A DNA stretch of 64,000 nt from Mobula hypostoma (lineage: Eukaryota). How positions within the stretch are numbered: the first letter of the stretch is position 1; each line of letters begins with the position of its first letter. Position numbers and translations under genes: made by a program. The stretch spans positions 113,462,001-113,526,000 of the forward strand of contig NC_086107.1 in NCBI RefSeq assembly GCF_963921235.1, written 5' to 3'. This document shows, piece by piece, positions 1-64,000 of this stretch. A model generated the notes under the pieces. That model did not search any database. It was not told the DNA's origin and was given only the letters and a program-made list of their open reading frames with translations.

Positions 1-557
1 AGGAGGGGAGAGATGGAGTTGGGGGCTAGGGGGTGAGGGTGGGAGGAACAGGAGGAGAGAGAAACGGAGCGGGGGGACACTAAATTCTGCTGTCGAAGTT
101 TCAAAGGAGAAGTTATCTTGCGCATGGTTAAGAAAGTTATGAGGTGCGGGAGCAGGAGCCTGTGCTGAAGTGGGAGGGACTGGCCTTCGTGAGATTGTAA
201 TCAACTTCACGGCAGCCATTAATCTAAATGCAAGTTACCCACAGAGAAGGCTGCATCTCCCGAGAAACGTACTGTGTCTGCCTCCTTGAACCTGACTTTC
301 AAATTGAAAATTGTGGCTGATCTGTCCCAACTCTAATCCCACCAATAACAGATTGTTGAAGAAACTCAAACCAGCATTGCAGCTGAGGGTTATCAAAAGA
401 GGCGCAGAAGAACTCTCTGGAAGTTTATACAATGGAGAATGTTCCTCTACGGAAACTGGACTGCTGGATTATAAAAAGGGACGTGTGTAATGAAGTGATT
501 GCAAAGGTTCAGGGATTCAGCACAAGGGGAGGGGGTGAAACATCATTAGGCCATATC

Positions 558-990
558 ACCATAAGACATAAGAGCAGAACTAGACCATTCAGCCCATCAA
601 TTCTGCTCCACCATTCCATCACAGCTGATTTATTATCCCTCTCAACCCAAATCTCCAGCCTTCCCTCCATAACCTTTGATGCCTTGAGTAATTAATAACT
701 TATTGTCCTCCTGTTTAAATATACCCAATAATTTGGACTCCATGGCCATCTATGGCAATGGATTCCACAGGTTCACCACCCAGGGTTGCCAACTTTTTTT
801 AATGCCATGGACCAATACCATTAAACGAGGAGTCCTAACCCTGAACCACCTTGTGGCTAAAATCCCTCATCCTTGTTCTAAAGGGACAGAATAGAATCGC
901 TCTATTCTGAGGCTGTGCCCTCTGGTCCTAGACTCTCCCACGATAGGAAACATCCTCTCCACATCCACCCTATCTAGGCCTTGCAACATT
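558..990 (-). mobile_element. CR1-type LINE 3' fragment interrupted by a small hAT-like MITE (~781-843)
   Basis: (ATAAGAC)n tail, and the reverse strand encodes DRVDVERMFPIVGESRTRGHSLRI. The MITE is bounded by CAGGGTT...AACCCTG. Confidence 0.75.
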
Positions 991-1030
991 CAGTATTGGT
1001 TGCGGCACTGAAGCAACAGTTCTGACTCAC

Positions 1031-1121
1031 CTGGAAGTTGCCGCCATAGGTAGAATTCAGCTCATAAAAGAATTTGCCAGGGTCGGGTATGGACAGCCAA
1101 CGGGGAGTCTTCTTTCTGGAT
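1031..1121 (-). CDS. il2rb: IL2RB-like Box1 exon: (R)SRKKTPRWLSIPDPGKFFYELNSTYGGNFQ
   Basis: Acceptor tgtctttag|A, donor CAG|gtgagt, 91 nt (phase 2 to 0). IPDPGKFF..L...GG..Q closely parallels the JAK1-binding Box1 of IL2RB (TPDPSKFFSQLSSEHGGDVQ). Confidence 0.93.
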
Positions 1122-1829
1122 CTAAAGACAATCAAATTCCTCATTAGGACAATGGGTGAAAGGGATGAGCAACGGAGAAGGGTGGAGAGGTGGTGGAAAA
1201 CAGCATCGAGCACAAAGGAAAGGGGATGTAGAGGAAGAAGCAACACATACAGAATGCTGGAGGAACGCAGCTGTTCAGGAACCATCTATGGAAAGGAATA
1301 AACTGTTGACATTTTGGGCTGGGACCCTTCAGCTACTTATTCTCTTCCATAGATGCTGCCGGACCTGCTGAGTTATAGAACATAGAACATCTCTGCAACG
1401 TGCAGGCCATTCGGCTGTGATGTTGTGCTGACCTTTTAACCTACCACAAGGCCAATTTAACCCTTCCCTCCTACATAACCCTCCACTAGCCTAAAACTAG
1501 AGGGTATAGATTTAAGGTGAGAAGGGGAAGGGCCTGAAAAGGAGCTGAGGGACACAGAGGATGGTGGATATAAGGTACAAGTTACCAGAGGAAGGGGTAG
1601 AGGTGGGTACAACACTAATGTTTAAAAGACATTTGGACAGGTACACAGCTAGGAAAGCGTCAGAGGGATATGAGCCACATACAGGCAACTGAAACCGGCT
1701 CAGGTGGCTAACTTAATCAGCGTGATAAGTAGGGCCTGTTTTCAGGCAGTATAACTCGATGGGCTTGTTAAGAAAAGCTGAAGAACTTGCATGTTCTATC
1801 ACAAGTGCTGACCGGTTTCATTTATTATG

Positions 1830-2815
1830 GTCAACACAACACAATCGTTCCCTCGAATCTAATCAACCAGCTCCAAAGCCTGGGCCTCTGTAGCTCCCTC
1901 TGCTACTAGGTCCTCAGCTTCCTCAGTGGGAGTCCACAGTCTGGGCGGATCGGAAACAATGTCTCCTCCTTGCAGACGGTCAACACTGGCGCATCATGGA
2001 TGTGCATTTCAGCCCGCTGCTCCACTCTCTCCACACCCATGGGTGTGTGGCCGGGCACAGCTCAAGCAACATCTATCAATCTGCTGATGCCACAACTGTC
2101 TCTTGTCGCTGGCAGAATTTCAGGTGGTGACGGGGAAGCGTACAGGAGGGGTTAGATCAGCTGGCTTACTGGTGTCACAACAACAACCTTACACACAGTG
2201 TCAGTGACACCAAGGAATCGATTGTGAACCTCAGGGTGGGGGAGGGAAGGGAACTAACACCAGTCCCCATCGAAGAGTCTGCGGAGGCAGCAGTGAAAAG
2301 GATGAGCAGCTTCGAGTTCCAGGGTGCCAACACCTCTGAGTACCCAACATATTGATGCAATCACAAAGAAGGCACCACAGCAGCTATATTTCATTAGGAA
2401 TTTGAGGAGATTTGGTTTGTCACCAAAGAAGCTCACAGATTTCGACAGGTGCCCTGTGGAGAGCATTCTAACTGGTCACAACACTGTCTGGTGTGGAGGG
2501 GCCTTCTGCACAGGATCAGAAAAAGTTGTAGAAAGCTGTAAACCCAGCCAGCCCCATCATGGGCACCAGGCTCCCCAGCATGCAGGACACCTTCAAAAAG
2601 TGGTATCCATCATTAAAGACCCCCATCAGCCAGGACATGCCCTCTTCTCATTACTACCATCAAGGAGGAGGTACAGGAGCCTGAAGACACACACTTAATG
2701 TTTCAGGAACAGCTTCTTCCCCTCCATCATCCGATTTCTGAATAGACAATGAAACCATGAAAACTTCCTCACTATTTTTCCTCTCTTTTTGTACTATTTA
2801 TTGAATTTATTTTTT
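1830..2815 (+). mobile_element. Rex1/Babar-type non-LTR retrotransposon, degenerate 3' part
   Basis: ORF 2324-2698 contains LYFIRNLRRFGLSPKKLTDFDRCPVESILTG...HPGHALFSLLPSRRRYRSLKTHT, typical of the Rex1 RT C-terminal region. Confidence 0.8.
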
Positions 2816-3250
2816 TTATATACAGTGGATTCCACTTAATTGGGCCATTGGTTAATTGGGGCAGCACTTATTTGGAACAACTCTGAAAAGTCAAGGTTAC
2901 ATCAAGTCTGACAGGGGTTGCTGGGCGGTGCAACTCAAAGGGCCGTTTCATGCTGCATCTCTAAATAAGTAAGTAAACTTTTAAAAACAGAACAAAAACG
3001 AATCGAGGAAATAGCTAGTATTTCCTTTGTTTATTTTGGACACTATGCTGTTTAATTGGGGCAGGAGACTGTTGCGAAAATGTTTCTAATTAGTGTCAGT
3101 TGTATGTGCTTGTGTAGCCATTATACAAACAACGTGCTTCGAGTGACCGGCTTTTAAATAGCATCGATTGCGTGTGTTTGTGTTCAAAAGGCAGCAATTT
3201 TTGTCACTGGTGAATGCAGCAGGCCAGGCAGCATCTCCAGGAAGAGGTAC

Positions 3251-3286
3251 AGTCGACGTTTCGGGCCGAGACCCTTCGTCAGGACT
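3251..3286 (-). ncRNA. Minimal type I hammerhead ribozyme motif
   Basis: AGTC-CTGACGA-stem II-GAAACGTC-GACT on the minus strand: intact core, 4-bp stem I, palindromic ACGT stem III. Confidence 0.75.
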
Positions 3287-3357
3287 AACTGAAAGAAGAG
3301 CTAGTAAGAGATTTGAAAATTTGAGATTCATATCTCTTACTAGCTCTTCTTTCAGTT

Positions 3358-3393
3358 AGTCCTGACGAAGGGTCTCGGCCCGAAACGTCGACT
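3358..3393 (+). ncRNA. Minimal type I hammerhead ribozyme motif
   Basis: AGTC CTGACGA AGGGTCTCGGCCC GAAACGTC GACT. Confidence 0.75.
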
Positions 3394-4179
3394 GTACCTC
3401 TTCCTAGAGATGCTGCCTGGCCTGCTGCGTTCACCAGCAACTTTTATGTGTGTTGCTTGAAATTCCAGCATCTGCAGAATTCCTTGTGTTTGTAATTTTG
3501 TCACTGATAGTTGGTGAGAAATCAGCAGGAAGACAATTCAGAACCGTTTTGCTCACTGGAGTTTCAAGCTTTCAGGCTATTTCACTACTTCAACAAGTAA
3601 GGAACGGTGAAGAACTTGAAGGTATCAACAATCATCTTGAATGTTGCAATGAAAATGAAGATTTGGTAGCTGCAAACGTCGAAAGGGTTGTATTACTGTC
3701 CATTATTTGCACCAGGTGTCTGCGTTGATTTTATTCATTTACAATCAAAAGAATGCGGCATAGATGAATTCCTCTGTCGATAACTATTAGGAACTAATAT
3801 ACAGTTTTATAGCACTGTAGTAGTATTGATAGTGCTCTAATTTGTTCTGTATTTCACTTAAATACATAATTTGTCTTTTTAACTATTTCCATGAAACTTC
3901 AGCTAATTGGGGCGACCATTTAATTGGACCAAAATGTACTGGTCTGGATGTGCCCCAATTAATCAAATTCCACTCTATGTATTTATAGTTCATATTGTAG
4001 ATTATAGTTTCAATTATTATCTATTGCAATGTACTGCTGCCACAAAACAACAAATTGCACAGCATGTGCTAGTGATATTGTGCACATTAACAGATCTCCT
4101 GACTGTGTGGGGTCGATGCACCTTCCTCTCTACCTCCCCATTGTTACCACGAACAAAAGCATCTTACAAGTTGCACAAT

Positions 4180-4570
4180 TTGGGGTGACCTCATTGAAAC
4201 CTATCCAATGGTGAAAGGCCTTGATAGAGGGGATGTGGAGCGGATGTTTCCCATGGTGGAAGTATTTATGACTGGAGGACACAGCCTCAGAATAAGGGGC
4301 CTCCTTTTAGAACGGAGATGAGGAGGAATTTATTTCACCAGAGAGTGGAGAATCTGTGGAATTCATTGCCACAGACACAGCCAAGTCTTTACAAATATTT
4401 AAGGCAGAGGTTGATAGATTCTTGGTTAGTCAGGTCTTGAAGGGATACGGGCAGAAGGCAGGAGATTGGGGCTGAGAGGGAAATGGATCAGCCATGATGA
4501 AATGGCAGAGCAGACTCGATGGGCCAAATGGCCTAATTTTGCTCCTATATCTTCTGGTGTTCTGGTCTAA
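4180..4570 (+). mobile_element. CR1 LINE 3' fragment
   Basis: Degenerate GDLIETY..VKGLDR.DVERMFP..GHSLRIRG..FRTEMRRN..QRVENLWNSLP, followed by the CR1 3' UTR (GGGCCAAATGGCCT) and tail. Confidence 0.8.
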
Positions 4571-4742
4571 TTTTCACCTGGAGGTTAAACCAACTGGACA
4601 TTTGTAAACGTAGACAACACACCTCAGGCAGAGAGGGAGTTGCTCTTAGCATTTGAAATCCAGAAGTAAACAGAAAATCTCTTCAGTATCAAAACATCAG
4701 CACCTAATTTCACTTCTACCAGGTGTTCTGGGGTCATCTTAC

Positions 4743-4836
4743 CTTCTTATGACCAGCTTCCCAATGAGCAGAATGGCAACGGCAAACAGGATTCCACTCA
4801 GTAAGAGGGCGATCCACAGGTCTCCAGTGAATTTAC
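4743..4836 (-). CDS. il2rb: IL2RB-like transmembrane exon: (G)KFTGDLWIALLLSGILFAVAILLIGKLVIR
   Basis: Acceptor ccttcttccag|GT, donor AG|gtaaga, 94 nt (phase 1 to 2). About 20 hydrophobic residues followed by basic residues. Confidence 0.92.
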
Positions 4837-4871
4837 CTGGAAGAAGGTAGCAAAAACAGTTCGGTGAAACA

Positions 4872-5028
4872 AATCCCTTACTCACTCTTCCTTCAGTTAG
4901 TCCTGACGAAGGGTCTCGGCCTGAAACGTCGACTGCGCCTCTTCCTATAGATGCTGCCTGGCCTGCTGCGTTCACCAGCAACTTTGATGTATGTTGCTTG
5001 AATTTCCAGCATCTGCAGAATTCCTGTT
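4872..5028 (+). mobile_element. Young Penelope-derived short insertion with hammerhead motif (4899-4934)
   Basis: Perfect 13-bp TSD GTTCGGTGAAACA (4859-4871, 5029-5041). Hammerhead motif AGTC CTGACGA AGGGTCTCGGCCT GAAACGTC GACT. Confidence 0.88.
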
Positions 5029-6328
5029 GTTCGGTGAAACAGCAGGTCGGTCCATGTGCCCAGGAGATAAACTAGCTTTAACTGAGTACGTTAACAATGC
5101 TTTTCCAGTGAGCAAGCAAGTCTCAGGGTTGTATAATTTATACATTCTTTGATAATAACTGTACTTGGATCTTGAACCATCCAACCGAGACTGAAGTCCC
5201 ACAAATGCAAGATGAGATTTTGCCTTCAAAAAGGCAGCATCCATCATTAAGCACTCTCACCACCCAGGACATGCCCTCTTCTCAATGCTACCACCAGGGA
5301 GGCCCCCTCCTCTGCCCCAGAGGAGCCTGAAGACACGCTCAACTATTGTGTATTTAATATTTCAATAATATTTGCGTAATCTTGAATAGTTTGATTAAGC
5401 ATTCTTGTCCATTTGAATAATTCATTACGGTTTATATGTAAAAATGCATTAACTGCATATGCCATCACACCTCTACGTGATACATGCTGAACTCACTTTA
5501 GGTAAACACGATCTACACCCATATCTCAGGCTCCCTGCATCTTCATTTGAATTAGTTTAATGTTTTGAAGTTACAACGTTTTAGGAACAGCCTCTTCCCC
5601 TGCGCTATCAGATTTCTGAGTGGACAACCCCTTGATCACTACCTCAGTGTAGTTTTTTGTTCTCTTTTCGCTTTGAACTTCGAACTTTGAAATGTTAACG
5701 CGGCTGATAATCTGCTGGAGGAGCTCAGACGCTAAACAGTGTCCGTGAGGGAAGGGAACTGTCGGTATTTCAAATTTCAAAGTAAATTTATCAACAAAGA
5801 ACATGTGTGTCACCGTATACAACCCTGAGATACATTTTCTTGAGGGCATTCACAGTAGAACGACGAATCAATGAAAATAAAGAATCAATAAATACCGAGA
5901 ACATGAGAAACCCTGCTTGGGGACTAAGAGTGGAAAAGGCGGTTGGCCTGCTATAACGAGCGGGAGCTGAAACGGCGCCAATGGCTGAATGGTGGTGAAG
6001 ATGATAGACAGATCCAGGATCAAATTTATTCACCAGATGAGTTTACATGAATTAATAATTCGCTGTGGTGTGTTGACTCCACACGTAACAAGAAGGCACC
6101 ATTATGAAGAGAAAAGAATTATATAAAATTAAGTTAGAAGTATGGATTTGGAATAAAATGTACATAATTACATTAAAATCAGCATGCATTTACAATGTGA
6201 ACAGCGTTATAAAAATGGATCATAATGACTATAACATTGAATCATATTGATTACAACGTCGCATTGGAATTCACGGCTGTAGAGCCCAAGTCATTGAGTA
6301 TATTTAAAGCAGAGTTTGATGGTTTCTT

Positions 6329-6607
6329 GTGTTGGCGCGTGGCCAAGTGGTTAAGGTGTTCGTCTAGTGATTTGAAGGTCGCCAGTTCGAGCCTTGGCTG
6401 AGGCAGTGTGTTGTGTCTTTGAGCAAGGCACTTAACCACACAGTGCTCTGTGACGAAACCGGTGCCAAGCTGCGTGTTCCCTTGGACAATGTTGGTGGCG
6501 TGGAGAGGAGAGACTGCTGGTCTTCCATACAACCTTGCCCAGGCCTGCGCTCTGGAAACTTTCCAAGGCGCAAATCCATGGTCTCATGAGACTAACGGAT
6601 GCCTATA
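6329..6607 (+). mobile_element. tRNA-derived SINE inserted into a CR1 3' fragment (~6255-6765)
   Basis: A box TGGCCAAGTGG, B box GTTCGAGCC, 12-bp TSD TGATGGTTTCTT. Related copies at 53933-54237 and ~49035-49245. Confidence 0.85.
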
Positions 6608-6959
6608 TGATGGTTTCTTACTTAATCAGGGCATCAAAGGTTACAGGGAGAAGGCAGGATTGAGGTTGAGAGGGATGATAAATCAGCCTTCATGTAATGG
6701 TGGAGCAGACTCGATGGGCCGAATGGCCTGATTCTGCTCCTATGTCTTATGGACTTTTGGTCTTCAGTCCCACCATTTTTTTGAAATGTATATTTTGCTA
6801 GAGGTGACTTCGAACTCAGTGGCCAACTGCACGGTCACTAACTGTGTGTGTTGTGAGCTGGTTGTTCATTCCCTGGTAAGATCTGGGCTAATGCACTCGG
6901 GTGGCATGCCATATGCCTACTCTACAGACTATTGCTGATTTAGGTAATTCCCACTTTAC

Positions 6960-7149
6960 CAGTTGCAGCTTTGGATTTCTGAGTTTTCCATTTCAGTGCC
7001 TGGCTCCATTTGCTCCAGATGCTCTTGTAATTCTTACTGTCCAGAATTCTCACTCGAATCTGGGTCACGTAGGAGGAGTCGGCCTTCAAATTGGACAGGT
7101 CGATTTGTATTCTTCTTTCGTTTTGCTGGATCAGATGCTTCTTGGCATT
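6960..7149 (-). CDS. il2rb: IL2RB-like exon, D2 second half with WSxWS: NAKKHLIQQNERRIQIDLSNLKADSSYVTQIRVRILDSKNYKSIWSKWSQALKWKTQKSKAAT
   Basis: Acceptor ccgattccag|AAT, donor G|gtaaag, 190 nt (phase 0 to 1). Contains L-x4-Y-x-x-Q-I-R-V-R and WSKWS. Confidence 0.93.
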
Positions 7150-8093
7150 CTGGAATCGGAACGTTTGACAGAGTCAGTAAAAGTGGAGACGATTTCAGGC
7201 AGAATGACAAGCCACTGCAGTGGTTACAGAATACAAGACAACCCCGCCCTCCCATCGGGCCGAAATGGCGGGTTCCAGCATTAGCGAGGTTGTGGAAGTG
7301 GTGGCAAAGGAAGGAATTAGGCAATATCCAGGCAAGAAAGGTTTGCAGATAGTCTGCAGTCAATCCTGGTAAGAAAGATCTTTGAAGGGCCTCACTTCCT
7401 TTTGTACAGCAGGGGACGGGAGCCACTGCTGCACAAAAGAGAGACAAGATGAGGAGTTAATGGAAGGATGCAAGGCATACACCAAAGAAGGGACAATTAC
7501 TTTATTAACTTCAAAGTATCATCGGTTATCCTATAGTTTCTGTTGACTTTTAGCACTGCTATTGTGATTGGCGGCTGATCATGCAAATAAGGAATTCGAA
7601 CATACACAAGATTGCCAAATGGTCAATATCCGTAACTGCATGTCACTTCTGTATAAAAATAGCACTAACCTACTCAGTGTGGTTACTGGGGCCGGGCTGT
7701 TCTCCTTGAATGCAATTAATAATGTGTGATCGAGGAATGAATGCAAGTTTTCAGGGTCCAGTTAATTGATGATGACAAGGTGACGAATGCATTGACAGGC
7801 TTGGAGTTCTCGCCTGAGACAGAGATGGTTTCTGAGGAGACACTACAACAGATTTGGGGCACAGTACGTCAGGTATAGGTTCCTCCTCCCGAGATTGTGG
7901 GACAGGGACCTTGCGTGATGTTTTTATTTGCTCCTCACAGTTTTCTCCTCTAGTAGTTTCCTTCTCTCTCAGGAGATCACGTGAAGGAGTGGACGGTAAA
8001 TGACTTCTGATGAGAGTGAGTGGCAGAAGAATGGAGTCTGAGAGCGAGAGAAAGAAAGAGAGAGTGTGTGACTGGAAGGGCTACTGGCAATCA

Positions 8094-8285
8094 GGACCAA
8101 TGGGAACTTCACTGGGAATTAGGACCAATGGCAACTCTATTAGGAATTAGGACCAATGGGAACTCTACAGGGAATTAGGACCAATGGGAGCTCTACTGGG
8201 AAATAGGACCAATCGAACTCTACTGGGAATTAGGACCAATGGGAACTCTACTGGGAATTAGGACCAATGGGAACTCTACTGGGAG
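8094..8285 (+). repeat. 28-bp minisatellite x ~7 (GGACCAATGGGAACTCTACTGGGAATTA)
   Basis: Tandem units are directly visible. Confidence 0.9.
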
Positions 8286-8955
8286 CAGACATGGCCTCCT
8301 TTTCTCAGTCATCAAAGTATGTCAGTACATCCAACTCTCACCTCCCCATCCTTAACCAGGTTGCAACCATATCAGCAAGGTCACCTTGATCATTGACTCA
8401 AACTGCTTATAGTCATCCCTCCAACCTCTCCAACTTCTCACCTCACAATGACCCAATGTTAAAAGTTTGAATTCACCACCCCGCCCCCATCCCAATTCCA
8501 CCTGCTGTCACCCCACCCCCCCCCCCCGCCACCCCAGACTCAACCTTTCCTCATAAGACATGTTCCCTAATTCAGATGGGCATCTTGGAATCTGGGTGCT
8601 ACAGAATTCTGGGCCCAGATCTTTAATACAATAGAACAAAGATATTTATTTATTTAGAGATATCGTGCAGAAGTAGGCCTTCCAGCCCTTTGAGCTACAC
8701 CCCCCAGCATCTAGAATTAACCCTAGCCTAACCATGAAGCAACTTACCATGACCAAGTAACCTACTAAATGGTACAGCTTTGGACTGTGGGAGGAAACCA
8801 GAGGACCTGGAGAAAACCAACACATTCCACAGGGAGGACGTACAGAGACTCCTTACAGAGGTCACCGGGATTAAACTCCAAAGTCTGACACCCCAAGCAT
8901 CTAACCGCTAGGCTACCATGGCGCCAGTGAGATACGGTGCATCAGTCGAACTTAC

Positions 8956-9101
8956 TTTCCAGGGCTCAGTCTCGAGCTTGTATCGAATCTCGAATTCCAT
9001 TTTATCGGCGAAAAGAAGTTCGTGTTTAGTCTGCCAGGACAGTTCAATCATGGTGTCAGTATCATTGACCACGTTCAAGTTGGACGGAGGCTGGAGCTGG
9101 A
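8956..9101 (-). CDS. il2rb: IL2RB-like exon, D2 (FN3) first half: (I)QLQPPSNLNVVNDTDTMIELSWQTKHELLFADKMEFEIRYKLETEPWK
   Basis: Acceptor ttgttcatag|TC, donor AAA|gtaagt, 146 nt (phase 1 to 0). PPxNL...LSW...EFEIRY...W is an FN3 pattern. Confidence 0.93.
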
Positions 9102-9118
9102 CTATGAACAACAAAAAG

Positions 9119-9931
9119 TGTGACGAAAAACCAAGTTATCAGAAGATTGATGCTAATGAGAGAGATAAGTGAGACAATGGTGCAGCATTCAAAAATGTTA
9201 ATGAGAGAGGAGAAAGAGATAACGGAAAGAGACACCAGTCCGTGTATTGACAGACCGATTGGTTTGAACCTGAACTGTTTGAAGTTTGATGGACAGGCGA
9301 TACCCCAGCAGGGGGATAAAAAGAACAGGTTCACTAAGGCAAGACAGACACCACGAGATCACGAGATAACGAGACCCTGGAAGTGCGATGTGCCCCCCCC
9401 CCCCAACAAGTTGGTGGGAGTTTGGAGGTCTGGTCGCGGGACCGACCATAGACGCACAGGGTGAAAAGGTACGATCAGCGGGAACCTGGTGTGTGTGTCC
9501 GCCCTTGCCTGGGTGCTGGGTACACCGCAGAAGAACGATCGTATCCGGAACGGAGGGGTCACAGTCAGTGACCTCAGAAGACATTAAAAAGGGCTCGCCC
9601 GAAAGCTAACTGCGAGGAACATCAAAGGTCTGTTTGAATTGAAATTTGCATTCGCTCTCTCTCTCTCTTCAACGGCACAACAGCGATTACTGCGAACTAT
9701 GCTCAGCTGAACCAAACTCTGCGTCCCTTGAGACTGATCATTTTACCCCTAGACTGCAATAGAGCTTGATTGATTCCTATTATCCTAGTTCTGTGTACAT
9801 GTGTGTTTTATCATTGCTAACCTGTTGCATTTATATCCTTACGATTAGAGTACTGTGTTACTTATTTCTTTAAGAAAACTTTCTTAGTTCCAGTAATCCA
9901 GACTCCAACTAAGTGGTCCATTTCTGCTGGT
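9119..9931 (+). mobile_element. Solo LTR-like element (probably Gypsy/ERV), 3' end not canonical
   Basis: Starts TGTGACG. Has a TATA-like GATAAAAAG, a CT tract and a polyA-like region near the end, and is flanked by AAAG on both sides. The family assignment is from recall, not a search. Confidence 0.55.
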
Positions 9932-10048
9932 AAAGAAACATCAAAATTACCTTCCTGAAATGCCTGCTCTCAGATTACCAAAGCAAACATCACAGGCACT
10001 GCTTCATCATTTGCACTGTACTCATGACGTACAGTGCAGACCATTCAA

Positions 10049-10432
10049 TAAGACCATAAGATATAGGAGCAGAATTAGGCCATTCAGCCCATTGAGTCTG
10101 CTCTGCCATTCAATTATGGCTTAATTCCCTCTCAACCTCATTTTCTGACTTCTCCCGTAACCTCTGACTCCCTCACTAACCAAGAACTTATTGTCCTCCG
10201 CTTTAAATATATCCAATGATTTGGCCTCCACAGTCGTCCGCAGCAACAAATTCCACAGATTCACCACCCTCTGGCTAAAGAAATTCCTCTGCATCTCTGT
10301 TCTAAAGAGAGGTCCTTCTATTCAGAGGCTGAGCCCTCTGGTCCTAGACTCTCATACTAAAGGAAACATCCTTTCCACGTCCACCCTGTTTAGGCTTTTC
10401 AATAGTCAATAGGTTTCAATGAGATCCCCCCA
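10049..10432 (-). mobile_element. CR1 LINE 3' fragment
   Basis: ATAAGACCATAAGA tail and reverse-strand VERMFPLV.ESRTRG.SL. Confidence 0.8.
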
Positions 10433-10512
10433 CAATTCCCATTACATTGGAAAATGAGGATTAAGGCAGCTAATCAAATCTCAAGACCTCCTCCATCATT
10501 TAGAACATATAA

Positions 10513-10742
10513 CATACACCCAGTGGCCACTTTATTAGGTACACCTGTTCACCTGCTCGTTAATGCAAATATCTAATCAGCCAATCATGTGGCAGCAACT
10601 CAATGCATAAAAGCATGCAGACATGGTCAGGAGGTTCAGTTGTTGTTCAGACCAAACATCAGAATGGGGAAGAAATGTGCCAGATGGGAGGTTCGGGGAT
10701 CTCAGAAAATGCAGATCTCCTGGGGTTTTTATGCACAACATG
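10513..10742 (+). mobile_element. Tc1-like element, left half (split by hAT insertion)
   Basis: TACAC.CAGTGGCCACTTTATTAGGTACAC end, followed by the transposase N-terminus MGKKC...ISENADLLGF. Confidence 0.75.
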
Positions 10743-11468
10743 CCCAGCTGGGTTTCTCAACCGGCCTTCTGTGAGAGATTGTGCTTTTAAAAAAAAAATT
10801 CATTTTTTGAATAGCGCAATGCACAATATTAGCGCCTGGAGTGCTGGGCAGTGACAGAATAGCCCTGTTAGCAATCTCATTAAAGGTCTCTCAGACCAGT
10901 ACGGCAGTGTGCAGTAGGACTGTGGTTATTTGGTTGAGTCGTCTCCCTCCTGAATTACCTCCCCCAACTTCCCCTTACCAACTGACAAACAAACTTTACT
11001 GGTGTAGTAGAAAATTGGAAGGAAATTTTCATTCTAAAGACAGTCGAATATGATGATTTTTGAAGAGGAGGTGTGAGATAAAAGAGAAGGATTCTAGGCC
11101 TGGCCTATGGACAATTCTGATAAGGTTAATGGTGGATTACAATCATTTCACTGCACTAGTGCAAAAGCAGACACAAAAAGGTCCATCTTTGCAGTGAAAG
11201 CTACTTATCCATGAGTTTTACATGGACTGGTGATCCCATTTCTCCTATTCCATGATGCCTAGTCTGTGGCAAACAACTTACAAATGTAGCAATGACTCCA
11301 GCAAAATTGAAAGGACACTTAACTAGAAATCACAGCCATATGACATGTAAAAGTCCTGATTATTTTAAACAGCTATTGGAATCTCAAAACAAACAGAGTA
11401 AAGCTTTTGTTAATAAAGTCACAGTTAGTAGAAGAAATCAAGAAGCAAGTTATTTTGTAGCAGAACTT

Positions 11469-12049
11469 AGTCATAGTCATAGTCATACTTTATTGATCCC
11501 GAGGGAAATTGATTTTCGTTACAGTTGCACCAACCAAGAATAGAGTATAGATATAGCAATATAAAACCATAAATAATTAAATAATGTTATGTAAATTATG
11601 TCAGGAAATAAGTCCAGGACCAGCCTATTGGCTCAGGGTATCTGACCCTCCAAGGGAGGAGTTGTAAAGTTTGATGGCCACAGGCAGGAATGACTTCCTA
11701 TGACGCTCTGTGTTGCATCTCGGTGGAATGAGTCTCTGGCTGAATGTACTCCTGTGCCCAATCAATACATTATGTAGTGGATGGGAGACATTGTCCAAGA
11801 TGGCATGCAACTTGGACAGCATCCTCTTTTCAGACACCACCATCAGAGAGTCCAGTTCCATCCCCACAACATCACTGGCCTTACGAATGAGTTTGTTCAT
11901 TCTGTTGGTGTCTGCTACCCTCAGCCTGCTGCCCCAGCACACAACAGCAAACATGATCGCACTGGCCACCACAGACTCGTAGAACATCCTCAGCATCATC
12001 CAACAGATGTTAAAGGACCTCAGTCTCCTCAGGAAATAGAGACGGCTCT
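11469..12049 (-). mobile_element. Rex1/Babar-type LINE 3' fragment nested in hAT transposase
   Basis: Intact frame QSRLYFLRRLRSFNIC..FYESVVASAIMFAVVCWG..HPLH..RKSFLPVAIKLYN, with a (TATGAC)n tail at 11469-11486. Confidence 0.88.
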
Positions 12050-12258
12050 GTCCCAGAACAACAAAATTCACACAGTTGGTGAGAACCTAATAACACTAGC
12101 AGGTAAAATTATAGTGGGTAAAATACTAGGACAAGATGCAGTACGTGAAATTGAAAAGCTTTCGCTCTCAAACAGTATGATAAGTCGACGTTTTGATGAT
12201 ATGTCACATGATGCTGAAGAGGTTTTGTGTGATAAACTGGAAAACAACATCTTTCCAA

Positions 12259-14610
12259 CCAACATACATCAAAGTTGCTGGCGAACGCAGCAGGCCAAGC
12301 AGCATCTATAGGAAGAGGTACAGTCGACGTTTCAGGCCGAGACCCTTCGTCAGGACTAACTGAAGGAAGAGTGAGTAAGGGATTTGAAAGCTGGAGGGGG
12401 AGGGGGAGATGCAAAATGATAGGAGAAGACAGGAGGGGGAGGGATAGAGCCGAGAGCTGGACAGGTGATAGGCAAAAGGGGATACGAGAGGATCATGGGA
12501 CAGGAGGTCCGGGAAGAAAGACAAGGGGGGGGGGTGGTGACCCAGAGGATGGGCAAGAGGTATATTCAGAGGGACAGAGGGAGAAAAAGGAGAGTGAGAG
12601 AAAGAATGTGTGCATAAAAATGAGTAACAGATGGGGTACGAGGGGGAGGTGGGGCCTTAGCGGAAGTTAGAGAAGTCGATGTTCATGCCATCAGGTTGGA
12701 GGCTACCCAGACGGAATATAAGGTGTTGTTCCTCCAACCTGAGTGTGGCTTCATCTTTACAGTAGAGGAGGCCGTGGATAGACATGTCAGAATGGGAATG
12801 GGATGTGGAATTAAAATGTGTGGCCACTGGGAGATCCTGCTTTCTCTGGCGGACAGAGCGTAGATGTTCAGCAAAGCGGTCTCCCAGTCTGCGTCGGGTC
12901 TCACCAATATATAAAAGGCCACATCGGGAGCACCGGACGCAGTATATCACCCCAGTCGACTCACAGGTGAAGTGATGCCTCACCTGGAAGGACTGTTTGG
13001 GGCCCTGAATGGTGGTAAGGGAGGAAGTGTAAGGGCATGTGTAGCACTTGTTCCGCTTACACGGATAAGTGCCAGGAGGGAGATCAGTGGGGAGGGATGG
13101 GGGGGACGAATGGACAAGGGAGTTGTGTAGGGAGCGATCCCTGCGGAATGCAGGGGGGGGAGGGAAAGATGTGCTTAGTGGTGGGATCCCGTTGGAGGTG
13201 GCGGAAGTTACGGAGAGTAATATGTTGGACCCGGAGGCTGGTGGGGTGGTAGGTGAGGACCAGGGGAACCCTATTCCTAGTGGGGTGGTGGGAGGATGGA
13301 GTGAGAGCAGATGTACGTGAAATGGGGGAGATGCGTTTAAGAGCAGAGTTGATAGTGGAGGAAGGGAAGCCCCTTTCTTTAAAAAATAAAGACATCTCCC
13401 TCGTCCTAGAATGAAAAGCCTCATCCTGAGAGCAGATGCGGCGGAGACGGAGGAATTGCGAGAAGGGGATGGCGTTTTTGCAAGAGACAGGGTGAGAAGA
13501 GGAATAGTCCAGATAGTTGTGAGAGTCAGTAGGCTTATAGTAAACATCAGTGGATAAGCTGTCTCCAGAGACAGAGACAGAAAGATCTAGAAAGGGGAGG
13601 GAGGTGTCGGAAATGGACCAGGTAAACTTGAGGGCAGGGTGAAAGTTGGAGGCAAAGTTAATAAAGTCAACGAGTTCTGCATGCGTGCAGGAAGCAGCGC
13701 CAATGCAGTCGTCGATGTAGCGAAGGAAAAGTCGGGGACAGATACCAGAATAGGCACGGAACATAGATTGTTCCACAAACCCAACAAAAAGGCAGGCATA
13801 GCTAGGACCCATACGGGTGCCCATAGCTACACCTTTAGTTTGGAGGAAATGGGAGGAGCAAAAGGAGAAATGATTAAGAGTAAGGACTAATTCCGCTAGA
13901 CGGAGCAGAGTGGTGGTAGAGGGGAACTGATTAGGTCTGGAATCCAAAAAGGAGCGTAGAGCTTTGAGACCTTCCTGATGGGGGATGGAAGTATATAAGG
14001 ACTGGGCATCCATGGTGAAAATAAAGCGGTGGGGGCCAGGGAACTTAAAATCATCGAAAAGTTTAAGAGCGTGAGAAGTGTCACGAACATAGGTCGGAAG
14101 GGATTGAACAAGGGGTGATAAAACAGTGTCGAGGTATGCAGAAACGAGTTCGGTGGGGCAGGAGCAAGCTGAGACAATAGGTCGGCCAGGACAGGCAGGT
14201 TTGTGGATCTTGGGAAGGAGGTAGAAACAGGAAGTGCGGGGTGTGGGAACTATAAGGTTGGTAGCAGTGGATGGGAGATCCCCTGAGCGGATAAAGCCAG
14301 TGATAGTGTGGGAGACAATGGCCTGGTGCTCCTTAGTGGGGTCACGATCGAGGGGTAAATAAGAGGAGGTATCTGCGAGTTGTCGCTGTGCCTCGGCAAG
14401 GTAGAGGTCAGTACGCCAGACTACAACAGCACCCCCCTTATCAGCGGGTTTAATAATAAGGTTAGGATTAGTGCGGAGGGAGTGGAGAGCAGAGCGTTCC
14501 GAAGGAGTGAGGTTGGAATGGGGACAAGGTGCGGTGAAGTCGAGACGGTTGATGTCCCGTTGGCAGTTGGCAATAAAGAGATCCAGAGCAGGCAGAAGAC
14601 CAGAGCGGGG
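12259..14610 (-). mobile_element. Penelope-like retroelement (RT + GIY-YIG endonuclease), 5'-truncated, frameshift near 13150-13165
   Basis: RT motifs MDAQSLYTSI, GVAMGTRMGPSYA and RYIDD, GIY-YIG region VIYCVRCSRCGLLYIGETRRRLGDRFAEH, and a 3' UTR with hammerhead motif. Confidence 0.95.
12322..12357 (-). ncRNA. Minimal hammerhead ribozyme motif in Penelope 3' terminal repeat
   Basis: AGTC CTGACGA AGGGTCTCGGCCT GAAACGTC GACT on the minus strand; stem II closes with AGG/CCT. Confidence 0.8.
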
Positions 14611-14909
14611 ATCTTCTCCATCCAGGTTGATGAGTCAACAGATTTCTCCAGTAAATGTCATGTTGTAACATTTGTAAGATTTGTAACTGATGGTGAAATT
14701 CAAAGAAAGCTTTTTTTTCTGTTGCAGAGAGCTGCCTGAAACAAGCAAAGGCTGAGATATATTTAATGTTTTCTCTTCATATCTGGAAGCAAAAGGTCTG
14801 TCTTGGAGGAACTGTGTTGGCATGTGTACTGATGGCGCCCCGTCAATGGTTGGCTCCACGAGAGGTTTTATTCCTCTTGTAAAAAAAAGAAAACCCTGAT
14901 GTTGTCACA

Positions 14910-15030
14910 ACACACATCAAAGTTGCTGGTGAACGCAGCAGGCCAGGCAGCATCTCTAGGAAGAGGTACCGTCGACGTTTCGGGCCGAGACCCTTCGTCA
15001 GGACCAACTGAAGGAAGAGCTAGTAACAGA
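14910..15030 (-). mobile_element. Short Penelope 3'-end insertion with hammerhead motif (14970-15005), splitting the hAT TH|CFL motif
   Basis: Same sequence as 3208-3312. The transposase reads VVTTH before it and CFLYRE after it. Confidence 0.85.
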
Positions 15031-15532
15031 CTGCTTCCTTTACAGAGAGGTGCTGATGTGTAAAACTCTTGGAGATGAAATAAAAAAAGTTCTGGATGAT
15101 GCTACAAAAATGTTTAACTTTATTAAACAAAGACCAGTTCACTCAGAACTACTGTGAAAACCTGGACAAAGAGCACACCAATCTCGTGCTACATACAGAA
15201 ATCCAGCAGCTTAGCAGAGGAAGAATTCTCAACAGGGTGTTTAAGCTGAAAGGTAAATTGCAGGGGTACTTGCAAGAAAATAGCAGGCCAGATTTTGCTG
15301 AGTGCTTTGAAGGTGACAAATGGCTGCAGAAACTAGCCTACTTGACAGACAGTTTTCATCATATGAACCAGTTGAACAAGTCTCTGCAAGACCCCAGAGA
15401 AAATGCTTTGACTTCAAGTGACAAGATTCTTGGATTTAAAAGGAAACTGAATCTTTGGAAAAATCACGTTGCAAAAGGAAATCCGGAGATGTTTCTGCTG
15501 TTGTTTGGGCTTGAGAGTGAGGAAATTTATCA

Positions 15533-15723
15533 ATGTTGTATCTATATCTATATCAGGTTCTATCTTGTCGTTTAAGTTAAATTGGATAGATATATGGACA
15601 GGAAAGGAATGGAGGGTTATGGGCTGAGTCCAGGTCTCAGTGGGAATAGGATAGGGTAAGAGTTTGGCATGGACTAGAAGGGCCAAGATGGCCTGTTTCT
15701 GTGCTGTAATTGTTATATGGTTA
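15533..15723 (+). mobile_element. CR1 3' terminal fragment nested in hAT transposase
   Basis: FKLNWIDIW-like end, GAAGGGCCAAGATGGCCTG 3' UTR and TTATATGG tail. Same family as 29720-29990. Confidence 0.75.
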
Positions 15724-16637
15724 TATCAGAAAGTCTCGAGTCTTATTGAAAACAAAATTGAACAATATTTTCCTCCCTTTCAACACAAATGTATGACTGG
15801 GTGAGGAACGCTTTCTCTGAATCTTCTGCCCTGCTGGAGAACTTGACTTTGAGATAAGAGGAAGAACTTTGTGAGCTGCAGTCCGATCCTGTGCTCAAGA
15901 TGAGATTTAATGACCTGCCCCCGGACAAGTTCCGGGTTTTTGTGAAACAAGAGTATCCTGTCATTCACAGGAAAACAATGAACATTTTGCTGCAGTTTTC
16001 AACTTCTTATATGTGTGAGCAAGCTTTTCTTGTTTAACAAGCGTCAAGAGTAAGGCTAGAAATAGCCTCATTTCAGCTGAAGGTGAAATCCGTGTGCACT
16101 TACCTCAAGTTTGACTCAGAATTGAGTATCGGTGCAGCAAAAAACAAGCAAAGGTTTCACATGCTAGGCCTATATTTGAGCCTGATCATGTCACTTAGTA
16201 AGAAAATCTTTTTTCAAAGTCTTGTATAAAATTGTGTCTTAGGTTATATTTTTATTCATATTGCTTTGGCCTGTGGTTTTTAGAAACTTTACTATTTAAC
16301 ATCAACAATTAATCTTCACATTGTAAATAACATTAATTAAAATCAATTTACATTAAATCTGCTGAGCCCACCTTTAGAAAAAATAAATCCCATTTTGGCT
16401 TAACCCAGTTATTTAACAGAAATTTATTATGTTTGCCTTATGAGTTTATAAAGTTTATGAAAGGGAAAGAAAGTGATTAATTTTAAGAAAGGTAAGCTAA
16501 GCTTAACTACCTTTTATTTTCAATGAAGATTGGCTAAAAATTCATACTCTACTCAAAAGAGCATTGACAATTATTGTTGGATTATTATATCTACAGCTTA
16601 TAGATCATGCTAAAGTACTGTGTGCTGTAGATATAAT

Positions 16638-17860
16638 ATCAGACAGTTGTAAATCAAGGCAGCTGGACTTGCTGTGCTGTCTAGAAGACGTTTCGCCACC
16701 CATCCGAGAGGCCTCTTCTGTTCTGATACATGGTGGGTAGTCTTCCGGCTTATAAACTCTGAGTTGTTTAAAGGTACAGCCATCACATGAGGGTCATTAA
16801 GAGTCACAGAGGCATAAGAGGGAGGGAGGAGAAGATGGTGGCGCGATGCAGCGCGCGCGGCCGTTCTGAATGATATCGTGTGTGTTAACTAGGGGGCCGT
16901 GCACAATCCTGATTTGATGGAGACAGCCGTGAGAAGCATGGAGGAACACCTGGAGAAACTTCTGAAATGCCCGCTTCGCTGCTGCTGCTACTGTGCGATC
17001 GAGAATCTCTGGAGGGGAAGGCCCTAAATCCTCGGCTTTGCCTATTGCCTGTTGCCAGGGCCGTGGTCGAAACGCCCAGCAGAGATGGTGCTTGATGCTC
17101 GGTGTCGGAGAGCTGGTCGGAGGCTCAGAGTTTTTCGGACAGACTCGGAGTCGGACTGTGGTCAGATGCTTCCAGGATGCTGCATCGGCAAGTTGGCGGC
17201 GCTGGAGGTTCACCGTCTGCGTGAGATGATGGGACTTTTGAGAGACTTTGAGACTTTTACTGTGCCATGGTCTGTTCTTATCAAATTACGGTATTGCTTT
17301 GCACTGTTGTAACTATATGTTATAATTATGTGGTTTTTGTTAGTTTTTAAGTCAGTTTGTTATGTGTTTCCGTGATATCATTCTGGAAAAACATTGTATC
17401 ATTTCTTAATGCATGCACTACTAAATGACAATAAAAGAGGACTGCGTGTCCTCATACTCTAATCTAATCTAATCAGTTTTATCTTTGCATGAATGGCGGT
17501 GTGACAAGTCGAGGAAACGCCGGGGTGGAGATGTTAGGACTGCATTGTACGTAGCTGACAGGAGGTGTCGTATCCCATCCCCTCTGTTCAGGGATGCGTT
17601 TTCCAGTTTGACCAAGATGGCTTCTTTAACCCGTCTTTCCAATTGCCTGCCCTCCCTGTCCAAAATGTGCACATTGTTATCATCAAAGGAGTGTCCCTTG
17701 TCCTTTAGGAGTAGAGTCTTGATCTGAGGTATTAGCCCTATGTTGGGCCATCCGTTTGTGAAATGATTGTTTTGTCTCACCGATATAAAGATCTGCACAG
17801 TTCTCATTGCATTGGATAGCACATACAATATTGCTCTGTTTAAGTTTTGGTGTAGTATCT
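16638..17860 (-). mobile_element. Second Penelope-like family, GIY-YIG/3' fragment split by a SINE-like insertion
   Basis: NIVCAIQCNENCADLYIGETKQ..RMAQH and HSFDDNNVHILDRE..ERRVKEAI..SLNR, plus a degenerate hammerhead motif at 16683-16724. Confidence 0.8.
16818..17474 (+). mobile_element. Non-autonomous retroelement with CpG-rich head and (CTAAT)n tail
   Basis: Begins GAGAAGATGGTGGCGCG and ends AATAAAAGAGGACTGCGTGTCCTCAT..(CTAAT)3. The same 3' end occurs inverted at ~32592-32672. Confidence 0.65.
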
Positions 17861-17995
17861 TTAGATTTACTACTGCTTGATATACAATAACCTGGATGAC
17901 TGAGCACCTTCATAGACATGTAGATACAATAATTTTTACGCAAATTGAAAACTATTTCAAGAGCAAAAAGGGTTGAAAAAGGTTGAAAGAGGCTG

Positions 17996-18275
17996 CTCTA
18001 GCGTTTACGGAGAATGGTGTGATAAACGAGAAAAATAATCCGGTGAGCAACAGTCTGGGCAAAAACCCCTTGCTAATGAGAGAGGTCAGAGGAGAACGGT
18101 CAGACTGGTTCAAGCTGACAGGAAGGCAACAGTAACTCAAATAACCGCACGTTACAACAGTGGTGTGCAGAAGAGCATCTCTGAACACACATCACGTCGA
18201 ACCTTGAAGAGGACGGACTACAGCAGCAGAAGACCACGAACATACACTCAGTGGCCACTTTATTAGGTCCAGGAG
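17996..18275 (+). mobile_element. Tc1-like element, right half
   Basis: Continues the Tc1 HTH region: ERGQRRTVRLVQADRKATVTQITARYNSGVQKSISEHTSRRTLKR..YSSRRP. Confidence 0.8.
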
Positions 18276-20676
18276 GCTGCAAATAGTGGCCTCTGAGGGC
18301 AGATGATGTGGAATTTGCGGCAGCGGTACAGTGCAAGAATACAACATTAATGTAGATTTCACAAATAAATAAATAATGCAGAAAACAATAACTAGGTAGT
18401 GTTCACGGGTTCACGGACCATTCAGAAACCTGATGGCGGAGGGGAAGAAGCTGTTTCTGAATTATTGAGTGTGGGTATTCAGGTCCCTGATGGTAGCAAT
18501 GACATTTATATTATGTAACAAAATTTATTTGGAATTTGCGTACAAATTTTCTTAAATTTGATGGTATTTTCTTTATTTTCCTGTAAATGCCTGCCAGAAA
18601 TTGAATCTCAAGGCAGGACTATATATGGTAACATAGACACACCCCTTGATAATAACTTTACTTTGAACTTTGAAAAGAGGGCATGACCCATATGGTGAGG
18701 TCCTTAGTGATGGGTGCCGTGCTCTTGAGTCACCACCCCCTGAAGACGTTCTTGATGGCAGGGATGGATGGGAGCTGGGAGAGTCTACAACCCTCTGCCA
18801 TCTCTTACGATCCCTCTTCCCCGTTCCATGCATGGCAGCCTCCAGACCAGGGGGTGGTGCAGACCCTCCGATCTATCGCAGCTGGTATCAGAGGGTGGGG
18901 ACGATCTAATTTACAGTGGCATACAATGCTTTACAGAGCCAGTGACCCGGGTTCGATTCCGACCACTGCCTAAATAAAAACGCCTAAATAAATGAACGCG
19001 CTTCGCCCTTTAGCTGTGGAGCAAAAGACTGAAAAGGTCGTGAAAGTCAGAATCATTTCTATTTTTTTCTTTACACAGATCTACTGAATATAAAAGCAAG
19101 GAAGTGAAGTTAGAGCTGTGGCAGATGGTGGTTGAGCCACAGAGAGAACATCACACGCCACTCTGAAAATCAGGGCTTTTCCCCCACGGGAAATAAAAGG
19201 TTAAATGAATCGTATTAGACTTTCGAAAGAGTTTTAGATGGTAAACAGTTACACCCATCGAAGATCGAGACAAGGAGGGGAATTAGCAGCAGGCCAGTGA
19301 AGGGTTCAGCTTGTTTCTGCCCAGACAGCAATCAGAAGATGCCATTACAAAGAAGGCAGGACAGTGGCTATACTTCATTAGGAGTTTGAGGAGATTTGGT
19401 TTGTCACCAAAAGGCACTTGCAAATTTCTACAGGTGTACCCTTGAGAGCTTTCTAATTGTTTTCATCGCCGTCTGGTACGGAGGGGCCACTAGGCAGGAT
19501 CAGAAAAAGCAGCAGGAAGTTGTAAGCTCAGCCAACGTTGAAGACACCATCGAAAGGTGACGCCTCAGAAAGATGGCATCCATCACATGCCCTCTTCCCA
19601 GTGCTGCCATCTCTTTCTGCACCACTTATATATATACTTATTGCAGTTTATCATTTTTAATTATTTTGTATTGCATTGTACTGTTGCCATAAGCAACAAA
19701 TTTCATGACATGCCGGTGACGTTAAACCTGATTATGATTCTGAAAATTTCTCAGTGGAAAGCAAGGCCTGCGAGTGTTGGAATATTCGATGCTTTCTCTA
19801 CCTTCCCACCCCACTTTCCACTGGAATCTGTGGATTGGGAAAAGAAGGAATCCAGGCCTGTTCATAGCTGCTGCCCATTTAGTCTTAATCCTGGTAACTA
19901 CAGTACTGTGCAAAAGTCTTAGCCACCTGTAAAGCTAGGGTACCTACGGCTTTTGTACTGTAGTAATTTTATGTATTACACTGTACTGCTGCAAACAAAA
20001 CAAATTTCAAGACATATGTGAGTGATGATAAACCTGATTCTGATATGGGTCTCTATTGTGGGACTGAGGGTGGGAAGGAGGTGGGGGAGGGGAATCATGG
20101 TTAAGGAAAAGGGGAGAGAGCGGGAAGCAGCAGAGAGACATTCTGTAATGATCAATAAACCAATTGTTTGGAATCAAATGACCTTGGCTGGTGTCTCAGG
20201 GCTGAGTGTGACTGCACCCATGCCACCCAATGTCCCTGGCACTCCTTCTCTGCCACCTGTCCCACACCCCTCCCCTGGCACTCCACCCTTGCTATTCTCA
20301 ACATCCTTTGCTACTGCCAGATTTACAAACTTCACGTTGACAAATACAGTACTGTGCAAAAGTCTGAGGCAGCCAAGCCATATATATGTTCTGCAGACCT
20401 TTGCAAGGCACTAAATCTGCAGGACCACGAGCAGATTTGGGCCCTTTATCAATGGAGAGGATCCAGGGGAGATTCCTGAGAATGACTCCAGCAATGAAAG
20501 GGTGCCAACCGCCGTAACCAAGACGGAGAAGAAGAAAGAGAAGAAGAATGAGAGGATTAACACATGAGGAGCATTTGATGGTTCTGGGCCTGTACTCACT
20601 GAAGTTTAGAATAATGGTGGGGGGGGGTGGGGGGGGGAAAAGTCTCACTGAAACCTGTCGAATATTGAAGGACCTA

Positions 20677-23600
20677 CATAGAGTGGGTGTGGAGAGGATG
20701 TTCCCTACAGTGACGGGAGTCTAGGACCAGAGGACACAGATAGAGTGGGTGTGGACAGGATGTTTCCTATAGTGGTGGGAGTCTAGAACCAGAGGGTACA
20801 GATGGAGTGGATGTGGAGAAGATGTTCCCTACAGTGGTGGGAGTCTAGGACCAGAGGGCACAGATAGAGTGCATGTGGAGAGGATGTTTCCTATAGTGGG
20901 GGAGTCTAGGACCAGAGGACACAGATAGAGTGGGTGTGGAGAGGATGTTTCCTGTAGTGGGGGTGTCTAGGACCAGAGGGCACAGACGGAATGGATGTGG
21001 AGAGGATGTTTCCTATAGTGGGGGAGTCTAGGACCAGAGGACACAGATAGAGTGGATGTGGAGAGGATGTTTCCTATAGTGGGGGGAGTTTAGGACCAGA
21101 GGGCACAGATAGAGTGGATGTGGAGAGGATGTTTCCTATAGTGGGGGAGTCTAGGACCAGAGGACACAGATAGAGTGGATGTGGAGAGGATGTTTCCTAT
21201 AGTGGGGATGTCTAGGACCAGAGGGCACAGATAGAGTGGATGTGGAGAGGATGTTTCCTATAGTGGGGGTGTCTAGGACCAGAGGGCACAGATAGAGTGG
21301 ATGTGGAGAGGACGTTTCCTCTGGTGGGGGAGTCTAGGACCAGAGGACACAGATAGAGTGGATGTGGAGAGGATGTTTCCTGTAGTTGGGGAGTCTAGGA
21401 CCGGAGGGCACAGATAGAGTGGATGCGGAGAGGATGTTTCCCATTGTGGGGGGATTCTAGGACCAGAGGGTACCGATAGAGTGGATGTGGAGAGGATGTT
21501 TCCTATACAGGGGAGTCTAGGACCAGAGGACACAGATAGAGTGGATGTGGAGAGGATGTTTCCTATAGTGGGGTAGTCTAGGACCAGAAGGTACCGATAG
21601 AGTGGATGTGGAGAGGATGTTTCCTATAATGGGGAGTCTAGGACCAGAGGACACAGATAGAGTGGATGTAGAGAGGATGTTTCCTATAGTGGGGGGAGTC
21701 TAGGACCAGAGGGTACAGATAGAGTGGATGTGGAGAGGATGTTTCCTATAGTGGGGGACTCTAGGACCAGAGGGCACAGATAGAGTGGATGTGGAGAGGA
21801 TGTTTCCTGTAGTTGGGGAGTCTAGGACTGGAGGGCACAGATAGAGTGGATGCGGAGAGGATGTTTCCCATTGTGGGGGGATTCTAGGACCAGAGGGTAC
21901 CGATAGAGTGGATGTGGAGAGGATGTTTCCTATACAGGGGAGTCTAGGACCAGAGGACACAGATAGAGTGGATGTGGAGAGCATGTTTCCTATAGTGGGG
22001 GAGTCTAGGACCAGAAGGTACCGATAGAGTGGATGTGGAGAGGATGTTTCCTATAATGGGGAGTCTAGGACCAGAGGACACAGATAGAGTGGATGTAGAG
22101 AGGATGTTTCCTATAGTGGGGGGAGTCTAGGACCAGAGGGTACAGATAGAGTGGATGTGGAGAGGATGTTTCCTCTGGTGGGGGAGTCTAGGACCAGAGG
22201 ACGCAGATATGAGTGGATGTGGAGAGGATGTTTCCTATAGTGGGGGGAGTCTAGGACCAGAGGACACAGATAGAGTGGATGTGGAGAGGATGTTTCCTGT
22301 AGTGGGGGAGTCTAGGACCAGTGGGCACAGGTAGAGTGGATGTGGAGAGGATGTTTCCTATAGTGGGGGAGTCTAGGACCAGAGGACACAGATAGAGTGG
22401 ATGTGGAGAGGATGTTTCCTGTAGTGGGGGAGTCTGGGACCAGTGGGCAAAGATAGAGTGGATGTGGAGAGGATGTTTCCTATAGTAGGGGAGTCTAGGA
22501 CCAGAGGACACAGATAGAGTGGATGTGGAGAGGATGTTTTCTATAGTGGGGGAGTCTAGGACCAGAGGGCACAGATAGAGTGGGTGTGGAGAGGATGTTT
22601 CCTGTAGTGGGGGTGTCTAGGACCAGAGGGCACAGATAGAGTGGATGTGGAGAGGATGTTTCCTGTAGTGGGGGGAGTCTAGGACCGGAGGGCACAGATA
22701 GAGTGGATGCGGAGAGGATGTTTCCCATAGTGGGGGGATTCTAGGATCAGAGGGTACCGATAGAGTGGATGTGGAGAGGATGTTTCCTATACAGGGGAGT
22801 CTAGGACCAGAGGACACAGATAGAGTGGATGTGGAGAGGATGTTTCCTATACTGGGGGAGTCTAGGACCAGAGGACACAGATAGAGTGGATGTAGAGAGG
22901 ATGTTTCCTATAGTGGGGGGAGTCTAGGACCAGAGGGTACAGATAGAGTGGATGTGGAGAGGATGTTTCCTCTGGTGGGGGAGTCTAGGACCAGAGGACA
23001 CAGATATGAGTGGATGTGGAGAGGATGTTTCCTATACTGGGGGGAGTCTAGGACCAGAGGACACAGATAGAGTGGATGTGGAGAGGATGTTTCCTGTAGT
23101 GGGGGAGTCTAGAACCAGTGGGCACAGGTAGAGTGGATGTGGAGAGGATGTTTTCTATAGTGGGGGAGTCTAGGACCAGAGGACACAGATAGAGTGGATA
23201 TGGAGAGGATGTTTCCTGTCGTGGGGGAGTCTAGGACCAGAGGGGACAGATAGAGTGGGTGTGGAGAGGACGTTTCCTATAGTGGGGGAGTCTAGGACCA
23301 GAGGACACAGATAGAGTGGATGTGGAGAGGATGTTTCCTGTAGTAGGGGATTCTAGGACCAGTGGGCACAGATAGAGTGGATGTGGAGAGGATGTTTCCT
23401 ATAGTGGGGGAGTCTAGGCCAGAAGGTACCGATAGAGTGGATGTGGAGAGGTTGTTTCCTATAATGGGGAGTCTAGGACCAGAGGACACAGATAGAGTGG
23501 ATGTAGAGAGGATGTTTCCTATAGTGGGGGGAGTCTAGGACCAGAGGACACAGATAGAGTTGATGTGGAGAGGATGTTTCCTGTAGTGGGGAGTCTAGGA

Positions 23601-26600
23601 CCAGTGGGTACAGGTAGAGTGGATGTGGAGAGGACGTTTCCTCTAGTGGGGGAGTCTAGGACCAGAGGACACAGATAGAGTGGATGTGGAGAGGATGTTT
23701 CCTGTAGTGGGGGAGTCTAGGAGCAGTGGGCACAGATAGAGTGGATGTGGAGAGGATGTTTCCTATAGTGGGGGGAGTCTAGGACCAGAGGACACAGATA
23801 GAGTGGATGTGGAGAGGATGTTTCCTGTAGTTGGGGAGTCTAGGACCGGAGGGCACAGATAGAGTGGATGCGGAGAGGATGTTTCCCATTGTGGGGGGAT
23901 TCTAGGACCAGAGGGTACCGATAGAGTGGATGTGGAGAGGATGTTTCCTATACAGGGGAGTCTAGGACCAGAGGACACAGATAGAGTGGATGTGGAGAGG
24001 ATGTTTCCTATAGTGGGGTAGTCTAGGACCAGAAGGTACCGATAGAGTGGATGTGGAGAGGATGTTTCCTATAATGGGGAGTCTAGGACCAGAGGACACA
24101 GATAGAGTGGATGTAGAGAGGATGTTTCCTATAGTGGGGGGAGTCTAGGACCAGAGGGTACAGATAGAGTGGATGTGGAGAGGATGTTTCCTATAGTGGG
24201 GGACTCTAGGACCAGAGGGCACAGATAGAGTGGGTTTGGAGAGGATGTTTCCTATAGTGGGGTAGTCTAGGACCAGAAGGTACCGATAGAGTGGATGTGG
24301 AGAGGATGTTTCCTATAATGGGGAGTCTAGGACCAGAGGACACAGATAGAGTGGATGTAGAGAGGATGTTTCCTATAGTGGGGGGAGTCTAGGACCAGAG
24401 GGTACAGATAGAGTGGATGTGGAGAGGATGTTTCCTATAGTGGGGGACTCTAGGACCAGAGGGCACAGATAGAGTGGGTTTGGAGAGGATGTTTCCTATA
24501 GTGGGTGTGTCTAGGACCAGAGGGCACAGATAGAGTGGATGTGGAGAGGATGTTTCCTGTAGTTGGGGAGTCTAGGACCGGAGGGCACAGATAGAGTGGA
24601 TGTGGAGAGGATGTTTCCCATTGTGGGGGGATTCTAGGACCAGAGGGTACCGATAGAGTGGATGTGGAGAGGATGTTTCCTATACAGGGGAGTCTAGGAC
24701 CAGAGGACACAGATAGAGTGGATGTGGAGAGGATGTTTCCTATAGTGGGGGAGTCTAGGACCAGAAGGTACCAATAGAGTGGATGTGGAGAGGATGTTTC
24801 CTATAATGGGGAGTCTAGGACCAGAGGACACAGATAGAGTGGATGTAGAGAGGATGTTTCCTATAGTGGGGGGAGTCTAGGACCAGAGGGTACAGATAGA
24901 GTGGATGTGGAGAGGATGTTTCCTCTGGTGGGGGAGTCTAGGACCAGAGGACACAGATATGAGTGGATGTGGAGAGGATGTTTCCTATACTGGGGGGAGT
25001 CTAGGACCAGAGGACACAGATAGAGTGGATGTGGAGAGGATGTTTCCTGTAGTGGGGGAGTCTAGGACCAGTGGGCACAGGTAGAGTGGATGTGGAGAGG
25101 ATGTTTCCTATAGTGGGGGAGTCTAGGACCAGAGGACACAGATAGAGTGGATGTGGAGAGGATGTTTCCTGTAGTGGGGGAGTCTGGGACCAGTGGGCAA
25201 AGATAGAGTGGATGTGGAGAGGATGTTTCCTATAGTAGGGGAGTCCAGGACCAGAGGACACAGATAGAGTGGATGTGGAGAGGATGTTTCCTATAGTGGG
25301 GGAGTCTAGGACCAGAGGGCACAGATAGAGTGGGTGTGGAGAGGATGTTTCCTGTAGTGGGGGTGTCTAGGACCAGAGGGCACAGATAGAGTGGATGTGG
25401 AGAGGATGTTTCCTGTAGTGGGGGGAGTCTAGGACCGGAGGGCACAGATAGAGTGGATGCGGAGCGGATGTTTCCCATAGTGGGGGGATTCTAGGATCAG
25501 AGGGTACCGATAGAGTGGATGTGGAGAGGATGTTTCCTATACAGGGGAGTCTAGGACCAGAGGACACAGATAGAGTGGATGTGGAGAGGATGTTTCCTAT
25601 ACTGGGGGAGTCTAGGACCAGAAGGTACCGATAGAGTGGATGTGGAGAGGATGTTTCCTATAATGGGGAGTCTAGGACCAGAGGACACAGATAGAGTGGA
25701 TGTAGAGAGGATGTTTCCTATAGTGGGGGGAGTCTAGGACCAGAGGGTACAGATAGAGTGGATGTGGAGAGGATGTTTCCTCTGGTGGGGGAGTCTAGGA
25801 CCAGAGGACACAGATATGAGTGGATGTGGAGAGGATGTTTCCTATAGTGGGGGGAGTCTAGGACCAGAGGACACAGATAGAGTGGATGTGGAGAGGATGT
25901 TTCCTGTAGTGGGGGAGTCTAGGACCAGAGGGCACAGGTAGAGTGGATGTGGAGAGGATGTTTCCTATAGTGGGGGAGTCTAGGACCAGAGGACACAGAT
26001 AGAGTGGATGTAGAGAGGATGTTTCCTATAGTGGGGGGAGTCTAGGACCAGAGGGTACAGATAGAGTGGAAGTGGAGAGGATGTTTCCTCTGGTGGGGGA
26101 GTCTAGGACCAGAGAACACAGATATGAGTGGATGTGGAGAGGATGTTTCCTATAGTGGGGGGAGTCTTGGACCAGAGGACATAGATAGAGTGGATGTGGA
26201 GAGGATGTTTCCTGTAGTGGGGGAGTCTAGGACCAGTGGGCACAGGTAGAGGGGATGTGGAGAGGATATTTCCTATAGTGGGGGAGTCTAGGACCAGAGG
26301 ACACAGATAGAGTGGATGTGGAGAGGATGTTTCCTGTAGTTGGGGAGTCTAGGACCGGAGGGCACAGATAGAGTGGATGCGGAGAGGATGTTTCCCATAG
26401 TGGGGGGATTCTAGGACCAGAGGGTACCGATAGAGTGGATGTGGAGAGGATGTTTCCTATAGTGGGGATGTCTAGGACCAGAGGGCACAGATAGAGTGGA
26501 GGTGGAGAGGATGTTTCCTATAGTGGGGGGAGTCTAGGACCAGAGGGTACAGATAGAGTGGATGTGGAGAGGATGTTTCCTCTGGTGGCGGAGTCTAGGA

Positions 26601-28747
26601 CCAGAGGACACAGATATGAGTGGATGTGGAGAGGATGTTTCCTATAGTGGGGGGAGTCTAGGCCCAGAGGACACAGATAGAGTGGATGTGGAGAGGATGT
26701 TTCCTGTAGTGGGGGAGTCTAGAACCAGTGGGCACAGGTAGAGTGGATGTGGAGAGGATGTTTTCTATAGTGGGGGAGTCTAGGACCAGAGGACACAGAT
26801 AGAGTGGATATGGAGAGGATGTTTCCTGTCGTGGGGGAGTCTAGGACCAGAGGGGACAGATAGAGTGGGTGTGGAGAGGACGTTTCCTATAGTGGGGGAG
26901 TCTAGGACCAGAGGACACAGATAGAGTGGATGTGGAGAGGATGTTTCCTGTAGTAGGGGATTCTAGGACCAGTGGGCACAGATAGAGTGGATGTGGAGAG
27001 GATGTTTCCTATAGTGGGGGAGTCTAGGCCAGAAGGTACCGATAGAGTGGATGTGGAGAGGTTGTTTCCTATAATGGGGAGTCTAGGACCAGAGGACACA
27101 GATAGAGTGGATGTAGAGAGGATGTTTCCTATAGTGGGGGGAGTCTAGGACCAGAGGACACAGATAGAGTTGATGTGGAGAGGATGTTTCCTGTAGTGGG
27201 GAGTCTAGGACCAGTGGGTACAGGTAGAGTGGATGTGGAGAGGACGTTTCCTCTAGTGGGGGAGTCTTGGACCAGAGGACACAGATAGAGTGGATGTGGA
27301 GAGGATGTTTCCTGTAGTGGGGGAGTCTAGGAGCAGTGGGCACAGATAGAGTGGATGTGGAGAGGATGTTTCCTATAGTGGGGGGAGTCTAGGACCAGAG
27401 GACACAGATAGAGTGGATGTGGAGAGGATGTTTCCTATAGTGGGAGTGTCTAGGACCAGAGGACACAGATAGAGTGGATGTGGAGAGGATGTTTCCTATA
27501 GTGGGGGTGTCTAGGACCAGAGGGCACAGATAGAGTGGATGTGGAGAGGATGTTTCCGATAGAGGGGAGTTTAGGACCAGAGGACACAGATAGAGTGGAT
27601 GTGGAGAGGATGTTTCCTGTAGTTGGGGAGTCTAGGACCGGAGGGCACAGATAGAGTGGATGCGGAGAGGATGTTTCCTGTCGTGGGGGAGTCTAGGACC
27701 AGAGGGGACAGATAGAGTGGGTGTGGAGAGGACGTTTCCTATAGTGGGGGAGTCTAGGACCAGAGGACACAGATAGAGTGGATGTGGAGAGGATGTTTCC
27801 TGTAGTAGGGGATTCTAGGACCAGTGGGCACAGATAGAGTGGATGTGGAGAGGATGTTTCCTATAGTGGGGGAGTCTAGGCCAGAAGGTACCGATAGAGT
27901 GGATGTGGAGAGGTTGTTTCCTATAATGGGGAGTCTAGGACCAGAGGACACAGATAGAGTGGATGTAGAGAGGATGTTTCCTATAGTGGGGGGAGTCTAG
28001 GACCAGAGGACACAGATAGAGTTGATGTGGAGAGGATGTTTCCTGTAGTGGGGAGTCTAGGACCAGTGGGTACAGGTAGAGTGGATGTGGAGAGGACGTT
28101 TCCTCTAGTGGGGGAGTCTTGGACCAGAGGACACAGATAGAGTGGATGTGGAGAGGATGTTTCCTGTAGTGGGGGAGTCTAGGAGCAGTGGGCACAGATA
28201 GAGTGGATGTGGAGAGGATGTTTCCTATAGTGGGGGGAGTCTAGGACCAGAGGACACAGATAGACTGGATGTGGAGAGGATATTTCCTGTAGTGGGGGAG
28301 TCTAGGACCAGTAGGCACAGATGGAGTGGATGTGGAGATCATGTTTCCTATTGTGGGTGAGTCTAGGACCAGAGCACACAGATAGAGTGGATGTGGAGAT
28401 CATGTTTCCTATAGTGGGGGAGTCTAGGACCAGAGGACACAGATAGAGTGGATGTGGAGAGGATGTTTCCTATAGTGGGGGGAGTCTAGGACCAGAGGAC
28501 ACAGATAGAGTGGATGTAGAGAGGATGTTTCCTGTAGTGGGGGAGTCTAGGACCAGTGGGCACAGGTAGAGTGGATGTGGAGAGAATGTTTCCTATAGTG
28601 GGGGAGTCAAGGACCAGAGGACACAGATAGAGTGGATGTGGAGAGGATGTTTCCTGTAGTGGAGGAGTCTAGGACCAGAGGACCCAGATAGAGTGGATGT
28701 GGAGAGGAAGTTTCCTATAATGGGGTAGTCTAGGACCAGCGGGCACA
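20677..28747 (+). repeat. ~8.1 kb array of a 61-bp (60-62) unit, ~130 copies, derived from CR1 ORF2
   Basis: Unit GATAGAGTGGATGTGGAGAGGATGTTTCCTATAGTGGGGGAGTCTAGGACCAGAGGACACA encodes DRVDVERMFPIVGESRTRGH. Both flanks (20558-20676; 28748-29015) continue the CR1 sequence. Confidence 0.97.
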
Positions 28748-29145
28748 GCCTCAAAATACAAAGATGCCCCTTTAGAACAGAGATGAGGAAGGATTTCTTT
28801 AGCTGGACGGCTGTGGAGGCCAAGTCATTTGGATATATTTAAAACAGAGGTTGATAGGTTCCTAGTTAGTCAGGGTGTCAAAGGTTACGAGGAGAAGACA
28901 GAAGAATGGGGTTGAGAGGGATAATAAATCAGCCATGATGGAATGGTAGAAATGACAAAGCAGACTCGATGGGCTGAATGGCCTAATTTGGTTGCTATGT
29001 ATTATAGTCTTATATTTCTTATTGTAACCTATAGTCATTTTTAAATACATTGTGCTGTACTGTTGCCACAAAGCAAGTTTCACACCATACGTCAGTGATA
29101 ATGAACCCGATTCTGATGCTGCTCAACTGGCTGCCTTCCACTTAC

Positions 29146-29315
29146 TATTATACTTAGGAACGAAGGCGTGAATCTTCGCAGCTTCGATCTTCGATCCGTC
29201 CCTGTTGCACAGCAGTGTGATGTTGAATTTCTGAGCCGCAGCGAAGTACTTAAAGGTAATCGTGCAGCTCTTCTCCTGCGCATTTTCCGGGCTGCAGTTT
29301 TTCGGGAAACCTTTC
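29146..29315 (-). CDS. il2rb: IL2RB-like exon, D1 second half: (E)KGFPKNCSPENAQEKSCTITFKYFAAAQKFNITLLCNRDGSKIEAAKIHAFVPKYN
   Basis: Acceptor ctttctgtgtcttaaag|G, donor A|gtaagt, 170 nt (phase 2 to 1), open frame not shown in the ORF track. Three Cys and an F-x-P-x-x-N ending, as in IL2RB (FKPFEN). Confidence 0.9.
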
Positions 29316-29394
29316 CTTTAAGACACAGAAAGCAGAACAGCATGAGAATCAGGAGCTAAAAGAGCCCTCTTGACATGAGTCATGCCTTTAGATT

Positions 29395-30435
29395 ATCATA
29401 AGATCATATGACATTGGAGTGGAATTAGGCCAATGACCTGGCCTCCACAACCATCTGTGGCAATGAATTCCACAGATTCACCACTCTCTGGCTAAATACA
29501 TTTCTCCTAATTTCTATTCTAAAAGGACATTCCCCTATTGAGAGGCTGTGTACTCTAGCCCAAGGCTTCCCCACTATAGGAAACATCCTCTCTACATCCA
29601 TTCTATCTAGGCCTTTCAATATTCAATAGGACTCAGTGAGATGCCCCCCTCATTCTTCTAAACTCCAGCAAGTACAGGCCCAGAGCCATCATATACTCCT
29701 AATATGTCAACCCTTATAAACCATATAATGATATAAACCATATAACAATTACGGCACAGAAACAGGCCATGTCGGCCCTTCTAGTCTGTGCCGAACTCCT
29801 ACTCTCACCTAGTCCCACTGACCTGCACTCAGCCCATAACCCTCCATTCCCTTCCTGTCCATATATCTATCCAATTTAACTTTAAACGACAACATCGAAC
29901 CTGCCTCAACCACTTCTGCTGGAAGCTCGTTCCACACAGCCACCACTCTCACAGTAAAGAAGTTCCCCCTCATGTTATCCCTAAACATAGAACATAGAAC
30001 ATAGAATAGTACAGCACAGTACAGGCCCTTCAGCCCACAATGTTGTGCCAACCCTCAAACCTAAACTTTTGCCCTTTAACTCTCAACTCATGTCCTCTTG
30101 TTTGAATCTCCCCCACTCTCAATGGAAAAAGCCTATCTACGTCAACTCTATATATCCCCCTCATAATTTTAAACACCTCTATCAAGTCCCCCCTCAACCT
30201 TCTACGCTCCAAAGAATAAAGACCTAACTTGTTCAACCTTTCTCTGTAACTTAGGAGATGAAACCCAGGCAACATTTTAGTAAACCTCCTCTGTACTCTC
30301 TCAATTTCATTGACATCTTTCCTATAATTCGGAAACCCTGTCACTCCCAGAATCATTCTCATGAACCTCCTCTGGACCCTGTCCAATGCAAGCTCATTTT
30401 TTTCTTAGGTAAGGGGCCTAAAACGGCTACAATTT
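29395..30435 (-). mobile_element. Nested CR1 fragments (older copy > younger copy 29715-30330 > tiny 3' end 29988-30059)
   Basis: ORF2 C-terminal translations (ERVQRRFTKMLPG..LGLYSLERRRLRGDLIEVFKI), distinct tails (ATATAACC, ATAGAAC), and CCTAAAC duplicated around the innermost insert. Confidence 0.8.
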
Positions 30436-31124
30436 TATAGGTGTAGAAATTTGTGAGTGTCTTTGGTGGCAGACTAATTCTCCTCAAACTCATATTGAAG
30501 TTGACACTTTGGGCCAAGACCCTTCATTCCCCTCCACAGACGCTGCCTGACTTGCTGAGTTCCTCCAGCACTTTGTGTGTGTGTGTTGCTCTAGATTTCC
30601 AAGCATCTGCAGCATCTCTTGTGCTTGGTGTAAACAGGAATGCTCTTCCCTCCTCCATCTGCCTATCACCCCTCGTCTTTGGCTTGTGGGAGGAAACCAG
30701 AGCACGCACACAGTCACAGGGAGGACGTACAAACTCTTTATAGATAGCAGAGGGAATTGAACCCCGATCTCATGGTTGGCACTGTATCGCCGTTAGGCTA
30801 ACTGCTTCACTGCCAGTTGGTAAACGCCTTGAGAAGGTGGCGGTGATCAGCCTTTTTGAACGGCAGCAGTCCTGCTGTGGGAGGTGCCCCCCGCGGTGCT
30901 GGGGATGCCGTTCCAGGAGACAGACCCAGTGATAGTGCAGGGTGAGGAGAAATCTAGTGGGGTTTCTCCTGTTACTGAATTAGTAATCAGGAGGCATGGG
31001 TTAAATGATCAAGGCAACAGGTCTGAGCATCTCTTAACACGACTACTTAATTCTTAGATTAGACTGTTTAATTATTATTTCCTTTGCAGTTTAACAATTA
31101 ATTATATTTGTATTTTAAATAGTT

Positions 31125-31770
31125 CTTGTACGTAGTTAGGGTAGTTAAGAAAGTTTATGGGGTGTTAGCTTTCATAAGTCGAGGGATAGAGTTTAAGAGT
31201 CGCAATGTAATGATGCAGCTCTATAAAACTCTGGTTAGGCCACACTTGGAGTACTGTGTCCAGTTCTGGTCACCTCACTATAGGAAGGATGTGGAAGCAT
31301 TGGAAAAGGTACAGAGAAAATTTACCAGGATGCTGCCTGGTTTAGAAAGTATGCATTATGATCAGAGATTAAGGGAGCTAGGGCTTTACTCTTTGGAGAG
31401 AAGGAGGATGAGAGGAGACATGATAGAGGTGTACAAGATAATAAGAGGAATAGATAGAGTGGATAGCCGGCACCTCTTCCCCAGGGCACCACTGCTCAAT
31501 ACAAGAGGACATGGCTTTAAGGGGTGGGAAGTTCAAGGGGGATATTAGAGGAAGATTTTTTACTCAGGGAGTGGTTGGTGCGTGGGATGCACTGCCAGAG
31601 TCAGTGGTGGAGGCAGATACACTAGTGAAGTTTTAGAGACTACTAGACAGGTATATGGAGGGATTTAAGGTGGGGGCTTATATGGGAGGCAGGGTTTGAG
31701 GGTTGTCACAACATTGTGGGCCAAAGGGCCTGTACTGTGCTGTACTATTCTATGTTCTATGTTCTATGTG
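31125..31770 (+). mobile_element. CR1 LINE 3' fragment, fairly young
   Basis: ORF 31126-31548 LYKTLVRPHLEYCVQFWSPHYRKDVEALEKVQRKFTRMLPGLE, with a (TTCTATG)n tail. Confidence 0.92.
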
Positions 31771-31793
31771 TAACAGTTTAATATGCCTCTAGT

Positions 31794-31872
31794 ACAGGGC
31801 TCCCACTTTTTTTATGCCATGGAGCCTTACCATTAACCGAGGGGCCTGAGTACCCCAGGTTGGGAACCCCTG
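31794..31872. mobile_element. Short hAT-like MITE
   Basis: CAGGGCTCCCAC...GTTGGGAACCCCTG inverted ends. Related copies at 781-843, ~39975-40023 and 58518-58935. Confidence 0.6.
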
Positions 31873-32674
31873 TTCTAAAGGCTATACAAAGTATAATACT
31901 GGAAATCTCTACAAGTTTCTTTGATGGATTATTTAAATAAGTGCTTTCTCATTGGTTAACTTTCACTGCAGTATTGAATAAGTGCTTTCTTATTGGTTAG
32001 TTCTTATCTATAGATTTGAATGGAATTTTTCCTTAACTCGGCGGTATAAAAGTAACTGTTTTATGCTAGGCACTATCTTTAGTTTCTCTCTCTTCTCCAT
32101 ACCATGTTCTCGATATTTATTGCTTCCTTACTGATTTCTTTCTCTTTTGTATTTACACATTTGTTGTCATTTGCACATTGGTTGTTTGTCCGTCTTGTTG
32201 GGTGTGGTCTTTCATTGATTCTGTTATGATTCTTAGATTTACAGAGAATGCCCACAAGAAAACGAATCTCAGGGTTGTATATGGTGACGTGTATGTACTT
32301 TGATAATAAACTTACTTTGAACGCTGAACTAGTAGACTCCTATTATTTTCCTCTGTTCCATCAACTCTTAATAAAATAATCGTGAAGCAACAGCTTTTGT
32401 GCCTCGTTTCTGATTTATAAAAGAACCTTGGATGTAGGCACCAGAATCTAACAACACCCAGTTTAAATTGTGAATGAACTATTAGATTGAAAAGCCGACG
32501 TTAGCACGAGTCTTGCAATTTGAATGGATTGGGAATTAGTTTATCAGTGTCAAGTGTATTGAGATAATGTGAAAAGCTTTACACACAGATGAGATTAGAT
32601 TAGATTATGAGGACATGCAGTCCTCTTTTATTGTCATTTAGTAATGCATGCATTAAGAAATGATACAATGTTTT

Positions 32675-33030
32675 GAGATCATAAGACAAAGGAGCAGAAG
32701 TCGGCCATTCGGCCCATCGAGTCTGCTCCGCCATTTTATCATGAGCTGATCCATTCTCCCATTTAGTCCCACTCCCCCGCCTTCTCACCATAACCTTTGA
32801 TGCCCTGGCTACTCAGATACCTATCAATCTCTGCCTTAAATACACCCAATAACTTGGCCTCCACTGCTGCACGTGGCAACAAATTCCATAGATCACCACC
32901 CTCTGGCTAAAAAAATTTCTTCACATTTCTGTTCTGAATGGGCGCCCTTCAATCCTCAAGTCATGCCCTCTCGTACTAGACTCCCCCATCACGGGAAACA
33001 ACTTTGCCACATCCACTCTGTCCATGCCTG
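32675..33030 (-). mobile_element. CR1 LINE 3' fragment
   Basis: GMDRVDVAKLFPVMGESSTRGHDLRIEGRPFRTEM plus 3' UTR. Confidence 0.85.
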
Positions 33031-34632
33031 TACGATGGATTGAGGTAGCGCAAGAAAGACAACAACAGAATATAGAATAAAGTGTAACAATTACAGAGAA
33101 AGTGCAGAACAAGTAAGCAATAAGGTGCAAGATAAGATGACATACTTTATTTATCCTGAAGGAAATTATTGTTGCAAGGTTGCTCAGTCAGAAATCTATA
33201 CTTTAAAATACAAAATATAAGCATTGATCATAAGATCAAAACGAGGTAGATTGTGAAAGGTTTAGAGTCCAATTTATCCTCCTAGGGATTGATTTAATAG
33301 TCTTGCAACAGTAGAAGCTACCCTTGCGCCTGGTGGGATGTGCATTCAGACTTTTTTATCTTCTGCCTGAAGGGAGAGGGTAGAAGAGAGAATGCCTGGG
33401 GTGGATTTGTTCATTTTTTCTTGTGTGCTGTGTCTTATGACGTGGACAATCATTGCTCTTTCCAAGACTATGGTTATTCTTGGCAGATTTTTCTACAGAA
33501 GTAGTTTGCCATTGCCTTCTTCTGGACGGTGCCTTTACAAGACAGAAGACCCCAGCCATTATCAATACTCTTTAGAGGGCCTGTTTGCCTGGTGTCAGTG
33601 GTCCCATAACCAGGATTTGTGATATGCACCAGCTGCTCCCATGGTTTCTTGTGACCCTGATCGGGGTGGGGGGCTACATCTTCCCAAAGGTGACCTGAAG
33701 GCTAGCGGGGAGAAGGGTCAGTAGCACAGCGGCAAAGCCTTGTCCTGTTATTTTACACTATGGTCTACTGAATGCACATGACCATTAGACACCCTGTTAC
33801 AGTAATCTCACTTTATTCTTTCCACCATTCCCCTCAGCTCAGCTTGGAATCTCCCATTCACCCACTCACTCAGATCAAAGTTCAAAGTTCAAAGTACATT
33901 TATTATCAAAGTATGTATAAATTATACAACCTTGACATTTGTTTGCTTACAGACAGCCACAGAACAAGAAGCACACTCAGTAGCAAATTAACCTACTATA
34001 AGACAACAGAGCAGAATTAGGCCATTCGGCCCATCCAATCTGCCCTGCCATTTCATCATGGCTCTCAATCCCATTCTCCTGCCTTCTCCCCATAACCTTT
34101 CTCGCCCTAAATAACCAAGAACCTATCTACCTTCGCTTTAAATATACCCAATGACTTGGCCTCCACAGCCGTCTGTGCCAATGAATTCCACAAATTCACC
34201 ACCCTCTGGCTAAAGAACTTCCTCCTCATCTCTGTCCTAAAGGGGATGTCCTTGTATTCTGTGTCCTCTGGTCCTAGACTCTCCCACTATTGGAAGCCGC
34301 CTCCAAATCCACCATAGGCCTTTCAATATTTGATAAGTTTCAATGAGATTCCCCCGCTCATCTTTCTGAGCACCTACAGACCTCAATACCCCTCATTTGT
34401 TAACACTTTTAGCCCCAGGATTATTCTTGTAAACCTCCTCTGGACACCCTCCAATACCAGCACAACCTTTCTTAGATATGGGGCCCGAATGCCTTGTGCT
34501 CCGGATTCCTCGCAAATGTTCAGCGGGTGTAGAGGAAATCTGTATGGCCATTGGGAGAAGCCTACCATTACCCACATCCCCTCAAAAGTGGTTTCAATTG
34601 GCCCGTGTGCCAATCCTATTGAACTTTCTCCA

Positions 34633-34835
34633 ACACGAGGAATTCTGCAGATGCTGGAAATTCAAGCAACACACATCAAAGTTGCTGGTGAACGCAGCAG
34701 GCCAGGCAGCATCTCTAGGAAGAGGTACAGTTGACGTACCTCTTCAGTCCTGACGAAGGGTCTCGGCCTGAAACGTTGACTGTACCTCTTCCTAGAGATG
34801 CTGCCTGGCCTGCTGCGTTCACCAGCAACTTTGAT
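34633..34835. mobile_element. Penelope-derived inverted-end insertion with hammerhead motif (34746-34781, + strand)
   Basis: 12-bp TSD GAACTTTCTCCA (34621-34632, 34836-34847) and inverted arms of ~65 nt. The hammerhead motif has a GTT cleavage triplet. Confidence 0.85.
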
Positions 34836-35007
34836 GAACTTTCTCCAGTTGGGAAGGGCTGAGGGCATCTCCTGAAGGTGTTAATGATGTCATAGGCCAG
34901 TCTCTGTACCCCAATGATAACTTCATGTCTCTCAGATATTTTCCACTGTATCTGCCTATTCCTCACACCCTGCAAGACAGATTCAATGTTGTCCTCCTGC
35001 CCCCCAC

Positions 35008-35009
35008 CC

Positions 35010-35042
<33 letters not shown>

Positions 35043-35247
35043 ACACACACAAACACACACACACACTCACACACACACACACTCACACACACACACAAAC
35101 ACACACACACTCACACACACACACACTCACACACACATACACACACACACATACACACACACACACACACACATACACACACACACACACTCACACACAC
35201 ACACACACATACACACACACACACAGACACATACACACACACACATA

Positions 35248-35291
<44 letters not shown>

Positions 35292-35314
35292 ACACACACA
35301 CACACTCACACACA
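35008..35314. repeat. Imperfect (CA)n microsatellite, ~300 bp
   Basis: Directly visible. Confidence 0.98.
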
Positions 35315-35769
35315 ATCTGGATACATTTAAAGCAGAATCAATGACTAAACCTGAGGTTGCCTGGGAAATGGTGGTGGGAGAGTGAAAGTTGGGTATAGCA
35401 GCTGACGCTGGTAGGAACAGGGGAGCAGACATTTACATTTACTGGCCAGTGAACAACACAAACAGTTCTGCGGATAGACTGACCAACGCTGTCGAATTTT
35501 TTTTTATAGCTGCATAGACCAATCATTGCTCTGAGCAGGAAATGTTTACATGGCCTGAAAACTGTGCGACATGAAAATCTTTCATGTTTTCACGGCCTGA
35601 AAATCTCTCACGCTTTGTAAACCTTTTCTTGTCTGTCTTTTTCCAAGCTGTGGGGCAACAAAGGCTATATGCGTGGGCACATTTCAGTTACAGAGAAACC
35701 ATGCACCCATGCAGTGTAGAGGGAACAGTGACTGGATCCGTAAGAACATCAGACATAGGATTAGAAATG

Positions 35770-36325
35770 GACCATTAAACCATCAGACCATCAGACCATC
35801 AGACCATCAGACCATCAGACCACCAGACAATCAGACCATTAGACCATTAAACCATCAGACCATCAGACCACCAGACCATCAGGCCATCAGACCATCAGAC
35901 CATCAGACCACCAGACCATCAGACCATCAGACCACCAGACCATTAAACCATCAGACCATAAGACCATTAGACCATTAAACCATCAGACCATCAGACCACC
36001 AGACCATCAGACCATCAGACCACCAGACCATAAAACCATTCAACCATCAGACCATAAGACCATAAGACTATTAGACCATCAGACCATCAGATCATTAGAC
36101 CATTAAACCATCAGACCATCAGACCACCAGACCATAAAACCATTCAACCATCAGACCATAAGACCATTAGCCATTAGACGATAAGATCGTAAGACCATAA
36201 GACATAAGACCATGAGACATAAATCCACAAGAACATTAGAGCATAAGACCATGGCATGTACATTAAACTGTAAGACTATAAGACCATTAGATCATAAAAC
36301 CATAAGACAATAAGACATAAGAGAA
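35770..36325. repeat. 8-bp (AGACCATC/AGACCATA) tandem array, expanded tail of a minus-strand CR1 3' end
   Basis: The array grades into ATAAGAC and then a CR1 3' UTR (36320-36430). Confidence 0.9.
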
Positions 36326-36466
36326 GAATTAGACCATTTGGGCCATCGACTCTGACCTACCATTCTGTCATGATTGATTTACTATCCTTTTCAGCCCCTT
36401 CTCCCTGAAATCCTTGATGCCCTGACTAGCCATGTGAGCTGCAACCATTTTACAAACCAGACATAC

Positions 36467-36587
36467 TCATTCTGCTTGAATTCATCCACTCGCACTTCAC
36501 ACCGAGAACTGCCTTGGGAAACATTCTGTGACCAGCAGCAGGTCATCAGGTTGTTGTAATCCACCAGGCACTGCAAATCTTTGTTTC
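36467..36587 (-). CDS. il2rb: IL2RB-like exon, D1 first half: NKDLQCLVDYNNLMTCCWSQNVSQGSSRCEVRVDEFKQN
   Basis: Acceptor ttcttttcatcag|GA, donor GA|gtatgt, 121 nt (phase 1 to 2). Has the C-x9-C-x-W class I cytokine receptor signature. Confidence 0.9.
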
Positions 36588-39500
36588 CTGATGAAAAGAA
36601 AAAATGGAGACCAGTTATGTGAGATCCGTCAATACAACTCAGAATTCCAAAGCCCTTCTCCCACATCATGAAGTGACCCCAACAACGACATTTCCTGGTG
36701 GAATTAATTGACCAATCTGACAATTAAAAAATGGATACATACCGCATTTATATCCAAGGTTCAAGGACCAGAAGGAGACAGCAAAGATAATTAGGCTGGT
36801 TCTTTTCATCTTCTGGTACTTCTGGAAAACATGAAGGAAAGAGACTCATTATCACTCCCCTGAACTTGAACCACATTTCCTTCCTGGGTGTTAGATACTC
36901 AAAGCTGGACCAGACAGAGACTGAAAAGGCCTTGACCAGGCAAACAGTGATGAGAGGGAAAACAGAGTGACAATTCATCTCCACGTCTTGCAAATGGGAA
37001 TATGTGGAGAACTTGTTATTATGATGGAAATAAGTCATTGAGCTGAGATAATGAGCAGTGAAGCTTTAAAGAGACGTGAGGTCTATAACGGTGCATTATT
37101 ACAATGACTTGGAGAGATGAAACTTTGACAAACTTCTATAGATGCGCGGTGGAGAGTATCCTCACTGGTTGTATCATGACCTGGTATGGAAACACCAATA
37201 CCCAACAATGGAAAGGTCTACAGAAAGTGGTGAATACAGCCCAGTCCACCCCAAGCAGAGCCCTCCCCACCGTTGAGCACATCCACAAGAAGTGTTTCCT
37301 CAAGAAAGCAGCATCCATAATCAAGACTATGTTTTTCTGCCACTGCGGGACAGCTTGCTCAACCAGACCGGTCAACTCACGCTGACTTGAGTGTATCTCT
37401 ATGTTACATTCACTGTTCTATTTATTATAAATTATTATACATTACTACGATTGCACATTGCACATTTAGACGGAGACATAACGTAAAGATTTTCACTCCT
37501 CATGCAGGTGAAGGATGTAAGAAATAAAGTCAATTCAAATTCAATTCAGTTCAATTTAATTCAATTCAATTCAATTTCTCTATTCTACTGTGACTGCCTG
37601 TAAGGAAATGAACCTCAAAGTAGTACATGCTGACATATACGTACAGCACCTTCATAATAAATTTACTTTGAGCTTTTGAACTTTGAGCTTTTTCTCGGTA
37701 TCCAGTGGAATGGAGAACAAGGGGTTTGGGGTTATTCCCTGGCAATATAAAGCTCAAGAGCGGGGATTCGGAACCTGGGGTTCACGGACTCCTTGCTTAA
37801 TGGTGTTAGCCCGTGGCAGGAGAAAGGGAAACCCCTGCTCCAGAGGGAATTGTGAGTGGATGTGAGGTTGAACTTGGAACACTGTTAGCCTTGCAGCGAG
37901 AAGTGTGTAGGTTTACCACGTGCCTAAGTTATGAGGGAAGATCAGATAAAGTAGAGCATTATTGCACGGAATTTAGAAGAACAGCTTTTTGATCTAGCAG
38001 AAGTTTTAAAGATAAAATAGAAAATCTGTGAGCAAGAAGACAAAATGGACGCCTCAAAGTCTCTGCACCAGTTTTGAAGGGCACTGAAGAAGGAAGATGG
38101 CCTTCATTAGTCGGTGGATTGAGCTAAGAGTCATGAAGTAATATTGCAGCTCTATAAAACTCTGGTTAGGCCACACTTGGAATATACGTAGATGAAAGAA
38201 ACGTGGAGAGTTATGCAGGAGGGAAGGGTTAGATCGATGATGAAGTAGATTAAAAGGTTGGTACAACAGCACGTACCAAGGGACCCGTCCTGTGCTGTAA
38301 CTGTTCTGTGTTCCTTATTAAAATGCATGATGGCTTTTACTTGGCCACAGGTCACCATTATTGAACAGGAATGGCCTTGCGAGGTAACTGACTTCCTCCT
38401 GTTCCATCCTAGTCCCTGTTGTCTTCTTTAGGACCTTAACCTGCCTGTCCCACCCATCCCGAACCACAAGTAGTCCTCTGCCTCCATCTTCCAGCCCCAC
38501 CCTCAGCTTCTTTCCTCCAAAACTGACATCCAAGTGACATGCACTGAAACTTCATCCTGCTCCCTATCTTCCCCTTTTCCTAAATTCCTCATCTGCTTTT
38601 TGTCTCCTCTCTGCTCCCCCAACTCTGAGAATTCTCCACAAATGTCTGTAGCCTCCTCAGGAGTGAAGACCCGGGGCTAAACAGAACGGTGGCCCACTCT
38701 CCCTCCTGCTTCTTGTTGGAGCTCTTCCGAATCCCGTCATCCACCTCATCACGGTGGTCCCACCATCAGGGGCATCCCTGCAACTTAGAATCACTCAGCC
38801 TCCTCTACCCTGGCCTTCCTTGTCAATCCTCCAGCGCTCGCCCCAGCTGAATGTCATTGCTTGAGATCAGCTTCTGACGTGCAGTAACTGAAAACTGTTG
38901 GCCCCCATCCAGAACCGCTGAAGTCCCATCAGTCACTTTGCACCGTGCTTTCATGGTACAAGCTTGAGGAGAACAAAGAATAAAATGATAAACAGGAACT
39001 ATTTATCAAAATAGACTGGCCATTGACTTCTAAGTGTGGCATTTCATCAAAGCATCTAACAGCACAGGAAGCTGAACACTGACTCCTGTGCGATGTGTAA
39101 ACACCACTGTGAGGTGTTGACACAGCTTAGACAAAGCTAGGTTTCAACGGTCTTTATGTTCTATGATAAAAGGCGTAGTTCGAGTGGACAGCCAGAGCCT
39201 TTTGCCCCTGGGTGGAAATGGCTAATACAAGGGGGCATAATTTGAAGGTGTTTGGAGGAAAGTGTAGGGGGGAGGTGTGATACCAGAGGTAATTTTGTTT
39301 TAAACAGAGAGACGCGGGTGTGTGGAAAACCCTGCCAGGGATGGTAGAGGCAGATACATTAAGGACAGTTCAGATAGACACATGGATGAGTGATAATGGA
39401 GGGTTATGTGGGAGGGGAGGGTGAGGTTGATTTTGGAGTCGGTTAAAAGGTCTGCACAACATTCTGGGCTGAAGGGCCTGTACTGAGCAGTACTGTTGTA

Positions 39501-40989
39501 GTTTCCATGTTCTAAAGCCTCCAGCAGTTCTCAGATCATTCCCAAATGAAGGACCAGTCATCGCCGCTCCTGAGAACATCATCGCTGTGATGATAGTTAT
39601 TGGTGTGGGACAGAACTAATAGCGTGGTAGTGTTAGTGGAGTGGTAGTTATTGGTGTGAGATGGTACCAGTAGAGTGGTAGTTACTGCAGTCAGGCAGTA
39701 TTAGTGGAGTAGTAGTTATTGGTGTTTGTTAGAACACCAGTGTAGAAGTGCCCCTGACTTAATAGTTTGGCCTGTTATTTTGTGAAAGGGGATTTGCTCA
39801 CATGTGGCACCAGCGTTATCATTTCCCAGTTAGCTTGTCAAAGCACCACATTCCCTGCCTGACAGAGCCTGCTAGACAGCCCATAAACACAAGAGATTCT
39901 GCGGATGCTGGAAACCCAGAATAACACAAACACAAAATGCCGGAGGAGCTCAGCAGGCCAGGCAGTATCCACGGCCCCTACCATTAACCGAGGGGTCTGT
40001 GAACCCCAGGTTAGGAGCTCCTGGCCTATGGAGTGGAGAAAGAAGTCAGCATTTCAGGCCGAAACCCTTCATCGGGACTCGTGAAGGTCTCGGCCCATGG
40101 CGTCGACCACTTATTCCCTTCCACAGATTGTGACCCACTTGCTGAATTCCCTCAAACATTTGGTGTGTCTTTCACTGAAGTGCTTAGTAGTTTATCAACC
40201 AGACAGCAGAGATGCCATCTCTTGCCATTTGTTTACAAAATAGAGAAAGTGAAAGGCGCTACAACGACCTTCGTCTCCCAGCATTGATGTCATGTGCCCT
40301 CCTACACTGCCGCGCTCTTGCAAAGAACCAGTTGAGCGCGAAGCTTCACTCGGGCTCTGCCGTTGTGACTAAAGCTGACATCAACCTTTAGCTGCCTTGG
40401 TGTGTGATGGTGAGGTGCTTTGCTGAGCCTGAGGCTGAAATATATTCTCGTACGGCTGCAAAGGAAATGTGTCTCACCACATCTGACCAAGAGCTGTTGG
40501 GCAAACTCTTGCAAAATAAAAACTGGATTAAGGTTAGAAAACAAAATGTGATCTTCTTGTGCAGTTAGGAAGGCTTTGTTTTTTAAGGGTATGAGTTAGA
40601 AATGGGATCTGGAATAGGACATTTGGCCCTGTGCTCCCTGCTACACCATTAAATGGCTGATCATTTAGTTCAGTATCACGTTCCCCATTATTAACCCCAT
40701 TTTGCCCCCCCCACCCCCCAACCACCCAGCTTCTGAACCGGTGTGGATAACTTCACTCACCTCAAATCAGAACCGTTCCACAATCCACAGACTCACTTTC
40801 AGGGATTCTAGAATTAATCTCAGTATTTTTTTTATTTGTAAAGTTTGACTTCTTTTGCACATTGGTTTTTTGTCAGTCTTTGTTTAGGTACAGATTTTCA
40901 TAAATTCTGTCGCATTTCTTTATTTACTTGTAAACAGCAGCAAGGAAGTGAAACTCAAGGGCAGCATATACGTACTTGCTTAATAAATA

Positions 40990-41240
40990 AGGCGCCGCGG
41001 ATAACGTCGTGGTTAGTGCCACTCTATCACAGTCGGTGTTTGGCGTTCAGTTCTGGTGTCACCTGGCGCGTCGGCGTTCAGAGTTCAATTCCAGCGTCAT
41101 CTGTAAGCAAGTTTGTACGTTCCTTCCTGAAAGTATGCGGGTTTCCTCTGGGTGCTCCGGTTTCCTCCTATAGTACAAAGACGCACCGGTTAGTAGGTTA
41201 ATAGTCACTGTAAATTGTCCTGTGATTAGGTTAGGAACAA
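40990..41240 (+). mobile_element. tRNA-derived (V-SINE/HE1-like) SINE
   Basis: B-box-like GAGTTCAATTCC and the central GGGTTTCCTCTGGGTGCTCCGGTTTCCTCC domain. Relatives at ~54410-54650, 54990-55195 (-), 60120-60320 and 8645-8930 (-). Confidence 0.65.
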
Positions 41241-42796
41241 GTATCAAGAAGGAGAGATGACCGGATCAGTGATTCTCCCTCAGCACTTGGGCACGAGCAC
41301 AGTCCTCTGTCAGCTACATAGAATAGTACAACCCGTTCAGACCACAGTGTTGTGTTGTCCATTTAGCCCACTCCAAAATCAATCTAACCCTCCCCTCCTA
41401 CATAGCCCTCCATTTCTCTATTATCCATGTGCATATCTCTCTTAAACATCCTTAATGTATCTGCCTCTACCCCCTCCCCTGGCAGGGTGTTCCATGCACC
41501 CACCACTCTCTGTGCAAAAAAAAAACTACCTCTGATATCCCCACTGTATTTACCTCCAATCACACTAAAATTGTGCCCCTTTGTATTAGCCATTTTGGCC
41601 CGGGGGGGGGGGGGCCTTATCACCTTGTACAGCTCTACCTAGTCACCTTTCATCTTCCGCTGCTCCAAAAAGAAAAGCCTAGCTCTCGTTCCTCATAAGA
41701 CATGCTTTCTTCATAAGAACAGAAAAGGTCCCCTTTATCCCCACTCTTTGCCTCCTGCCAGTCAGCCAATCTTCTATCCATGCTAGTATCTTTCCTGTAA
41801 TACCATGGGCTCCTATCGTTGTTTAGCAGTCTCACGTGCGGTACCTTGTCAAAAGCCTTCTGGAAATCCAAGTAAACAACATCCACCAACTCTCCTATGT
41901 CTACCCTATCTGTTATTTCCTCATCCTTTCTATAATGAGGTGTCAGAACGGAACATAATATTCCAAGTGTGGTCTAACCAGACATTTATAGTTGCAACCT
42001 TACCTCGTGGCTCTTGAACTCAGTTCCCTGACTAATCAGGGCTCTACAAAGGGTAGTCAAGACTGCCCAGTGCATCACCCCACTAGTCTACCACCTAACC
42101 CCCCCCCCATCAACATACAGTATATAGAGAAAGGAGCTAGAAAAGGAGCCAGTAACATCATGAAGGGGCCCACCCACCCTGCTCATGGACTGTCTGTCCC
42201 ACTCCCATCAGGGAGGAGGCTATGTAGCACCCACGCCAGGACCACCAGACTCAAAAACAGTTCCTTCCCCCAAGCAGTAAGGCTGATCAACACCTCCACC
42301 CACTGACTCCACCACCACTTTATTATTTCCCATCAGTCACCTTATGTACAGCCCAGTGTCACTTTATGGACAATCTATGCATAGAAGCGATCTTATTTAT
42401 ATTAATCGTGTGTTTTTTATTATTATTATTATTGTGTTCTTTTTCTTTTGTGTTTTTTTTGTGTTGCATCAGATCCGGAGTAACGCCCTCCTTACATTTG
42501 TGTGCAGGAAATATCATTAAACAAGCAACACGCTGTTCGCCTTCGTAACTTGTGCAGCAAGTTGATCGGACGTCATCCAAGTTTTGGGCAAAGTGGGAGA
42601 GTCCCCATCGGTGCAAGGACTCAGAAGGTGGAGGTTGCTGGTGAAGGAACTGGGGGGGAAGTGATAAAACAGTGTGGGCTCTCAATCTGCAATTTATTAG
42701 AGGGCGAAGAGAGCAGGGAAGGACTGGGATAGGATCTTGATCGGGTAAGAGCTGAAGTGTTGGGAAATGGGACTGAGTGGTTACTCCCACAGAGAG

Positions 42797-43342
42797 GTCT
42801 CCAGATTTGAGGAAGGACATTCTTGCTATTGAGAGAGTGCAGCGTAGGTTCACAAGGTTAATTCCTGGGATGGCGGGACTGTCATATGTCAAAAGATTGG
42901 AGTGTCTGGGCTTGTATACTCTGGAATTTAGAAGGCTGAGAGGGGATCTTATTGAAACATATATGATTATTAAGGGATTGGACACGCTGGAGGCAGGAAG
43001 CATGTTCCCACTGATGGGTGAGTCCAGAACCAGAGGCCACAGTTTAAGAATAAGGGGTAGGCCATTTAGAACAGAGTTGAGGAAAAACTTTTTCACCCAG
43101 AGAGTGGTGGATATATGGAATGCTCTGCCCCAGAAGGCTGTGGAGGCCAAGTCTCTGGATGCTTTCAAGAAAGAGATCGATAGAGCTCTTAAAGATAGCG
43201 GAATCAAAGGTTATGGAGATAAGGCAGGAACTGGATACTGATTGTGGATGATCAGCCATGATCAGAGTGAATGGCGGTGCTGGCTCGAAGGGCCGAATGG
43301 CCTACTCCTGCACCTAATGTCTATTGTCTATTGTCTATTGTT
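42797..43342 (+). mobile_element. CR1 LINE 3' end, young, intact ORF2 C-terminus
   Basis: ORF to 43241 (LRKDILAIERVQRRFTRLIPG...GIKGYGDKAGTGY*), with a (CTATTGT)n tail. Confidence 0.93.
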
Positions 43343-44356
43343 GATGGACTGAATGGCCAGCTGCTCTATGGTGTTATCACCCAGAGAATGAAACTAGCTG
43401 TTGCCTCAGTTTCTGGGGTCAGAGTAGAGCTACCCTTGCTGCTCATCCTGTGTTAGGTTGACAAAGCAAGAACTGGAATTACTTCACTTTATTGTCGCCA
43501 AACAATTGATACTAGAGCGTAAATCATCACAGCGATATTTGATTCTGTGCTTCGTGCTCCCTGGATTACAAATCGATAGTAAATATTAAAAATTTAAATT
43601 ATAAATCATAAATAGAAAATAGAATTGGTTTATTATTGTTGCGTGTACTGGGATACAGTGAAAAGCTTGCAATACCGTTCATCCAGATCAGATCATTATT
43701 CCTTATTTATTTATTTATTTGGTGATACAGCATGGAATAGGCCCTTCCAGCACTTCAAGCCACAGCACTCCAACGACCCCCGACAACTCCGATTTAACCC
43801 TGACCTGATCATGGGACAATTTACAATGACCAATTAGCCAATCCGGTACCTCTTAGGAACACGGAAAGAAACTGGGGCAACTGGGAAAAGCCATGCATTC
43901 CACAGGAGGGACGTTCAGAGAATCCTCACAGAGGACCCCAGAATCGAACTCCTAACTCCGATACCCCAAGTAGTTACAGGGCTATGCTAACCACTATGCT
44001 ACCGTGGTAACACAATAACAACGCAGAGTAGAGTTTGAGAGAAAGTGCAGTGCAGGTAAACAATAAGGTGCAAGAACATAGTCAGGTAGATCGTGAGGTC
44101 AAGAGTCCATCTTATCATGCTAGGGAACCAATTAATAGTCTATAATCTGGAGATTTCAATCAAACTCTATGAAGGAGACCCAGGATGCGTCCAGCCAATC
44201 AGGATGGAAAGGGATGACAATTTGGGGGGTGGAGGGGGAGACCAGAATCTCAGAGGGTGAGACCCAGGGTGTGGTCCGGGATCTCAGAGGGGAGACCCAG
44301 GATGCGTCCAGCCAATCAGGGTGGAAAGGTGAGGGTTGAGAGTTCTGGGGCGTCAC

Positions 44357-45187
44357 CCAGGATCTCAGGGGGTGAGACCCAGGATCTCAGGGGGCAAGAC
44401 CCAGGATATGACCCGGGATCTCAGGGGGTGAGACCCACGATGTGACCCAGGATATCAGGGGGTGAGACCCACGATGTGACCCAGGATCTCAGGGGGTGAG
44501 ACCCACGATGTGACCCAGGATCTCAGGGGGTGAGACCCAGGATGTGACCCAGGATCTTTGGGGTGAGACCCAGGATGTGACCCAGGATCTCAGGGGGCGA
44601 GACCCACGATGTGACCCAGGATCTCAGGGGGCAAGACCCATGATGTGACCCAGGATCTCAGGGGGTGAGACCCAGGATGTGACCCAGGATCTCAGGGGGT
44701 GAGACCCACGATGTGACCCAGGATCTCAGGGGGTGAGACCCAGGATGTGACCCAGGATCTCAGGGGGCGAGACCCAGGATGTGACCCAGGATCTTTGGGG
44801 TGAGACCCAGGATGTGACCCAGGATCTCAGGGGGCGAGACCCACGATGTGACCCAGGATCTCAGGGGGCGAGACCCATGATGTGACCCAGGATCTCAGGG
44901 GGTGAGACCCAGGATGTGACCCAGGATCTCAGGGGGTGAGACCCACGATGTGACCCAGGATCTCAGGGGGTGAGACCCAGGATGTGACCCAGGATCTCAG
45001 GGGGCGAGACCCAGGATGTGACCCAGGATCTTTGGGGTGAGACCCAGGATGTGACCCAGGATCTCAGGGGGCGAGACCCACGATGTGACCCAGGATCTCA
45101 GGGGGCGAGACCCACGATGTGACCCAGGATCTCAGGGGGCGAGACCCAGGATGTGACCCAGGATCTCAGGGGGTGAGACCCACGATG
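44357..45187. repeat. 34-bp minisatellite x ~24 (CCCAGGATCTCAGGGGGTGAGACCCACGATGTGA)
   Basis: Tandem units are directly visible. A 33-bp CTTTGGGG variant recurs every 237 bp. Confidence 0.95.
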
Positions 45188-46569
45188 CGTCCAGCCCATG
45201 AGGATAAAAAGGGGGGTGAGAATTCTCAAGTGCACTGTTGCATTCATGGGTGTGGAATTAATTTCTGTTGCTTCATGCTGAGGATTATGAGCCAAAGAGA
45301 AGATTTGAGAGAGGAGGGAACTGCAAAGGAAAGGTGAGGCACTAGTTAACTTTCTTATGCCACTTCCAATCAACACTTATTATTTCCTGTTTTCTTACCA
45401 GCAGGCTACCGCAGACCACAAACTATTTAACTCACCCCCATTAAAGGATCACATTTTTATCAAGTTCTCCCTCTGCAGACTGATTAACTCTTCCAATGCA
45501 CCAGGCACCCAAGGGGAATTCAATTGCAAAATTCGGTGGTGGAGCTGGTACTTATTGTTAATTTCTCTGGCCCCCAGACCAGCAACACCTTAAGATTTTT
45601 ACCCTTGTTTTCAAGCCTTTCCCTGATCTAGTCCTGCTGAGTTACAACCATTGCATTTCAGAGGCATTTAAATAGACGTTTAAATATAAAAGCCGTAAAG
45701 AAATGCTGTTGAAATGTGGGCAAATGTAGAAGAACAAAAGGGCTTAGCATGAATGTGATGGGCTGAATGGTTCATTTCTGTGCTATACAGCTCTATGTAC
45801 AACCTCCTTTATGTCACAAATAACCTTGGTTCTTGTGCCTCCAATTCTCTCCTCTGCATCCTCTCCTCACCCCCCGCCCATGTTAACCTTTCCTCCAAGG
45901 TGGGCCAATTTAGAATTTCCAGACTTGCCGAGTTCCTCTTCCACTTTGTGTGTGATGCTGAAGAATTTTTGTTTATGGAAAAAAAAATTCGTGAGCGTTT
46001 GTTAATGATGCTACAATTTATCCCCCCTGGACGAGGCATGTGGAGGTGATCCAGCGATTAATTCCCAGAGAATCAGGGGCAAATCCACGGGGCCAGCTCG
46101 ACAGTCTCTTTCCGCCACGATTGTAAGGAATGGGTTAAAAGGACAAGTGTGTGCCTGACAACTCAAAAACAGGACTGTGGCTTGTCTGGTGACCAGCCTG
46201 GTGAAGCTCACACATACGCCTACACACTTCAAGATGGACAAGTGGACAACACATTGCGATAGGCCGCAAGCTAAAAGCAAGGTTCTTAACGCAGCCTCGC
46301 CATCCCAGCCAAACCCCAGCAGCGAGCTCTTTTGGATTTGCACAATGCAAATTTCCTTCCCTGATTACAAAATGTGTGAATCAGCTCTGGCCGGCTGAGT
46401 TTATTTCTGTTGTGCGTAACCACACAATACAAACCAGCAGTATGACTAATAACACGCACTGCTAAATACGCTAACGCCACCTCATTTGTCACACACATTA
46501 ACTATATCTTCCTTTAACCAACTCTGAATGTCACACAAATTCAGCAACACACACAAATAATCTAATCTA

Positions 46570-47945
46570 AATTCAAGTTCCTGGGTATCAACGTCGCTGA
46601 GGATCCCCCCCACCCCCCGCCCCGGGCTCAACACGTTGATGCAACTACAAAGAAGGCACAGCAGCAGTTTTATTTCATTAGGAGTTTGAGGAGATTTGGT
46701 TTGTCACCAAAGTTGCTCACAAATTTCTACAGATGTACCTTGGAGAACATTCTAACTCGTTGCATCACCATCTGGTATGGTGGGGGGTGGGTGGTGGGCT
46801 AGGGGCACTACACAGGATCAGAAAAAGCTGCAGAAAGTTTTAAACTCAGCCAGTTCCATCATGGGTACTAGCCTCACCTTACCAGGTCCCCTTCAAAGGG
46901 CAATGTCTCGAAAAGGCAGCATCTATGATGAAGGATGCCCATCACATGCTCTCATCTGGTATTTAACGCTGCATCCTCTCTTCTCATTGCTACCATCAGG
47001 GAGGAGGTACAGGAGCCTGAAGACACACACTCAACGTTTCAAGAACAGTTTCTTCCCCCTCTGCCATCAGATTACTGACTGGACATTGACTCCATGAACA
47101 CTTCCTCGGCATTCATGGTCTGGATTGAGTTTAGGAATGTGCAGAAAGGCATTTCACAACTTGACCTGTACTAGCTGTGACAAGTCTTGGTGCTCTTTCC
47201 CACATTCAAGGATCATTGTACATGCCTGCAAGAGGATAATAGCCGACACGAGCGACAACAGATGCTGTAATTGGAGCAAGGCAACAAGTCGAGGAAATGG
47301 AAGGGCTGAAGGCCTGGTGCCACGCAAATAACCTCTTCCTCAACGTCAGCAAGATAAAGGAGATGGTTGCAAGCATGAGAGGATCTGCAGACGCTGGAAA
47401 TCCAAGCAATGCACACAAAATGCTAGAGGAACTCAGCAGGCCGGGCAGCATCTCTGGAAAAGGGTAAACAGTTGGCATTTCAGGCCAAGATCCTTCATCA
47501 GGACTCAAAGGAGATGGTTATTGGCCAGGAGAACTTGCGCCACTCAACATCCCTCTTCACATCAGAAAGGAGTGGAAACTGCGAGCAGTTTCAAAGTCCC
47601 GGGAGTGTGCATCTCACGCAACCTCTCATGGTCCCAGGTCACATCCTCCACAGTCAGGAAAGTTCAGCAATGCCTCTGCTTTCTGGGGAGAGCTGGACTA
47701 TGCACACCGATACGACCTTTTACAGATGGGAAGTATCACAGCATCACAGTGTGGCACGAAAAATGCACTGCAGCGGACAAGAAGGCTCTACAGCAGGTAG
47801 CTAGAACTGCCCAACACATCATGGGCACCAGCCTACCCACCATCAGGGACGTGTGTACAGAAAGGTGCCAGAGGAAGGCCAGTAACATCATGAAGGATCC
47901 CACCCACCCTGCTCATGGATTGTTTGTCCCATTCCCATCGATAGC
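46570..47945 (+). mobile_element. Two degenerate Rex1/Babar-type fragments with a Penelope 3' remnant (47375-47505)
   Basis: FYFIRSLRRFGLSPK..FYRCTLENIL, LLPSGRRYRSLKTHT, and KASNIMKDPTHPAHGLF. Confidence 0.75.
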
Positions 47946-48203
47946 TGCTTCCCACAAGCTGTTCAACATCTCAGCACCACTACATACACATCATCTAGCA
48001 TCATTTTATGTATATACAATATGCCTATGTATATCACAGGTTCCTAAAGTTGTCATAGCTGGGGGTAGTAGTGGGAATAAGCTATATTCCCACTATCCAA
48101 TATAACCCAATAGGTATAAAGTTCTCCAGATGGTGTGCAACTCTAACAGCCTCTGACAACCAAGTCCAAATCTTGGCCTTCACATGTGGCTTAGCTACTG
48201 GGC

Positions 48204-48776
48204 GTTGATGGAACTTTTCAAGTGCCTTCGAAACATCTTAAATATCAGCTGGGAAGATAGAAGAACCAACGTCAGTGTGCTAAATGAAGCAAAATCAACA
48301 AGCATTGAAGCCTATGTCATCAAGAACCAACTAAGATGGGGCGGTCATGTTGTTCGGATGAAAGACGAACATCTGCCGAAACAAATCTTCTACTCCCAGC
48401 TTAAAGAAGGCAAACGTAAAAGAGGCAGACAACAGAAGAGATTCAAAGACATCTTAAAAGCCAACATGAAGAAATGTAACATCGACATCAACAATTGGGA
48501 AACCAATGCCAAGGACAGAAAGCTCTGGCAAGCCATCATCTGAGAAGGAACAGCAACTTTCGAAGCCAACAGATGTGCAGAATTAGAAGAAAAGAGAAGA
48601 AAATGGAAAGAGAGGCAGCAACAACCAAAGCCCGATCTGCCATCTGGAACTACCTGTCCTGAATGCGGAAGAACTTCCAAAGCCAAGATTGGACTCATAA
48701 ACCACTTGAGAGTCCATAAGTAGATCAACAGAACGAAGACCATCATCCTCAACCTCGACGGATAGCCACGACGACG
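48204..48776 (+). mobile_element. RTE-clade LINE 3' fragment with C-terminal zinc finger
   Basis: CLRNILNISWEDRRTN..QLRWGGHVVRM..LPKQIFY..GKRKRGRQQKRFKD..DRKLW..CPECGR..GLINHLRVH, an (ACG)n tail, and TSD AGCTACTGGGC. Confidence 0.9.
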
Positions 48777-51700
48777 AGCTACTGGGCCCAGCGGAACTGT
48801 TTCTACTGACAAGAGAAGGGGTAAAGGCGGACCACTGGTGCCTCAAAATCATTTGCTTCCAGCAGGTGGGGCTCGTTGGCCTCGGACAGCAGCCCGCCTA
48901 GGAGAAGGAAAACTCTGATTTTAAACCTCTGCTGCTTTGCGGCCATACCCACCCATGGGAAAGGCTTCGGAGGAAACCCCAAGGAAGAAGTCCGGAGCCA
49001 GGGTCCCTAAGGCAGTTTGATGTTGTTTACAGCTTCACTCTGGCAACCTCTGCGATGACACTGGTGCCAAGCTATATCGGCGCTTGTCCTTCCCTTGGAC
49101 TACATCAGTGACGTGGAGAGGGGGAACCCGCTGCACGGGCAACAGCCGGTTCTTCAAATCTTCCTGCCCAGGCTTGTGCCCTGGAGAGGACACAGTCCAC
49201 CAGAGGCGCAAACCCATGATCCCCAGGATCGATAGCTGCCTACTGTATATCACAGTTACTTATATATTGTGTTTTATAAAATTACTCTTATATTTATATT
49301 TATTGTTTTTTAAATTGTGTTTTTATAGGGGATTGGATCTGGCGTGACAATCATTTTGTTCTCCTTTCCGCCTTTGTACTGAAAAATGACGATAAATAAC
49401 CTAAATCTCGAACCAAAGGGGATAACTTCACTTACCTTCACTCGCCCCGTCACTGAACTCTTCCCACAGCCTATGGGCTCACTTTCGAGGACTCTTTACC
49501 TCATGTTCTAGATAGTTATTGCTTATTTATTATTATTATTATTTCCTTTGTTCTTCTTTTTGTATTTGCACAGTTTGTTGTCTTACGCACGTCGGCTGTC
49601 TGTCCTGTTGGGTGCAGTCTTTCACTGATTCTTGCATCTGCTGTGTATGCCCGCAAGGAAAAAAACCTCAGGGTTGTATGTGGTGACATGTTTGTAGTTT
49701 GAGAATAAACCTACTTTGAACTTTGAATCTTGAAACAAAATGCTGGAGGAGCTCAGTGGGCCGGGCAGCACCTACTCATGGAAATGTACCTCTGCTGATC
49801 TGGAATAAGATAAAGGGTTTCATCTCCCTCCACCTGACCTGCCAAGTTCCTCCAGCTGTCTGCTTTGTTCTGCAGTTTCTCTTGTGTCTCCTGGACATAA
49901 GAGAGGGTGATTAATCATTCAAAGATGCTATTTAGAGGAGCAAATGGGACAAAAATGTGAAGGGAAGGAATTCCAAAGTTCAATGTAAATTTATAATCAA
50001 AGCAAGTTTGTTTATCATTCCTCCATACTTAGATACAGCTGAACAATTCAGCCTTTCTCTCAGGCCAAGGCACAAACATTCAAAATAGCAAGTAACATAA
50101 TTCAAATTAGTGAGTAAAGATGCATACTCAACTTGAAAAAAAAGATATGTATCAAAATACATATATGTCACCATATACAACCACGAGATTCATTCTCACA
50201 TTAAAATTGTGAAAATGAGCATTCTCAGTAAATACAAGAAACACAATAGAATCAATGAAAGACCACACCCAACAGGGCAGACGGAAAACAAATTGCAAAA
50301 GACAGCAAAATGAGAAAAAAATTATCAAAATAATAACAATAAAATAAATTTTAAAACAACAACAAATACTGAGAACATGAGATGAAGGGTCCTTGAAGGT
50401 GAGTCCATAGGTTGTGGGAACAGTTCGGTGATTGGGTGAGTGAGGTTGAGTAAAGTTATCGCATCTGATGAGAGGAGATAACCACTCAAGAGCCTAATGT
50501 TTGAGGGGTAACAGGTTGTTCCTGAACCTGGTGGTGTGGGTCTTGAGACTCCTGGACCTTCTTCCCAATGGCAGCAGCAAGAAGAGAGCATAACCTGGGT
50601 GATGGGGTTGGAGTCATCAAGTTAAATTTAACGTCCAACACTCTTCTTTACCGTTCTGCTTAATTCTGATGAAATGACGTCAGTGTGAAACGTTTACTCT
50701 CCTTAGTAACACACATGAGATGCTGGAGGAACTCAGGAGATCAGACAGCACCTGTGGAAATGAGCGGACAGTCAACGTTTGGCACCAAGATCCTTCTTCA
50801 AGACTCTCCTCCCTCCTCAGGTGTTGCCCGACATGAGGGATCGCGATGTTTCGGGTCGGGACACTTTAACAGGATGGTAGACAGTCTTGATGGAGGGTCT
50901 TGGCCAGAAGTGACGATGTTCCAGTTCCCTCCATAGACACCGCCTGACCGGCTGAATTCCTCCGCTGATTTCTGCACTGCTCATTCAGTGTGGACTGATC
51001 AGGGCTCATCTGGGCATTACCACTCTGCTGCTTTCTGTCAGCTCACTACACGCTGGCTGCTGTCATCAGTAATTGGATTATTACGGTCATGTGAACTGCG
51101 ATACAGCGGTTAAAAAAAAACTTTCGTTACAACAGCACTTCGGAAGAACTTAATTGGCTGAAAATCACTTTTGGACTAAAGATACGAAGAGCAGCAGAAG
51201 ACCGAACGGCTGTGAATAAGAAAAATGAGAGCGCTGTTTTTATCTCGGTCTTTTGGTTAGTCATGAATTGGAATCAATTTATGATCTGAAGCCTCAGAAA
51301 CTGATAATGTCATCCATGTACACTGGTTTATTTATCAACTCTGGTATCTTATCTATTACCAGTCATTCTCAGAATGAAAATAATAAACCATCATTAGTAG
51401 ACAAAACTCAGTAGCAACATTAGAGATTTTCATCTGAAAGGTATAGGAGGGGACCCAGGGGTGGAGTGAAACCAAAGTGGAGTACCCAGAAATTACCTGC
51501 TCCATGGATGTTATTCAAGTGCACCAACTCAGTTAGCAAATGATTTCGCAAAAGCACAGAGTGTGAGATTATTATGAGATCTTGAAGGCACATCTTATGA
51601 GGATAGGTTGAGCGAGCTAGGGTTTTTCTCTTTAGAGTAAAGGCGTATGAGAGGAGACTTGATAGAGGTGTACAGGATGATAAGAAGAATAGACCGAGTT

Positions 51701-52404
51701 GACAGCCGGAGACTTTTTCCCAGGGTGGAAATGGCTAATACCAGGGGACATAATTTTAAGGTGACTGCAGGAAAGTAGAGGAGGGTATGTCAGAGGTGGG
51801 TTTTTTACACAGAAAGTAGTGGGTGTGTGGGTCAGGGAGTGCAGGTAGAAGCAGATACATTAGGGACATTTAAGAAACACATGAATGAACGATAAGTGGA
51901 GGATATGTGAGAAGGAAGTGTTAGATTGATCTTAGAGTTGATTAAAAGGTTGGGACAACATCATGGGCTGAAGGGACTGTTCTGTGCTGCAATGATCTAT
52001 GTTCTATACTCCTCTGGGTGGGTGTTAAAATCCAGCTGAAATTTCCAGGATTTTTATGGATTTCTCCAAGGACATTAATGTCACCTAAAATCACTGGAAG
52101 AGCACTGCGAGTGCCATCGCTGATCCTGCTAAACATCAGCCAGAGAGGTTGACCTGGAATCACAGACTGTCCACACCAGATTGGTCTCCTGTTCTCGGTT
52201 GTTCTCATGGCTGCCGTCACTGAGAGCATGTTCTCCTTGCAAGCCCATTTGAATGCACGTTTCCCAGCTGGAGTAGAAATCCGCAGGCCAGGCCTGGGAG
52301 AGCTCCACCAGGAACCAAGTCAACAATCAAAATGCTGCAACATCTTGCTTGTTGCTTTGGAATCCAGTAGCTGCAGTCGCTTGTGTCTCCAGTAGTTGGG
52401 TAAT

Positions 52405-53150
52405 TCCTATGCCCGTTCCCATTCCAATATGTCTATCCTCTGCCAAGATGAGGCCAGTCTCAGGATGGAGGAGCAACATCTCATATTCTGTCTACGTGGC
52501 CTCCAATCTGATGACATGCTTGTTGATTTTTCCATCCAGTAATTTCTATCTCTCTTTTTCTCCTTTTTCCTTTTCCTTTCCCCCTTATAATACCATAAGA
52601 AAAAGGAGCACAATTAAGCCATTTGGCCCATCGAGCCTGCTCTGCCATTTCATCTCAGTTCCAATCACCTGCCTTCTTCCCTATCCCTTCATGCCTGACT
52701 AATTAAGAATCTCTCAACCCCTGCCTTAAATTTACTCAATGACTTAGCCCCCACAACTGCCTCTTCATCTATTCCCCGCGCTGGCCTCTTACCTCTTCAC
52801 CTCACCTGCCTATCACCTCCCCCTGCGATCCCTCCTCCTTCCCTTTCTCCTGTGGTCCACCCTCCTCCCCTATCAAATCCCTCCTTCTCCAGCCCTTGAG
52901 CTTTCCCGCCCACCTGGCTTCACCTATCGCCTTGCAGCTTGTCATCCTTCCTCTTCCCCCCATGTTTTTTTATTCTGGAATCTTCCCCCTTCCTTTCCAG
53001 TGCTGATGAAGGATCTCAGCCTGAAACGTCAACTGTTGACCATGGATGCTTCATTCTTCTCCACAGATGCTGCCTGGCCTTCTCAGTTCCTCCAGCATTC
53101 TGTGTGAGTTACATCGGATTTCCAGCACCTGCAGGTTTCTCACGTATTTG
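52405..53150 (+). mobile_element. Degenerate Penelope 3' fragment with CR1 insert; degenerate hammerhead motif at 52999-53034
   Basis: Remnant LEEQHLIFCL, pyrimidine-rich UTR, and CTGATGA..GAAACGTC. Confidence 0.7.
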
Positions 53151-53932
53151 ACATTATTTCACCACTTTTTCTTTTGCTCTGCTTATTTAATTTAACTATT
53201 ACTGTAACTGACAGTATTTTCTCTATAATTATGTATTGCACTGTACTGCTGCCACAAAACAACGAATGTCATAACATATGCCAGTGACATCCAACCTGAT
53301 TCTGAATCGATTCATCATTTCCATATTTGCTGCCTGACCTGCTGAGTTCCTTCAGAATCTTGTGTGCGTTGCTCAAGATCTCCAGCATCTACAGCGTCTC
53401 TTGTGCTCACTATTTGGTAATCAACCTGCTGCGCTCTGTCAAATCTTGATGAAATCAGTGGTCTTGGAACTCTACTCTCAAAGTTACTTCTGAGAAATTT
53501 TGAACCGTTTTCCTTCGTTTTTTTCTTTCAGAAACATTGGGTGTTTCCAAACAGCAGCCATTACTATCAACTCTGGTTCTAAGCACAGATCCAGAAGAGA
53601 TAAAGCGATTCACAAGAATGCAGAAGATTAAGCTGCGATTTGCCTGATGCAGTTAAGCTGATCAAAGAACCGGATAGGATAAATAAAAATAAAGAACTTC
53701 ATCTGGTGGGAAGTTCCATGCAAGATCTTCAATGATAGCCCAGATACTGGTTAATAGGGTTGTATTAATAATTAACAGGACACAACAGTAGTGTGGCGGT
53801 TAACATAGAACATAGCAATTTACAGCACATTACAGGCCCTTTAGCCCACAATGTTCTGCCGACTATGTATCCTACTCTAGAAACTGCCTAGAATTTCCCT
53901 CTATTTTTCTAAGCTCCATTTACTTATCACGT

Positions 53933-54237
53933 GTGGGCACGTGGCCAGGTGGTTAAGGCATTCGACTAGCCTTCGTGAGCTCGAGCCCCAGCAGAGGCAA
54001 CGTGTTGTGTCCTTGAGCAAGGCACTTAATCACACAGTGCTCTGCGACGACACTGGTGCCAAGCTGTATCGGCCCTTGCCCTTCCCTTGGACAACATCGG
54101 TGTCGTGGAGAGGGGAGATTTGCAGCATGGGCACCTGCTGGTCTTCCGTACAACCTTGCCCAGGCCTGCGCCCTGGAGAGCGAAGACTTTCCAGGCACAG
54201 ATCCATGGTCTCACAAGACTAACGGATGCCTAAAATA
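53933..54237 (+). mobile_element. tRNA-derived SINE (family of 6329-6607)
   Basis: TGGCCAGGTGG A box and the shared body, ending GACTAACGGATGCCTA. Confidence 0.8.
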
Positions 54238-57200
54238 TGAACCTATCTAAGATGCTGTTAAAAGACCCTGTTGTATCCGCTTCCACCACCGCCGCTGGCA
54301 GTGCATTCCACACACCCACCACTCTCTGTGTGGAAAACTTAACCCTGATATCCCCTCGGTACCTATTTCCAGGCACCTTAAAACTATGCTCCCTCCTGTT
54401 AGCCACAGCTTGGCGCGTTCCAGCGTTCAGAGTTCAGTCCCGGTGCCGTACTGTGAGTAGTCGCTCTCCATCTTCCCCGTGGAACGCGTCGATTTTCTCC
54501 AGGTTCCCCCACAACCCCCACCCCGAATTCCTCCCACAGTCCAAAGATATACCGGGCAGGTTCATCGGTGATTGTAAATTGCCCCGGGATGAGGTTAGGG
54601 TTAGCTGGGTTTGTCAGAGGTTGCTGGGGCGGTGGAGTTCAAAGGGCTGGGAGCACCCACCACCCTCTGCGTGTAACAACTTGCCTCATAGAGCACCTTT
54701 AAACCTCCCCCCCTCTCACCTTGCAGCTATTTGACATTTCCACCCTGGAAATGCACCCCTGAGTACCCATCCTCTTGAATGATCAAATGGGGCGGGGGGA
54801 CCGAATGACGTTCTACGATCTCCTGAACACAACTCAATAGCGGAAAGCCGGCCCAGCCACAGAAAGAAACTACTTGAGCAGGACGGTAAAGAGAGGACAG
54901 CTGTAAATTCAGACTGCTGAGAGACGTTTGAAGCTGCTTGCCTGAATCAGTCATCTCGTGAATTTCAACAGGTCCTAAAGTTATAGATTTTTATTTATTT
55001 ATTGGAAGAGAGTGCGGAATAAGCTCTTCTGGCCCTTCGAGCCCAGCAAACTCCAAATTAACTCTCCTCTAATTACAGTGACCAATGGACCCACCAACCC
55101 CGAAGTCTTTGGACTGTGGGAGGAAACGGGAGCACCCGGAGGAAACCCACGCGGTCACAGGGAGAACGTACAAACTCCTCATAGACAGCAGTGGGCTCCC
55201 ACTCTCTCAGTAAACAGAAAACCTTATTCACTGTTTATCCTCCGCATCACCCCTGTTTTTGCACGATGAGAGACACTCGCCCTGTTCACACACACACCCA
55301 ACCTCAAACTTAACACATTTCCGAGGGATTCTGCAGATGCTGGAAATCCAGAGCAACGCACACAAAGTGCTGGAGGAACACAGCAGGTCAGGCAGCGTCG
55401 ATGGAAATGAGTAAGAAGTCAATGATTTGGGCCGAGACCCTTCATCGGGACTTGAAAGGAAGGGAGAAGATGCCAGAATAAGAATGTGGGGAGAGGGGAA
55501 GGAGGGTAGCTAGAAGATGATAGAATCATGGAGTCATAGAAAAATACAGCACAGAAACAGGCCCTTTGGCCCATCTATCCCATTCTGAACCATTTAAACA
55601 GCTTAGTCCCATTGACCTGCACCAGGACCATAGCCATGCATACCCTTCCATCCACATACCTACCTAAGCTTCTCTCAACGTTGAAATCGAGCTCGCATGC
55701 ACCACTTGCACTGGCAGCTCGTTCCACACTCTCATCACCCTCTGGGTGAAGAAGTTTCCCCTCATGTTCTTTCACCTTTCACCCTTAACCTGTGACTTTA
55801 TCGTAGTCCCACTCAACCTCATGGAAAAAAAGGCTGCTTGCATTTACCCTATCTATATCCCTCATAATTTTGAATGCCTCTATCAAATCTCCCCTCAATC
55901 TTCCACATCAAATAGGCTGAATTTGGAGTATCATGTGCAGTTCTGTTCACCTACCTGCAGGAAAGATGTAAATAAAGTTGAAAGAGTGCAGAGAAAATTT
56001 ACAAGGGTGCTGCTGGCACTTGAGGAGTTCAATTACAGGGAAAGGTTGAATAGGTCAGGACTTTATTACCTGGGGTGCAGGAGAACGAGAAGAGATCTTG
56101 ATAGCATTTGTGACCTGTTTCTCTCTCTGCCTCTCTATGGAGGCCTACAAAATTACCAGGACTATCAATAAGGAGAACACATACAGGTCTTTTCCCTTCA
56201 GGTTGGGCGAGACTAGAAATCAAGGCCATAGGCTTGGGGTGAAAGGTGAAGTATTGAAGGGGAATCTGAGGTGAAACGTCTCCACTCAGAGGAAAACAAG
56301 CTGCCGACAAAAGCGGCAGATGCAAGACCAATCGTATCCATTTAAGAGGAGTCTGGATAGGAGGGGTATGGAGGGATATGGAATATGAGATGAACAGTCC
56401 TTGAAAGTGAGACCATAGGTTGTGGGAACAGTTAAATGATGGGGTGAGTGACGTTATCCCCTCTGGTTCAGGAACCTGATGGTTGAGGGGTAATAACTGT
56501 TCCTGAGCCTGGTGGTGTGGTGTCCACTGGGTCCACTGTTCTGGTAGGTTTGGATTTCATTTGCCTCCTTCCACCTTCAGTACCCCTTACACATCTCTTA
56601 CTATTATTTCCTATCCTTCGACTGCTCCTGCATCAATTGGTCTACAGAATCCCATCAGAGACCTTCCTTTCCCTTGGGTACCACAGTAGCGTAGCGGTTA
56701 GTGTGACGTCATTACAGCTCGGGGCGTTACAGTTAAATCGGGGGGTTGATGGGCAACGAGGCTTGAAGGGCCGGAAAGGCCTACTGCACGCTGTATTTCA
56801 ATAAATATTCAGGGAATCAAGGAATATGGGTCCCTACAGGCAGTGGTGCTGAGATAGAAAATCAGCCATAATCCGATCGAATCAGTGAGCAGGTAGACAG
56901 CTGCTCTTTTACCTTATGTTTTCACACCCCTCTTTGTTTTTATTCTCTGTGGGGTGGCAGTGCCTTACTTTTCCAAGGTCAGGTTGAACAAGTCCTGCCC
57001 ACAAAACAATCAGAAAGCTCCTCTGACGGCCTCTCCCGCTTAACTGACTGTCGAACCATTCTAATGATTTGAATGCTACTGATATATCCCGAGCATCTCT
57101 ACATATTAAAAAAAACTATGAGGGAGGGGGATAGTGGGAAGGTTCTCAGAAGCGGGAGGTGATAGATGACGGTGATAAAGAGTTGAAGATGGTGTTATCA

Positions 57201-57614
57201 GATAGACGCATGGACTAAAAGGAAGGAGGTGGGGAGGGGGAGCCAGTGGGAGGAGTAAGTGGATGGAGAGGCTGGGGGAGAATAGAAAGGGTGATGTGGA
57301 GGAGAGAGAGATGAGCGAAGGGGCTGAGGGGGATCAGAGAAGAGAGGAAAGAAAGAAGAGAGGAAAGAAAGAAGAGAGGGGAGATCAGGAGGAGAAAGAA
57401 GAGAGAGAAAGGACAGAGGGAAATAGGTCACTCTTTGTGTAGCCCCACTAGTGCGGACCCAGGCTGAATATGGGTACAGTAGTGGGGTCCCATATAGCTG
57501 TTGCTAGGGCACACTGCACGCCTGCCTCCTATGTGTACCACCTGGAACTCAGCGTATGATTATTCTGAAGTGTGAAGATGAAAATGTTCGGCCCCTGCTT
57601 GCACTTGTGCTCAC

Positions 57615-57690
57615 TTGGGCTATGTTTAGACCCAGAGTCAAAGATGAAAAAGCACACCAATATGGGTAAGCTGATATAAATATGAAACAT
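57615..57690 (-). CDS. il2rb: Probable first coding exon (signal peptide) of IL2RB-like receptor: MFHIYISLPILVCFFIFDSGSKHSP+1 nt
   Basis: ATG at 57690, a hydrophobic core, and a donor A|GTGAGC in phase 1. This matches the phase-1 start of the 36587 exon (A+GA=Arg). It sits in non-repetitive DNA next to lymphoid promoter-type motifs. No transcript evidence. Confidence 0.6.
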
Positions 57691-57769
57691 TATCTGATAT
57701 CTCCATGTTGAGGTGCAGGTTCTTCTACACACGGATAGAAAGATTTGTAACCCAAATACAGTACTACTA

Positions 57770-57830
57770 AACAAGCAGGAAGTGGTTGGTCTTTATCAGC
57801 TTTTCACTCAATTGCAGTTCAGAGAAGCCA
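57770..57830 (-). promoter_or_regulatory. Candidate lymphoid promoter/enhancer: ETS (CAGGAAGT 57776-57783) overlapping RUNX-like AGTGGTT, GATA (57793-57797), GAS TTCAGAGAA (57818-57826)
   Basis: Four motifs within ~55 nt, 85-135 nt upstream of the putative ATG. Function is inferred. Confidence 0.45.
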
Positions 57831-57982
57831 CAGACTAAAGGCTCATATTTCTACACCAACAACTCAGCCTCAAGAAAAGCCAGAGAACTTTGTAACTAAT
57901 TAAATACTTCTGGAGATTGGGAAACACGGAAGCAAATTCTCAGGCACAGTCACTGAGGACAAGGTGGGGACGGTATAGACAT

Positions 57983-58105
57983 GAGGATGGTGCAGGCAGC
58001 GAGGACGGTGTAGGCAGCGAGGACGGTGTAGGCAGTGAGGACTGTGTAGGCGGTGAGGATGGTGTAGGCGGTGGCGATGCTGTAGATGGCATGGACGGTG
58101 TAGAC
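57983..58105. repeat. Degenerate 18-bp tandem repeat x ~6-7 (GAGGACGGTGTAGGCAGC)
   Basis: Directly visible. Confidence 0.8.
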
Positions 58106-58549
58106 AGAGGGAACGAGATTGGATAAGTCCATCATGGTGTTGAAGAATCTTGCAGCAGGCATTTTTTGAATTTGCTCACTGAAAATTCCTTCAATAAAAT
58201 GTCAACGTTCCTTCAATAAATGTTAAATGGAATGTGTGCTGATAATTTGTGGACTTGCTGTAACTGGATGCTTGAAGATTGGCGCAGACTCAATGGGCTG
58301 AATGGCCTGTTTCTTTACCCTATCCCCCTCTATCAATGGCTCTGTGTGATAATCTGGTCATTTTCATATATTTTGGAACTGTGTCACTGGCCATTATTGC
58401 AATGTTATGGAATTCCTATATACGTGAATCCAGCTGTCAGTGGAAACGGTGGAGGCTGGTCCATAAGACACATTGAAGAGGCATGTGGACAGATATATGG
58501 ATGAGATGAGATTCAAGCAGGGAATCCCAACCTGGGGTCCATGGACCCC

Positions 58550-58902
58550 TTTACTTAACCTACTTACTGCCCGTTACGCCACTGGCTTATAGGCCAGCAA
58601 CGTAGGCCCCCCAGCTCCGTCTGTCAACATCGCCACACACATATACGGAAGGATTCTTCTTTGCCGTTTCCTTAACAATTTTGTTCAGCCAGTCAGGGTT
58701 GTTAACCCTGAGATGAACCCCTGAACCTGGAGGACTGGTGGACCACTCTTAGTCCGGCCTCTACCCTTTGACCTGTTTGGCATGGGTGACCCTACCAAGA
58801 GCCAAAGCACAAAGCCCTGACTCCAGCCAACATTGTTCTCCGGGTCATTGAGACGTGCAAGCCTTCAAACCCAGCAACAAGGCTGTGATCCTCTCGGAGG
58901 CA
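58550..58902 (-). mobile_element. RTE-related short non-autonomous element inserted in a hAT MITE
   Basis: The minus strand has an RTE/Rex3-like 5' UTR (CACAGCCTTG..CAATGA..GGTAGGGTCACCCATG..GACTAAGAG) and a (TAAG)n tail. GGACCC is duplicated at the flanks. Confidence 0.55.
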
Positions 58903-59384
58903 AGGACCCTCAGCATTGTAGAGTTGGGAATCCCTGGATTAGAGGGACGTGGGCCAAGTGTTGGGGGGTGGAATTAGCTTGATGGACTATCTTGGTCAGC
59001 ATGCACATGTACGGGCTGAAGGTCCTTTCCCTGTTGGATGAATCTATATTAAAGTCAGACAAAATAAGAAGACACAGATTTAGGCTGGAGGAAGAGGGGA
59101 TCGGAGGCCGACCTTTTCCCACTCAGAGTAGCTGGAACACACTGCCGAAGGGAACAGGTGAGCAGAGTCATTAACTTTAAAATGTCTTCCAATGCACAGT
59201 TCTATCACTTCTGTGTAGAGGGGTAAAGGCCAAGTGCTGGGGGATGTAGTTTATGCAGAAGGGGACCCACTGGTCAGTATATCCATGGAGGACAGAGTGG
59301 CCTGTTTCCAAGCTGTACATCTCTGCAGCATCACTCACTGACTAAGAGAAACAGAGCCAACAATCCTGAGACAAAAGAAGCTTG

Positions 59385-59970
59385 TAAACCCGTCCGCTCC
59401 ATCCGCCAGAAGTGGGACTTCCCAGTGGTCAAGTGTTTTAATTCCGATTCCCGTTCTTGTTCCGACATGTCGGTCTATGGCCTCCTCTTCTGCCAAGATG
59501 AGCCCACCCTCTGGGTGGAGGAGCAACACTGTATATTTTGTCTGGGTAGCTTCCAACTTGATGGCATGAATATGGATTTCTCCATCCTATTAAAAAACTT
59601 CTCCTCCACTTCCCCACTCTGGCCTCTCACACCTACTCTCCTGCCTATCACGTACTCAGGGGTTCTCTTCCCCTTCCCTTTCTCCTATGGTCCATTCTCC
59701 GCTCTTATCAGATTCCTTTTTCTCCAGCCCTCTCTCTATCTTTCCAACCCGCCCGGTTTCACCTATCACCTTCTAACTATCCTCCTTCCCCTCCCGCCGC
59801 CTTTCTATTCAGATGTCTTACCCTTTCCTTTCCAGTTCTGATGAGGGGTCTCGGCATGAAAGGTCGACTGAGTATTCATTTCCACAGAAGCTGCCTGACC
59901 TGCTGAGTTCCTCCAGCGTTTCGTGTGTGTTGCTCTGGATTTCCGGCATCTGCAGAATCCTTTGTGTTTA
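59385..59970 (+). mobile_element. Degenerate Penelope 3' fragment
   Basis: FNSDSRSCSDMSVYGLLFCQDE..EEQHCIFCLGSFQLDGMNMDFS, homologous to the C-terminus of ORF 12657-13547. Degenerate hammerhead motif at 59834-59869. Confidence 0.85.
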
Positions 59971-60399
59971 GAAGCCTGTTAAGCCTGAGGTGGGGTGTGT
60001 GTGAAGAAGGCATATGCCTCTCATCGTGTAAAAGCAGAGGTGTTGATGGGGATGAGCTGTAAGCAAGGCTATCTGGTTAGTGAGTGAGTGGGAACAGTCA
60101 GAGAGTGAAAGCTCCCTGGTTCCTGTAAGGAGTTTGTGTCTTCTCCCTGTGACCAGGTGAGTTTCCTCCGGGCTCTCTGATTTCCAGAGACGTTCCAGTT
60201 AGAAGGCTAATTGATCATTGTAAATTGTCCCACGATTAGGCTAGGGCTAAATCGGAGGATTCTGGCCTGTGTGGCTTGCAGGGCTGGTCCCGCACTGTAT
60301 CTCAATAAATAGATAAACAACGAAGGTGCAAAAAGAAGAGGCAAGAGAAATGGCAGTAACATTTCACTCTGTAATCCAGGTTGCTCAGGGAAAATTATC

Positions 60400-60690
60400 T
60401 GAAGGAAGGGTAAATTTGAAGGCAGAATACAGGGTCAATGGCAGAATGCCCTGCTGTGTGCAGGAACAGACAGATCTTGGGGTCCACGTCAATAGTTCCC
60501 TCGGAGTTGCGGCACAAACTGACAGGGCGGTGAAGAAGGCGTATGGTGTGTTGGCCTTCATTATTCGGGGAATTGAGTTCAAGAACCGTGTGGTGATGTT
60601 ACATTCTATAAAATTGTGGTTAGACCACTTTTGGAGTACTGTGTTCATTTCTGGTCACCTCGTTATCGGAAAGATGCAGAAGCTTCAGAG
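60400..60690 (+). mobile_element. CR1 ORF2 fragment leading into the 42-bp array
   Basis: EQTDLGVHVNSSL..VKKAYGVLAFIIRGIEFKN. Confidence 0.85.
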
Positions 60691-61953
60691 GAGGTGCAGA
60701 GGAGATTCACCAGGATGCTGCCTGGATTAGAGAGAGGGTGCAGAGGAGATTCACCAGGATGCTGCCTGGGTTAGAGAGGGTGCAGAGGAGATTCACCAGG
60801 ATGCTGCCTGGATTAGAGAGAGGATGCAGAGAAGATTTATCAGGATGCTGCCTGGATTAGAGAGAGGGTGCAGAGGAGATTTACCAGGATGCTGCCTGGA
60901 TTAGAGAGGGTGCAGAGGAGATTCATCAGGATGCTGCCTGGATTAGAGAGGGTGCAGAGGAGATTCACCAGGATGCTGCCTGGATTAGAGAGGGTGCAGA
61001 GGATATTTACCAGGATGCTGCCTGGTTTAGAGAGGGTGCAGAGGAGATTTACCAGGATGCTGCCTGGATTAGAGAGGGTGCAGAGGAGATTCACCAGGAT
61101 GCTGCCTGGATTAGAGAGGGTGCAGAGGAGATTTACCAGGATACTGCCTGGATTAGAGAGGGTGCAGAGGAGATTTACCAGGATGCTGCCTGGATCAGAG
61201 AGGGTGCAGAGGAGATTCACCAGGATGCTGTCTGGATCAGAGAGTGTGCAGAGGAGATTTACCAGGATGCTGTCTGGATCAGAGAGTGTGCAGAGGAGAT
61301 TTACCAGGATGCTGCCTGGATTAGAGAGGGTGCAGAGGAGATTTACCAGGATGCTGCCTGGATCAGAGAGGGTGCAGAAGAGATTCACCAGGATGCTGTC
61401 TGGATCAGAGAGTGTGCAGAGGAGATTTACCAGGATGCTGCCTGGATTAGAGAGGGTGCAGAGGAGATTTACCAGGATACTGCCTGGATTAGAGAGGGTG
61501 CAGAGGAGATTTACCAGGATGCTGCCTGGATCAGAGAGGGTGCAGAGGAGATTCACCAGGATGCTGTCTGGATCAGAGAGTGTGCAGAGGAGATTTCCCA
61601 GGATGCTGCCTGGGTTAGAGAGGGTGCAGAGGAGATTTACCAGGATGCTGCCTGGATCAGAGAGGGTGCAGAGGAGATTCACCAGGATGCTGTCTGGATC
61701 AGAGAGTGTGCAGAGGAGATTTCCCAGGATGCTGCCTGGATTAGAGAGGGTGCAGAGGAGATTTACCAGGATGCTGCCAGGATTAGAGAGGGTGCAGAGG
61801 AGATTTCCCAGGATGCTGCCTGGATTAGAGAGGGTGCAGAGGAGATTTACCAGGATGCTGCCTGGGTTAGAGAGGGTGCAGAGGAGATCCACCAGGATGC
61901 TGCCTGGATTAGAGAGGGTGCAGAGGAGATTCACCAGGATGCTGCCTGGATTA
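60688..61953 (+). repeat. 42-bp tandem array x ~30 derived from CR1 ORF2 (ERVQRRFTRMLPGL)
   Basis: Unit GAGAGGGTGCAGAGGAGATTCACCAGGATGCTGCCTGGATTA. The flanks continue CR1 (ends ...PGLQSMPY). Confidence 0.97.
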
Positions 61954-62889
61954 CAGAGTATGCCTTATTTATTTATTGCAATACAGTGTGGAATAGGTCC
62001 TTCTCGCCTTTCAAACTGCACCACGCAGAAATCTCCGGGAACATTTACGATGACCAATTAAGCTACTAACCAGTACGTCCTTTGACTGTGGGAGGAAATG
62101 GATCACCCGTGGACACGGGGAGGACGTACAGACTCCTTGTGAAGGACACAGGAGTTGAACTCCGAACTCTGATGCCCCGGGTTGTAGTCACATTGCACTA
62201 GCTGCCAGGCTAGCAAGGCACCCTGTTTACATCCCATTGATGGGTTTGCTACTTGCTAACTCCTGTTACACTCTCCACAAAAGCTTGGTCCAGCTTCGAG
62301 CTTTGTTGGGGAGTGGGGTGAAGATGAAGTAGGAAGTGCGTTGGAGCAGGAAGTAAGATGCAGACTAGAAACATAGAAATATAGAAAATCTACAACACAA
62401 TACGGGCCCTTCGGCCCACAAAGTTGTGCCAAACATATCCCTACTTTAGAAATTACTAGTGTTACCCATAGCCCTCTAGTTTTCTAAGCTCCATGTACCT
62501 ATCCAAAAGTCTCTTAAAAGACCCTATTGTATCCGCCTCCACCACCGTTACCGGCAGCGCATTCTACTCACTAGAGAAACACCTCGTACTCTGCTTGGGT
62601 GATTACAACCCGACGGCGTGAACACTACATTGTCTAGCTTCAGGTAATTGCCTCTGTTCCTTTACTCTCTCCTCCAGATCTACCCTGTTCCTCCTACAGA
62701 CCCCCTCACCCCGTTTCTTCCCCCACTTCACCTGCCTATCGCCCAGAGACTCCTCCTACTTGGCCCCCCCATCCTCCCACTGTTCTCATCTACCTCCCTC
62801 CCTCCCTTATTTGATTCTGTGCTCCATTGCCCTCTCCAACGAGACTTCACCTCCACCTACCACCTCCCAGCCCCGCCTCGAGAGAGGCT

Positions 62890-63445
62890 GGAAATGTTGA
62901 GCGACACTCGAAAACTTCTGCACACGTACCGTGGAGAGCATTCTGACTGGCTGCATCACCAGCAGAGATGGTGGGGGGTGGGGGGAGCTACTGCACGGGA
63001 TGAAGGAGCTGACAAGATAATTAGTCTGCTCCGTCATGGGCACCAGCCTCCATACCTTCAAGGAGCAGTGCCTCTGGGAGGCAGTGTCTGTCATTAACGA
63101 CCCCCAACACCCAGGACGTGTCCTCTTCTCATTGCCACCATCAGGGAGGAGGCACAGAAGCCTAAACACACACACATGCACAACGATTCAGGAACAGCTT
63201 CTTCCCCTCTGCCATCCAATTTCTGAATGGACATTGAACCCATGGACACTACCCCACTACTTTTTTGTATTTCTGTTTGTTTACAGTACTTATTTTAACT
63301 TAACTACTTCATAGACATATATATAATTACTGTAATTCAGTTTTTTTTCCTATGTTTATCACCATTGCATTGTACTGCTGCTGTAAACTTCACAAATCTC
63401 ACGACATATGCCAGTGATATTAAACCCAATTCTCGTTCTGATTCT
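62890..63445 (+). mobile_element. Rex1/Babar-type 3' fragment
   Basis: MGTSLHTFKEQCL..INDPQHPGRVLFSLPPSGRRHRSL plus the shared 3' UTR. Confidence 0.75.
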
Positions 63446-64000
63446 GATAAAATGCTGGAGGAACTCAGGGTCAGGCAGCATCTAAGGAGGGAAATAAACA
63501 GTCGGGACCCTTCATGAGGACTTCTGAAGAAACATAAATCAGAATTATGAAGACCCTGTTGAAAAAGGTCTCAGCCTGAAACGTCGACTGACTATTCCTC
63601 TCCACAGATGCTGCCTGACCTGCTGAGCTCCTCCATCTGTCAGTCACCCGGATAACCACCTCTTGGTCCTCCACTATGCCTCCACCTCCATCTATCAGTC
63701 CTGATGAAGGATCTTGGCCCAAAATGTTGACTGTCCATTTCTCTTCACAGTTGCTGCCTGTCCCACTGAGTTCCTCCTGCATATTGCAGCAAGTTCCCTG
63801 CCTCTTATTGATAAGCCGACAAACGGTCATGGAAAATGTATTGTCTAAGCGTATGGCATCGCAAGCCAGTGAGAGTGTGGCACACGGACGCTTCCCACCT
63901 TCTGTGGGTAGTTGACCTTTACGTTTCTCAGTTGTGCTTGCCCTAGGGGTACGAATGTGGCTTCTATTTTTACCGGTGACCCATGTCCTGCACACACTCC

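What the first reader, a model, noticed from the sequence alone, without database searches (positions are those of the whole stretch)
1031..57690. Hidden IL2RB-like cytokine receptor gene assembled from seven small minus-strand exons across ~57 kb
Seen in sequence: all exons have GT-AG ends, and the phases chain perfectly (1,1-2,2-1,1-0,0-1,1-2,2-0) into signal peptide, D1, D2/WSKWS, TM and Box1. Two exons lie in frames the ORF track misses. Established: this exon/phase layout is that of class I cytokine receptors, and the six-Cys D1 and the PDPxKFF..L...GG..Q Box1 fit IL2RB better than IL21R, IL9R or CSF2RB. Inference: a chondrichthyan IL-2/IL-15 receptor beta chain, relevant to the early evolution of IL-2/15 signalling. 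Whether it is the orthologue or a lineage-specific paralogue cannot be seen here.
Basis: partly seen in the sequence, partly recalled or inferred. Interest (0 to 1): 0.7.

Follow-up and report, generated by a model that had tools for sequence, protein, structure and literature searches.

The report
Ray IL-2 receptor beta gene, known
This window holds most of the ordinary interleukin-2/15 receptor beta chain gene (IL2RB) of a ray, already annotated in public databases; six of the seven proposed exons are right, the proposed first coding exon is not, and the protein likely signals as the mammalian one does.

Summary
The gene is real and is the IL2RB orthologue, but it is neither hidden nor new. 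Six of the seven exons check out, with GT-AG ends and the stated phases. The proposed signal exon (57690-57615) matches no homologue. The true one is 36821-36743 (ATG 36809), 155 bp from exon 2. The terminal exon lies 7.5 kb left of the last window exon. The corrected eight-exon frame gives 563 aa, identical (563/563) to a public record named IL2RB-like, and 14 chondrichthyan homologues already carry that name. Trees join them with bony-vertebrate IL2RB (98/99; 96/93 under a mixture model). AU tests reject IL21R and IL9R but not CSF2RB. CSF2RB is a separate four-domain gene just upstream and TMPRSS6 lies just downstream; both are in the human IL2RB band 22q12.3. The IL2RB-type tail motifs NQGY and YLSL are present. 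Two assembled contigs of about 3.6 kb fit a spliced transcript. The 57.6-kb segment may be a non-coding first exon (untested). Verdict: already known, low interest.

The parts
36743..36821 (-).
36467..36587 (-). Coding exon 2, D1 first half (C-x9-C-x-W), phases 1-2, 121 nt; intron from exon 1 is 155 bp
   Evidence: Pfam IL2RB_N1 E 0.0032, below cut-off
29146..29315 (-). Coding exon 3, D1 second half, phases 2-1, 170 nt
8956..9101 (-). Coding exon 4, D2 first half (FnIII), phases 1-0, 146 nt
6960..7149 (-). Coding exon 5, D2 second half with WSKWS, phases 0-1, 190 nt
   Evidence: contigs of runs X1, X2 begin their match exactly at 7149
4743..4836 (-). Coding exon 6, transmembrane helix, phases 1-2, 94 nt
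   Evidence: helix 231-262 in the model of P0002
1031..1121 (-). Coding exon 7, Box1 (IPDP at residue 274), phases 2-0, 91 nt
1..1030 (-). Start of the last intron (7488 bp). It runs out of the window to terminal coding exon 8, which lies OUTSIDE the window at G000:C45:113455542-113454730 (L002:3542-2730, minus strand): 270 codons plus stop, with NQGY (Y356), Y391 and YLSL (Y548)
57615..57802 (-).

Best explanation
The minus strand carries seven of the eight coding exons of the IL2RB (CD122) orthologue of a ray, a 563-residue class I cytokine receptor that likely serves as the beta chain of the IL-15/IL-2 family receptor. Shown: signal peptide, two-domain ectodomain with WSKWS, one transmembrane helix, Box1, and a long tail with the tyrosine motifs NQGY and C-terminal YLSL; position between CSF2RB and TMPRSS6. 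Inferred from mammalian IL2RB, not tested in any shark or ray here: it pairs with the common gamma chain on T and NK-like lymphocytes, binds IL-15, IL-2-like or IL-15L presented on IL-15R-alpha, activates JAK1 through the membrane-proximal region, recruits Shc at NQGY and STAT5 at the two later tyrosines, and so drives lymphocyte survival and proliferation.
For: Corrected frame is open for 563 codons and 563/563 identical to P0181, named IL2RB-like by NCBI. The terminal exon retrieved 14 proteins, all 14 chondrichthyan and named IL2RB or IL2RB-like. In a profile search the best hits after the four chondrichthyan ones are coelacanth, lungfish and gar IL2RB. Tree of 59 rows: chondrichthyan plus bony IL2RB 98/99; 32-row mixture tree 96/93; AU p 0.0025 against IL21R and 0.0028 against IL9R. 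NxGY in 13 of 13 chondrichthyan and 30 of 61 bony IL2RB-clade rows, 0 of 61 IL21R/IL9R/CSF2RB rows; C-terminal YLS(L/I)-type motif 13 of 13, 26 of 61 and 0 of 61. CSF2RB maps 61 kb upstream and TMPRSS6 29 kb downstream, same strand; an MPST-like gene lies 3.4 Mb away; these genes are listed with IL2RB in human 22q12.3 (PMC4131128, one passage). Only one strong locus in the genome (a floor). Contigs of 3623 and 3639 nt from two studies fit a spliced mRNA. Y338-Shc and Y392/Y510-STAT5 roles from PMC5877680 (passages); the mapping of these numbers onto the ray motifs is recalled and agrees with the alignment to platypus IL2RB.
Against: The ectodomain alone does not pick IL2RB: by sequence against PDB, CSF2RB and IL21R chains score above IL2RB (62.4, 51.8 and 47.7 bits). 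Pfam IL2RB_N1 stays below its cut-off (21.5 of 31 bits). In the fold search IL2RB (Z 20.1, rmsd 2.1, 191 aligned) is tied with IL-9R-alpha (Z 19.7). AU tests do not reject a grouping with CSF2RB (p 0.19; p 0.098). No functional data for the ray protein.
Confidence: 0.96

Rival explanations
1. The gene is an IL21R or IL9R orthologue, or a chondrichthyan paralogue of those, named IL2RB-like by automatic annotation.
For: IL21R chains score slightly above IL2RB in the PDB sequence search; Box1 pattern shared with 18 of 18 IL21R rows; IL-9R-alpha tied in the fold search.
Against: AU p about 0.003 for both. A separate locus on contig C36 matches the chondrichthyan IL9R/IL21R-like protein P0071 best. 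Tail motifs and neighbours are those of IL2RB.
Confidence: 0.015
2. The gene is a lineage-specific, one-module duplicate of the adjacent CSF2RB that took on IL2RB-like features.
For: Tandem position 61 kb from CSF2RB; top PDB sequence hits are CSF2RB; AU tests do not reject the grouping (p 0.19 and 0.098).
Against: The free trees put it with IL2RB at 98/99 and 96/93. NxGY and YLSL occur in 0 of 18 CSF2RB-clade rows but are shared with coelacanth, lungfish and platypus IL2RB. CSF2RB has its own complete four-domain gene next door. The CSF2RB stem is a long branch, so the AU test has little power there (inference).
Confidence: 0.015
3. One reading: the 57690-57615 exon supplies an alternative signal peptide spliced in frame to exon 2.
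For: Frame stays open when joined to exon 2; the peptide is the most hydrophobic of 13 candidates and the donor is good; DNA is single-copy with a promoter-like motif cluster just upstream.
Against: No homologue or isoform record seen starts with it (0 of 13; 0 of 12 isoform N-termini). An out-of-frame ATG lies 16 nt upstream in a better context. 13 such candidates arise in 61 kb.
Confidence: 0.07

Closest known systems
P0181, public record 'interleukin-2 receptor subunit beta-like isoform X1 [Mobula hypostoma]' (XP_062919002.1)
   Same: 563 of 563 residues identical to the corrected eight-exon model, same N-terminus
Chondrichthyan IL2RB(-like) records (Mobula birostris, Hemitrygon, Pristis, Narcine, skates, sharks, Callorhinchus)
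   Same: Same architecture and motifs; 540/563 identical to M. birostris P0002, about 39% to Callorhinchus
   Different: Sharks have a longer D1 loop and tail insertions
Bony-vertebrate IL2RB / CD122
   Same: Tree sister group; WSxWS, Box1, NQGY, terminal YLSL; CSF2RB, TMPRSS6 and MPST neighbourhood; ectodomain fold Z 20.1 to human IL2RB
   Different: Only about 23% identity in the structural alignment; below the Pfam IL2RB_N1 cut-off; D1 second half is one 170-nt exon here, whereas human IL2RB has one more coding exon there (recalled, not checked); CSF2RB is the immediate neighbour, while in human other genes lie between (recalled)
IL21R, IL9R and CSF2RB (group 4 class I cytokine receptors, PMC1963337)
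   Same: Cytokine-receptor homology module, WSxWS, exon-phase pattern (recalled), Box1
   Different: Separate clades; lack NxGY and terminal YLSL (0 of 61 rows); CSF2RB has two modules

Membership tests
Class I cytokine receptor | Conserved D1 cysteines with C-x-W and WSxWS in D2 | tested here: met
   C29, C39-x-W41; WSKWS at 213
Class I cytokine receptor | Signal peptide, single TM helix, Box1 | tested here: met
   Exons 1, 6, 7; helix 231-262 in the model. No signal-peptide predictor was run; judged by hydrophobicity and homology
Class I cytokine receptor | Two-FnIII fold of the ectodomain | tested here: met
   Model of P0002 (96% identical), top match 7s2s_B Z 20.1, rmsd 2.1, 191 aligned
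IL2RB (CD122) orthologue | Groups with bony-vertebrate IL2RB apart from IL21R, IL9R, CSF2RB | tested here: met
   98/99, 96/93; AU rejects IL21R and IL9R, not CSF2RB
IL2RB (CD122) orthologue | Neighbourhood with TMPRSS6, CSF2RB, MPST/TST | tested here: met
   human band list in PMC4131128. C1QTNF6 not found nearby (a floor)
IL2RB (CD122) orthologue | Tail tyrosine motifs NQGY and terminal YLSL | tested here: met
   Y356 and Y548; census
IL2RB (CD122) orthologue | Pfam IL2RB_N1 (PF18707) over curated cut-off | tested here: inconclusive
   21.5 bits of 31, E 0.00036; ray CSF2RB scores 24.6; precomputed hits exist for Narcine, Mustelus, Callorhinchus homologues
IL2RB (CD122) orthologue | Binds IL-2/IL-15 with gamma-c and activates JAK1/STAT5 | not testable with these tools
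   Inferred from PMC5877680 and PMC7658486 (passages)
IL21R / IL9R | Tree placement in those clades | tested here: not met
   AU p 0.0025 and 0.0028
CSF2RB (beta common) | Two tandem cytokine-receptor modules (four domains) | tested here: not met
   One module only; the four-domain gene is the neighbour

The most novel reading that the evidence does not exclude
It carries an ETS/RUNX/GATA-like cluster and two upstream ATGs: one short uORF and one that overlaps the main ATG when spliced to the signal exon, but gives an alternative in-frame signal peptide when that exon is skipped. Splicing would then tune translation and targeting of the IL-15 receptor chain in rays.
Probability: 0.12. Interest if true: 0.3.

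Novelty: already known. Interest (0 to 1): 0.1.

Why it matters
Little as a discovery: the protein is on record letter for letter and IL2RB is annotated across sharks, rays and the chimaera. What this check adds is modest. It gives tree, motif and synteny support that the records called 'IL2RB-like' are true orthologues. It shows a compact CSF2RB-IL2RB-TMPRSS6 order in a ray. It shows that the Shc- and STAT5-type tail motifs date to the jawed-vertebrate ancestor. This bears on the debate about IL-2/IL-15 signalling in cartilaginous fish, which in the passages read concerns IL-2 and IL-2R-alpha more than the beta chain (PMC6238376).

Tried and rejected
Box1 pattern and D1 cysteine count as IL2RB markers: rejected. 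Pfam searches of the own genome that found nothing near the locus, and are floors only: C1q for C1QTNF6, Sec7 for CYTH4, PX for NCF4, SEA (which missed the TMPRSS6 later found by the trypsin model), IL2RB_N1 (which missed this very gene), IL15 ligand family (nothing rang anywhere, uninformative). No run is on record as RNA ('no RNA holder listed'; kind is a guess). The joints table was swamped by repeats, with 1128 rows not shown. P0180, the shorter isoform record, begins inside exon 2 in a shifted frame and gives no alternative first exon. Paper searches for a study of chondrichthyan IL2RB listed none by title; subscription journals are mostly not covered. Supplement searches of PMC3964593 (1 file) and PMC1963337 (8 files) gave no hits for IL2RB terms; figures and picture tables are not readable, so they may still hold it. 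No earlier scan finding nearby. No complex prediction was run, as no ray ligand was in hand.
Full report
Observation. A scan of the minus strand for AG...GT exons with open frames recovered six of the seven exons as described: 36587-36467, 29315-29146, 9101-8956, 7149-6960, 4836-4743 and 1121-1031, with phases 1-2, 2-1, 1-0, 0-1, 1-2 and 2-0. The window lies at G000:C45:113462001-113526000 in a 3.48-Gb genome. In the left flank the predicted phase-0 terminal exon is present at G000:C45:113455542, behind a 7488-bp intron. It starts KWI and runs 270 codons to a stop.

The first exon is wrong. The terminal exon retrieved 14 proteins, all chondrichthyan and all named IL2RB or IL2RB-like. Searching the genome with the closest one (P0002) hit window 36741-36809 at 96% for residues 1-23. 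This is an exon 36821-36743 with a clean acceptor, ATG at 36809 and a phase-1 donor 155 bp before exon 2. The corrected model is 1692 nt and 563 aa without internal stop. It is identical at 563 of 563 residues to P0181, which NCBI names IL2RB-like isoform X1 of Mobula hypostoma. The coding span is about 44 kb.

Transcription. No run was on record as RNA; seven guessed-RNA contig sets from two studies were listed. Four were laid on window 900-7800. In X2 one 3623-nt contig matches 7149-6955 without mismatch. It starts exactly at the exon 5 acceptor and ends five bases past the donor, where the intron (GTAAAG) and exon 6 (GTAAAT) part. In X3, another organism code and study, a 3639-nt contig matches 7146-6955 with 4 differences. 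The depth figure of each contig (19.5 and 15.3) recurs at position 1090 in exon 7, 6 kb away, which a 3.6-kb contig can only span if spliced. The implied 3' UTR lengths (1789 and about 1747 nt) fit an AATAAA 1695 nt after the stop. From the printed coordinates, 130 and 188 nt of 5' sequence remain beyond the true signal exon, so a non-coding first exon likely exists; its place was not tested.

Orthology. A profile of 13 chondrichthyan proteins found 699 representatives, of which the best 150 were listed. I looked up names for 22 of the unnamed ones. The best non-chondrichthyan hits were coelacanth, lungfish and gar IL2RB. Trees used about 310 residues around the membrane-proximal WSxWS. Of 163 proteins, 136 were kept; 27 short, fragmentary or motif-lacking ones were dropped, coelacanth among them. 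The quick tree split 75 IL2RB-side rows from 61 IL21R/CSF2RB/IL9R rows (SH-aLRT 97). A careful tree of 59 rows that I picked from it gave chondrichthyan plus bony IL2RB 98/99, with the chimaera as the first branch among chondrichthyans. A 32-row mixture-model tree gave 96/93. Group labels for unnamed rows come from the quick tree. AU tests rejected a grouping with IL21R (p 0.0025) and IL9R (p 0.0028) but not with CSF2RB (p 0.19; p 0.098). The tail gives evidence independent of the tree. NxGY is in 13 of 13 chondrichthyan, 30 of 61 bony IL2RB-side and 0 of 61 other rows. A terminal YLS(L/I)-type motif is in 13 of 13, 26 of 61 and 0 of 61. The ectodomain alone is ambiguous. PDB sequence hits rank CSF2RB and IL21R above IL2RB, Pfam IL2RB_N1 is below cut-off, and the fold search puts IL2RB first (Z 20.1, rmsd 2.1, 191 aligned) but tied with IL-9R-alpha (Z 19.7).

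Neighbourhood. A four-domain receptor lies upstream on the same strand. Ray CSF2RB proteins map onto it along their whole length, G000:C45:113599724-113559657, at about 57-90% identity per exon; it ends 61 kb before the IL2RB ATG. Downstream, trypsin-domain exons belong to TMPRSS6, which starts at 113425707, 29 kb after the IL2RB stop. An MPST-like gene lies 3.4 Mb away on the same contig. CSF2RB, IL2RB, MPST and TMPRSS6 are listed together in human 22q12.3 (PMC4131128, one passage); the order within that band is recalled. The genome search showed one strong locus; the weak hit on C36 is closest to a chondrichthyan IL9R/IL21R-like protein.

Mechanism. The anatomy is shown; the function is inferred from mammals. 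IL-2 and IL-15 signal through IL-2R-beta with gamma-c and activate STAT5. Elephant shark IL-15, IL-15L and IL-2-like sequences are cited in PMC7658486 (passages), and IL-15R-alpha is reported in cartilaginous fish (PMC3894449, PMC6238376; passages). JAK1 binds the beta chain, Y338 recruits Shc, and Y392 and Y510 bind STAT5 (PMC5877680, passages). The ray tail has Y356 in NQGY, Y391 and Y548 in YLSL at the positions of tyrosines in platypus IL2RB; equating them with the human numbers is recalled. The likeliest role is the shared beta chain for IL-15-family cytokines presented on IL-15R-alpha to lymphocytes. A search for the ligand family in this genome was uninformative.

The 57.6-kb segment. 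It is single-copy, has a good donor, and holds the only ETS/RUNX/GATA-like cluster in the 61 kb between CSF2RB and the signal exon (0.065 expected in 200 mononucleotide shuffles). The motif set was recalled and chosen after I saw the sequence, so this is a lead only. The 130-188 nt of unexplained 5' sequence would put a start near 57744-57802, around that cluster. If spliced to the signal exon, its two ATGs make a 22-codon uORF and a 49-codon frame overlapping the main ATG. None of this was tested with reads.

Literature. Seven searches listed no paper devoted to chondrichthyan IL2RB. PMC6238376 reports no IL-2 or IL-2R homologue in shark transcriptomes, and its discussion concerns the alpha chain (passages). 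PMC3964593, PMC9857879, PMC9465101 and PMC1963337 were seen as passages only. The gene is nonetheless annotated in public databases for many species.

Verdict. Real gene, right family, orthologue supported, one exon corrected and one added. Already known; interest 0.1.

Noticed in passing
   Followed up: yes
G000:C45:113605193-113605320 (L017), plus strand: An inverted, broken partial copy of the first ectodomain exon of CSF2RB about 5 kb upstream of that gene.
   Followed up: no
window 20678-28748: 8-kb tandem array of a 61-bp unit (132 copies, 89% matches) inside the 20-kb intron between coding exons 3 and 4; the unit resembles the 3' end of the LINE-type repeats seen all over the region (impression, not tested).
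   Followed up: no
window 44376-45187 and 60693-61958: Further minisatellites (34-bp x 24; 42-bp x 30); the 42-bp one produces many false exon-like open frames.
   Followed up: no
window 57776-57783 and surroundings: ETS-, RUNX- and GATA-like motifs clustered 160 bp upstream of a good splice donor at 57615; candidate lymphoid promoter and non-coding first exon of IL2RB.
   Followed up: partly
G000:C36:98824505-98824672 (L032), minus strand: WSKWS exon of another group-4 receptor, closest to chondrichthyan proteins named IL9R-like or IL21R-like; in the trees these (P0071, P0155) fall on the IL9R side although one is named IL21R.
   Followed up: partly
P0180 versus window 36524-36468 and 29313-29164: The shorter public isoform record starts inside exon 2 in a shifted frame; it looks like an annotation by-product of a splice variant.
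   Followed up: partly
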